Positions 1 to 46,092 of a stretch of DNA of 46,092 nt are shown piece by piece. Below the pieces are notes generated by a model. It saw nothing but the letters and a program-made list of their open reading frames with translations. It did no database searches and was not told where the DNA came from. The number at the start of each line of letters is the position of its first letter. Position 1 is the first letter of the stretch. A program made the translations under genes and the position numbers. The stretch is from Candidatus Omnitrophota bacterium (lineage in GTDB: Bacteria > Omnitrophota > Gorgyraeia > Zapsychrales > JBDRMG01), in the NCBI GenBank assembly GCA_043812495.1, contig JBDRMG010000006.1, positions 1 to 46,092 of the forward strand, read 5' to 3'.

Positions 1-250
1 TTATGGATGCCGACGATGAGTCGGCAGAACATAAGTGCATGACCGATAAATGACGGCTTGTGTTACGGAGAGAAACGCCCGCCTTTTTCTTAATATTTTC
101 GCGAGGTCTCGTCAATTCGATTTTATCGAATTGACGGAACGTAACACAATTGCCGGAATTTACCTCGAGCGAATGATAATGAGCGAGAGGCCCCGCCATT
201 GATTCAGTGGCGGATGGGGGACCAAGCAAAGGCAATTATAATATTTCAAC
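1..250 (-). repeat. Modular palindromic intergenic element, copy G (truncated by window edge; carries two hairpin-2 units)
   Basis: Reverse complement reads GTTGAAATATTATAATTGCCTTTGCTTGGTCCCCC-ATCCGCCACTGAATCAATGGCGGGG-CCTCTCGCTCATTATCATTCGCTCGAGG-TAAATTCCGGC..GCCGTCATT..CGGTCATGCACTTATG..CATAA; matches the other copies. Confidence 0.9.
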
Positions 251-312
251 CAGAAACGTAAACGATTTTATCATTTTGCATCAAAAAGAAAAAATTTAGC
301 AAGGAGAAAATC

Positions 313-753
313 ATGAGTAAGCGAAAAATTATTTTTGTTGATAAGCAGGTGCAGGGTTCGTACATGCTAATGACGGGGCTCTCGGTCTTTTTCACGGGGC
401 TGTGCGTTGGGGTAACGACTTATTGCTTAATGTTCAACTCGCTAGCAGAGCAGATGGGGACACTGAATCTCGCCAAATTTGATTTCCAGATTGTCACAGA
501 GTCCGATATTCCCCGTTTTATCGCTGTATTGGCGGCTATCATTGGCCTGAGCATCTTGACGAGCCTATTTTTTCTGTTTTATACGCATCGGATTGTCGGT
601 CCCATCAAAAGAATGCAAGCGGCCTTCGAGACAGCCGGGCGTGGCGATTTCTCCGTTCGTTTAAGATTGCGCCAAAAGGATTTACTGGTCCCTTTGGCCG
701 AAAGCTTTAATAAGATGGCTGAGCAGTTACAGGACAAATGCATATCCAAATAA
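313..753 (+). CDS. Two-TM membrane protein with C-terminal HAMP domain
   Basis: SD AAGGAG; two hydrophobic segments, then HRIVGPIKRMQAAFETAGRGDFSVRLRLRQKDLLVPLAESFNKM (HAMP). Confidence 0.8.
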   Translation: MSKRKIIFVDKQVQGSYMLMTGLSVFFTGLCVGVTTYCLMFNSLAEQMGTLNLAKFDFQIVTESDIPRFIAVLAAIIGLSILTSLFFLFYTHRIVGPIKRMQAAFETAGRGDFSVRLRLRQKDLLVPLAESFNKMAEQLQDKCISK

Positions 754-761
754 AGACATCC

Positions 762-1187
762 ATGAAACACTTGATCACTCAGAATAAAAAAGGTTTTACT
801 ATCATAGAGTTATTGGTGGTGATGGCCATCATCGTGATTTTAGCCGCTATTCTTTTTCCGGCGGTGATGAGAGCCAGGCTGAATACCAACGAATTTCTGG
901 CCGTCAAAGGACTTAGAAGTCTCTGCCAGGCCCTGGAGCTCTACAGAATTGATAATGGGGATTATCCTGATACAGCCGAAGATTTGATTAACAGTCATCC
1001 ACCCTATGTTCAAAATCCAGCCATTGTTCAGGCAGCGACAGCCGGCGAAATTCCTTATGTCGGTTATTATTTTGACTATACAAAAACAGAACCGATGAAA
1101 TATACCTATACAGCCTCCCCTAAAACCATCGGAGCGACAGGAACAAAAACGTTTACTGTCGACGAAGACGGCGAAATTGAAGAATAA
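762..1187 (+). CDS. Type IV pilin / type II secretion pseudopilin (prepilin N-terminal cleavage-methylation motif)
   Basis: KKG|FTIIELLVVMAIIVILAAILFP class III signal peptide; LELYRIDNGDYP. Confidence 0.85.
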   Translation: MKHLITQNKKGFTIIELLVVMAIIVILAAILFPAVMRARLNTNEFLAVKGLRSLCQALELYRIDNGDYPDTAEDLINSHPPYVQNPAIVQAATAGEIPYVGYYFDYTKTEPMKYTYTASPKTIGATGTKTFTVDEDGEIEE

Positions 1188-1247
1188 AGCACTTCCTCGA
1201 AAATTGAAGCCTTTCGGCGTTTTTTCATTTGACCCTCAAGAATATCA

Positions 1248-1276
1248 TTGCACTTATTTTGGAAGGATTATATAAT
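1248..1276 (+). promoter_or_regulatory. Sigma70-type promoter for the SOR-ferredoxin genes
   Basis: TTGCAC-17 nt-TATAAT upstream of the 1339 start. Confidence 0.6.
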
Positions 1277-1338
1277 ATTCCTCTAAAATTTGTATTTCAA
1301 GATTAATATAAAAGATTGATATAAGAAGGGAGCGTTCT

Positions 1339-1733
1339 GTGGCAGACTTCAAAGAATTATTTCAAAGCGCGGATTGGAAGACCGAAAAACATGTTCCGGT
1401 GATTGAGGCGCCGGAGTCCGTGAAAAAAGGTGAATTTTTTAAGGTGACCGCAGCGGTCGGCAAGGACGTCGCTCATCCCAATAAAACAGAACATCATATT
1501 GCCTGGATTGATCTGTATTTCCATCCTAAGGAAGAAAAATTTCCTTATCAAATCGGAAGGCGGAATTTTCAGCTCACGGGGCTTCCGCGCAGGGACCCGA
1601 TACAAGCTCGGTGTATACCCATCACGAAGCGACACTGAGTTTTAAAACGGATAAAGACGGTGTTATTTATGCCGCGAGCTTCTGCAATATCCATGGGTTA
1701 TGGCAAGGCTCGAAGGAAGTCAAGGTCCTTTAA
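1339..1733 (+). CDS. Superoxide reductase (neelaredoxin / class II SORL), apparent 1-nt frameshift near 1558-1560
   Basis: EKHVP and HP..EHHIAW in one frame; from 1560 the shifted frame gives AEFSAHG...SFCNIHGLWQGSKEVKVL* (CNIHGLW iron-ligand motif). Confidence 0.85.
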
Positions 1734-1765
1734 CTAGCAACTTTAAGACATAAGGAGGTCAAATC

Positions 1766-1954
1766 ATGAGAGCAAAAGTTGATCCAGAGGCTTGCACGGG
1801 ATGTGAGCTTTGCGTACAGACATGTCCGGAGGTTTTCAAGATGGAAGGCGATAAGGCCATTGTTTCAGTTGATCAGGTTCCTGAATCCGCCCAATCTTCA
1901 TGTCAACAATCAGCGGATGATTGCCCGGTAACTGCGATTCTCATTGAAGCATAA
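1766..1954 (+). CDS. Monocluster ferredoxin
   Basis: CTGCELC..CPEVF...DCPVTAI; strong SD AAGGAGG. Confidence 0.9.
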   Translation: MRAKVDPEACTGCELCVQTCPEVFKMEGDKAIVSVDQVPESAQSSCQQSADDCPVTAILIEA

Positions 1955-1976
1955 TTGGAATTATTGATAGAGGAAA

Positions 1977-2014
1977 AAGGAGTGTTCTTTTTATAAAAAA
2001 GACACTCCTTATTC
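1977..2014 (+). terminator. Intrinsic terminator after ferredoxin
   Basis: AAGGAGTGT..ACACTCCTT stem followed by ATTCTTTT. Confidence 0.65.
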
Positions 2015-2152
2015 TTTTAATGAGCCCGCCAACAATTCGTTGGCGAGGCGAATTAACCTCGAGCGAATGATAATGAGCGAGAGGTCGCCCAACAAAATTG
2101 CTTAAGATTTTAATGGGCGGGGACCAAGCAAAACCAATTATAATATTTCAAC
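2014..2152 (-). repeat. Modular palindromic intergenic element, copy H
   Basis: rc: GTTGAAATATTATAATTGGTTTTGCTTGGTCCCCGCCC..GGGCGA-CCTCTCGCTCATTATCATTCGCTCGAGG-TTAATTCGCCTCGCCAACGAATTGTTGGCGGGCTCATTAAAAG. Confidence 0.9.
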
Positions 2153-2192
2153 CATAATATTCTAACTATATTCTTTTTAGAAGAATAATTTG

Positions 2193-3329
2193 ATGGAAAA
2201 CAAAATTGTCATTATTGGCGGTGGATTTGCCGGATTGAACGCTGTACGGGCGCTGCGCCGTTTAGATCAGCACCTGCCCATTACGGTCATTGACCACAGG
2301 GAGCACGCTCATTTTCTGCCTTTATTGCCGGATGTCATCGGCCGGGGCATCAAACCGGAAACACTTTTAATGAGCCACCGGTATCTGGCTGAAAAACTAA
2401 AGGTTCAGTTCATTTACGACAAAGTCACATCGATTGATTTTGAGAAGAAGAGTGCTTCCTTGGGCGCCGGTACGGTTTCTTATGATTACTTGATGGTCAC
2501 CAGCGGAGCGGAAACAAATTTTTACTCTCAAAAATCCGTTGAGCCATATTGTTGTTGCCTGGAGACGGTTCAAGATGCCCGGAAGATAAAAGAGGCAGCA
2601 CAAAAAGATGAAGTCGAAACCATTGTCATCGTCGGGGGCGGGTATACGGGAATCGAAATTGCCACCAACTTAAGGCGACTTTTACAACAAAAGCAACTGT
2701 TCAAAAGAATCGTGATTATTGAGAGAGCAAGCTCCATTCTCGGCCCTCTCCCTCAATGGATGAAAGATTATGCTAAAAGAAATTTACTGCAGCTCAATAT
2801 CCAGGTTAAGCTCGAGACCACACTTCAGGACGCGAAAGAGGGAAAAATTACACTTTCGAATCATGAAATCATTGACCGGTCCTTATTGATTTGGGTCGCC
2901 GGTGTCAAGACAGGTTCATTCATCCAAAACCTGAATGCCGAGAAGAATCCCCAAGGACGTATCAAAGTCGACAAATATCTGAGATGCAGCGAACATTGTT
3001 TTGTCGCCGGTGATGCCGCTTGCGTTTCTCATTTGGACTCTCCTGTAAGAATGGCGGTGCAATTTTCCATCATGGAAGGAATTGTTGCGGCGAACAATAT
3101 CTTCCGGTCAATCAAGAAAAAGCCGCTTAGAGAATATCAACCCGTTGATCTCGGGTATGTGATTCCGATGGCCAATAACCGTTCCTGCGGCTGGGTCCTT
3201 GGCTTGAATTTGAGGGGGTTGCTGCCGACCATTTTGCATTATGTAATGTGCTTTTATCGATTATATGGCTTAAGGAATAGATTTTATCTGGTGAAAGATT
3301 TAGTCCGAGGGCTCGCGAAAAAACCTTAA
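2193..3329 (+). CDS. ndh: FAD-dependent pyridine nucleotide oxidoreductase, type II NADH dehydrogenase-like
   Basis: Two Rossmann motifs (IIGGGFAG, IVGGGYTGIE), LIWVAGV, FVAGDAA. Confidence 0.8.
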   Translation: MENKIVIIGGGFAGLNAVRALRRLDQHLPITVIDHREHAHFLPLLPDVIGRGIKPETLLMSHRYLAEKLKVQFIYDKVTSIDFEKKSASLGAGTVSYDYLMVTSGAETNFYSQKSVEPYCCCLETVQDARKIKEAAQKDEVETIVIVGGGYTGIEIATNLRRLLQQKQLFKRIVIIERASSILGPLPQWMKDYAKRNLLQLNIQVKLETTLQDAKEGKITLSNHEIIDRSLLIWVAGVKTGSFIQNLNAEKNPQGRIKVDKYLRCSEHCFVAGDAACVSHLDSPVRMAVQFSIMEGIVAANNIFRSIKKKPLREYQPVDLGYVIPMANNRSCGWVLGLNLRGLLPTILHYVMCFYRLYGLRNRFYLVKDLVRGLAKKP

Positions 3330-3332
3330 CAG

Positions 3333-3470
3333 CCCTTCACGAAATTCGTTCAGGGCTGTTGATTACAACGATTTTGCAATGATTACACAGATTGAACCGT
3401 CGGGAACTAATCTGTGTAATCTGTTTCTTAATCAGTGTAATCAAGGGCGAAACGATTTTTGTGAAGCCCT
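3333..3470. mobile_element. MITE-like long imperfect palindrome flanked by a 12-bp direct repeat
   Basis: AAACCTTAACAG at 3321-3332 and 3471-3482; near-terminal IR CTTCACGAAATTCGTT / AACGATTTTTGTGAAG; internal GATTACACAGATT / AATCTGTGTAATC. Confidence 0.6.
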
Positions 3471-3495
3471 AAACCTTAACAGAAGGAGGGGAGCT

Positions 3496-3907
3496 ATGCA
3501 GAAAGAACAACTATTGGATACCGGGATTTTTATTCTGCGCATCGGCTTGGGCACCATATTTTTGGCCCATGGTTTACAAAAAGTATTTGGGGTTTTCGGC
3601 GGACCCGGGATAGAGGGCTTTACCGGGATGATGAAAAACCTTGGATTCTCTTTTCCCGTATTTTGGGCCTGGACAGCGGCCTTGGGTGAATTACTGGGGG
3701 GGAGCTTTGTTAATTTTGGGCGTACTCCCGAGAATCAGCGCAGGCACTATTGCCATAATCGCGCTTGTGGCGATCATCAAAGTCCATAGGAAAAACGGGT
3801 TTTTTTTAGATAAGGGCGGCATCGAGTATGTCTTTTTGATCTTATCGACAGCCATTTTTATCATTCTTAATGGAGCCGGAAGGCTTTCTTTGTTCAACAA
3901 GTACTAA
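3496..3907 (+). CDS. DoxX family membrane protein, apparent +1 frameshift in G7 run (3696-3702)
   Basis: LRIGLGTIFLAHGLQKVFG..ELLGG continues in the next frame as ALLILG..GGIEY..GAGRLSL; SD GGAGG. Confidence 0.85.
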
Positions 3908-3918
3908 GAAAATAAAGA

Positions 3919-3946
3919 TTGTCAAAAGACCAGAAAGTTCTATAAT
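3919..3946 (+). promoter_or_regulatory. Sigma70-type promoter
   Basis: TTGTCA-16 nt-TATAAT. Confidence 0.5.
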
Positions 3947-4007
3947 ATAACTTCCCAGACAGAAAAGTCAGATGGGTGCAAGAAAAATTGTGAAAAAGGA
4001 GGGACAA

Positions 4008-4202
4008 ATGCCACGACGAATCATCAAAAGACAAAGCTCCAAAGACAAGGGCACAGGCCTTTCCGCAAGCCAAGAACGACTCCTCAGTGAGATTCAAAAG
4101 AGAGCGTATTGGCTCTATGAAGGAAGAGGCTGCGTAAGCGGCAATGATTGGGCCGATTGGTTTACAGCGGAAAAACAAGTCAGAGAAGGAATGAAAGTCT
4201 AA
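4008..4202 (+). CDS. DUF2934-family small protein
   Basis: EIQKRAYWLYEGRG...DWADWFTAEKQV signature; SD AAGGAGG. Confidence 0.8.
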   Translation: MPRRIIKRQSSKDKGTGLSASQERLLSEIQKRAYWLYEGRGCVSGNDWADWFTAEKQVREGMKV

Positions 4203-4270
4203 GGACGATCGAAAGAGAAAGTCGCTTTTTTTTCTTAGAAATCTTCCATCTCTTTCTTATTCTTGATTTT

Positions 4271-4498
4271 ATGAGACGCATCTTATTGATTTTTCTTTGC
4301 TTGCAGCTAGTGGGCTGTGCTTCGTTTCCGGGCGGTAAAAAAATAAGTGATCTTGAATCTTCTGTTGCCGAGAAGGATCAAACGATTAAGACCCTTCAAG
4401 AATCTCTTCAGAAAAAAGAAGAACAACTGGCCCAGAAAGATTCCGAGATAACGAAATTACGCAAACAGCTCGAGACATTTGGTGTTTTTAACAAGTAA
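4271..4498 (+). CDS. Small coiled-coil lipoprotein
   Basis: Lipobox LVGC after MRRILLIFL; heptad-rich C-terminus. Confidence 0.65.
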   Translation: MRRILLIFLCLQLVGCASFPGGKKISDLESSVAEKDQTIKTLQESLQKKEEQLAQKDSEITKLRKQLETFGVFNK

Positions 4499-4587
4499 TT
4501 GCACAATCCGCTTTTTATTTTTCTCAAGCTTAGATTCTCGCGAGTCCATCAATTTTGGTTCTTTCTTGTTAAGGGTGAACGAAAGAA

Positions 4588-4681
4588 CCTGATTCCAAAG
4601 ATTATTGAGTGATTAAACAGATTTGATTTCTGGCGATATAAATAAATCGGTGTAATCAATTTTATAATCATTGTCATCAGG
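4588..4681. repeat. Imperfect palindrome related to the 3333-3470 element (GATTAMACAGATT / AATCGGTGTAATC type)
   Basis: CCTGAT..GATTAAACAGATTT..AAATCGGTGTAATC..ATCAGG. Confidence 0.5.
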
Positions 4682-4814
4682 GCCATTCAATAATTCCAAC
4701 TATCCAGCTGAATAAGAATGGCCCTCAATTTTTCCAGAAAAAGAGTCATTTCCCTTAAGATTGCTCATTCGGAGATCAGCGAAAGGGCAAACTGTTAACT
4801 AACCATAAAAAAAG

Positions 4815-4948
4815 GAAATATCATAATTGTATTTGCTTCATCCCCCACCCGCCACTGAATCAATGGCGGGCGGTGGTCAATTCGGCCATGCACTTATGTT
4901 CTGCCCCGCCTTTGGCGCGGCATCCATAAGTACAGGCCTCATTGAAAG
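4815..4948 (+). repeat. Modular palindromic intergenic element, copy A (abuts the nadA RBS)
   Basis: GAAATATCATAATTGTATTTGCTTCATCCCCC-ACCCGCCACTGAATCAATGGCGGG..TCAATTCGGCCATGCACTTATG-[GCCCCGCCTTTGGCGCGGC]-CATAAGTACAGGCCTCATTGAAAG. Confidence 0.9.
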
Positions 4949-4957
4949 GAGTCCAGC

Positions 4958-5875
4958 TTGAATATTGCCGATCAAATCCGGTCGCTGAAAAAGAAACGAA
5001 ACGCCGTCATTCTGGTCCACAATTATCAACTTCCGGAAATTCAAGATATTGCGGATTTTATCGGCGACTCTTTAGGCTTGAGCATCAAGGCCTCCAAGAC
5101 GCAAGCTGATGTGATTGTTTTTTGCGGCGTCTATTTTATGGCCGAAACCGCTAAAATCGTTTCTCCCCAGAAAACTGTCCTTATTCCCGATAAACTGGCC
5201 GGCTGCCCCATGGCCGATATGATCAGCGCGGAAAGCCTACGGGAGCTGAAAAACAAACATCCTCAAGCCAAGGTCCTGTGTTATGTTAATACTTCGGCGG
5301 AAGTTAAAGCCGAAGCGGATATGTGCTGTACGTCCGCTAATGCCGTGACCATGCTGCAGGAAGGTTTTCAGCCGCAGGATGAGATCATTTTTGTTCCCGA
5401 TAAATATTTGGCTAATTATGCCGCCAGTCAGACCGGACGAAAGCTTATTACCTGGAACGGGTACTGTCCTTCTCACGTCAAAATTCTTCCTCAAGACATC
5501 CAGAAGCAGAAACAACTCCATCCGCAGGCCAAGGTTTTGGTTCACCCCGAGTGTACGCCGGACGTGATTCGCTTAGCCGATGTGGTTTGCTCCACCGAAG
5601 GTATTTTTCATTATGTCCAAAAGTCGCAGGACGAAGAATTTATTATCGGAACAGAAACGGACATGCTCTACCGGCTTCGCGTCAATAATCCCGGCAAGAA
5701 ATTTTATCCGGCGTCAGAGCTGGCCATTTGCCCCAATATGAAACGCATCACCCTGGATAAGGTCCACTCGGCCCTTGAGAGGATACAGTTTGAAGTAACG
5801 GTTGAGCCCTCTATTCTCGTGAAAGCACAAAAGAGTATTAAGCGCATGATGGAATGTAAAGCCGCCGTTGCTTAA
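4958..5875 (+). CDS. nadA: Quinolinate synthase
   Basis: AVILVHNYQ, GDSL, FCGVYFMAET, GCPMA, CYVNT, VHPEC, CPNMK. Confidence 0.97.
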   Translation: MNIADQIRSLKKKRNAVILVHNYQLPEIQDIADFIGDSLGLSIKASKTQADVIVFCGVYFMAETAKIVSPQKTVLIPDKLAGCPMADMISAESLRELKNKHPQAKVLCYVNTSAEVKAEADMCCTSANAVTMLQEGFQPQDEIIFVPDKYLANYAASQTGRKLITWNGYCPSHVKILPQDIQKQKQLHPQAKVLVHPECTPDVIRLADVVCSTEGIFHYVQKSQDEEFIIGTETDMLYRLRVNNPGKKFYPASELAICPNMKRITLDKVHSALERIQFEVTVEPSILVKAQKSIKRMMECKAAVA

Positions 5876-5880
5876 AGTTA

Positions 5881-6063
5881 GTTGAAATATGATAATTGTA
5901 TTTGCTTAATCCCCAGCCCGCCACTGAATCAATGGCGGGCGGTGTCAATTCGGCCATGCACTTATGTTTCCGTCAATTCGATAAAATCGAATTGACGAGA
6001 CCTCGCAAAATTTAAAAAATTAGCGGACATTATCATTCCATAAGTGCAGGCCTCATTGAAAAG
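5881..6063 (+). repeat. Modular palindromic intergenic element, copy B
   Basis: GTTGAAATATGATAATTGTATTTGCTTAATCCCC..TCAATTCGGCCATGCACTTATG-[CGTCAATTCGATAAAATCGAATTGACG...]-CATAAGTGCAGGCCTCATTGAAAAG. Confidence 0.92.
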
Positions 6064-6078
6064 AATAAACAGGAGAAC

Positions 6079-7272
6079 ATGGTGACCAAAAGACAAATCT
6101 ATATGGATCACAATGCGACGGCCCCTCTTCATCCGGAAGTCAAGAAAGCGATTCATGAAGCGATGGAGATCTTCGGGAATCCTTCGAGTCTTCATGGATT
6201 TGGCCGTCTGGCCAAAAAGCGCGTGGAAGAGGGCCGGGAGAAAGTCGCTTCCTTTATCGGCGCCGAACCCGATGAAATCGTCTTTTCCGGCAGCGGTTCC
6301 GAAGCCAATAATACCATCTTATCGATGCTTGTGTGCGGTTCACATCAATGCCCTTACCAAGCTCAAGGTCCGATGGAAATTATCACGACCAAAATCGAAC
6401 ATCCCTGCATTCTGGAAACAGCCAAGTGCCTTCAGGACAGGGGCGTGAGCGTCTTGTTTGTCGGTGTTGACCGCCATGGAAAGATCAATATAGATCAATT
6501 GAAAGATTCCATTACACCCAGGACGCGGATTGTTTCTGTGATGATGGCCAATAATGAAATCGGCACCATTCAGGATATTAAGACGATCGCTCAAATCGTT
6601 CACGCTAAAGGGGTCTTGTTTCACACCGACGCGGTCCAGGCCGTGGGTAAAATTCCTGTTGATGTGCGTGATCTGAACGTGGATTTTCTGACGTTATCAG
6701 GGCACAAAATTTATGGCCCCAAAGGAATCGGAGCGCTCTATACGCGCAAAGGCATTCCCTTTTGTCCCCTAATCCGCGGCGGTCATCAGGAAAGAGGACG
6801 GCGCGCCGGAACGGAAAATACACTCGGCATTATTGGTTTAGGAAAGGCCATTGACATGCGCGCCAAAGAAATGCCATCTGAGGCCAAGCGGTTGCTCGAG
6901 CTCAAAACCATTCTCAAAAAAGGCATTGAAGAAAAGATACCCGATATTCAGTTTAATGGTCATCCCACAGACTCCCTTCCCAATACTATAAATGTTTCCT
7001 TTGAAGGGGCCGAAGGAGAGGCTATTCTTTTGTATCTCGATTTTGAAGGAATTGCGGTCTCCACAGGCTCGGCCTGCGCTTCGGGGTCGCTTGATCCGTC
7101 CCATGTCCTTTTGGCTACAGGCCTTGCGGCTGAACAAGCCCATGGTTCGGTGCGCGTGAGCTTAGGCCGCGACAATACAAAAGAAGATATTAACTATCTT
7201 TTGGAGGTCCTTCCTCGCGTTATTGATAAAATCAGAAATATGTCGACCGTCTATACAAAGAAAACATCATGA
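6079..7272 (+). CDS. nifS: Cysteine desulfurase (NifS/IscS family)
   Basis: YMDHNATAP, GNPSSLH, HTDAVQ, SGHKIYGPKG, STGSACASG. Confidence 0.95.
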   Translation: MVTKRQIYMDHNATAPLHPEVKKAIHEAMEIFGNPSSLHGFGRLAKKRVEEGREKVASFIGAEPDEIVFSGSGSEANNTILSMLVCGSHQCPYQAQGPMEIITTKIEHPCILETAKCLQDRGVSVLFVGVDRHGKINIDQLKDSITPRTRIVSVMMANNEIGTIQDIKTIAQIVHAKGVLFHTDAVQAVGKIPVDVRDLNVDFLTLSGHKIYGPKGIGALYTRKGIPFCPLIRGGHQERGRRAGTENTLGIIGLGKAIDMRAKEMPSEAKRLLELKTILKKGIEEKIPDIQFNGHPTDSLPNTINVSFEGAEGEAILLYLDFEGIAVSTGSACASGSLDPSHVLLATGLAAEQAHGSVRVSLGRDNTKEDINYLLEVLPRVIDKIRNMSTVYTKKTS

Positions 7273-7883
7273 GCGAACAATTCAATTGGGCTTATACGGA
7301 CAAAGTCAAAGACCATTTTATGAATCCCCGCAATGTCCTCAAGGATGAAGAGACCTTTCATGCGGATGGCGAAGGTGTTGTCGGCAATATCAAATGCGGG
7401 GACCAGATGATTTTTTACATCAAAGTCAACAAAGACAGGCAAACGATTACGGACTGCAAATGGAAGACGTATGGTTGTGCGAGCGCTATTGCAAGCACGT
7501 CCATTCTCTCGGAAATGGTCAAAGAAATGACGTTGGATGAAGCCTATCATCTTTCGCCCAAAGATATTGTTAAAGAGCTCGGGGCCTTGCCGGAACACAA
7601 AATTCATTGCTCGGTCTTGGGGGATAAAGCCTTGCGCGCGGCCATCAATGATTATTATCAGCGCAGCGGCATGGAGGACAAGATTAAGCAGGAGAAGGCG
7701 CATCTGGTGTGCCAATGTATGAACGTCACGGACCATGAGATAGAAAATGCTGTGCTGGAAGGGGCGCGGACGTACTATGAGCTCCAAGAGAGGACAAAAT
7801 TAGGCACGGTTTGCGGGCAATGCAAAGAAGAGGCCATTCGGCTTCTTTCGGAATATCAAAGGAAACATTTTGGAAGTTCTTAG
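7269..7883 (+). CDS. nifU: Fe-S scaffold NifU-like (IscU domain plus BFD-like [2Fe-2S] domain)
   Basis: HFMNPRN, CGD, YGCASAIAS, KIHCS; C-terminal CQC...GTVCGQC. Confidence 0.9.
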   Translation: MSEQFNWAYTDKVKDHFMNPRNVLKDEETFHADGEGVVGNIKCGDQMIFYIKVNKDRQTITDCKWKTYGCASAIASTSILSEMVKEMTLDEAYHLSPKDIVKELGALPEHKIHCSVLGDKALRAAINDYYQRSGMEDKIKQEKAHLVCQCMNVTDHEIENAVLEGARTYYELQERTKLGTVCGQCKEEAIRLLSEYQRKHFGSS

Positions 7884-7957
7884 TTTTGTAATAGAATAAA
7901 AAGGTCGATACAGAACAGGATGACCCTCTAGAGCCGACAGACGCATAGAGGGTTTTT
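7870..7957 (+). promoter_or_regulatory. Promoter plus short leader with terminator/RBS-sequestering hairpin (candidate attenuator)
   Basis: TTGGAA-16-TAGAAT; ACCCTCTA(7923-7930)/TAGAGGGT(7946-7953) followed by TTTT just before the transporter start. Confidence 0.45.
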
Positions 7958-7964
7958 GCCTCAA

Positions 7965-9347
7965 ATGAAGAAAAAATTTCTCGCTTTATTTATTCTTTCG
8001 TCTTCCTTGGGCTTGCTGGGAGCCTGGGCAGGGCTTTCGTCAACCCAAGCCCTGATTATCGCCATATTTTCTTTATCCATCCTGGGGACATTATTCTTCT
8101 GGGATTTCCGCCTCAGTTTTGTTTTTATCGGAAGCGGAATATTCCTGGTCTCCGGCATCGTGAATCTCGAGACATTTATTCGGTTTGCCTCTTTGGATGT
8201 TATTCTTTTTCTGATATCGATGATGATCATCGTGGGCATGATGAAAGAGGCCGGCTTTTTTATGTGGCTGATCACTGTTGTGCTGCGCGTCAGAAATCTC
8301 ACCGGCACTAAAATGTTCACCATTATGATGATTGCCTCGGCTGTGTTTTCGGGACTGATGGGTGAGGTGGCTTCGATTATTGTTTTGGTTACCGTGATTC
8401 TTAATATCTGCGATTTTCTTGAAGTGGATCCCACGCCCTTAATCATTTCATCCGTCTTAGCGACCAATATCGGATCGGCCTCAACCGTCTTAGGGAACCC
8501 CGTCGGTGTTCTCATCGCGGCCAGGGGGCACCTGACATTTGAGGATTTCATCACCCATGCCTTACCCTTGTCCACCGTTGTTTTATTGGTCACCATCGTT
8601 GTTTTGTGTTTTTGGTATAAGAATTATATCCGGGAGTTGACGCAAAAACTCAAAGAATATCAAGGCGATGCCAGTTTTCTTTACCTTATCTCTATTCCGC
8701 CGGATGCCAGGACAAAAATCAGCATGGTGATATTCGGCATCACGATATTTCTGATCTCTCTGCATAAGCGTCTGGAACTATTGCTCCGCCTCGAAGAAAA
8801 TACGCTGCTTATTACCATCCCTGTGATCTTTGCGGGGATTGTGATGTTGTATCGCCATGACAAGGCCAGGCATTATATCGAAAAAGAGGTTGAATGGCCT
8901 TCGTTGTTATTCTTCTTATTTTTGTTTGCGCAGGCCGGTGTTATTCAAGCCTCCGGTGTGGCCGACTTCTTTGCCCGTAAAATGATTGATATCGCCGGGC
9001 AGAACCCTAAGATGCTGACCGGGGCGATTTTATTTTCAAGCGGGTTTTTCTCAAGCGGTTTGGATAATGTTGTGGCTGTGGCTTCCTATGTTCCGCTCGT
9101 CAAAAGTCTCGCCGTGTTGCATTATAATCTTGCACCGGTGTGGTGGGCCCTTCTTTTCGGCGCTTGTTACGGCGGGAATATTACCATGATCGGGTCAACC
9201 GCAAATATCGTTGCCTTAGGACTTCTTGAGAAGGAGATGAACATCCGATTAGCCTTCTTGGCCTGGTTAAAGATCGGACTGATTATCGGCCTCTTAAGCA
9301 TGCTGATTGCCTACCTGGCCATTATTACGATCCCCATCTATTTCTAA
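7965..9347 (+). CDS. ArsB/NhaD/SLC13-type ion transporter (IT superfamily)
   Basis: Polytopic; ATNIGSASTVLGNP and GGNITMIGSTANIV hairpin motifs; LDNV. Confidence 0.85.
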   Translation: MKKKFLALFILSSSLGLLGAWAGLSSTQALIIAIFSLSILGTLFFWDFRLSFVFIGSGIFLVSGIVNLETFIRFASLDVILFLISMMIIVGMMKEAGFFMWLITVVLRVRNLTGTKMFTIMMIASAVFSGLMGEVASIIVLVTVILNICDFLEVDPTPLIISSVLATNIGSASTVLGNPVGVLIAARGHLTFEDFITHALPLSTVVLLVTIVVLCFWYKNYIRELTQKLKEYQGDASFLYLISIPPDARTKISMVIFGITIFLISLHKRLELLLRLEENTLLITIPVIFAGIVMLYRHDKARHYIEKEVEWPSLLFFLFLFAQAGVIQASGVADFFARKMIDIAGQNPKMLTGAILFSSGFFSSGLDNVVAVASYVPLVKSLAVLHYNLAPVWWALLFGACYGGNITMIGSTANIVALGLLEKEMNIRLAFLAWLKIGLIIGLLSMLIAYLAIITIPIYF

Positions 9348-9418
9348 CCCTTCGCGTAAGTATAAGGGTGATTCCCTCTTTCTCGTAAGGTTCACGTAAG
9401 GTAAGGTTCAAAATGTAC

Positions 9419-9447
9419 TTGATTGAATGAAGTGAAATATATATAAT
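9419..9447 (+). promoter_or_regulatory. Sigma70-type promoter for trxA
   Basis: TTGATT-17 nt-TATAAT. Confidence 0.6.
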
Positions 9448-9547
9448 ACCGTATCTTTCGGTTTATTAATATTAAGATTAATTTATGACAAAAGAGTGTT
9501 CACGTACACTTTTAATAATCTTCTCAGCAAAAAGGAGGATGCTTGCA

Positions 9548-9868
9548 ATGAGCTCAGTTCAACTTACGGTCAAGAATTTCGAACAAGAAGTTTTGAAGTC
9601 ATCGGTACCTGTTTTGGTTGATTTTTGGGCGGAATGGTGCGGCCCCTGTAAAATGGTGAGCCCGGTGATCGATGAGGTGGCCAAGGAATTTTCGGATCGA
9701 ATTAAAGTCGGCAAAGTCAATATTGACGAGGCGCAGGATTTAGCCATGCGCTATAGCGTGATGTCGATTCCGACTTTGATGTTCTTTAAAGACGGACAAC
9801 CTGTTGACCAAGTGATCGGCGCGGTCGGCAAAGATCAGTTGATCAGCAAGATTAATCAAAATTTGTAA
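9548..9868 (+). CDS. trxA: Thioredoxin
   Basis: [26 protein letters not shown]. Confidence 0.96.
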
Positions 9869-9909
9869 AAAGGACCCGTGTTTGTTGTTCCAATCGATGA
9901 ATCGTAGAT

Positions 9910-10048
9910 GTTGAAATATTATGATTGTATTTGTCTGGTCCCCGCCCACCAAAATTGTTAAACAATTTTTGGTAGACGGGTTAATTCGGCCAGCAACTTA
10001 CGTTAGCCGACAACGATCGGCATCCGTAAGTTGCGGCCTCATTAAAAG
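9910..10048 (+). repeat. Modular palindromic intergenic element, copy C (abuts the panD RBS)
   Basis: GTTGAAATATTATGATTGTATTTG..CCCCG..CGGGTTAATTCGGCCAGCAACTTACG-[GCCGACAACGATCGGC]-CGTAAGTTGCGGCCTCATTAAAAG. Confidence 0.9.
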
Positions 10049-10058
10049 GAGAAAAAAG

Positions 10059-10409
10059 ATGCTCTTAACATTTTGTCGCGCCAAAATCGCTCAGGCCAAG
10101 GTCACCGAAGCCGAGCTTTATTATGAAGGAAGCATCACCATTGATGAAGCCCTTCTTGAGGCCGTCGGCATTTCACCGGGTGAGAAAGTTGAAGTGCTCA
10201 ATATCAACAATGGGACGCGAACCGAGACTTACGCGATCGCGGGTAAGGTTAAATCCGGCGTGATTTGCCTCAACGGACCGGCCGCCCGCTTGGGTTGCGT
10301 TGGGGATCCGTTGATTATCTTAAGTTACGGACTGATCGAAGAAAAAGACATTAAAAAATACAAAACAAAAGTCGTTTATTGCGATGAAAATAACAGAATT
10401 AAAAGTTAG
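10059..10409 (+). CDS. panD: Aspartate 1-decarboxylase
   Basis: YEG|SITID self-cleavage site, NNGTRTETY, CLNGPAAR. Confidence 0.93.
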   Translation: MLLTFCRAKIAQAKVTEAELYYEGSITIDEALLEAVGISPGEKVEVLNINNGTRTETYAIAGKVKSGVICLNGPAARLGCVGDPLIILSYGLIEEKDIKKYKTKVVYCDENNRIKS

Positions 10410-10899
10410 GGTGTATGGCGATCCTTGCTTAAGAAAGAAATGTAAGCCGATTAAGAAAGTCGGTCCAGCCGAGCGCATGATCATTTCTTCAATGATTCAA
10501 GCCATGTATGATCATAAAGGCATCGGGTTGGCGGCGCCTCAGATTGGGATCAACGAACAGCTTTTTGTCGCCGATATCGGTGACGGTCCCTTTGCCGTCA
10601 TCAATCCGCGTATTTTCAAACAAAGAGGCGCGAATATCATGGAAGAAGGGTGCCTTTGCCTTCCGGGTATTTCCGTGAAGGTCCGACGTTCCAAGAAAAT
10701 TGTTGTTCAGTATATCGACGAACAAAACCAAAAGGTCGAAAAAGAGTGCGATGATCTCTTGGCCAAAGTTTTTCAGCATGAAACCGATCATCTGAAGGGC
10801 AAGATGATTATTGATCATGCCAGTTTGAGAGAAAAGATAAAATACCGGAAGCAATTAGCTCAATTGCGAAAACTGAGTCGAACCAACAAAGACACATAA
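10384..10899 (+). CDS. def: Peptide deformylase
   Basis: GIGLAAPQIG, EGCLC, QHETDHL. Confidence 0.96.
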   Translation: MKITELKVRVYGDPCLRKKCKPIKKVGPAERMIISSMIQAMYDHKGIGLAAPQIGINEQLFVADIGDGPFAVINPRIFKQRGANIMEEGCLCLPGISVKVRRSKKIVVQYIDEQNQKVEKECDDLLAKVFQHETDHLKGKMIIDHASLREKIKYRKQLAQLRKLSRTNKDT

Positions 10900-10915
10900 A
10901 ACAAAAGGTTTCCCT

Positions 10916-11815
10916 ATGTCTGCCGCTGAAACGCTTCCTTCCTGGTTCAAACAGAGCATTCCCGATACGGATAAGATTCGCACCTTGAAGAACAGCCTTC
11001 AGGCATCGCATATTCATACGGTTTGTCAAAGCGCGCAATGTCCTAATGTCGGACAATGCTGGTCAAAAAAAGTCGCTACATTTATGATTTTAGGCGACCG
11101 ATGTACGCGCTTATGTCGATTTTGTGCCGTTTCTTCCGGCGATCCGCACCCGGTGGATCACCGCGAACCATACAAAGTTGCCCAAATGGTCAAGGTGCTT
11201 GGTTGTCGATACATCGTTGTGACGTCTGTGACGCGCGATGATCTTGCCGACGGCGGGGCTTTTCATTTTGCGCAAACTATTTTTGAAATCAAGAAACTTT
11301 GTCCTGACGTTAAGATTGAAGTTCTTATTCCCGATTTTTCCGGAGATCCTCGGCTGTTGAAAATCGTCACCGATTCCCGGCCTGATGTCCTGAGTCATAA
11401 TATGGAAACCGTTAAGCGATTATTCAAAACCGTCAGACCCCAAGCGGATTATCAACGGTCCCTGGATGTTTTAACATGGGCGGGAAAACTCAATAATCAG
11501 ATAGCGGTGAAATCCGGCTTTATGGTCGGCTTGGGTGAAACGAATGAAGAGATTAGGGCGCTAGTGACGGACATCAGGGCAACCGGATGCCAAATACTGA
11601 CCATAGGACAGTACCTCGCACCGACAAAAACACAAAGACACCTTCGCGTTGAACGTTTTGTCCCACCGGAAGAATTCAAATCTTTTCGACAATACGCGCT
11701 CACCTTGGGTTTTCAGCATGTGGCAAGCGGACCCTTGGTGAGAAGCTCGTATTTGGCCGAAGAAGGTTACAAAAGTTACCAAAGAAACAAAGCAAGAGAA
11801 TCCGTATGCGTTTAA
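10916..11815 (+). CDS. lipA: Lipoyl synthase
   Basis: CQSAQCPNVGQC, CTRLCRFC, RSSY. Confidence 0.96.
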   Translation: MSAAETLPSWFKQSIPDTDKIRTLKNSLQASHIHTVCQSAQCPNVGQCWSKKVATFMILGDRCTRLCRFCAVSSGDPHPVDHREPYKVAQMVKVLGCRYIVVTSVTRDDLADGGAFHFAQTIFEIKKLCPDVKIEVLIPDFSGDPRLLKIVTDSRPDVLSHNMETVKRLFKTVRPQADYQRSLDVLTWAGKLNNQIAVKSGFMVGLGETNEEIRALVTDIRATGCQILTIGQYLAPTKTQRHLRVERFVPPEEFKSFRQYALTLGFQHVASGPLVRSSYLAEEGYKSYQRNKARESVCV

Positions 11816-12804
11816 AAGAGCGAACCAAAAATTTTCTGATGTTTTTCCTGCGATTCGGCCTGAGCACCGTTCTTTTGGTTTATTTATTCCATAAAATTGA
11901 TACTCAAAAGATGTCGGAAACCCTGAAAAATGCCGACTTGCGTTATATTGTTTTGGGCGCTTTGGTTTTTCTTGTCATTCATTGCTTTCTTCTGATCCGA
12001 TGGCTTATTTTTATCAAAGCCCTGAATCTGAAAATCCCCTTTTCAAGCATTGTGAGGTATTTTTTCATCGGATTATTTTTTAACCTTTTTTTACCCACTT
12101 CGACGGGAGGGGATGTCGTGAAAACCCTCTTTTTGTTTAAAGATACGGAGCACAAAGCCGAAGCGGTGGCCACCGTTGTTGCCGACCGTCTCTTTGGGTT
12201 TATTTCCATCGCGCTTGTCGCTACGGTGGCTTTTATTTTTGGCCACCGTTTGATTGATGACAACTCTATTTTATGGTTGATCGGCATCTTGGCCGGCGCG
12301 TGCTTTATGATCACCTTGGTCTTATTCAACGAGAAACTGTACAGCTTTTGTTGCCGAATATTCCGACCTTTTCCGAGCATCGAAGAAAAATTGATGAATT
12401 TTCACTATGCCATTGCTTTATTAAAAGGTAAACATTCGACGATTGTTTGGACAGTGGGGATCTCCTGCTTTACGCAGTTGTTATTGGCCGTATCTTTTTA
12501 TTTTGTCGCCAAGGCATTCGGTCAGCATATCTCCTTTGGCTATTTTCCGATTTTTGTCCCGATCATTTGTGTCATCTCCTCTTTGCCCTCTATCGGAGGC
12601 TTGGGGGTCAGAGATGTCGGCTCAGCGTATCTTTTTACCAAAACCGGTATGGTCGCGTCGGTCGCGGTCAGCATGAGTCTCATGAGTTTCTTGTATATGG
12701 TGTTGATCGGTTTAATTGGCGGGGTTTTCTATGTCATTGCATTATCTCCTCGACGGGTACAATGTGACCAAGCAGATTCCGGCATGTGCCCGAGGAAAAC
12801 TTGA
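11806..12804 (+). CDS. Lysylphosphatidylglycerol synthase TM / flippase-like protein (UPF0104)
   Basis: FFNLFLPTSTGGDVVK, VVADRLFG, LPSIGGLGVRD. Confidence 0.85.
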   Translation: MRLKERTKNFLMFFLRFGLSTVLLVYLFHKIDTQKMSETLKNADLRYIVLGALVFLVIHCFLLIRWLIFIKALNLKIPFSSIVRYFFIGLFFNLFLPTSTGGDVVKTLFLFKDTEHKAEAVATVVADRLFGFISIALVATVAFIFGHRLIDDNSILWLIGILAGACFMITLVLFNEKLYSFCCRIFRPFPSIEEKLMNFHYAIALLKGKHSTIVWTVGISCFTQLLLAVSFYFVAKAFGQHISFGYFPIFVPIICVISSLPSIGGLGVRDVGSAYLFTKTGMVASVAVSMSLMSFLYMVLIGLIGGVFYVIALSPRRVQCDQADSGMCPRKT

Positions 12805-13243
12805 AGGGGAACGCAAAAGCCTGGTTCGGTTGATTGAGTTGACCAGTCCCCAGGGGAGTCCTAAAAATAAGGTCACGATTGTCTTTGACGGTCTCTCGGA
12901 TATGGCTTATGCGCAAGAGGCATCCTCTGTGAAGGTTGTGTTTTCTCAAGGGGAAAGCGGGGATGAGAAAATCAGAGAAATTGTGCAATCCACCGCTCAT
13001 AAGAAGAATATGATTGTCGTGAGCGACGATAAGGAATTAAAGTTTTCGGTTCGGGCCCTGGGCGCAAAAGTTATGAGCGTGAAAGACTTTCTGGCTAAGA
13101 TTCGGATTCAATCGGCCTTGCCCAGAATGAAACCATCACAGAATAAAATCAAAGAGGAAAGAAAATACATCGCCAAGTCCCTAGAGGATCAGATCAACAA
13201 AGAGCTTGCAGGAATTTGGCTCTCATCGAAATCGGACCAATAA
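12731..13243 (+). CDS. YacP-like NYN domain ribonuclease
   Basis: YLLDGYNV, IVFDG, SGDEKI, VVSDDKEL. Confidence 0.85.
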   Translation: MSLHYLLDGYNVTKQIPACARGKLEGERKSLVRLIELTSPQGSPKNKVTIVFDGLSDMAYAQEASSVKVVFSQGESGDEKIREIVQSTAHKKNMIVVSDDKELKFSVRALGAKVMSVKDFLAKIRIQSALPRMKPSQNKIKEERKYIAKSLEDQINKELAGIWLSSKSDQ

Positions 13244-13253
13244 AGTTTAATCC

Positions 13254-14021
13254 ATGAAACATGTACTTGAATATATTATTGGTTTTATCACAGGCATCGG
13301 GAATGCTTTATTCTTCCTTGGCTCCGTCGTGGGCTGTATTGTCAGAGGAAAAATCCGGTTAGGTGAAGTTCTGAAACAGATTTATGAGCTTGGTATGCAA
13401 TCCGTTGTTGTCATCGCCGTCGGTTCTTTGGCCTCGGGAATTGTTTTGGCCTTGCAGGGTTTTGTGACTTTGTCTCGTTTTGGAGCCAAGGAATACGTAG
13501 CCCATTTGGTGGCTCTTTCTTTGGTGCGCGAATTAAGCCCTGTGTTCAGCTCCTTTATTTTCTCAGGGAAAGCCGGAGCGCGTATTACCGCCGAATTGGG
13601 CTCGATGAGTGTGAATGACCAAATCATGGCCACCAAGGTTATGGGCGTTGATCCTATTGAATTTCTTATTGTTCCGCGGATGATTGCTTGCTTTTTTGTG
13701 CTGCCGATTTTAGTCGTGATTAGCGAGATCATCGGTATTGCTGGTGGCTATTTTATCGGTGTTTCCGAAGGTAATATCCCGGGTTCGTTTTATATCAATC
13801 AGACCATGTCCGCGATCGGTTATGTGGATTTCTTCAGCGGTTTTATTAAAGCCTTTTTCTTTTCTATCATTATCGGATGGGTCTGTTGCTATCAGGGATA
13901 TACAACGCGCGGCGGTTCCTTGGGAGTGGGGAAATACACGACCAAGGCCGTTGCGATGTCTTATATATTGGTTGTTCTGGCTGATGCCTTGTTGACAAAA
14001 ATTATATTAACGTTTTGGTGA
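13254..14021 (+). CDS. mlaE: MlaE-family ABC permease
   Basis: LVRELSPV, GARITAELGSM, MGVDPIEFLIVPR. Confidence 0.92.
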   Translation: MKHVLEYIIGFITGIGNALFFLGSVVGCIVRGKIRLGEVLKQIYELGMQSVVVIAVGSLASGIVLALQGFVTLSRFGAKEYVAHLVALSLVRELSPVFSSFIFSGKAGARITAELGSMSVNDQIMATKVMGVDPIEFLIVPRMIACFFVLPILVVISEIIGIAGGYFIGVSEGNIPGSFYINQTMSAIGYVDFFSGFIKAFFFSIIIGWVCCYQGYTTRGGSLGVGKYTTKAVAMSYILVVLADALLTKIILTFW

Positions 14022-14100
14022 CATCCTATATAGAGAAAAATATGATGTCTGATTTCAATGATGAAAAACAAGATTTCAGGGATTAAACAGGAGGGCATAC

Positions 14101-14475
14101 GTGAAATATTCTCTTAAAATATTAACGGTGTGTTTAATAATTTCTTTTGGCGTCTCATTTTTGGGTTGCGAAGGTACAATAAAAACCAAAAAAAAGCCCA
14201 AAGCCTATTCGGCCCCGGAAGAAGAAGCCTTATGGATCCGCAACGGCGAACCCATCAAATTTGAGAATGAGATGTGGTATCCGAGCGATACGCTGGAAAA
14301 TTTGCTTGATTACGAGGTGATTTTGATGGGAGATTACCGGGGAGTGGAATATTTTATTGAAAAAGCCGATGTGCGCCCCTTTGGTCAATTGTACACAAAA
14401 TTCGCGGCCCATAAATTCAGAAAGTTTCGAAAAGAAAGAAGGAAAGAGATTGATCAAAATCAGAAATCTCAATAA
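14101..14475 (+). CDS. Hypothetical lipoprotein inside the mla operon
   Basis: GTG start with SD GGAG; lipobox FLGC. Confidence 0.6.
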   Translation: MKYSLKILTVCLIISFGVSFLGCEGTIKTKKKPKAYSAPEEEALWIRNGEPIKFENEMWYPSDTLENLLDYEVILMGDYRGVEYFIEKADVRPFGQLYTKFAAHKFRKFRKERRKEIDQNQKSQ

Positions 14476-15196
14476 GCAGTTTGACGAAAAAATGATTCTT
14501 TCCGACATCAACCTCGATGTCGCGGAGGCGGAAATTGTCGCTATTTTGGGCCCGAGCGGTTCGGGCAAAAGCGTCTTTTTAAGGCATTTGATCGGACTCC
14601 TGAAGCCTGATTCGGGAACCATCGAAATCGATTCCGTCGACATGGTTCATGTAAAAGAAAAAGAGTTATTGAAGATGCGCAAGAATATCGGCTATCTTTT
14701 TCAGGAAGGGGCGTTATTTGATTTTATGACCATTTATGAGAATTTGGCCTTTCCGCTTGAGGAGCATACGCATCTGAGTCATCGGCAGATTGACGAGAAA
14801 ATTAAAGAAATGCTAAAATTAGTCGGTCTCCATGACGTTGAGCATAAATTTCCGGTCGAATTAAGCGGCGGTATGAGAAAACGGGCGGCGCTCGCCAGGG
14901 CCGTGATCCTGGGGACAAAATTCCTTTTTTGCGATGAGCCGACCTCAGGGCTTGATCCCATCCGCAGCTTCGATATTTCTAATCTCATTAAGGATATTTC
15001 GCGGCGCCTTCATTGCACGACGATCATTACCTCCCATGATATTCCGAATTCTCTGCGCATGGCGGATCGTTTGGTGATTATTCATGAAGGGCGGTTTGTC
15101 GCGATCGGAACGCAAAAAGAATTACTATCATCGAAAGATGCATTTATCCAGGAATTTTTAAACAGATCCTGCCTGAACAATGTTTTGGCCAGATAA
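14450..15196 (+). CDS. mlaF: MlaF-family ABC ATPase
   Basis: GPSGSGKS, FQEGALFD, LSGGMRKR, DEPTSGLDP. Confidence 0.92.
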   Translation: MIKIRNLNKQFDEKMILSDINLDVAEAEIVAILGPSGSGKSVFLRHLIGLLKPDSGTIEIDSVDMVHVKEKELLKMRKNIGYLFQEGALFDFMTIYENLAFPLEEHTHLSHRQIDEKIKEMLKLVGLHDVEHKFPVELSGGMRKRAALARAVILGTKFLFCDEPTSGLDPIRSFDISNLIKDISRRLHCTTIITSHDIPNSLRMADRLVIIHEGRFVAIGTQKELLSSKDAFIQEFLNRSCLNNVLAR

Positions 15197-15212
15197 CGGT
15201 ACGGAGGCTTAA

Positions 15213-15806
15213 ATGGAAAAAAGAGATTTCGTTAAGCGACTATACGCCGGAATATTTTTTATTATCGGAATCGTTTTGATTTTAGTGGTGGTTCTGGCGA
15301 TAGGCATGGAGAAAGGAATTACCCAGCCGAAATTTACCGTTCGAGTTGTTTTTCGCGAAGTCGGCGGATTGTCCGTGGGAGCCCCTGTTCGGTTGTCGGG
15401 CGTGAATATCGGCACCGTCGGAAGAATCGATTTTTTAAATGAAAAGATCAATGGGCGCGCCGTTGCCGTGACGCTTCATATCTTTAGAAGATACAAAAGC
15501 CAGCTGGAGAAAAGCTCAAGGTTTGCCATCAAAACAGAAGGAGTCTTGGGAGAGAAGATCGTCAAAATTAGCATGGACGAAGCTGAACAAAAGATTGATC
15601 TTTCTGATATCATTATCGGAGAAGATCCTTTGGATGTTCAGGATCTGGCTGAATCATTCGGGGATACAGCCAAATCCCTGACAGAGACGTCAAAAACAAT
15701 TAATCAAATCATATCCGAACTTCAGGATATTGCCAAAACATCAAAACGATTATTGGACCGTATCGAAAATCATATTATCGAGGGAAATATATTTAGTGTA
15801 TTTTAG
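15213..15806 (+). CDS. mlaD: MCE/MlaD family protein
   Basis: GLSVGAPVRLSGVNIGTV, TEGVLGEK. Confidence 0.9.
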   Translation: MEKRDFVKRLYAGIFFIIGIVLILVVVLAIGMEKGITQPKFTVRVVFREVGGLSVGAPVRLSGVNIGTVGRIDFLNEKINGRAVAVTLHIFRRYKSQLEKSSRFAIKTEGVLGEKIVKISMDEAEQKIDLSDIIIGEDPLDVQDLAESFGDTAKSLTETSKTINQIISELQDIAKTSKRLLDRIENHIIEGNIFSVF

Positions 15807-15833
15807 AGATTATTTTGGCCCTAAGGAGGCCGG

Positions 15834-16919
15834 ATGATGCAAGATGTGAATATTTTTGGATTTTCTATTTCTGCCTGGATCGCTTTGCCGATCGTTTACC
15901 TTGTTTGGGTGACGATTCTTCTCATTGTGAAGAAGACCGTCTTCGTTTACATCAGGAAAATCGCGTCCAAAACAAAGACACAGATCGATGATATATTATT
16001 ACAGGCCTTGGATTTTCCCCTGTCATTGTTGATCTTTACAAGCGGCGGAGCCATCATTGAGCGGATGATTCCTGTTGGGGCCGAAGCGGAGTTGACGAGA
16101 TATTTCTTGGTTGGCTTTAAGGCCGCGACGATTATCGCTATTGTTTTATTCGCTGATAAACTCATTACCGGCCTCATCAGATTATATTCCGATAAAGTTG
16201 ACATCCTCAAAACATCCAGCGGTGTCGCGAGCGGCGTTGTGCGCATTATCGTCATCGGCATCGGCATTTTGATCCTTTTGGATAGTTTTGGGGTATCGAT
16301 TACGCCTATTATCGCGTCTTTAGGCGTGGGTTCGCTCGCCGTGGCCCTCGCCCTGCAGCCGACGCTTGAGAATTTCTTTTCCGGCATTCAGCTGGTGATT
16401 GATAAGCCCATTCAAGTCGGGCAATTTATTAAACTGGAAACCGGAGAAGAGGGGTATGTTCAAAAGATCGGTTGGCGCTCGTCGTGGATACGTATGCTGC
16501 CCAACAATGTCGTGGTTTTGCCTAACAAGATATTGGTGAATGCCAAGATTATCAATTATTATTATCCTTCAACCGACTTAGCGGTTCTTATTCAAGTCGG
16601 CGTGCATTATGAATCTGATTTAGAGCATGTCGAGCGCGTCACGATTGAGGTGGGCCGCGAAGTCATGAAAGAAGTGACCGGCGGAATTCCGGAGTTTGAA
16701 CCCTTTATCCGTTATCATACGTTTGACGATTTCAGTATCAACTTTACCGTGATTTTACGCGCGAAAGAATTCGTGGACAACTACTTGATTAAACACGAAT
16801 TTATCAAGCGCCTGCATAAGCGCTATGCCAAAAAGGGCATTGTCATTCCGTATCCTATTCGCGCCGTCAACTATGATCAGGAGAAGGCTTTTGAAAAAAG
16901 CTCAACGCACAAGAAATAA
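15834..16919 (+). CDS. mscS: Small-conductance mechanosensitive channel
   Basis: ASLGVGSLAVALALQ..NFFSGI..KPIQVGQFI, IPYP. Confidence 0.92.
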   Translation: MMQDVNIFGFSISAWIALPIVYLVWVTILLIVKKTVFVYIRKIASKTKTQIDDILLQALDFPLSLLIFTSGGAIIERMIPVGAEAELTRYFLVGFKAATIIAIVLFADKLITGLIRLYSDKVDILKTSSGVASGVVRIIVIGIGILILLDSFGVSITPIIASLGVGSLAVALALQPTLENFFSGIQLVIDKPIQVGQFIKLETGEEGYVQKIGWRSSWIRMLPNNVVVLPNKILVNAKIINYYYPSTDLAVLIQVGVHYESDLEHVERVTIEVGREVMKEVTGGIPEFEPFIRYHTFDDFSINFTVILRAKEFVDNYLIKHEFIKRLHKRYAKKGIVIPYPIRAVNYDQEKAFEKSSTHKK

Positions 16920-16945
16920 CTACCTAAGACAGAGGAGTCAACCGG

Positions 16946-17239
16946 ATGTTCGTTCTCAGTAATTTTATCGTCTCGATCGCGCAAATTGTGTATGTGCTTT
17001 TAACAATTCTCTATTGGCTCATTTTGATTCGCGCCTTGATCAGCTGGGTGAGCCCTGATCCGCTTAATCCCATTGTGCAGTTTCTTTACCGGACCACCGA
17101 ACCCATTTTGAACCCCATTCGGCGTTTTCTTCCTCTTTCGGGAATCGATTTTTCGCCGATTATCGCTTTTTTGGGTATTATGTTTTTGAAGACATTTTTA
17201 GTCAGAACGCTTTATGATCTGGCCGAGCACCTTCGTTAA
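16946..17239 (+). CDS. yggT: YggT family membrane protein
   Basis: LISWVSPDPLNP..TEPILNPIRR..IDFSPI. Confidence 0.92.
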   Translation: MFVLSNFIVSIAQIVYVLLTILYWLILIRALISWVSPDPLNPIVQFLYRTTEPILNPIRRFLPLSGIDFSPIIAFLGIMFLKTFLVRTLYDLAEHLR

Positions 17240-17277
17240 TTGGTCAATGGTCTAAGAAGCGACAAAAGGAATCATAT

Positions 17278-17571
17278 ATGCTTGATAAGATGAAACAGCT
17301 CATGGAGATGAAAAGGCAAATGGAAACTATTAAGCGTGAACTGGACTCGACTGTGATCGATGTCCATGCGATTGAGGGCATTCGCGTTTCGATCAATGGG
17401 TCTCAAAAATTTCGTTCGATAGAAATTGGCGAGCAATACTTGAATAAGGAAAATCACAAGCGTCTTTGCGAAGAGCTTGTGCGAAGCCTCAATGCCGCGA
17501 TTGATCAATCGCAAAAGGCGGCCGCGCAAAAAATGAAAGACGTAACAAGTCTTCAACTGCCGGGCTTATAA
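17278..17571 (+). CDS. YbaB/EbfC nucleoid-associated protein
   Basis: Size; MKQLMEM..VSING..NAAIDQ..LPGL. Confidence 0.75.
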   Translation: MLDKMKQLMEMKRQMETIKRELDSTVIDVHAIEGIRVSINGSQKFRSIEIGEQYLNKENHKRLCEELVRSLNAAIDQSQKAAAQKMKDVTSLQLPGL

Positions 17572-17633
17572 AAATAGCGGAATGCCATTTTAAGCAGACG
17601 GCTTACCAACAACGGTCGGAAAAGGAGGATGTT

Positions 17634-17867
17634 ATGCCGTACGACAAGTCATTGGATGTGGAAACCTTTAAAGAAGAACGAGAGATGGGAGACACCAAAT
17701 TGACCGTCGGGGTCTTTTCCTATAATCAGGGAGGAAAGAAGATCCAGATTTCCCGCGAAAACAGAAACAGAGACGGGGAGTGGCAATTTGTGAAGATGGG
17801 CCGCCTCAATAAGGAAGAAGCCGAAGCGATTCTTCCTTTGATGCAAAAGGCCCTTGAGCAAATGTAA
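17634..17867 (+). CDS. Small hypothetical protein, possibly PC4/Whirly-like nucleic-acid binder
   Basis: Strong SD AAGGAGG; beta-rich FSYN..IQISRE..W.F.K.GRL..EEA pattern. Confidence 0.6.
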   Translation: MPYDKSLDVETFKEEREMGDTKLTVGVFSYNQGGKKIQISRENRNRDGEWQFVKMGRLNKEEAEAILPLMQKALEQM

Positions 17868-17881
17868 ACAAACGGAATTCT

Positions 17882-17920
17882 AGATGGAGTCTGCGCCTCT
17901 TCGACAGACTCCATCTTGCT
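17882..17920 (+). terminator. Hairpin/terminator upstream of greA
   Basis: 12-bp perfect stem AGATGGAGTCTG / CAGACTCCATCT followed by a T-rich tract. Confidence 0.6.
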
Positions 17921-17946
17921 TGTCTTGAAGTTCTAAGGAGCGCAAG

Positions 17947-18420
17947 ATGTCCCAAGAGGTCTATCTGACCAAAGAAGGTCATCAAAAATTAGTCGAGGAA
18001 CTCGAACGACTCAAGACGACTGAGCGCCGAAAGTTTTCCAAGGCGATTGGAGAAGCCCGCCTGCAGGGTGATATCTCGGAGAATGCCGAATACGATGCGG
18101 CTAAGGAGGCTCAGGGGCACAATGAGGCGCGTATCGCCGAACTCGAATTAAAACTGGCCCGGGCACGTATCATTGATAAGGAAAGTATCCCGACCGATCG
18201 AGTCTATATTGGCGCCGTGGTGACATTGGAAGATTTGGATACAGCGGAAGAGATGACCTATACCCTCGTGTCTTCGGAGGAAGCCGATTATGACCAAGGA
18301 AAAATTTCGATCACATCGCCTGTCGGCAAATCCCTGATGGGAAAACAGGCCGGCGAGAAAGTGTCCATCGAAGTTCCTGCCGGAACCCTCAATTACAAAA
18401 TCATGAAGATTGAACGCTAG
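17947..18420 (+). CDS. greA: Transcription elongation factor GreA
   Basis: GDISENAEYDAAK, ISITSPVGKSL. Confidence 0.97.
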   Translation: MSQEVYLTKEGHQKLVEELERLKTTERRKFSKAIGEARLQGDISENAEYDAAKEAQGHNEARIAELELKLARARIIDKESIPTDRVYIGAVVTLEDLDTAEEMTYTLVSSEEADYDQGKISITSPVGKSLMGKQAGEKVSIEVPAGTLNYKIMKIER

Positions 18421-18429
18421 AAAACCGTT

Positions 18430-19803
18430 CTAGTCTTTGAGAAGGCCCTGCTCCGGATTGTCTTTTTCAAAAAGCGAAAAGAAGATCCAGAGCAAGAAGA
18501 CCGGAAGAATAGCAAAAAGGATTCTGCGCAGCGATACCGACAACCACCATTTAATATCGAAGTAGGTATTTGTAAAATAATAGACGATGACGACCGACAG
18601 ATAAGCGAGTAAAAGAAGAGGCAGAATGCTGATTTTCTTGGACACGCATCGGGGTAAGCTTAAAAACACGCCAATCAAAACAACAATCCAGAGCCCATTC
18701 CATAACTGCTGAGACAGTTCAACGGCAAGAAAGCTCATAATCATTTTGAATCGAAAAAGCGTAGAAGGTTTTGTGACGGATACAAGACCGTTGATAAACG
18801 TTTGATTCGCCGGCGCATAAACGAGCTTAAATAAGAGCGTTGGTAAAGACGATATAAAACAACCGACCAGAAAACCGATGACCTTTTGCGGACAAGACAA
18901 AATTCCTCTCCGCGACCAGCCGCCCAGATAAAAAATTCCCAGAATCAGAAGTATTCCCGCTAGGACCAGCCCTTCGTCCTTTGAGAAACTCAAAAAACCC
19001 AAAAATAATCCGCTTAAAAGAGAAAACGAAAGTTGATTCTTCAATTTGGCTGTCGCCAGGCAAAGGCAACTGGCTAAAAGAAAATACGACAAAACAATAT
19101 CACTGTATTGGCTTGTTCCCATTTGAACGACAATGGGCGCTGTCAGCAAAACAAGCGCGGCAAGCGTTGAAGGGAGATTCTTGACAAAAAGTCTTAGCCC
19201 TGAAAATAAAAGACCCGCCGTGGCGAAAGTAAAGACCATAGACGTTACAAAAGGCACTAAATAGGGTGTATCATCGGAAAAAGTCCATGCCCACGCATTC
19301 ATCAAAGGCAGCAACAGCGGATAATGAGGACTCGTTCTCCAGAGAACAGGATCAAATAAATTCTGCCAATCTTGACCCGCTGTCACAAGAAAACGGGCTT
19401 TAAAATTCCAGACAGCCCATCCGTCCCACCCGCCCATCAGATAGGAACCGGCAAAAGCAACAGCTGGAACAATGCCAAGGGCCAATAAGGAAACACTGAG
19501 AATGTCGTATCTGCATGGCCGCTTGAAGATGAAAAACGGCCGGCCGTCTATTTTCGAAAGATAGTATCGAATTCCGGCCAAAATCATAAGAAGACCAAGA
19601 TGGCCGACTATCACAAAACCCTTATGAAACTCATTCATGATGACAAGACTATAAAAAGCGATTTGGCTGCTTAAGGCAAGGCCCAATCCGAGTGTCGCAA
19701 AAAGATGAAAAAAGAAATTGAGGTCATCTTTATCTCTAAATATCATATCGATAGAGAGGTATCCAATCAGAAAGGAAATCATGTAAGGCAGCAGTGCGGT
19801 CAT
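18430..19803 (-). CDS. Polytopic GT-C-fold (ArnT/PMT-like) glycosyltransferase
   Basis: Many TM segments; GWDGWAVWNFKARF, HYPLLLP, YSDIVL, KDEG. Confidence 0.65.
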   Translation of the reverse strand: MTALLPYMISFLIGYLSIDMIFRDKDDLNFFFHLFATLGLGLALSSQIAFYSLVIMNEFHKGFVIVGHLGLLMILAGIRYYLSKIDGRPFFIFKRPCRYDILSVSLLALGIVPAVAFAGSYLMGGWDGWAVWNFKARFLVTAGQDWQNLFDPVLWRTSPHYPLLLPLMNAWAWTFSDDTPYLVPFVTSMVFTFATAGLLFSGLRLFVKNLPSTLAALVLLTAPIVVQMGTSQYSDIVLSYFLLASCLCLATAKLKNQLSFSLLSGLFLGFLSFSKDEGLVLAGILLILGIFYLGGWSRRGILSCPQKVIGFLVGCFISSLPTLLFKLVYAPANQTFINGLVSVTKPSTLFRFKMIMSFLAVELSQQLWNGLWIVVLIGVFLSLPRCVSKKISILPLLLLAYLSVVIVYYFTNTYFDIKWWLSVSLRRILFAILPVFLLWIFFSLFEKDNPEQGLLKD

Positions 19804-20258
19804 TTGGCTTTCTGTCCTAAAACAGCTCCGAGAGGGTTAATCTTTAACGGTTGGACATGAAGTTCTTTCATTTTGCGAAAGGCTATTTGAGGTGTCGTGC
19901 AATCGAAAATAATATATTCGTGGCCCGTGTTATTCAAATCAAGAACCGTAGGCGCCAGAATCAGTTGGGCTTGCTGAAATTGAGCCGCATAGAGAGGGAC
20001 ATCCAGATCCTTATCGGTAAAATAACCGACATACGGGACATCACGCAGATCATCTTTGAGTCCTGAAAATTGAAATCCGGGAAAGTTGAAGACGCTGGGT
20101 AAAATAAAAATCTTTTCTCTTGAGAAAATTTTTCGCCCAAGTCCGACCAAATTCAGAAGGATCACCGCAGAAACAAGAGCAAGAAAAAAGGCTTGCCGTT
20201 TCTTTAATATGAATTGAAAAGGAGATGATTCCATCGTATTCCTATTTTTGATTAACAT
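19800..20258 (-). CDS. Hypothetical membrane-anchored protein
   Basis: ORF overlapping the next start by 4 nt; one N-terminal TM. Confidence 0.6.
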   Translation of the reverse strand: MLIKNRNTMESSPFQFILKKRQAFFLALVSAVILLNLVGLGRKIFSREKIFILPSVFNFPGFQFSGLKDDLRDVPYVGYFTDKDLDVPLYAAQFQQAQLILAPTVLDLNNTGHEYIIFDCTTPQIAFRKMKELHVQPLKINPLGAVLGQKAK

Positions 20259-20421
20259 TACTATATCATATTTTCTAAATTATGCCTACGCGCGTATCAA
20301 TTTTTAGCTTTTGCGCATATCGGAAATGTCAAAATTTAGACTTCCACAAAATGTGTTTCCTGGGTATAATAACTATCACTCAGAATATTTCAACAAAGCA
20401 CAATCTTAAGGAGTAGACGTC

Positions 20422-21438
20422 TTGGTTAAAATCGGTATTATCGGAACAGGCTATTGGGGGCCCAACCATGTTCGGATTTTCTCCCAACTACCTGATTCCG
20501 AGCCTGTTATGTGTTGCGATCTGGAAGAAAAGAGACTTCAGTGGATTAAAAGTTTCTATCCGCAAATTCAGACCACCACAGATTATAAGAAAATCCTTTG
20601 CAACAAAGACATCAGCGCGGTATGCATCGCGACACCGACCAATAGCCATTTTTCCCTCGTCAAAGAAGCCCTGGAGCATGATAAGCATGTTCTTTGCGAA
20701 AAACCTTTGGCCATGAAACCCCAAGAATGCGAGCACGTCAGAGATCTGGCTTCTTCAAAAAAGAAGATTCTGATGGTCGGTCATATTTTTGTGTTCAATG
20801 CCGGAATCATCAAATTAAAAGAGTACATAGAAAAAGGAGAAATGGGTCGGGTGCAGTATGCCCATTCGGAAAGAACAAACCTCGGTCCTTTTCGCTATGA
20901 TGTCAATGCCCTTTGGGATCTTGCGCCGCATGACATTTCCATTTTTAATTTTTTATTTAACAGCTGTCCTGTGAGCGTTTCGGCCCGCGGCCAAAAATGC
21001 CTGGGAACCTCGCTTGAAGATCTGGCCTTTGCCACATTAGAATTTCCTCATAATGTTTTAATCAATGTTCACGTGAGCTGGCTAGATCCGAAGAAAATAA
21101 GACAAATCACCATTGTGGGCGATAAGAAAATGGTTGTCTGGAACGATTTGGATAATATCGGTCCCATCAAGCTTTATGATAAGCATGTCGAGAGGACATC
21201 GACGTTCTATGAAACTTACGGGGAATTTCAACTGTTATCCCGCGAGGGGAGCATCACGATCCCTAACGTTAAGACAGCCGAACCCCTCAAGGCACAAAAT
21301 CAGTATTTTATCGATTGCATCAATGGCAACAAACATCCCGATCTTGTCGACGCGCAAAAGGGCCTCGATGTCGTCAAAACCCTTTGCGCGATTCAAGAGT
21401 CCATGGATCAAAAAGGCGCTCCCGTTAACGTACCCTAA
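20422..21438 (+). CDS. Gfo/Idh/MocA oxidoreductase (nucleotide-sugar dehydrogenase)
   Basis: IIGTGYWGPN, HVLCEKP, WDLAPHD. Confidence 0.9.
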   Translation: MVKIGIIGTGYWGPNHVRIFSQLPDSEPVMCCDLEEKRLQWIKSFYPQIQTTTDYKKILCNKDISAVCIATPTNSHFSLVKEALEHDKHVLCEKPLAMKPQECEHVRDLASSKKKILMVGHIFVFNAGIIKLKEYIEKGEMGRVQYAHSERTNLGPFRYDVNALWDLAPHDISIFNFLFNSCPVSVSARGQKCLGTSLEDLAFATLEFPHNVLINVHVSWLDPKKIRQITIVGDKKMVVWNDLDNIGPIKLYDKHVERTSTFYETYGEFQLLSREGSITIPNVKTAEPLKAQNQYFIDCINGNKHPDLVDAQKGLDVVKTLCAIQESMDQKGAPVNVP

Positions 21439-21449
21439 GGCCCAATTCC

Positions 21450-22007
21450 ATGAATCATTTCAAACACGAAGAAGCGCTCATTGGCCCCAAAGCTCAAGTC
21501 GGAGAAGGCACAAGAGTCTGGGCCTTTGCCAACATTCAGGATGGCGCTGTCGTCGGAAAGAACTGCAATATTTGCGACGGTTGCTATATTGAAAAAGGCG
21601 CCGTGATCGGAAATCACGTCACGTTAAAGAATCAGGTCAACGTCTTTGAAGGCGTGACGCTCGAGGATGATGTATTTTGCGGAACGCATACCGCCTTTAT
21701 CAACGATCGTCGTCCGCGCAGTCACAGAAAAGATCAATGGATCTTAGAAAAGGTCCTTGTCAAAAAAGGAGCCACGATCGGCAGCAACTCGACGATTCTC
21801 TGCGGGTTGACCATTGGGGAATATGCTGTCGTGGGGGCCGGAAGCGTTGTCACCAAGGATATTCCTGCCTATGCAATCGCCGTCGGTAATCCGGCCAGAG
21901 TCATTGGCTATGCCTGCCGTTGTGGTTTAAAACTGAACACCTCATGGACCTGTTCCTGCGGCCTGAAATACTCAAAAACCGACCAAGGGCTTAAGATTCA
22001 TGAATAA
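21450..22007 (+). CDS. Hexapeptide-repeat N-acetyltransferase (WbpD/WlbB-like)
   Basis: Left-handed beta-helix repeats, FINDRRPR, GNPARVIGYACRCG. Confidence 0.88.
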   Translation: MNHFKHEEALIGPKAQVGEGTRVWAFANIQDGAVVGKNCNICDGCYIEKGAVIGNHVTLKNQVNVFEGVTLEDDVFCGTHTAFINDRRPRSHRKDQWILEKVLVKKGATIGSNSTILCGLTIGEYAVVGAGSVVTKDIPAYAIAVGNPARVIGYACRCGLKLNTSWTCSCGLKYSKTDQGLKIHE

Positions 22008-22731
22008 AGTTCTTGTCTCACCGGTCGCTTTTAATGAACATATTAAATTAAAAAATGTCATTGAACGATTCTTAAAAAGTCCTGTTTTTTCTCATGTGGA
22101 TTATCTCGTTGTGGATGACGGTTCGACCGACGAAACTCCGCAGATGATCGAACGTTTTGCCTCAAAAGGTGTTCAAACCCTGCGGCATCCCGTACGAAAA
22201 GGCGTCGGTTGCGCTATCCGTTCGGCGATTCATTATGCGCGCGACAACCATTACGATATTCTTGTTATCATGGCGGGCAACGATAAGGACAATCCCGATG
22301 AGATTCCGCTCTTGCTGGAGCCGATCCAGCAAGAAGGATGTGATTTGGTGCAGGGCTCACGCTATATCCGCGCAGGCGGTGTCGGCGGAGATATGCCGTT
22401 CTATCGGAAAATTGCCACACGCTTACATCCTTGGCTTTTATCATTATTTGTAAGGAAAAAAGTGACCGACAGCACCAATGGGTTTCGCGCCATGAAACTT
22501 TCGTTATTTGACGATAAGCGCATCAACATTGATCAATCCTGGCTCGATCATTATGAATTGGAGCCTTATATTCTTTTTAAAACTCTTCGCCTAGGGTACA
22601 AATACACAGAGACCCCGGTGAAAAAGATTTATCCACCCAAAAAACTGGGTTATACGAAAATGCGACCGATCACAGGATGGTGGAGCATTCTCAAGCCTCT
22701 TTTTTACTTAGGATTTGGTCTGAAAAAGTAA
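22000..22731 (+). CDS. Glycosyltransferase family 2 (DPM1-like)
   Basis: VVDDGSTD, VQGSRY, TDSTNGFRA. Confidence 0.9.
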   Translation: MNKVLVSPVAFNEHIKLKNVIERFLKSPVFSHVDYLVVDDGSTDETPQMIERFASKGVQTLRHPVRKGVGCAIRSAIHYARDNHYDILVIMAGNDKDNPDEIPLLLEPIQQEGCDLVQGSRYIRAGGVGGDMPFYRKIATRLHPWLLSLFVRKKVTDSTNGFRAMKLSLFDDKRINIDQSWLDHYELEPYILFKTLRLGYKYTETPVKKIYPPKKLGYTKMRPITGWWSILKPLFYLGFGLKK

Positions 22732-22750
22732 TTTTTGGATAAGCAACGCA

Positions 22751-22860
22751 CTTTTTAATGAGCCCGCCAATGATTCATTGGCGAGGCGAATTAACCCCCG
22801 CACCAATTATGAAATAATTGGTGCGGGGGGACTAAGCAAATGCAGTTATAATATTTCAAC
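22751..22860 (-). repeat. Modular palindromic intergenic element, copy I (minimal form)
   Basis: rc: GTTGAAATATTATAACTGCATTTGCTTAGT-CCCCCGCACCAATTAT..ATAATTGGTGCGGGGG-TTAATTCGCCTCGCCAATGAATCATTGGCGGGCTCATTAAAAAG. Confidence 0.9.
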
Positions 22861-22898
22861 GATTTTTTAGAAGACAATTATATTGCAAAAAGGGATGA

Positions 22899-23612
22899 GT
22901 GAAGAAGTGCCTTCGTTGTGAAGTGACATTCGATCTCGTGGAGCGCGTTCGATGTCTCTACTGCGATTCCCTTTTGGTGGATATCGGCTCCAAGGAGTTG
23001 GCTGTTGATTTTGAAGGATCTGTTTTTCGACAAAACATCCTTCAGGAAAACGAGAAAGCCCAACGGCAACGAATTCAACATTTGGTTGAGAATTACTTTA
23101 GCTCGAGATCGTTTCCTTTTATCTACGCCTACGACCGTAACCAATGGGAAATGGGCCGAAATAAAAAACAATTACTTGTTCAGCCTTTGAATTTATTCTT
23201 TATTTTAAAGATTCCTTGGATTTTTGTGAACATGATTGATTCTTGTTATCTCCATTTTTTCTACACAGGATATTGCCCGGAATGTAATTGGAAATTAATG
23301 AGAGTATTTCGGGAGGCGCGGCACAGTGAACAAGACTGCAGCTATAATTTGGAATACGCGACCCTTTTGCGGCAGATATCCACGGGAGAAATTATCAGCG
23401 CCGAGAAGAAGTTTGAAGAAATTGCGCAGCGAAAGATCAAAGAAGGAAAAAGAAGCGCTTATGTTGAATTATGTTCGCGCAAGAGAGACTTTGAAGTATT
23501 CTTGGATTTTGCGGTGATTTGGATATCGATCGGTCTGTGGGTTTTCTTATTCATCAAATTAATCATGCCGATCTTTGCGCGCATTTATAGTTTTGGGGAG
23601 TATGCGTTCTAG
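22899..23612 (+). CDS. Hypothetical zinc-ribbon membrane protein
   Basis: CLRC..CLYC, CPEC, C-terminal TM. Confidence 0.6.
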   Translation: MKKCLRCEVTFDLVERVRCLYCDSLLVDIGSKELAVDFEGSVFRQNILQENEKAQRQRIQHLVENYFSSRSFPFIYAYDRNQWEMGRNKKQLLVQPLNLFFILKIPWIFVNMIDSCYLHFFYTGYCPECNWKLMRVFREARHSEQDCSYNLEYATLLRQISTGEIISAEKKFEEIAQRKIKEGKRSAYVELCSRKRDFEVFLDFAVIWISIGLWVFLFIKLIMPIFARIYSFGEYAF

Positions 23613-23744
23613 CCCAGCACCTTTTTCTCATTCAAATTGTTTGGAGTCGAAAGTCTTTAAAAATATTTGAATAAGTAAAAGGTGCTGGGTCAATTCGCCC
23701 CGCTTCTTGCCCCGCAAAATGCGGGGCAGCGGGGTTCATTGAAG
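23613..23744 (+). repeat. Modular palindromic intergenic element, copy F (lacks the AT-rich 5' leader)
   Basis: CCCAGCACCTTTT..AAAAGGTGCTGGG-TCAATTCG-CCCCGCT..[GCCCCGCAAAATGCGGGGC]AGCGGGG-TTCATTGAAG. Confidence 0.8.
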
Positions 23745-23755
23745 GAGGTAATAAG

Positions 23756-24010
23756 ATGAAAATGATCATTGTTTTGATTTTCGCTTTGCTGACGGTCGGG
23801 TGCGCCTATGTCGTAGACGATGTGAAAGATTTGGTCAAAGATCCTCACTACACAGCCTACCAGCAACAAATGGATAATCTGGAAAGTTCTTACTTGAGCG
23901 ATGAGCTATCTTATCCGGAGTATCTTAAACGAAAACAACACTTGGAGGATAATTACAGCAAAGAAGTCGAAGAACGAGAACAGAAAATTCATGATACTCA
24001 GAATCGCTAA
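23756..24010 (+). CDS. Small hypothetical lipoprotein
   Basis: SD GGAGGT; lipobox TVGC. Confidence 0.7.
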   Translation: MKMIIVLIFALLTVGCAYVVDDVKDLVKDPHYTAYQQQMDNLESSYLSDELSYPEYLKRKQHLEDNYSKEVEEREQKIHDTQNR

Positions 24011-24065
24011 AGAATAACCGTTTTGCCCGTCTGGACATTAAACATGATCTTTCATGTGAGACCTT

Positions 24066-24818
24066 ATGAAACTATACGGAAAAAATCCTGTTATCGAACG
24101 CATCAAATCCGATCCTAAAAGCGTCAGGAAGATTTTTATTCAGGATGGTTTTTCCGATGCTGAATACATCCGAAGAAAAGCCAAGCAATGGTCGATTCCG
24201 CTTTTTAGTATACCTCGCTCTAAGATGCTGAAAATCGCAAGAAGCATGAATACGCAGGGGATTCTTGCCGACATCGAGGATTATAGTTACATTCCGTACG
24301 ATGAACTTTTGAATCTTTCTTTCAGGAAACACCTGTGTCTCGTTTTCTTGGACGGGCTTAAGGATCCGCAGAATTTAGGCGCGATGATCAGAAGCCTGGC
24401 ATGCTTTGGGGGCTTTGCCCTCGTATTGCCTACGCATGATTCTGTCGAGGTCACGGAGGCTGTCTTAAGAGTCGCTTCCGGAGGCGAGAATTTTGTACTG
24501 ATTGCGAAAGTTTCTAATCTTGCGCAGGCTATCAGGCTGGCTAAGGAACATGGTTTTTGGATCGCCGGCGGTGTTGTCCAAGGCGGGCAGGATTTAATGA
24601 AAACCGCACTTACCTTTCCGCTTTCTTTAGTCATAGGCTCGGAACAAAAAGGAATACGGGAAGCGCTCCAAAAACTTATTGATCTGCCCTTGACGTTGCC
24701 GATGAAGCAAGCCCAGCTATCGTTTAATGTCGCGCAGGCCACAAGCATTTTCTGCTATGAAATCACAAAACAAAAAAATCAAAAGAAAGCATCCGTCAAC
24801 GCATCAAGCGGCTCTTAA
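24066..24818 (+). CDS. rlmB: 23S rRNA Gm2251 methyltransferase (TrmH/SpoU family)
   Basis: LYGKNPV, LDGLKDPQNLGA, IGSEQKG, SFNVAQA. Confidence 0.9.
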   Translation: MKLYGKNPVIERIKSDPKSVRKIFIQDGFSDAEYIRRKAKQWSIPLFSIPRSKMLKIARSMNTQGILADIEDYSYIPYDELLNLSFRKHLCLVFLDGLKDPQNLGAMIRSLACFGGFALVLPTHDSVEVTEAVLRVASGGENFVLIAKVSNLAQAIRLAKEHGFWIAGGVVQGGQDLMKTALTFPLSLVIGSEQKGIREALQKLIDLPLTLPMKQAQLSFNVAQATSIFCYEITKQKNQKKASVNASSGS

Positions 24819-25371
24819 TTTCTTTGCTGAGGCAGGATTATTAAAGAGAGTTAAGCGCAGCGGCTGGTGGGTGGCCGGTATCAAAGACCCCGAGAGCGTT
24901 GCCGAACACTCTTTTCGCACCGCAGTGATAGGATACTATCTGGCATACCTTGAGAAAGTGGATCCTTATCTGGTCATCGTGATGGCGCTTTTTAACGACA
25001 TCCATGAGGCCAGAATCAATGATTTGCATAAGATGGGCCACTCATATATTGACTTCAAAGAGGCCGAGAAAAAAGTTTTTAAAGATCAAATGAAAGACCT
25101 TCATGGGAGGCTGAAGACCGAGTTGACCGCGTTACGCGGAGCCTATGACCAACAGCACACCAAAGAAAGCCTGATTGCCCGGGATGCCGATATTTTAGAA
25201 TGCCTTCTTCAGGCCAAGGAATATTTTGACAGCGGTCATCAGGGCGCCAAGAAATTTTTCAAGCGGGCCCCGGGTTTCTTGCGCACAAAAAGCGCTCAAA
25301 AAATGTGGAAGGAAATTCAAAAGTGGAATAGTCATGCGTGGTGGGAGACCGTTGTTAAATTCGAACGATAG
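24727..25371 (+). CDS. HD-domain hydrolase (YfbR/HDDC2-like); true start uncertain
   Basis: LKRVKRSGW, ESVAEHSFR, FNDIHEA, DADILE. Confidence 0.8.
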   Translation: MSRRPQAFSAMKSQNKKIKRKHPSTHQAALNFFAEAGLLKRVKRSGWWVAGIKDPESVAEHSFRTAVIGYYLAYLEKVDPYLVIVMALFNDIHEARINDLHKMGHSYIDFKEAEKKVFKDQMKDLHGRLKTELTALRGAYDQQHTKESLIARDADILECLLQAKEYFDSGHQGAKKFFKRAPGFLRTKSAQKMWKEIQKWNSHAWWETVVKFER

Positions 25372-25398
25372 GCGCATGAGACAGTCCTTAGCCGTATG

Positions 25399-25536
25399 GA
25401 AATGTTATAATTGCATTTGCTTAATCCCCAGCCCGCCACTGAATCAATGGCGGGCGGCGTCAATTCGGCCATATGACTTATGTCGTCCGCCACTGAATCA
25501 ATGGCGGACTCCAGAAGTCATGGCCTCATTGAAAAG
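25399..25536 (+). repeat. Modular palindromic intergenic element, copy D (same mini-hairpin in both slots)
   Basis: GAAATGTTATAATTGCATTTGCTTAATCCCCA-GCCCGCCACTGAATCAATGGCGGGC..TCAATTCGGCCATATGACTTATG-[GTCCGCCACTGAATCAATGGCGGAC]-CAGAAGTCATGGCCTCATTGAAAAG. Confidence 0.92.
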
Positions 25537-25760
25537 ATGAATATGAAGCCGATCGTCTGGGAATTAAATATCTTTACTTGGCAGGTTTTGATCCAAATGG
25601 TATGATACAAGTCTTGGAAGTCCTAGAGAAAGAATCCAAAGGTCCTCGCTATCCTTTGATTTTGCGTACGCATCCTTACGTGGAAGATCGGCTCAAAGAA
25701 GCGAAGGAAGAAGTCCGCCGGGCCCCTGCAAGATATAGCAATCTCTTGACGCAGGATTAA
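25533..25760 (+). pseudogene. C-terminal fragment of an M48 (BepA/HtpX-like) zinc metallopeptidase
   Basis: KDEYEADRLGIKYLYLAGFDPNGM...LRTHPYVEDRL; in-frame TGA at 25530; no HEXXH or start upstream. Confidence 0.75.
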
Positions 25761-25776
25761 TAAGGACTCACTTGAT

Positions 25777-26073
25777 ATGGAAAGAATCGGAATCGCTGCC
25801 AGCAAGATCGCCAAAGGCAACCTGTTTCTTTATAATCTCTTTGTGATCCTGATCAGCTTTTTGTTTGCGATTTTAATTTATTTTCTGTCCGGAACGTCCA
25901 TTGTCCTTGTTCTTGTCTTAGTGGCTATCCTCACTCACGGGGGACAAGTCCCGGATTTTTATCAGATATGGATGCCTTTTATGCTCGCCATTCTGTTGTG
26001 TCTTGCGGCGATTATCGGTTTATTTACGCTTGTTGCTATACTCAAAAACATAAAATTTCGAAGAAAGTCATAA
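25777..26073 (+). CDS. Small hypothetical membrane protein
   Basis: SD AAGGA; 2-3 TM segments. Confidence 0.65.
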   Translation: MERIGIAASKIAKGNLFLYNLFVILISFLFAILIYFLSGTSIVLVLVLVAILTHGGQVPDFYQIWMPFMLAILLCLAAIIGLFTLVAILKNIKFRRKS

Positions 26074-26090
26074 GCCCATCATTTCTCATT

Positions 26091-28406
26091 ATGTCGACTC
26101 AACCCGCGATTGATTGTCATGCCTTGGTCAATAACTCTCATGTCGGTATAACCCAGATTTGCGCGAATCCTCAGGGACGTTTCCGATTTGTTAATGAATA
26201 TCTTTGTCGTGCGCTAGGCTATGCACCTGTGGAATTAAGCAAAAAATGCTTAGCCGATATCTGTCCGAATGCCCCCCTCGTCAAATCGTTGATTCATAAA
26301 CTCAAACGGCAAGATTCGATTTCCAATCAAGAAATCAAATTAAAAAGACAAGACGGACGCCTGATCCCCTGCCTGATTTCCATGGCTCCCGTAAAAAACA
26401 AAGAAAAAAAGATCCAGTGGATCGATGCGGTCATCGTGCCTTCCGTCGCAATCGGCCGCCACAATCAGGATTTATTGGAATCGAAGGAAATATTTCGTGT
26501 TGTTTTTGATAACTCAGCTGTGGCCATTACCGTGGCTGATAAAAATGAAAGGGTTGTCGCTTGGAATCCATTCTTTGAGAAGATGGCCGGCATGAAAAAG
26601 GAGGATTTATTCAATAAGCCGGTTAAAGATCTCTACCCGGCCGCGGAATGGAAGCGGATTCGCGCCCGGCGCATTCGCATGACGGGTATCTTGCCGAACA
26701 TGGAAACAAAGATCTTCAAGAAGGACGGCAAGCTCATTGACGTTGACTTATCGATTTCTGTGCTGAAAGATTTGAAAGGAAATATCACGGGCGCCATCGG
26801 AATTATGCGGGATATCACGACCAGAAAGATAGCTGAAAAGAAACTTAAAGATTCTGAGCAAAAGATTCGCGTTATCTTAGACAATTCCGCCGTGGCCATT
26901 ACGCTTCTCGATGATAAAGAACGAATTATTTCCTGGAATAAATTCACAGAACAGCTTCTAGGAATGACCAAAAAGGATCTTTATTTGCGCCCAGTCAGCA
27001 CACTTTATCCCCAAGAGGAGTGGCAGAAGATACGCTCTGAAAATATCCGCAAGATTGGATCAAAACATCATCTTGAGACCAAAGTGATCTGCAAAGATAA
27101 TTCCGTTATTGATATTGAGCTTTCGGTGAATGTTCTCAGAGATAGTGCAAGCAAAGTGGTCGGTTCGGTCGGCATCATGCAGGATATCACCGAAGAGAAG
27201 AAGGCCAAGGAAGAACTCATCCAGGCCAAAATAGCGGCGGAAGAAGCCAACAATTCCAAAAGCCTGTTTCTGGCTAATGTCTCGCATGAGGTGCGCACCC
27301 CCTTAAACGCTATCCTCGGGATGGTTGACATGACATTGGACACGCCGCTTAACGATGAGCAAAAAGAAAACCTCATAACGGTCAAAGACGCATCCCATAA
27401 TCTTTTGGATTTAATCAATGATATCTTGGATTTGTCGCGCATAGAAGCCGGCAAGGTCAGGCTGGAAGTGGTCGACTTTAGCCTCAGGGACGTGATCAAG
27501 AACGTTTGCCGGGGCTTGCATGTTCTGGCCCGCAATAAAGGCTTGGATTTAGAATGGCAAGCGGATGATGGGGTTCCGGACAATTTAAAAGGTGATCCGG
27601 TCCGATTGCGCCAAGTGATCATCAACCTTGTCAATAATGCCATAAAATTTACAAGCAAGGGTAAGGTCTCCGTTGATGTTCAACTCAAATCACAAGAGAA
27701 GGATGACTGCGTTTTAATTTTCTCGATCAACGACACCGGGATCGGCATCCCACAAGATAAGTTGGAGCTTATCTTTGATGCCTTTACGCAGGCCGATGAT
27801 TCTATTACCCGCCGCTATGGAGGGACGGGCCTGGGCTTAGCGATCTGCAAGAGACTCGTTAGCTTAATGGGAGGCGACATTAACGTTGAGAGTCAAGAAA
27901 AGAAAGGAAGTCGATTCTTTTTTACGGCCGCTTTTAGCATCAGCCAAGAAGGACAAAAGCCGCAAGAAGGCGTTTCGGTGACTGAACACAAAGAAATGAA
28001 GCCCTCAGAAATCGATGACTTGCCAAAATTACGGGTTTTATTAGCGGAAGATAATCTCGTGAGTCAACGCATCATTGTTAAGTTATTGACGAAAAGAGAC
28101 TGGGAGGTAGTTCCCGTAGAAAACGGCCAGGAGGTTCTGGGTCAGATGAGCCAGGGTTCTTTTGATCTGATTTTGATGGATGTGCAAATGCCCATTTTAG
28201 ACGGCCTAGAAACAACACGCCTCATCAGGGAAGGAGAGAAGCAAACAGGGCGGCATATTCCGATCATTGCTTTAACGGCCCGGGCCATGGACGATGATAA
28301 AAACCGCTGTCTGGACATCGGAATGGACGGATATGTTTCCAAGCCGGTGGACCGCCAAAAACTATTTTTAGCTATTCGATCTTGCGTACGAAAGGACAAA
28401 TCATGA
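26091..28406 (+). CDS. Cytoplasmic hybrid sensor histidine kinase (3xPAS-HisKA-HATPase-REC)
   Basis: PAS/PAC repeats, FLANVSHEVRTPL, NNAIKFT, DTGIGI, GGTGLGL, LMDVQMP. Confidence 0.95.
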   Translation: MSTQPAIDCHALVNNSHVGITQICANPQGRFRFVNEYLCRALGYAPVELSKKCLADICPNAPLVKSLIHKLKRQDSISNQEIKLKRQDGRLIPCLISMAPVKNKEKKIQWIDAVIVPSVAIGRHNQDLLESKEIFRVVFDNSAVAITVADKNERVVAWNPFFEKMAGMKKEDLFNKPVKDLYPAAEWKRIRARRIRMTGILPNMETKIFKKDGKLIDVDLSISVLKDLKGNITGAIGIMRDITTRKIAEKKLKDSEQKIRVILDNSAVAITLLDDKERIISWNKFTEQLLGMTKKDLYLRPVSTLYPQEEWQKIRSENIRKIGSKHHLETKVICKDNSVIDIELSVNVLRDSASKVVGSVGIMQDITEEKKAKEELIQAKIAAEEANNSKSLFLANVSHEVRTPLNAILGMVDMTLDTPLNDEQKENLITVKDASHNLLDLINDILDLSRIEAGKVRLEVVDFSLRDVIKNVCRGLHVLARNKGLDLEWQADDGVPDNLKGDPVRLRQVIINLVNNAIKFTSKGKVSVDVQLKSQEKDDCVLIFSINDTGIGIPQDKLELIFDAFTQADDSITRRYGGTGLGLAICKRLVSLMGGDINVESQEKKGSRFFFTAAFSISQEGQKPQEGVSVTEHKEMKPSEIDDLPKLRVLLAEDNLVSQRIIVKLLTKRDWEVVPVENGQEVLGQMSQGSFDLILMDVQMPILDGLETTRLIREGEKQTGRHIPIIALTARAMDDDKNRCLDIGMDGYVSKPVDRQKLFLAIRSCVRKDKS

Positions 28407-28744
28407 GCGAAGATATTATTGATCTTAAGGAAGTCATGGAGCGCGTGGAAAACGATCAGGAGCTTTTGATTGAATTGATTGAGATATTCTTAGAAGATTA
28501 CCCGGGGCGAATGAAGAGCCTGAAAGAAGCCGCTACGCAAAATGATTTTTCCCTCATCAAGGATGTTGCCCATTCGCTCAAAGGAGCCTCTGCCAATATT
28601 TCCGCTAAAAAAATATCCAGCCTTTTTCTAGACGTCGAACACATGGCCCAGAAAAATGATTTGAGCGCCATGGGAGATATTTATTCTAAACTCGAAGGCC
28701 TCATTGAAGACTTAAAGAGGTATTTGAGCACGTTAAAGAAATAG
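28403..28744 (+). CDS. Hpt phosphotransfer protein
   Basis: AHSLKGASANI; ATGA overlap with the kinase stop. Confidence 0.92.
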   Translation: MSEDIIDLKEVMERVENDQELLIELIEIFLEDYPGRMKSLKEAATQNDFSLIKDVAHSLKGASANISAKKISSLFLDVEHMAQKNDLSAMGDIYSKLEGLIEDLKRYLSTLKK

Positions 28745-28865
28745 AATATGAAATCCGACCCTCCAGCCCATGAAGAAGGTCATCTTCTATGTTGACCAGG
28801 ATCATTGTTCAGTTAAAGAATAAGTTGAAATTCTGAATGTTGGACGGTCCGCAGGAGAGAGTATT

Positions 28866-30680
28866 TTGAAACCGAATATGAAATTTAGCTTGGCCAACAT
28901 TCCCATTCGCTTCAGCGCTTTTTCCGTTTTAAGTATTTTTCTGGTGCTGGGATTTCTGACGTTTGGGCAGTCAATTTCCCATCCTTTTGTCCATGACGAT
29001 CTCGCCTCTATTGTCAATAATCCGGACATCGCCCGATGGAATAACTTATCGACATATTTCCTGAATCCTTCGGCTCTTTTTCGCTCCGGGCCCAATATCA
29101 ACCTTTATTATCGGCCTCTTTCGGATATCTTCTCCAAGAGCGAGTACTTCTTTTTCGGTCTGAATCCCCGCGGATATCATGTGATCAATATTCTGCTTCA
29201 TGTTCTCAATTCTTTCTTAATCTTTTATCTTCTCAACTTAGTGATGAGGGAAAAGAAGATTGCGTTAGGCGTTGCGCTGTTATTTCTGATTCATCCTTCC
29301 CAAACAGAATCTGTGACCTATATTTCGGGTGTGTCGGATCTTTTGTTTTCCTTATTCTGCATCGGAGGTCTTATTTTTTATATTCTCAGCGTTTGGCAAG
29401 AGCGAAAATACGCTCAAAACATTCTCTACGGTTTGTTTTTGCTGATCTTTGCCGTGGCCTTATTGATCAAGGAGCAATCGGTGGCCTTGCTCTTTCTCGT
29501 GATTTTATTCGAAGCCTTTATTCAAGACAAAGCCAAGGAACTTCCCAAAACAAAATTTGTACGCTTAAGCGGCGCTTTCATTATTTTCTTGGGATATTTA
29601 CTTTTACGGCAAAAGGCTTTGGGCAGCGCCCTGCCGTCCCTTCTCGCCTATAAAGGCGAATGGATGTTGAAACTGCTTTCTGTGCCGCGTATTCTTTTGA
29701 CCTACTTGCGCATTATTCTGTTTCCCGTTGATCTTCATTTTTATCGCACCGTTGATATTTTGAAACCTGTTCTGTGGCCTTGGCTGGGTTTCTTGCTTTG
29801 CCTGATCTTGATTGTCTTGCTGCTGCGCGCTATGCCGAAAGCACAGTTGAATTTTGGCTTTTTCGCTATCGCTTGGTTTTTTGCTGTCCTTCTTCCCGTC
29901 TGCGTTGTGCCCATGCTGGCTGAATATTCTTATGCGTGGACGCCGGAACATTTCTTATATTTGCCCTTAGCGGGTTTCTTTTTGTTTGTGGTTTTGTCCG
30001 CTCAAATATTGATTAAGCGATTCTTTAAGCAAAAAGCGGCAATAGCTTCCGTGAGTATATTTTTAACCTTTGGCGCGCTCCTTTCCGTCATAACTATAAA
30101 ACAAAATTCTTTTTGGAAAGACGAAGAGACGCTTTTTAAGCGTTCCCTTAAAGCTGAAGACCAATTGGGGCGGGTGCACACGCTTTTGGCCAAGACCTAT
30201 TTTGAAAAAGGAAAGCAAAACTACGCGATTGAAGAATATAAGCAGGCCCTGCGGATTATGAATGATTACGCGGCCAAGGCCAAGACAAAGATCGCCAGGG
30301 ATTTTTATCTGGAACTGATCAAAGAGATTCACATGGACTTGGCCATGGTTTTCTCGGTGAAGCGCAATTTTCAAGAAGCCATCAAAGAGCTCCAGAGCGC
30401 CTTGAGTTTTGATCCCTCCAATAGCGCTATTCATAATAACTTGGGGTTAAATTTTCTTTATGCTCAACAACTGAAGGAGGCGAAGGCTCATTTTCAGGAA
30501 GCGATCAGGCTTGATGCGGCCAATGTGCGGGCCATGAGCAATCTTGCGGTGTGTTATATCCAGAGCCATCAAGAAGCAAGGGCTAAAGAGTTACTTCGCC
30601 AAGCTTTAGCGATCGATAATAATTTTCTACCGGCCAAAGAGAATCTTAATCGTTTAATGGACTCTCAAAATCCCAAGTAG
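28866..30680 (+). CDS. TMTC-like GT-C membrane protein with C-terminal TPRs (putative protein O-glycosyltransferase)
   Basis: FVHDD..IVNNP, YYRPL, LFLIHP..ESV, KE, EHFLYLP, WKDE.TLF, TPR helices (HNNLG, MSNLA). Confidence 0.85.
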   Translation: MKPNMKFSLANIPIRFSAFSVLSIFLVLGFLTFGQSISHPFVHDDLASIVNNPDIARWNNLSTYFLNPSALFRSGPNINLYYRPLSDIFSKSEYFFFGLNPRGYHVINILLHVLNSFLIFYLLNLVMREKKIALGVALLFLIHPSQTESVTYISGVSDLLFSLFCIGGLIFYILSVWQERKYAQNILYGLFLLIFAVALLIKEQSVALLFLVILFEAFIQDKAKELPKTKFVRLSGAFIIFLGYLLLRQKALGSALPSLLAYKGEWMLKLLSVPRILLTYLRIILFPVDLHFYRTVDILKPVLWPWLGFLLCLILIVLLLRAMPKAQLNFGFFAIAWFFAVLLPVCVVPMLAEYSYAWTPEHFLYLPLAGFFLFVVLSAQILIKRFFKQKAAIASVSIFLTFGALLSVITIKQNSFWKDEETLFKRSLKAEDQLGRVHTLLAKTYFEKGKQNYAIEEYKQALRIMNDYAAKAKTKIARDFYLELIKEIHMDLAMVFSVKRNFQEAIKELQSALSFDPSNSAIHNNLGLNFLYAQQLKEAKAHFQEAIRLDAANVRAMSNLAVCYIQSHQEARAKELLRQALAIDNNFLPAKENLNRLMDSQNPK

Positions 30681-30751
30681 TCTTTTTCGCCAAAGGCTTT
30701 TTGATCGTTAAGAATGAATATCGGATGTTTCCTTAGGCAAAAAGGAGTTTT

Positions 30752-31438
30752 ATGTCAACATTAAATCTTGTTCTCTCGATTCTTGTTTTTGTCGTCGTGA
30801 CCCTGGTTTTCTTTGTTTTTGCTTTTCCCGAAACGTCCTCCGGCATAAGGAGAAGGGTCAAAATAAGAAAAGGCCCTTTGCAGCCGCACGGAAAAGACTG
30901 GCAAGCCACCGCCCTGAAACTCGAGCGCTACATCGTTTCCTTAAGAAAAAAGATCGATTGGCTGAAAGGCGGACAGAAGAAAATGGAGCAGGATTTAGTC
31001 ATCGAAAAAGCTAGGAACGCCAAACTCAAAGATCAAATTTCCAAAGAAAAAGAGTGGCTTCAAAAAGAAAAGGAGTCGCTTGAAGGACAAGATCAGCAAA
31101 TCTATGAGCTGAATCAAAGAGCCCGATTAGCCGAAGAAGAGCGGGAAAAGGAATACGGCCTGAGGCTGAGAATCGAAAGGGAATGCAAAGAGATCAAGCA
31201 GGATTTAAGCGCAGTCGAGAAGGAAAGAAATGCCCTGACCGCACGGGCCATACAGGCTGAATCCGAACTTTCAAGACTCAAGGACCAAATCATTGAGATC
31301 AAAAGAGTCAATCGTGAATTGGAGAAAGAAAGTGATGAGGCCAGCTTTATCGCCAAAAGCGAGTACGAAAAACTTGTAGACCAGCTCAAAGAAAAAGAGA
31401 AAGAACTTGAGCGCATCACGCGCGAGTCCAATCAATGA
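30752..31438 (+). CDS. Membrane-anchored coiled-coil protein
   Basis: N-terminal TM, E/K-rich heptads; SD AAGGAG. Confidence 0.75.
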   Translation: MSTLNLVLSILVFVVVTLVFFVFAFPETSSGIRRRVKIRKGPLQPHGKDWQATALKLERYIVSLRKKIDWLKGGQKKMEQDLVIEKARNAKLKDQISKEKEWLQKEKESLEGQDQQIYELNQRARLAEEEREKEYGLRLRIERECKEIKQDLSAVEKERNALTARAIQAESELSRLKDQIIEIKRVNRELEKESDEASFIAKSEYEKLVDQLKEKEKELERITRESNQ

Positions 31439-31575
31439 GGCCTGCACTTATGGATGCCGCGCCAAAGGCGGGGCAGAACATAAGCGCAAGGCCGAATTGA
31501 CCCAGCACTAATTTTGTATGTCAAGAGTGAAACAAAATTAGTGCTGGGATAAAACAAATACAATTATAATATTTT
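31432..31575 (-). repeat. Modular palindromic intergenic element, copy J (its end contains the upstream gene's TGA stop)
   Basis: rc: AAAATATTATAATTGTATTTGTTTTAT-CCCAGCACTAATTTTGT..ACAAAATTAGTGCTGGG-TCAATTCGGCCTTGCGCTTATG-[GCCCGCCTTTGGCGCGGC]-CATAAGTGCAGGCCTCATTGA. Confidence 0.9.
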
Positions 31576-31634
31576 CTTAAGACAATCATAGGTCGTGAAG
31601 AGGCATTATCCCTCACATCAAAATCTCCTATCCA

Positions 31635-32807
31635 ATGTTTGCAAACCGTACCCATTGGCCGTCCAAAACCAATAAAATCATTTCTCGTCTTGAAGATCTC
31701 AAGAAAGAACGAAAAAAGATTATTGATTTGACCGAGTCTAATCCCACGGTTTGCGGTTTTCATTATCCGCAAGAAATCCTTAGTCCGCTTGGTGATCCCA
31801 AAAATATTATTTACGAACCCTGTCCCCTCGGGTTGTTAGAATCCCGCGAGGCTGTCGGTCGCTATTATCAAGAGAAGGGGTATTCGGTTAGTCCGCAGCG
31901 TATCGCGCTGACATCCAGTACCTCCGAGGGATATGCTTTTATTCTCAGGCTCCTTTGCAACGAAAAAGAAAACGTCCTTGTCCCAAAACCCAGTTATCCT
32001 CTTTTTGATCTTTTGGCTCAATTGAACGACGTTGAATTAAAAACCTATACCTTGCCTGGGCCGTCGTGGCGCATTGATCCGGACGACATAGAAAAAGCGA
32101 TCAATAGAAAAACGCGAGCCATCATCCTTGTCAATCCCAACAATCCCACGGGTTCCTTTGTGGGTGATCAAGATCTTAAAAAAATTAACGAAATCTGCAA
32201 AAAATATAATTTGGCGATCATCAGCGATGAGGTTTTTCTTGATTATGCGTTTGACGACCAAGACGTCAAGGCAACAAGCTGTGTCCATAATAGCGAAGTC
32301 TTAACTTTTACCTTAAGCGGCGTATCTAAAATACTCGGTCTTCCGCAAATGAAAATTTCCTGGATTGTCACAAGCGGCCCCGACAGCCAAGTGAAAGAAA
32401 GCCAAAGACGGCTTGAGATTATTTTGGATACCTATCTGTCGGTGAACACCCCTTCTCAAAGAGCCCTGATATCATGGATGCCCTTGCGCCGGGACATCCA
32501 AAAAGAAATTTGTGATCGCCTGAGGAAAAATCATGATTATTTAAGAAAAGCCTTATCAGGTCAGAACGCATGCGATTTGCTGGATGCTCAAGGGGGATGG
32601 TATGCGCTCTTACGCCTCCCGCAGAAGCGCAAAGAAGAAGAATGGGTTTTGGAGTTTCTCGAACATGACCTCGTGTTTGTGCACCCGGGGTATTTCTTTG
32701 ATTTTGAACAAGAACCCGTTATTGTTTTGAGCCTTTTGCCGGCACCTGAGCTTTTTCAAGAGGGGCTGGATCGCTTGGTGCGAAAAATAAAACAACCCAT
32801 TTCATAA
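31635..32807 (+). CDS. PLP-dependent aminotransferase class I/II
   Basis: DLTESNPT, VNPNNPTG, ISDEVF, SGVSKILGLP. Confidence 0.9.
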   Translation: MFANRTHWPSKTNKIISRLEDLKKERKKIIDLTESNPTVCGFHYPQEILSPLGDPKNIIYEPCPLGLLESREAVGRYYQEKGYSVSPQRIALTSSTSEGYAFILRLLCNEKENVLVPKPSYPLFDLLAQLNDVELKTYTLPGPSWRIDPDDIEKAINRKTRAIILVNPNNPTGSFVGDQDLKKINEICKKYNLAIISDEVFLDYAFDDQDVKATSCVHNSEVLTFTLSGVSKILGLPQMKISWIVTSGPDSQVKESQRRLEIILDTYLSVNTPSQRALISWMPLRRDIQKEICDRLRKNHDYLRKALSGQNACDLLDAQGGWYALLRLPQKRKEEEWVLEFLEHDLVFVHPGYFFDFEQEPVIVLSLLPAPELFQEGLDRLVRKIKQPIS

Positions 32808-32882
32808 AACTTGCAAATCACTATTTATTTGGTAAGATGGGTTAGACTATAGGACAACCGGACTTGCGAAGGAGTCATAACG

Positions 32883-33359
32883 ATGTCCAAACGACCCAGC
32901 TGGGATGAATATTTCCTCAAATTGGCGATGCTGGCCTCAGAGCGCTCAACATGCCCGCGGATGCATTGCGGATGCGTCTTGGTCAAAGATAAGCATGTGA
33001 TTTCTACGGGTTACAACGGGTCGATTCCGGGAGACCAGCATTGCGATGACGCAGGGTGCCTGGTCGTTGACAATCATTGTGTCCGCACGGTCCATGCGGA
33101 GATGAATGCCCTGGTGCAGGCCGCCAAATGGGGCAATTCCGTTGATGGATGCACGGCCTATATCACCAATATGCCCTGCACGACATGCGCCAAGGCCTTG
33201 ATTTTGGCCGGTGTCAAGCGCATTGTGATTTTCTCCGATTTTCATGATACCATGGCGTTGGATTTCTTTAGAAAGGCGCAAGTGAAAGTGGATAAAATTC
33301 CCATGCCTGCAAGAGAAATCAACTATCATATTGAAGCGTATACGTCCGCCAAGCTATAA
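32883..33359 (+). CDS. dCMP deaminase / ComEB family
   Basis: RPSWDEYF, TGYNG, HAEMNA, PCTTC. Confidence 0.93.
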   Translation: MSKRPSWDEYFLKLAMLASERSTCPRMHCGCVLVKDKHVISTGYNGSIPGDQHCDDAGCLVVDNHCVRTVHAEMNALVQAAKWGNSVDGCTAYITNMPCTTCAKALILAGVKRIVIFSDFHDTMALDFFRKAQVKVDKIPMPAREINYHIEAYTSAKL

Positions 33360-33378
33360 GAAAAGAAAGGTGAGTCTG

Positions 33379-33852
33379 ATGAAAAGAATGATTGCGACCA
33401 GTTTGCTTACGCTGATGGTATTTGGCATGTCCTTCGCGGCATCCGGGGGTATTGAATTTCGTCTGGTCGTAGACAAAAAAGATATCGCGTCGATTCCTTC
33501 AGACAAATTGACCTATATTCCCCGGGGAGAGAAGAAACAACAGGAGATTTTCTTATCCAAAGAAGCTTTTCTTAGGAATGCGGATATTAAGGAAATAAAG
33601 ATTGTGAGCCCAAAAAATTCCCTGAATGGTCACTCTGCGTTTGATATTATATTTAATCGTGCCGGGCAAAAGAAACTGAAAGATGTCACCTCCCTGAATA
33701 TAAGAAAGAAAATGGCTATTCTGGCAAATAATGAAATCCTGATGACGCCTTATATCCTGATGCCGATCAAATCAGGCCATGTCTACGTCCAGGCGGATGC
33801 ACTCGATACCGATAAGAAAGTCAAGGATTTTGTCAAAGAGCTGGGCTTCTAG
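33379..33852 (+). CDS. Secreted protein resembling a SecD/SecDF P1 head subdomain
   Basis: Signal peptide; IEFRLV, F..G.KKL..VT..NI.KKMAI......P.I...I..G. Confidence 0.6.
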   Translation: MKRMIATSLLTLMVFGMSFAASGGIEFRLVVDKKDIASIPSDKLTYIPRGEKKQQEIFLSKEAFLRNADIKEIKIVSPKNSLNGHSAFDIIFNRAGQKKLKDVTSLNIRKKMAILANNEILMTPYILMPIKSGHVYVQADALDTDKKVKDFVKELGF

Positions 33853-33903
33853 AACATATAAATCGGCCGAGAAAATTAACATATTTTAGAGGAAGAAATC
33901 ACA

Positions 33904-35043
33904 ATGGACCTGCACACCAAAACCGTATTTAAGGGAGTTAATAAGGACCCAAACTATAATTCTGTGATCACGCCGATTTATCCTTCCGCGACATTTCGAT
34001 TTGATTCTGTTGATAAAAAACCGAAATACGACTACACAAGAACAGGCAATCCCACGCGCGAAGCCTTGGAAGAAAACGTGGCTTCCCTGGAAGGCGGGCT
34101 GGGGGCCCTGGCGACCGCAAGCGGCATGGCCGCGATCACAGGGGTTCTTTTTTTATGTTATCCCGGCGATCATATAATCTGCGGCAACGATCTCTACGGC
34201 GGAACATACCGGCTTTTCCGGGATGTTTTTGCAAAAATGGGATTTTCGTTTTCTTTTATCGATATGACAAAAACCGAAAACATCAAGAAAGAAATCCGCA
34301 AGAAAACAAAGATGATCTGGATCGAAACGCCGTCCAATCCGCTTTTGCACATTACGGATTTGCAAGCGGCGATCAGCCTGGCCAAAGAACATAAAATCTT
34401 AACGGTTGTGGACAATACATTTCTTTCTCCTTATTTTCAACGGCCGCTTGAATTCGAGGCGGATATTGTTGTTCATTCGACGACAAAATATCTCAACGGA
34501 CACAGCGATGTGGTCGGCGGTATCATTGTTTATAACAGCGAAGATTTAAAGAGCAAGCTGCATTTTATCGTTAACTCACTTGGCCTTTCGCAATCGCCGT
34601 ATGATGCGTGGCTGGTTTTACGCGGGGTGAAGACTTTGGGTCCGCGCATGGAAATGCATCAGAAAAACGGGCTGCATTTGGCCAATTTTCTTAAGGAACA
34701 CCCTTGTGTCAAGAAGATCTATTATTGCGGTCTGCAGGGTCATCCGCAGTTTGAATTAATTAAAAAACAGATGAAGGGCTTCGGAGGAATGTTGTCTTTC
34801 GATCTGGATACCTCAAAAGTTCCGCTGGAAAAATTTTTCAGCAAACTGACATTATTTTCTTTAGCCGAATCTTTAGGCGGCGTCGAATCATTGATTGAAG
34901 CGCCGTGGTTCATGAGCCATTCGTCGATGGGAGAAGAAGCGTTAAAAACGTCCGGTATCACCAAGGAGACCATTAGAATATCCGCCGGCATCGAAAGCGC
35001 CAAAGACCTTATGGGTGAACTTAAAAACGCCCTGGAACCGTAA
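33904..35043 (+). CDS. Cystathionine gamma-synthase/lyase (Cys/Met metabolism PLP family)
   Basis: YTRTGNPT, SGMAA, YGGT, ETPSNP, DNTF, HSTTKYLNGHSD, AESLGGVESL. Confidence 0.93.
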   Translation: MDLHTKTVFKGVNKDPNYNSVITPIYPSATFRFDSVDKKPKYDYTRTGNPTREALEENVASLEGGLGALATASGMAAITGVLFLCYPGDHIICGNDLYGGTYRLFRDVFAKMGFSFSFIDMTKTENIKKEIRKKTKMIWIETPSNPLLHITDLQAAISLAKEHKILTVVDNTFLSPYFQRPLEFEADIVVHSTTKYLNGHSDVVGGIIVYNSEDLKSKLHFIVNSLGLSQSPYDAWLVLRGVKTLGPRMEMHQKNGLHLANFLKEHPCVKKIYYCGLQGHPQFELIKKQMKGFGGMLSFDLDTSKVPLEKFFSKLTLFSLAESLGGVESLIEAPWFMSHSSMGEEALKTSGITKETIRISAGIESAKDLMGELKNALEP

Positions 35044-35055
35044 CAAATACGAAAA

Positions 35056-35811
35056 ATGAAGAAATCCATCATCTTATTGATCCTGTTGTCTTTTGCATGC
35101 TGCGGCTTAACCAATGTGTCGCTTTCCGATATCGAGACCGCCATCATCCAGGAAGATTTTGAGAAAGCGGAGAACCTCGTCACAAGTTTTTTGAGCCGCA
35201 AGCCAAAAAAGAATCAACAGGATGAGGCGATTTACTATTTGGGTTTAAGCAAGTTGCGCCTGGGTTACTATAAGGAAGCCCGCGATACCTTTGATTTGTT
35301 GTTAAGCGGCTTGCCGACGGACCAGCTTCATGATAAGGCGTATTGCGGAATCATTGATTCCTATTACCTGGAAGGGGAATATGCTCAAGGGCTGCGTCTG
35401 GCTCAGGAGTTAATCAAAAAGAGTCCCCGCTCGGAACTGTTGAGCTTGATTTATCTTAAGCTGGCCCGGGGAAATCTAAAATTAACTTACTGGGACGACG
35501 CAAGAATGTATCTTGAGAAAATTATTCGCGACTTTCCCGAGAGCTTCGAAGCTCATTTGGCCAAGCAGCTATTAGAAGAGAGGCAGTTTTTTGCGGTTCA
35601 GGTCGGCGCTTTTTTGGACCGTCAGCGGGCCTTGAGTTTGGTTGAGGAATTGGAACAAAAGGGCGAATATGCCTATATGGTCGAGACCACGGACCGCAAA
35701 GGGCAGAAATTTTATCGCGTGCGTGTCGGGGAATTTACGTCTTTGGAAGATGCCAAGCGCTTGAAGACAAAACTATCCAAATTAGGTTATCCCACCCGGA
35801 TTTATCCATAG
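35056..35811 (+). CDS. TPR plus SPOR domain periplasmic protein
   Basis: Signal peptide, TPR-like helices, FAVQVGAF..YRVRVG.F. Confidence 0.85.
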   Translation: MKKSIILLILLSFACCGLTNVSLSDIETAIIQEDFEKAENLVTSFLSRKPKKNQQDEAIYYLGLSKLRLGYYKEARDTFDLLLSGLPTDQLHDKAYCGIIDSYYLEGEYAQGLRLAQELIKKSPRSELLSLIYLKLARGNLKLTYWDDARMYLEKIIRDFPESFEAHLAKQLLEERQFFAVQVGAFLDRQRALSLVEELEQKGEYAYMVETTDRKGQKFYRVRVGEFTSLEDAKRLKTKLSKLGYPTRIYP

Positions 35812-35813
35812 AT

Positions 35814-36734
35814 ATGCCCTTAAAGAAAATTGTTTTTGTTGTCGGGCCCACAGCCGTCGGGAAATCCCAGGTTGCCTTTCATTTAGCCCAGAAACTTAAT
35901 GGCGAAATCATTTCCTGCGATTCCATGCAGGTCTATAAAGAGATTTCTATCGCCAGTAATAAAACTCTAAAGACTTTGCGCAAGGCCGTTAGACATCATT
36001 TGATCGACATTGTATCTATCGCGAAAAGTTATGATGCGGCTGCTTTTCGGCAAAAAGCGCTTAAAACCATTGACGCCATTCATAAAAAAGGAAAGATTCC
36101 CATTGTTGCTGGTGGGACGGGTTTATACATGAGTATTCTTTTGGACGGAATATTCAAAGGCGGACAAAAATCGGTAAGATTGCGTCAACAACTTGAAAGG
36201 GAAGCAAAGCAAAAGGGAGAAGAGGCGCTTTATCAAAAGCTTCAAAAAATGGATCTGGAAAGCGCGGCCAAAATCCATCCCCATAATACCCGAAAAATTA
36301 TCCGCGCCCTCGAGGTGGTCTTAAAGTCCAAGAGACCTATTTCGAAGTTACAAAAGGAACGAAAAGGTCTTTGGGGACAATACGCGATCGATTGCTTCGC
36401 GCTCAGCATTCCCCGAGAGAGATTGTATGAAAGGATCAATCAGCGTGTTGATCAAATGTTTGCACATGGAATTGTTGATGAAATCAAGTGCTTGGAGCGC
36501 AAAAAGTGGAGTCCGACAGCCAAAGGCATCATCGGATTCAAGGAAATCAAAGGCTATCTGGACGGTATTTATGATCTTGAGCGGGCCAAATATCTGATGA
36601 AGTTAAATACGCGGCATTATGCCAAAAGACAGATGACATGGTTTCGCAAGGACAAGCGTCTATCGTGGATCGCGATGGAAGATAATGATACCCCGGTGAG
36701 AGTGGCAGAGAAAATTGTTCAATATTTGAAATAA
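35814..36734 (+). CDS. miaA: tRNA dimethylallyltransferase
   Basis: GPTAVGKS, DSMQVY, HHLID, GGTGLY, YAKRQMTWFR. Confidence 0.96.
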   Translation: MPLKKIVFVVGPTAVGKSQVAFHLAQKLNGEIISCDSMQVYKEISIASNKTLKTLRKAVRHHLIDIVSIAKSYDAAAFRQKALKTIDAIHKKGKIPIVAGGTGLYMSILLDGIFKGGQKSVRLRQQLEREAKQKGEEALYQKLQKMDLESAAKIHPHNTRKIIRALEVVLKSKRPISKLQKERKGLWGQYAIDCFALSIPRERLYERINQRVDQMFAHGIVDEIKCLERKKWSPTAKGIIGFKEIKGYLDGIYDLERAKYLMKLNTRHYAKRQMTWFRKDKRLSWIAMEDNDTPVRVAEKIVQYLK

Positions 36735-36910
36735 AATTTGTTTTACATCGCAGGGTATTTACCCCGCCAAAAAACGGCGGGGTTAATGGTTCGACGTTGC
36801 TCACCATCCTGAGCAAGGCCGCCATAAGGGCGGCCGCGTCGAAGGATTCCGGCAGTAATTTATGTTCTCCCGACGTTCCGTCCGGATCCATAAATTGCGC
36901 CGTCATTAAA
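36726..36910 (+). repeat. Modular palindromic intergenic element, divergent copy K with nested insertion (about 36788-36846)
   Basis: TTGAAATA..ACCCCGCCAAAAAACGGCGGGGTTAAT-[GGTTCGAC..GCTCACCATCCTGAGC..GTCGAAGGA]-TTCCGGCAGTAATTTATG..CATAAATTGCGCCGTCATTAAA-ATG. Confidence 0.75.
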
Positions 36911-38155
36911 ATGGCTGAAAAAGTTCTCGTCGTTACAATTGATTTTGGCAAAAGAAACGAATGGCCGTCTGTGGATATCGCCGATGAGCTCAAAGAGCTT
37001 GTGCTTTCTTGTGGCGGTGATGTCATCAATTCCGTTATCCATAAGTGCAGTAAACCCACTGCCGCCTTCCTGATCCATGAAGGCAAAGTGCGCGAGATTG
37101 CGGATTTATGCGCTCAACATGAGATTGACACCGTGATTTTTAGTCATGATCTCAAGGGAAGCCAACAGAGAAATATCGAGAAAATTCTTGGCGTCAAGAC
37201 TATTGACCGCACACAGCTGATTCTCGATATCTTTGCCCGTCGCGCCAAAAGCCAGGAGGGACGCATGCAGGTCGAATTGGCTCAGTTGGAATATCTGCGG
37301 CCGCGCTTGGTCGGCCATGGCATTGAACTTTCACGACTCGGTGGCGGCATCGGCACCCTGGGCCCCGGAGAGACGAAATTGGAAGTTGACCGGCGTCGGA
37401 TCGACAGCCGCATCGACAGATTAAGAAAAGACCTCAAAGAGATCGTTCAAAGCCGCGCAACAAAACGCAAGAAAAGAAAACAGGAACAAATACCCACGGT
37501 GACATTAGTCGGTTATACGAACGCGGGAAAATCAACACTCCTCAATACCCTTACGGAATCCCAACAGATAACGCACGACGGTCTTTTTACGACGCTGGAT
37601 CCTCTGACACGGCAATTGATGATGCCGAATCATCAGAAGCTCGTTCTCTCGGACACGGTCGGATTTATGTATGAGCTGCCGCATCATTTAATTGAATCGT
37701 TTAAGGCCACCTTGGAAGAAGTGATGGATGCTGATTTATTGCTCCATGTGCTTGATATCAGCAATCCGAAATTCAGGAATTTGCAGGAAGCTGTTATGAA
37801 GGTTTTGCACGAATTAGGCGCGCAGGATAAGCCGATCGTTACCGTTTTGAACAAAATTGACCGGTTGGATGATCTCTCCTGGCTTGACGGTATCATGAGA
37901 AATTTTGATCACGCTGTTTATATCTCAGCCCTCAAGGGCGAGCGCATCGATATCCTCCTTGAGAAAATCAATCAAATCCTTGTTCCCACCACAACCCAAA
38001 TTGACGTGCGTATCCCTTTAAATCGCATGGACCTTGTCCACCTCGTCCACAATGAGGGTGACGTCAAAACTATTGAATATCTCGCCGATGCCGTTCATGT
38101 CATCGCCGTTGTTCCTTTCAAGATCGCCAATAAGGTCGAAGCTCGCAATAAATAG
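36911..38155 (+). CDS. hflX: Ribosome-splitting GTPase HflX
   Basis: DRTQLILDIFA, QVELAQL, GPGETKLE, GYTNAGKST, DTVGF, NKID. Confidence 0.97.
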   Translation: MAEKVLVVTIDFGKRNEWPSVDIADELKELVLSCGGDVINSVIHKCSKPTAAFLIHEGKVREIADLCAQHEIDTVIFSHDLKGSQQRNIEKILGVKTIDRTQLILDIFARRAKSQEGRMQVELAQLEYLRPRLVGHGIELSRLGGGIGTLGPGETKLEVDRRRIDSRIDRLRKDLKEIVQSRATKRKKRKQEQIPTVTLVGYTNAGKSTLLNTLTESQQITHDGLFTTLDPLTRQLMMPNHQKLVLSDTVGFMYELPHHLIESFKATLEEVMDADLLLHVLDISNPKFRNLQEAVMKVLHELGAQDKPIVTVLNKIDRLDDLSWLDGIMRNFDHAVYISALKGERIDILLEKINQILVPTTTQIDVRIPLNRMDLVHLVHNEGDVKTIEYLADAVHVIAVVPFKIANKVEARNK

Positions 38156-38222
38156 TATTAAAATGAATATTCATACTCAGCGAAAGCGCTTTCCTGAATA
38201 TCAACATTTTTTAATTTGTCCC

Positions 38223-38257
38223 TTGAAAATTGCAAAATAGTATTCCATACTTATAAA
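38223..38257 (+). promoter_or_regulatory. Candidate promoter for the riboswitch leader
   Basis: TTGAAA-17-CATACT or TTGCAA-16-TATAAA. Confidence 0.4.
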
Positions 38258-38283
38258 GGTTGTAAAACAAGAAAACGTTTTGA

Positions 38284-38456
38284 ACGATAAAGGCAAACCC
38301 ATCGCAAGGTGGGGACCCCGCCTACGCTAAAGTGCTTTTGCCTTTAGCTTCGGCGGGCTCTGCGAAGCTCAAACATGAAAATTTTTGAGCGAAGCAGAGG
38401 CAAAGCTAAAGGACCCAATAGGTTATAAGAGATTTAGGGCAGCCTGGCCACCGAAG
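38284..38456 (+). ncRNA. c-di-GMP-I (GEMM) riboswitch aptamer interrupted by an 83-nt two-hairpin insertion (38317-38399)
   Basis: AAGGCAAACCCATC-GCAA-GGTGGGGAC ^ GCAAAGCTAAAGGACCC..GGGCAGCCTGGCCACCGAAG; removing 38317-38399 restores the canonical GGGACGCAAAGC junction. Confidence 0.8.
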
Positions 38457-38491
38457 CGGAACGATTTTTTATTAATTGTTTTGATGTGTCA

Positions 38492-38529
38492 GGCCTATTT
38501 CTTTATTAAGGAATAGGCCGCATTGTTTA
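38492..38529 (+). terminator. Possible expression-platform terminator
   Basis: GGCCTATTTCTT/AAGGAATAGGCC stem with a weak U tract. Confidence 0.45.
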
Positions 38530-38668
38530 TTGAAATATTATATTTGAATTTGCTTTGTCCCCGCCCGCTAATCTTGTGTAACCATTTTGATGGGCGGGGT
38601 TAATTCGGTCATGCACTTATGTTTAGCCGACAACGATCGGCATCCATAAGTGCAGACCTCATTTAAAG
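38530..38668 (+). repeat. Modular palindromic intergenic element, copy E
   Basis: TTGAAATATTATATTTGAATTTGCTTTGT-CCCCGCCC..GGGCGGGG-TTAATTCGGTCATGCACTTATG-[GCCGACAACGATCGGC]-CATAAGTGCAGACCTCATTTAAAG. Confidence 0.9.
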
Positions 38669-38693
38669 GGGGCGTCGACTAAAAAAGGAAACT

Positions 38694-38907
38694 CCGCGCT
38701 CCGCCCGCCACTGAACCAATGGCGGGCGGGCGCGGGAAAAAAGGGTAAACAATAAAATTTTAACCTCACCAGTCCCGACGATCCAACATAGTTGGATGTC
38801 GGGATCCCGACCGAATTTGACAATGGATATTAAAGCGTCGGGACCACGGTAAGGATTTATGCGTCACCCGCCCCGCTCTTTTGCCAAGCCCGACGAAAGG
38901 GCGGGGC
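38694..38907. repeat. Cluster of nested REP-like hairpins
   Basis: CCGCGC-CCGCCCGCCACTGAACCAATGGCGGGCGG-GCGCGG; tandem TCCCGAC..GTCGGGA x2 (38773-38843); GCCCCGC..GCGGGGC. Confidence 0.75.
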
Positions 38908-39002
38908 CAGCCACGGAGACAAGGAATAAAAATGAAAAATAAAATAATCTTTCTCTTACTTTTAATGATTTTAAATAATAATTTTTAAATAGGAGGTCGA
39001 AA

Positions 39003-42000
39003 ATGAAAATGTCAAATAATTACTTAAACGTGATTAAGATTTCTATTTTACTATTTGGTTTTCTAGGGCTTGCTCTAACCCCTGCCGCTGCGATTTATAA
39101 AGGAGAGAGAGAAGAAGCTTCAGTAATAGAAAAGGGGAAACTTTTGTCTGACAATATGGCAACAGATGTTTATGGGGATAATGAGTGTGCGGATCATCCT
39201 AATAATATAATGTGTCAGGTAATCAACCTCATCCAATCAGAATCTGAACCCAGCAAAGCAATAAAATATGTTCCAGATGAAATTATTATAAAGTTTTCAA
39301 AAGATATAAATATAACTGAGAATCCCCAAGCGTTTGATTACCTTAAGGTTATCGCGCCAAGCAAATCCACAAAAGATTCGGCTATAGCCAAACTCTTCCT
39401 CCTTAAACATAACAGATCAGGTAAATCGCATCATATCTTCCACTCAATATAAATCAAATAGGAATAGCGCTAAGTTTGGCTTAAATAGAATATTTAAAAT
39501 AAAAATGGAGGGAGGAAAAATAGGTATTAAAAAATTAGCGGGTGAATTAGAAAGAAATCCTGATATCGAATATGCTGAGCCTAATTATATATACAGGATA
39601 AACTCTATCCCTAATGATCCTTTTTATCATTCTTCTGATTCATGGGGTCAGGGATATGATGACCTCTGGGGTTTAAAAAGAATCAACACCGAGCAAGCCT
39701 GGGATACGACAAAGGGAGAAGGCGTTATTGTCGCCGTTATCGATACAGGCATTGACTACGCACAGGAAGACCTATCACAAAATATATGGATTAATTCTGG
39801 TGAAGATATTAATCATAATGGCATTGCCGATGCTTCAGATTTTAATAATATTGATGATGATGAAAATGGTTTTGTAGATGATATCAGGGGTTATGATTTT
39901 GTATCATTTGATTCAGGCGGCAGAGATAATGATCCTCTTGATGATCATGGTCACGGGACACATTGTTCTGGGATTATTGCAGCCGTTGAGAACAATTCAA
40001 TCGGAATCGTAGGAGTCGCTCCCAGAGCAAAGGTCATGGCTGTAAAAGCGCTTAATGAAGAAGGCGCCGGTATAATTTCTGATTTAGCGGATGCTATTTA
40101 TTATGCAACGAATAACGGTGCTCATGTATTAAGTAACTCCTGGGGAGGTCCTTTTAAGAGTCGTTTAATCAATGAAGTCTTTGGATATGCATATGCAAAT
40201 GGTGCCGTAATTGTTGCTGCGGCCGGAAATGATAACTCTGATGTCAGCGGCTTTAGTCCCGCAAATATACCCTATATAATAACCGTCGCCTCTTTTGCCA
40301 GTGATGATACAAGATCAACTTTTTCAAATTGGGGTGATTTGATTGACGTAACGGCTCCGGGAGGAAGCAGTGGAAGCATGGGGGGTACTCCAAGCGGAGA
40401 ACATTTTTATGTTGATATACTTTCTCTGAGAGCAGCTGGCACAGACATGTATCTTGGTGCACCGAATTATACTCCAGGTGAGTTTATCATAGCGGACAAC
40501 TATTATCGAGCCCGTGGAACCTCTATGGCCTGTCCGCATGTTTCGGGTATTGCTGCCTTATTGCTTTCATATTATTCTGAACTCACCAATTTTCTTATTG
40601 ATTACATCATCCACCAATCGGCTGAGGACGTACTGGAACCGGGAAAGGATATTTATTCCGGTTATGGTCTAATCGATGCTGCAGCTGCTCTATCGGCATC
40701 AGCAGATATTATAAGCGAAAATCTGGCAGAATTATTAGTTATGAATGTTTCTGTTACCAGTAGGCCGGAGGATACAATATATATCAATGCGGATATTATT
40801 AATGCTGGTCTTTCTACGGCAAGCAATGTTACATATAAAATATTTGCCAATGAAGAAAGCAATCAAATACTTTTATTAGAAGATACTTTACCCAGTCTTT
40901 CTCCTAAAGAAAGTTTTGAGATCGATGTAATTCTTTCATTAGCAGGTTTACAACCTGAATCTATATCAATTTATGTTGACCCTGATAGAAATATTGACGA
41001 ATATTTTGAAACGAATAATAGCTTTGATGTTGACGTTAGCATAGGTTGGCCACAAGATACAGGAGGGAGTTTGGTTACCTCTTCTGCCGCTGTTGTAGAT
41101 TTAAATAATGACGGCTTTTTGGAAGTTATTGTCGGTACTTTTGGTGGCCAGGTTTTTGTATGGGATGCATTTGGTAGAATTCTCTATGGCTGGCCGCAGA
41201 CAGTATCTGGTTCGATACATTCCTCACCGAATGTTGTTGATTTAGATAATGACGGTGATTTTGAAATTATACTCGGAGCCCTTTCTCTTGGTGAAAACCT
41301 TTATGCATGGAATGATGATGGGACAATCGTTTCCGGTTGGCCGCAATCTTTAGACGATTTTGTTTTTGCCTCTCCCGCCACTGCTGATTTGGATAATGAT
41401 GGGATGATGGAAATTGTTGTTTCTGATCTCATGGGAAAGGTTTATGTTTTTCATCACGATGGAAGCATTATGAATGGATGGCCGCAAGATACTGAAAATA
41501 ATGGTTTTGTTTGGTCTTCGCCTGCTATCGGGGACTTAAATAATGACGGGACACTTGAAATTATTCTGGGAGGTCAAGACGGAAGAGTTTATGTTTGGAA
41601 TCCAGATGGTACCTTATTTAATGGTTGGCCCAAAGATACCGGTGGAGAGATACGATCGGCAGTTGCTATTGCTGATTTAGACCATGACGGAACAAGCGAA
41701 GTCATTGTCGGGACCCTCAATAACCACGGCCTATATGTTTTTCATGCAGATGGTAGCATTTTTGAAGGGTGGCCTAATGGCGATATTTGCGCTATAGGAG
41801 TCGCCTCCCCATCGGTTGCTGATATGGATTTCGATGGAATTCCCGAAATAGTTGCAGGGTGCAGTGATGGTAAAGTATATGCATGGTATCCTGGAGGAGA
41901 AAAAGTTCTTGGATGGCCCAAAACAACTTGTGATGACATATCCCCAGCTATATCCCCATCAATATTTCTTCCCCCGCTTTCGCAGATTTAGATGACGATG

Positions 42001-43211
42001 GTAATCTGGAAGTAATAATTGGAGCTCATGATAATAAAGTATATGCCTGGGATAGGCACGGAAATTTACTTGATGGCTGGCCACAAGAAACACTGAGTCT
42101 TGTTGATGCATCCCCAGCCGTTGCAGATATAAACGGAGACGGAACCTTGGAAATAGTTGCAGGTTCTTGGGATGGAGATATGTATGCTTGGCCCATGTCC
42201 GAAACAACAAATTATCCTATACCTTGGCCTCAGCATCATCACGATACTTACAATTCAGGTTTATACGAAGACACTACTGACTATGAAGTTTCCTGTATAC
42301 CAGGTCAACTTATAGGTGATGCCGATAATGATGGTCAGGTCACAACAACAGATTCTTATCTGGTTCAAGAAATTATAGCCTATATCATATTAGAACCACC
42401 CGATACGTGCTGTATTGATGTTAATCAAGATGGGACAGTTTCGATAGCCGATGCTGTTATTATACAAAATATGGCAAATGGATCTGTGCCTCTTATGGGA
42501 AGTTGTCATATGTGCACTAGCGAAATAGAGCATGGAGAATGCCTGGATTTTGACTATTGCGATGCAGGTGATTTTATAGGGAACAGATGCGTTGCCTGTG
42601 GTTGTCCTGAACCAAAAATATGTGAGACGAGTTTTCCGTACTCTACTTTTGGAATATGTATGGAATGTGGCGATGCTAATGCAGACGGCGTCATTGATCA
42701 GAATGACGTAGACTATATTGTGGAAATTATTTCAAACATTTCTCCTATTATATTCTTTCAATATACTGATGTGAATGGAGATGAAGTAATTAACATCCTT
42801 GATGCCACAGCTATAGGTGCTTATTTAAACCATGGAATTCCTTTAAATTGTTTATTAAATATTTGCGGCGATGCCGATGGAAGCGACGTAGTTGACTTGG
42901 ATGATGTAGTTTATTTAATTGCCTACATCTTTACTGGTGGGCCGGCACCTGAGCCGTTAGAAACCGGGGACGCCGATGGATTAAACAGTATCGATTTGGA
43001 TGATGTTGTTTACCTTATTGCTTACATCTTTACCGGTGGGCCGGAGCCGGTGTGCGGGGATAGCGGTTCAGCGATGAATAAATCAGGAGATCTGACAGGT
43101 GGGATGACGCTAGAAGAGTTTCTAAGAGAGCATCCGATTCTTGAAAATTATATAGAAATACCCCAAAAGACAATGTCCGCTAATATAAAAACACAGGAAA
43201 TAATAAAATGA
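39003..43211 (+). CDS. Large secreted S8 subtilase: signal, propeptide, catalytic domain, CARDB-like, FG-GAP/VCBS repeats, Cys-rich linker, three dockerin-like domains; two apparent frameshifts (about 39410-39420 and 41965-41967)
   Basis: Triad VIDTG / HGTHCSG / GTSMACP; the ORF2 frame reads upstream as ..FGLNRIFKIK; after 41967 the next frame continues SSPAFADLDDDGNLEVIIG into ORF 42147-43211. Confidence 0.85.
42864..43015 (+). repeat. Dockerin-coding segment duplicated at 45941-46092
   Basis: 152 nt with 2 mismatches (42870 G vs 45947 A; 42886 A vs 45963 G). Confidence 0.92.
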
Positions 43212-46092
43212 AAAGAAAAGTATTATTGATATTTACAGGACTATTTCTTTTTTTCTGGTTATCAATACCATGCATAGCTTTGGAAGACGAAATAGTTTTA
43301 CAATATGAATTTGACAAACCAGTTATAAAAGAAGTGACCATCGCTGAGGAAGTTTATAACTATGTCGTTATCCATGACACCACGACAATGGGAAATGCCG
43401 GTGAACCCTCGCTTCCCATAAAAGGAGCAAAAATTTTAATCCCTGAGGGGATGCAATATTTTTCTTCGGATGTCATTTTAGGCAAGCCTCAGGAAATCCG
43501 TCTTCGTTATCCATTAGCACCGGCCCAAAGAGAATATCCTTTGAGTTTCATAGGATCAATTGACCCGACACCGCCAAACCGAGAAATATATTCTCAATCC
43601 ACGGTTTTTCCTGATGAAGATATACGGCCGATATTGTCTGTACAGAATATGCGTGGATATAAAATAGCGATATTCAATATTTTTCCTGCGCGCTATATAC
43701 CAAGCGAGAATAAACTTCTTTTTTACCCAAATATAGAACTCAGGGTGAAGCTTAAGCCTTCCGAAGAAAAATCTTCCGCTATAAAGAAAAGATCTATACA
43801 GGCAGACTTAGAGGAAGTCTTAAGTTATGTAGATAATAAGGAAGACGTGCCGAAAGAGCTTCCACAAGAAAGGATTAAAGCGAACACCACTCTGCTCGGC
43901 CAGGAAGGACCGTTTGATTATGTGATCATTACCAACCGAGTCTTGGCCGATGCACAGGGAGAGTACACATTTCAGGATTTAATTGCTCTGCGGCAATCCA
44001 AAGGATTAACCGCTACCATTGTGACGACCGATGACCCTGTCCTTGGTATCTACGCCAATTACGATGGGATTCGTCCTGACGGTGGCGAAGATAATCAAAC
44101 CAAAATCAGAAACTTCATCATCGATGCCTACAATCAATGGGACACTCAATATATACTCTTAGGCGGAGATGGAGACACGGAGAATGTTGGCGGAGAAAGC
44201 GGAGATAATATTATACCCGTTCGTTACTTATTCGACTCAGATATTTCTCCTACCCCACCTTATTTCTTTACTCTTATAGCCGCTGATTTATATTATTCCT
44301 GTCTTAATGGGACTTTTGATAGTAATGCCAGTGGCATATATGGCGAATGGTATATTATTGATCAGCCGTTTGGGCCGCTTTTGATTGACGAAGTCGATTT
44401 TTTTGCCGAAGTTTATGTTGGCCGGGCACCTGTTGATTCAGAAGAAGAAGTGTCAAATTTTGTAAAGAAGATTTTTGCCTATGAGGAAGCAAAAGAAAAC
44501 CGTGACCCCTATCTTCTTAATACATACCAAATAGGAGAACATTTAGGAGGTGGAGGAGATAGCGAATGGGCAAAAAATTCTCTTGAAGAAATAAGGTGGG
44601 GCAGCAGTAACCATGGATTTACAACGACTGGAATCCCGGAGGCCTTTGACAGGAATGCACATTATCAGAAAGATTTTTATGATCAATACGAGACTTATGG
44701 AGAAATTCTTTGGGAGCTTGCGTTAAGGACAAATATTTTCCCGGGCAATCCTCATATTATCAATCATCTTGGCCATGCAGATGAAACATCGTTAATGACA
44801 TTGAGCAATAGCGAAGTGGATAATCTGGATAACACAAAGTATTTTATAGGCTATAGCCAGGGTTGCTATGCGGGAGCCTTTGATAATACTGGTGTAGAAT
44901 ACCCATCAGTGTCATCCGATAGTATTGTAGAACATTTTGTTGTCGGACCCCAGGGAGCCGTCGCTTTTATTGCTAACTCACGATTTGGCTGGGGTACTGA
45001 CTATAGCACATACGGTTCTTCACAGCTCATGGCACGGGAGTTTTGGGATGCTGTTTTCGGAGAATCTATATATGGATTAGGAAAAGCCAGCCAGGATTCA
45101 AAACAGGATAATTTTCCCAATTTAAGTTTTAGCTATACTCGATATTGCTACCTCGAGTTAAATCTTTTTGGCGATCCCGCTTTAGAGGTTTTTCCGCCAA
45201 CGAGAATCGTTCCGGAGAAGTATCCTACTATTGAATCTGCCATAGATGCCGCTCAAGGGGGCGATATCGTTTTTGTCCACCCCGGAAGATATTATGAATA
45301 CAACCTTTCCTTAAAATCAAATATATCCCTCATCGGAGCAGGACCGAATTTGACGGTTATTGACGGAGAAGGGTCTACGGCCTTTGACTCCGTTATTAAA
45401 ATAAATGAGATCAATAATTGCCTGATATCAAATCTGCACATCACCGATGGAGTTGGAGCCGGTTTGTGGATGTTGGATTCTCAAGGGGCAATCATGAAAA
45501 ACAATATCGTTACTTCTTCTGGCGTTGGTATTTATTCTCAGAGCTCAAATGGTTTGATAGTCAATAATACGATTACCGATTCTTATCAAGGGATACAGGC
45601 TTTCGACTCGAATTTAAATATTACGAATAATATTATTGTTAATAATGATTTTGGCGGTGTATGGTTAGAGTCCGATTTTTCGGAATTGTCTTACAATAAT
45701 GTTTGGGGTAATATGGGTTTGGGAAATTATTACCATTGTTCTCCCGGAGAATCGGATATTTCCGTTGATCCTCATTTTATTGATTTAGATTTGGAAAATT
45801 ATCATCTTCAAATCAGTTCTGCGTGCGTAGATGCCGGTGATCCTGACTCAACCTATTCAAACGAACCCAATCCAAATGGAGGAAGAATCAACCTGGGTGT
45901 ATACGGAAACACCCCTGAAGCTACAACGAGTGACTTTCTCTGCGGCAATGCCGATGGAAGCGGCGTAGTTGACTTGGATGATGTAGTTTATTTAATTGCC
46001 TACATCTTTACTGGTGGGCCGGCACCTGAGCCGTTAGAAACCGGGGACGCCGATGGATTAAACAGTATCGATTTGGATGATGTTGTTTACCT
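43208..46092 (+). CDS. Secreted gingipain-like C25 cysteine peptidase with propeptide, right-handed beta-helix domain and dockerin (3' end beyond window; absent from the ORF track)
   Basis: ATG 43208 overlaps the upstream TGA; signal MKRKVLLIF..CIA; GEPSLP; YVIIT; YILLGGD; YVGRAPV; catalytic GH (codon 44774) and QGC (codon 44864); LFGDP; YPTIESAI; C-terminal CGNADGSGVVDLDDVVYLI. Confidence 0.88.
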   Translation, partial: MKRKVLLIFTGLFLFFWLSIPCIALEDEIVLQYEFDKPVIKEVTIAEEVYNYVVIHDTTTMGNAGEPSLPIKGAKILIPEGMQYFSSDVILGKPQEIRLRYPLAPAQREYPLSFIGSIDPTPPNREIYSQSTVFPDEDIRPILSVQNMRGYKIAIFNIFPARYIPSENKLLFYPNIELRVKLKPSEEKSSAIKKRSIQADLEEVLSYVDNKEDVPKELPQERIKANTTLLGQEGPFDYVIITNRVLADAQGEYTFQDLIALRQSKGLTATIVTTDDPVLGIYANYDGIRPDGGEDNQTKIRNFIIDAYNQWDTQYILLGGDGDTENVGGESGDNIIPVRYLFDSDISPTPPYFFTLIAADLYYSCLNGTFDSNASGIYGEWYIIDQPFGPLLIDEVDFFAEVYVGRAPVDSEEEVSNFVKKIFAYEEAKENRDPYLLNTYQIGEHLGGGGDSEWAKNSLEEIRWGSSNHGFTTTGIPEAFDRNAHYQKDFYDQYETYGEILWELALRTNIFPGNPHIINHLGHADETSLMTLSNSEVDNLDNTKYFIGYSQGCYAGAFDNTGVEYPSVSSDSIVEHFVVGPQGAVAFIANSRFGWGTDYSTYGSSQLMAREFWDAVFGESIYGLGKASQDSKQDNFPNLSFSYTRYCYLELNLFGDPALEVFPPTRIVPEKYPTIESAIDAAQGGDIVFVHPGRYYEYNLSLKSNISLIGAGPNLTVIDGEGSTAFDSVIKINEINNCLISNLHITDGVGAGLWMLDSQGAIMKNNIVTSSGVGIYSQSSNGLIVNNTITDSYQGIQAFDSNLNITNNIIVNNDFGGVWLESDFSELSYNNVWGNMGLGNYYHCSPGESDISVDPHFIDLDLENYHLQISSACVDAGDPDSTYSNEPNPNGGRINLGVYGNTPEATTSDFLCGNADGSGVVDLDDVVYLIAYIFTGGPAPEPLETGDADGLNSIDLDDVVY

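Follow-up and report, generated by a model that had tools for sequence, protein, structure and literature searches.

A modular hairpin insertion element between genes of an uncultured Omnitrophota bacterium and its association with small GIY-YIG nuclease genes

This uncultured Omnitrophota bacterium carries, in the spaces between its genes, about a hundred copies of an element made of two hairpins on a conserved scaffold. We analysed one stretch of 46,092 nucleotides from its genome (the window), and with moderate confidence we read the copies therein as gene-less, non-autonomous members of a phylum-wide hairpin insertion element associated with a GIY-YIG nuclease, which is predicted to mobilise them in trans.

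Copies in the window

Reading of every stretch recovered all 11 gene-less copies that a first-pass annotation had claimed, and on a rough gene map these occupy 11 of the 22 gaps of at least 60 nt in the window. The order of parts that it had described, that is, leader, CCC-hairpin-GGG, TYAATTC, hairpin 2 and TCATTRA, was upheld. The leader is present in nine copies (≤4 mismatches); 23613..23744 is leaderless, and 36726..36910 is a divergent copy. Copies 2014 and 22751 have a short hairpin 2, with GCC..GGC in place of GGCC..GGCC. With its letters keyed to coordinates (A=4815, B=5881, C=9910, D=25399, E=38530, F=23613, G=1-250, H=2014, J=31432), every statement of that annotation on modules shared between copies is true.

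1..250 (-): composite copy, truncated by the contig start; leader, hairpin 1 CCGCCACTGAATCAATGGCGG, extra CCTCTCGCTC..GAGG hairpin, linker TAAATTC, hairpin 2 with nested CGTCAATTCGAT.. module, then the start of a second hairpin 2
2014..2152 (-): copy with leader, hairpin 1, extra CCTCTCGCTC..GAGG hairpin, linker TTAATTC, short hairpin 2 and tail TCATTAA
4815..4948 (+): typical copy, immediately 5' of nadA; the tail is followed directly by AAGGAG and the start codon
4815..4838 (+): leader of this copy, AT-rich, with -10-like hexamer TATCAT/TATAAT
4842..4876 (+): its hairpin 1 (slot 1), CCGCCACTGAATCAATGGCGG within CCCCC..GG
4877..4883 (+): its linker, TCAATTC
4884..4938 (+): its hairpin 2 (slot 2), GGCC-ATGCACTTATG .. 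CATAAGTACA-GGCC, with inner hairpin GCCCCGCCTTTGGCGCGGC
4939..4945 (+): its tail, TCATTGA, with which the element ends on its 3' side; then AAG into the ribosome-binding site
5881..6063 (+): copy in the nadA-nifS spacer, with a nested 70-nt module in hairpin 2; the site is empty in a same-family relative
9910..10048 (+): copy in the trxA-panD spacer; AAGGAG-N8-ATG adjoins the tail; the site is empty in 4/4 relatives
22751..22860 (-): antisense copy flanked by two co-directional genes; short hairpin 2
23613..23744 (+): leaderless copy with long hairpin 1 (arms CCCAGCAC..GTGCTGGG), then TCAATTC, hairpin 2, TTCATTGA, AGGAGG and ATG
25399..25536 (+): copy with the CCGCCACTGAATCAATGGCGG hairpin twice, in slot 1 and in the hairpin-2 loop
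31432..31575 (-): antisense copy, the tail running into the upstream gene's stop codon; slot-1 arms CCCAGCACTAATTTT
36726..36910 (+): divergent copy; a foreign hairpin, GGTTCGACG..CGTCGAAGGA, splits the linker (TTAAT/../TTC)
38530..38668 (+): complete copy with no gene start adjoining
38701..38729 (strand not given): lone CCGCCACTGAACCAATGGCGG hairpin outside any scaffold

In the scaffold, the linker TCAAT pairs with the tail ATTGA, and the linker Y covaries with the tail R. A composite nearly identical to that at 1..250 was found at C66:53457. The called TTG start of hflX, which copy 36726..36910 overlaps, is probably wrong.

Abundance and insertion sites

The scaffold pattern is far beyond chance in this genome. 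At up to 2 mismatches, the 21-nt leader gave 65 matches in 1.94 Mb versus 0 for the reversed pattern; up to 5 mismatches yielded 95 matches, 86 of them with the linker and 72 being complete leader-to-tail copies. The same leader was sought in 40 relatives and found in none, this genome being the only one in which it was seen.

Orthologous sites that are empty in relatives reveal the copies as inserted DNA, as anticipated by the first-pass annotation, which had regarded them as non-autonomous elements and had also noted neither target duplication nor transposase; we likewise found no target duplication, and no transposase within the copies. The trxA-panD spacer spans 190 nt here versus 41, 15, 14 and 3 nt in the relatives (4/4), and the nadA-nifS spacer 203 nt versus 15 nt in the same-family genome. 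Within genus g24, genome G025 has an insertion at both tested loci where G031 has none, and the boundary falls exactly at CTCATTG(A)/AATAAA. A tRNA gene is interrupted by a hairpin-2-type unit ending at TCATTAA. The 3' end of the element lies at TCATTRA. What the empty sites define is this end, not the 5' end.

Insertion usually takes place in the interval from a stop codon to the next ribosome-binding site, tight against the 5' edge of the latter. An SD and start codon directly follow the tail in 28/72 copies versus 1/72 in the control, and in 23 of these 28 the SD core starts 0-3 nt from the tail, even though at least 14 nt of free spacer lie on the leader side in 16/27. Relatives exhibit the same arrangement in 23/58 copies (control, 2/58), and those of G025 adjoin ATAAA rather than an SD in 15/20.

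Hairpin 2 and exchange of slot contents

Hairpin 2, whose borders are TYAATTCG and CTCATTRA, forms the conserved core of the element. It was detected in 32/40 genomes of the order and in 88/200 genomes of the phylum, where bursts reached 76, 41, 35 and 27 copies, and its covariation is strong. Its pairing across 58 sequences reached 93.3% of cells versus 79.4% in shuffles (0/500 as high), with compensatory change at 12 of the 19 pairs; slid controls gave 28-39%. Both ends and an unpaired TC/TC are invariant across the phylum while the stems vary freely with covariation, which indicates a conserved sequence-specific partner.

Copies exchange slot contents. The 72 complete copies hold 67 distinct slot combinations, and the hairpin-1 type is independent of the inner type of hairpin 2, their mutual information being equal to that of shuffles (31% as high). 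The same hairpin also occurs flipped within the same slot (orientations 8 versus 2 and 3 versus 4), and the CCGCC..GGCGG palindrome was found at 121 loci, including the loops of other hairpin types. The shuffling of modules proposed in the first-pass annotation is real; however, the slot hairpins are not unrelated as it had stated, since no fewer than three types of slot-1 hairpin serve elsewhere as the arms around a nuclease gene.

The full-length form and its nuclease gene

A check for GIY-YIG genes beside copies, also suggested there, evidenced a mini GIY-YIG nuclease physically tied to the scaffold. The full-length form of the element, with this gene inside hairpin 1, is represented by 6 loci; they come from 5 genomes belonging to at least 4 families:

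G000 C5 (dapF-dapA); G001 C18 (decayed); G006 C62; G004 C111; G010 C13 (two)

Its 5' part consists of an inverted hairpin 2 followed by hairpin-1 arms around the gene of a 77-95 aa GIY-YIG nuclease, and after the arms come T, TYAATTCG-hairpin 2-CTCATTRA and then AGGAG-ATG. Three GIY-YIG arm types are also met without the gene, as slot-1 hairpins of the genome under study, one of them in the window, where copy 31432..31575 carries the CCCAGCACTAATTTT arms that enclose a GIY-YIG gene in G004 and G010. The proteins within these arms are 63% identical and those within CCCCCAC(AC)CAATT arms 56%, versus 41-42% between arm types; by these identities, the hairpin-1 arm type goes with the protein lineage. 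Among proteins of solved structure, the best sequence relatives are UPF0213 proteins.

Other observations speak against assigning mobility to the nuclease. This genome has 15 small GIY-YIG genes, of which a single one lies within the scaffold, the others being tRNA-linked or free-standing, and no gene-carrying form of the commonest slot-1 hairpin was found in this genome. G025 has 41 hairpin-2 copies and a single small GIY-YIG gene, which is free-standing, outside any hairpin 1, and also present in G031. Hairpin-2 copy number correlates weakly with GIY-YIG counts (rho 0.35), the related genomes not being independent.

Mobilisation by the GIY-YIG nuclease is what we infer from these data. The enzyme would recognise the hairpin arms cognate to it, probably in single-stranded or extruded form, and make the break from which copying starts. 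Slots could be swapped either by repair in which a non-allelic copy is the template and the conserved leader, linker and tail are the anchors, or by small palindromes nesting into loops. The AT-rich, lineage-specific leader would be a left-end module that may supply a weak outward -10 element.

Alternative explanations

The first-pass annotation had suggested an HUH/RAYT-type enzyme in trans as a possibility. On this reading the elements would resemble REP/BIME or PATE repeats, and a Y1 HUH transposase (RAYT or IS200/IS605 TnpA) would move them by acting on single-stranded hairpins. Repeats based on hairpins without terminal inverted repeat or target duplication, a conserved flank adjoining one element end, seven Y1_Tnp Pfam matches in the genome and an IS200-like tnpA inserted exactly in a scaffold linker, after TCAA, would suit such an enzyme. 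However, this IS200-like gene is interrupted by an in-frame TAG and bounded by end hairpins of its own, the 330-aa Y1 genes carry unrelated flanking repeats of their own (GGGGACGTTGAT.. and GGGGTCAGGTCTCGAC), and scaffold hairpins flank 0/6 of the Y1_Tnp genes examined (of the 7 Pfam matches). Y1_Tnp and hairpin-2 counts are uncorrelated across 41 genomes (rho 0.06), and no Y1_Tnp match was obtained in G006 (90% complete, 18 hairpin-2 copies) or G008 (96% complete, 12 copies), so that we deem this explanation highly improbable. Spread with no enzyme of their own, through template switching during replication, illegitimate recombination or gene conversion among the repeats, would make the mini GIY-YIG genes secondary invaders homing into hairpin loops rather than mobilisers of the scaffold. 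That the gene-carrying form is absent here for most copies and most slot-1 types, and that G025 reached its 41 copies without a nuclease inside hairpin 1, agrees with this possibility, as do the flipped palindromes in slots, a product expected of template switching, and the unrelated tRNA-end hairpins that hold other GIY-YIG genes of this genome; yeast mitochondrial GC clusters likewise merge and shuffle with no enzyme known (PMC4478555). We nonetheless consider it unlikely, given the precise insertion point, the phylum-wide invariance of TYAATTCG, CTCATTRA and TC/TC despite freely covarying stems, the recurrence of an identical three-part architecture around the nuclease gene in at least four families, and arms that follow the protein lineage.

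The scaffold could instead be mainly a cis-acting expression cassette that mobility only spread, with the leader as promoter and the two hairpins as a structured 5' UTR or intercistronic RNA stabilising or tuning downstream translation. The leader does conserve TATAAT, with the TAnnnT pattern best kept, but this -10-like hexamer is the sole promoter sign: no conserved -35 or TG extension lies upstream, clear promoters observed in this genome resemble TTGACA-17-TATACT, and a sigma-70 scan was passed by 2/5 copies within positions 1-12000 of the window, only with -35s supplied by the flanks. Between co-directional genes the sense orientation is favoured (50 versus 26), the tail abuts an SD at the frequencies given above here and in relatives, and G.T exceeds A.C among sense-strand mispairs of hairpin 2 (22 versus 8); this sense bias, SD adjacency and G.T excess would be consistent with part of the element acting at the RNA level. 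On the other hand, 29/95 copies point away from the next gene, the leader was found in none of the 40 relatives although hairpin 2 is widespread, 15/20 G025 copies sit beside ATAAA, slot contents are interchangeable and flipped, a hairpin-2-type unit interrupts a tRNA gene, and Rfam gave no family match. A principal role in cis is therefore quite unlikely, and insertion mediated by the GIY-YIG nuclease remains our preferred reading.

Comparison with known systems

The element belongs to no described family that Rfam or literature searches could retrieve, in keeping with the first-pass annotation, which had not recognised it as one. REP/BIME mosaics and REPINs of Proteobacteria, associated with RAYT transposases, are short intergenic palindromes, arranged in mosaics with conserved linkers, that occur in both orientations and are non-autonomous, with no terminal repeats or target duplications known. 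The Omnitrophota element shares these features; unlike them, it has no Y1/RAYT link, its associated gene encodes a GIY-YIG nuclease and lies within a hairpin, and its insertions are fixed at the 5' boundary of the ribosome-binding site. The free-standing homing endonucleases Seg (GIY-YIG) and Mob (HNH) of T4-like phages spread by break-induced copying and are likewise encoded by small genes between conserved genes, with which they are co-transcribed, but they are not known to have hairpin arms around the gene or hundreds of gene-less derivatives.

Double-hairpin elements of Allomyces mitochondria were reportedly described by Paquin et al. in 2000. The palindromic GC clusters of yeast mitochondria are mobile hairpin-forming repeats that merge and shuffle modules (Wu and Hao 2015, PMC4478555). 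Both resemble our element in that mobile hairpin repeats merge, exchange modules and nest in one another, alongside mobile endonuclease genes; they differ in residing in AT-rich organellar genomes, with no enzyme gene in the hairpins, no conserved three-part scaffold and no SD-edge insertion known.

Among the Ssn nucleases described by Chenal et al. (2025, PMC11893778), a gene with its own hairpin repeat on both sides likewise encodes a single-domain GIY-YIG protein, some 80-100 aa long, the NTS/SRM repeat occurs in tens to hundreds of copies around genes, and different homologues have different cognate hairpins. The SRM motif, as published there, is not enriched in the present genome (7 matches versus 6-10 in shuffles), and 0 matches overlap copies. 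Compared with Ssn as so described, the Omnitrophota nuclease gene occupies a hairpin loop within a fixed unit of three hairpins, and the repeats are modular and nested, with orthologous sites empty in relatives.

Architecture of the hairpin scaffold

Reading of all 11 gene-less elements in the window bore out the fixed order of parts that the first-pass annotation had proposed for them.

Parts of the scaffold, in order
Leader: (GTT/AAG)GAAATATTATAATTGYATTTGCTT, AT-rich; first part, present in nine of the 11 window copies
Hairpin 1 (H1, slot 1): C-run, variable hairpin and G-run; second part
Linker: TYAATTC; third part, between H1 and H2
Hairpin 2 (H2, slot 2): fourth part
Tail: TCATTRA, then AAG; last part

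The leader is present in nine of these 11 copies and is missing from that at 23613, while the copy at 36726 is divergent, with its linker split by a foreign hairpin. Across the genome (1.94 Mb in 66 contigs), the 21-nt leader matched 65 times with up to two mismatches (reversed control, 0) and 95 times with up to five; 86 of the latter matches are followed by the linker, and 72 are complete to the tail. The 5' edge of the element is sharp, with information content jumping at the G of GAAAT. Just before it the copies fall into two classes, GTT and AAG, and nothing is kept farther out. Two variants of the scaffold were also seen, namely a single hairpin between two inverted leaders (C3:10024-10128) and a leader fused straight to GAAAGGA-N9-ATG without hairpins (C56:3489-3530).

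The variable bases of linker (Y) and tail (R) covary: TCAATTC accompanies TCATTGA in 31 copies and TTAATTC accompanies TCATTAA in 18, whereas the mixed pairs T..G and C..A occur in three and no copies, respectively. Linker and tail therefore constitute the base of H2. In an alignment of 58 H2 units, of which three come from the window and 55 from other genomes (G025 supplied two), 93.3% of cells pair as against 79.4% in shuffles, none of 500 shuffles scoring as high. Slid controls reach 28-39%, and both sides have changed in 12 of the 19 pairs. The ends of H2 are conserved (T-AATTCG and CTCATT-A), and these, an unpaired TC/TC by the base and a mid-stem TTA/TAA are near-invariant. Mispairs counted on the sense strand in the alignment are G.T (22) rather than A.C (8); folding energy points the opposite way, favoring the antisense RNA in 67 of 72 copies, partly because the TC/TC loop then reads as tandem GA.

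The window holds other repeats as well: a 152-nt direct repeat, 99% identical, in the neighboring dockerin and peptidase C25 genes (42864-43015 and 45941-46092), and three 147-nt FG-GAP-type repeats (41443-41774).

Exchange of hairpin cassettes between copies

The contents of the two slots are exchanged between copies. All six instances of module sharing listed in the first-pass annotation held once its copy letters had been matched to coordinates. With modules grouped by k-mer clustering, the H1 and H2 inner types proved independent of each other (mutual information 2.27 versus 2.23 shuffled; 31% of shuffles as high), and H1 type and H2 stem type nearly so (5%); H2 stem is linked with H2 inner content. 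The 72 complete copies display 67 distinct slot combinations. Flipped versions of one palindrome occur in the same slot, and the CCGCC..GGCGG palindrome is found at 121 loci, some of them in the loops of other hairpin families. Separately, an insert that begins with GGTTCGAC interrupts the linker after TYAAT and before TC (window 36770-36850; ends of C8 and C43). In the window it is a 60-nt hairpin; at the two contig ends, a longer repeated sequence begins with it.

Scaffold copies are inserted DNA placed at ribosome-binding sites

The comparison of orthologous spacers suggested in the first-pass annotation revealed empty sites. Synteny of trxA-panD is kept in all four relatives examined, with spacers of 41, 15, 14, and 3 nt versus 190 nt in the window, and the nadA-nifS spacer measures 15 nt in a same-family genome versus 203 nt in the window. 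In another genus, both tested loci carry the element in genome G025 and lack it in the congeneric G031. The junction falls exactly between CTCATTG(A) and AATAAA, the latter being retained at the empty site. Moreover, a tRNA gene of the Omnitrophota genome under study is interrupted by an H2-type unit ending in TCATTAA. Scaffold copies are thus inserted DNA, and the G025/G031 junction together with the tRNA interruption set the tail as the 3' end of the element, beyond which lies flank. On C36 (~3050-3230), an H2-type unit lies within a tRNA gene, a 19-nt piece of which (TCTATCCACCTGAGCTAC..) is repeated on both sides of the unit.

Between co-directional genes, copies lie in sense orientation 50 times versus 26 in antisense, according to a crude ORF map. 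A Shine-Dalgarno (SD)-like core and a start codon directly follow the tail in 28 of 72 copies, as compared to one of 72 in the control read outward from the leader. The SD core begins 0-3 nt past TCATTRA in 23 of these 28 copies, despite a free spacer of at least 14 nt on the leader side in 16 of 27. The placement is therefore not just a matter of fitting into tight gaps; the element is fixed at the 5' edge of the ribosome-binding site. Relatives behave likewise (23 of 58; control, two of 58), with the exception of G025, in which 15 of 20 tails are followed by ATAAA. Given the resemblance between the ribosome-binding sites of panD here and in the same-family relative, we read the SD as native flank. 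No target duplication was seen: the 3 nt ahead of the leader (GTT or AAG) do not recur past the tail.

These insertions affect annotation and assembly of Omnitrophota. Besides interrupting tRNA genes, they cause gene starts to be miscalled. In the window, the longest ORFs of panD and hflX extend into element copies (starts at 9921 and 36797); both genes really begin farther downstream, panD at 10059 after AAGGAG. Some contigs end in or beside elements, with a slight enrichment of modules within 150 nt of contig ends (9/132 versus 82/2000 random stretches).

A full-length form carries a GIY-YIG nuclease gene within hairpin 1

This genome yields 16 Pfam GIY-YIG matches, most of them tRNA-linked, and one of the genes lies inside H1, on C5 between dapF and dapA. 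There, arms CCCCCACACCAATT and AATTGGTGTGGGGG surround an 84-aa ORF, with an inverted H2 on the left and T-TTAATTCG-H2-CTCATTAA-AGGAGG-ATG on the right. The same architecture recurs in G006 (arms CCCTTGACATTTTGCC), once in G004 and twice in G010 (arms CCCAGCACTAATTTT), and in the same-family genome G001, where the nuclease gene has decayed. In total, a GIY-YIG ORF sits between H1 arms with H2 outside at six loci in five genomes. The first-pass annotation had advised looking for genes flanked by copies, and GIY-YIG, unlike Y1_Tnp/RAYT, is such a gene. The protein scores a Pfam GIY-YIG E-value of ~1e-16, its best solved relatives being the UPF0213 proteins 1zg2 and 1ywl; no NCBIfam model exceeded its cut-off.

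The arms go with the protein lineage: nucleases with the same arms are 63% and 56% identical, versus 41-42% between different arm types. All three arm types recur gene-less in slot 1 of this genome. CCCCCACACCAATT is part of its second commonest slot-1 type, and CCCAGCACTAATTTT arms are found in window copy 31432, with the related CCCAGCAC arms in copy 23613. A search of this genome for gene-carrying elements bounded by H2 arms returned none, only neighboring independent copies being paired. On C16, C43, C58, and C66, H1 arms CCCCCACACCAATTTGAC..GTCAAATTGGTGTGGGGG enclose a conserved ~70-nt non-coding insert instead of a nuclease gene.

Distribution across Omnitrophota

The leader was not found in any of 40 relatives, and scans of public genome and metagenome contigs, which possibly omit own-genome records, gave no further leader with the scaffold behind it. 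Outside matches to the leader, two among genome contigs and 27 among metagenome contigs, are attributed to chance since none is followed by the scaffold. Hairpin 2 is widespread: within the order, 32 of 40 genomes contain the pattern TYAATTCG-N20-50-CTCATTRA (controls were close to zero), and of 200 genomes sampled from the phylum 88 have it, 55 of them at least twice. Copy number bursts in some genomes (76, 41, 35, and 27). The bursts in G099, G185, and G203 (76, 35, and 27 copies) are independent, with inner stems very unlike and TYAATTCG and CTCATTRA ends identical.

An inverted H2 replaces the leader in 12 of 58 copies from relatives as counted by reading (a regular expression caught only two of the 58), and the leader form dominates this genome (72 of 108 H2 units). 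Derivation of the leader from a decayed inverted H2 was considered and rejected, as local alignment scored 5.84 versus 5.94 for shuffled leaders. The sequencing runs found to share words with window positions 4000-11000 are three from groundwater DNA, one with 0.17 of the words and two with next to none; the search turned up no RNA run.

A possible nuclease-driven mode of spread

In analogy with Ssn, the published GIY-YIG nucleases with hairpin repeats (PMC11893778), the embedded nuclease would recognize the arms cognate to it, probably in the form of single-stranded or extruded hairpins. The break it makes could be repaired by copying from another copy, with conserved leader, linker, and tail serving as anchors between which slot contents are replaced, and gene-less copies would be mobilized in trans. 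Two main points speak against this mechanism: of 15 small GIY-YIG genes in this genome, 14 are located outside the scaffold, and the expansion in G025 took place without an embedded nuclease. We propose only tentatively, as a possibility that we hold to be rather unlikely, an undescribed Omnitrophota element class made solely of nested DNA hairpins, whose only protein, an 80-aa GIY-YIG nuclease in a hairpin loop, reads its own arms, and which integrates precisely at the 5' edges of ribosome-binding sites inside operons and evolves by swapping cassettes between copies.

If true, a GIY-YIG nuclease would serve as transposase for a mobile element that is modular, for the most part free of protein, and of phylum-wide occurrence. 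If the nuclease-driven mode of spread outlined above holds, a tiny GIY-YIG enzyme and its cognate hairpins form a self-spreading unit that has colonized operons across a candidate phylum of ultra-small bacteria, where it occupies spacers that measure 3-41 nt in relatives, and whose repeat module exchange can be traced copy by copy. This would also provide a mobile-element context for the recently described Ssn-type hairpin nucleases, and natural nuclease/hairpin pairs of differing specificities that may be useful as ssDNA tools.

Comparison with known systems

In REP/BIME/REPIN systems, a Y1_Tnp (RAYT) gene is flanked by the same repeats and repeat abundance goes with the gene. The first-pass annotation had regarded the elements as non-autonomous, mobile, and modular, which stands, and had suggested a RAYT/HUH enzyme acting in trans, in whose place a link to GIY-YIG emerged. 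Indeed, H2 counts do not follow those of Y1_Tnp over 41 genomes (rho 0.06; rho 0.35 with GIY-YIG), G006 and G008 hold 18 and 12 H2 copies with no Y1_Tnp match, and none of six Y1_Tnp genes whose flanks were read has scaffold hairpins on both sides. Genes for ~330-aa Y1_Tnp proteins in this genome (C4:1301-1585, C45:245-565, and C2:46135-46470) have short flanking repeats of their own (GGGGACGTTGAT.., GGGGTCAGGTCTCGAC), apparently a second repeat system, RAYT-like and not related to the scaffold. PATEs, derived from IS200/IS605, share their ends with a resident copy and insert on the 3' side of a constant tetra- or pentanucleotide. The sole IS200-like tnpA here (C64:1-700, locus L009; Pfam Y1_Tnp E-value 1e-27, in-frame TAG) has its own end hairpins (GGGGAATCCCCGCC...) and is itself inserted into a scaffold linker, directly behind TCAA. 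Against a fixed PATE target, the tail-side flank is A-A-R-G-A here and ATAAA in G025, and the leader side is GTT or AAG.

Classical MITEs, which stem from DDE transposons, possess terminal inverted repeats and a target-site duplication; in the scaffold, leader and tail ends are unrelated and no duplication was seen around the copies. The leader contains a conserved -10-like TATAAT, and a sigma-70 scan flags two of the first five window copies (within 1-12000), using -35s supplied by the flanks. Sigma-70 promoters have -35 and -10 hexamers spaced 16-18 nt apart, and the clear ones seen in this genome present both; in the scaffold copies, nothing is conserved upstream of position -5. That the first-pass annotation recognized no described family agrees with Rfam, which gave no match at gathering score in the window and none at E up to 1 in 4780-6100. 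Relatives yielded eight matches at E up to 1, none at half the gathering score and none credible.

Literature searches on Omnitrophota repeats and mobile elements, and on GIY-YIG with hairpin or palindromic repeats, yielded no description of this element family, and the terms MITE, palindrom-, hairpin, GIY, and intergenic are absent from the main text of a 2026 Omnitrophota genome preprint. For the Ssn comparison we used the degenerate SRM motif HGTCWYN(0-2)YYVSBRHN(0-5)WNVSBRGN(0-2)RNCYNB, as given in PMC11893778. It was not enriched in the genome (seven matches versus 6-10 in five shuffled genomes) and overlapped none of 95 scaffold copies, which differ in this from Ssn repeats. That source shows that Ssn enzymes recognize hairpins, single-stranded or extruded. 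Ssn systems combine GIY-YIG proteins of CDD family cd10448 with NTS-like repeats, and are marked by site-specific cutting of single-stranded DNA beside the hairpin. As in these systems, the present elements include a single-domain GIY-YIG gene with its cognate hairpin repeat on both its 5' and 3' sides. They belong to the nuclease-plus-hairpin-repeat kind, and their architecture, insertion preference, and phylum-wide spread appear undescribed.
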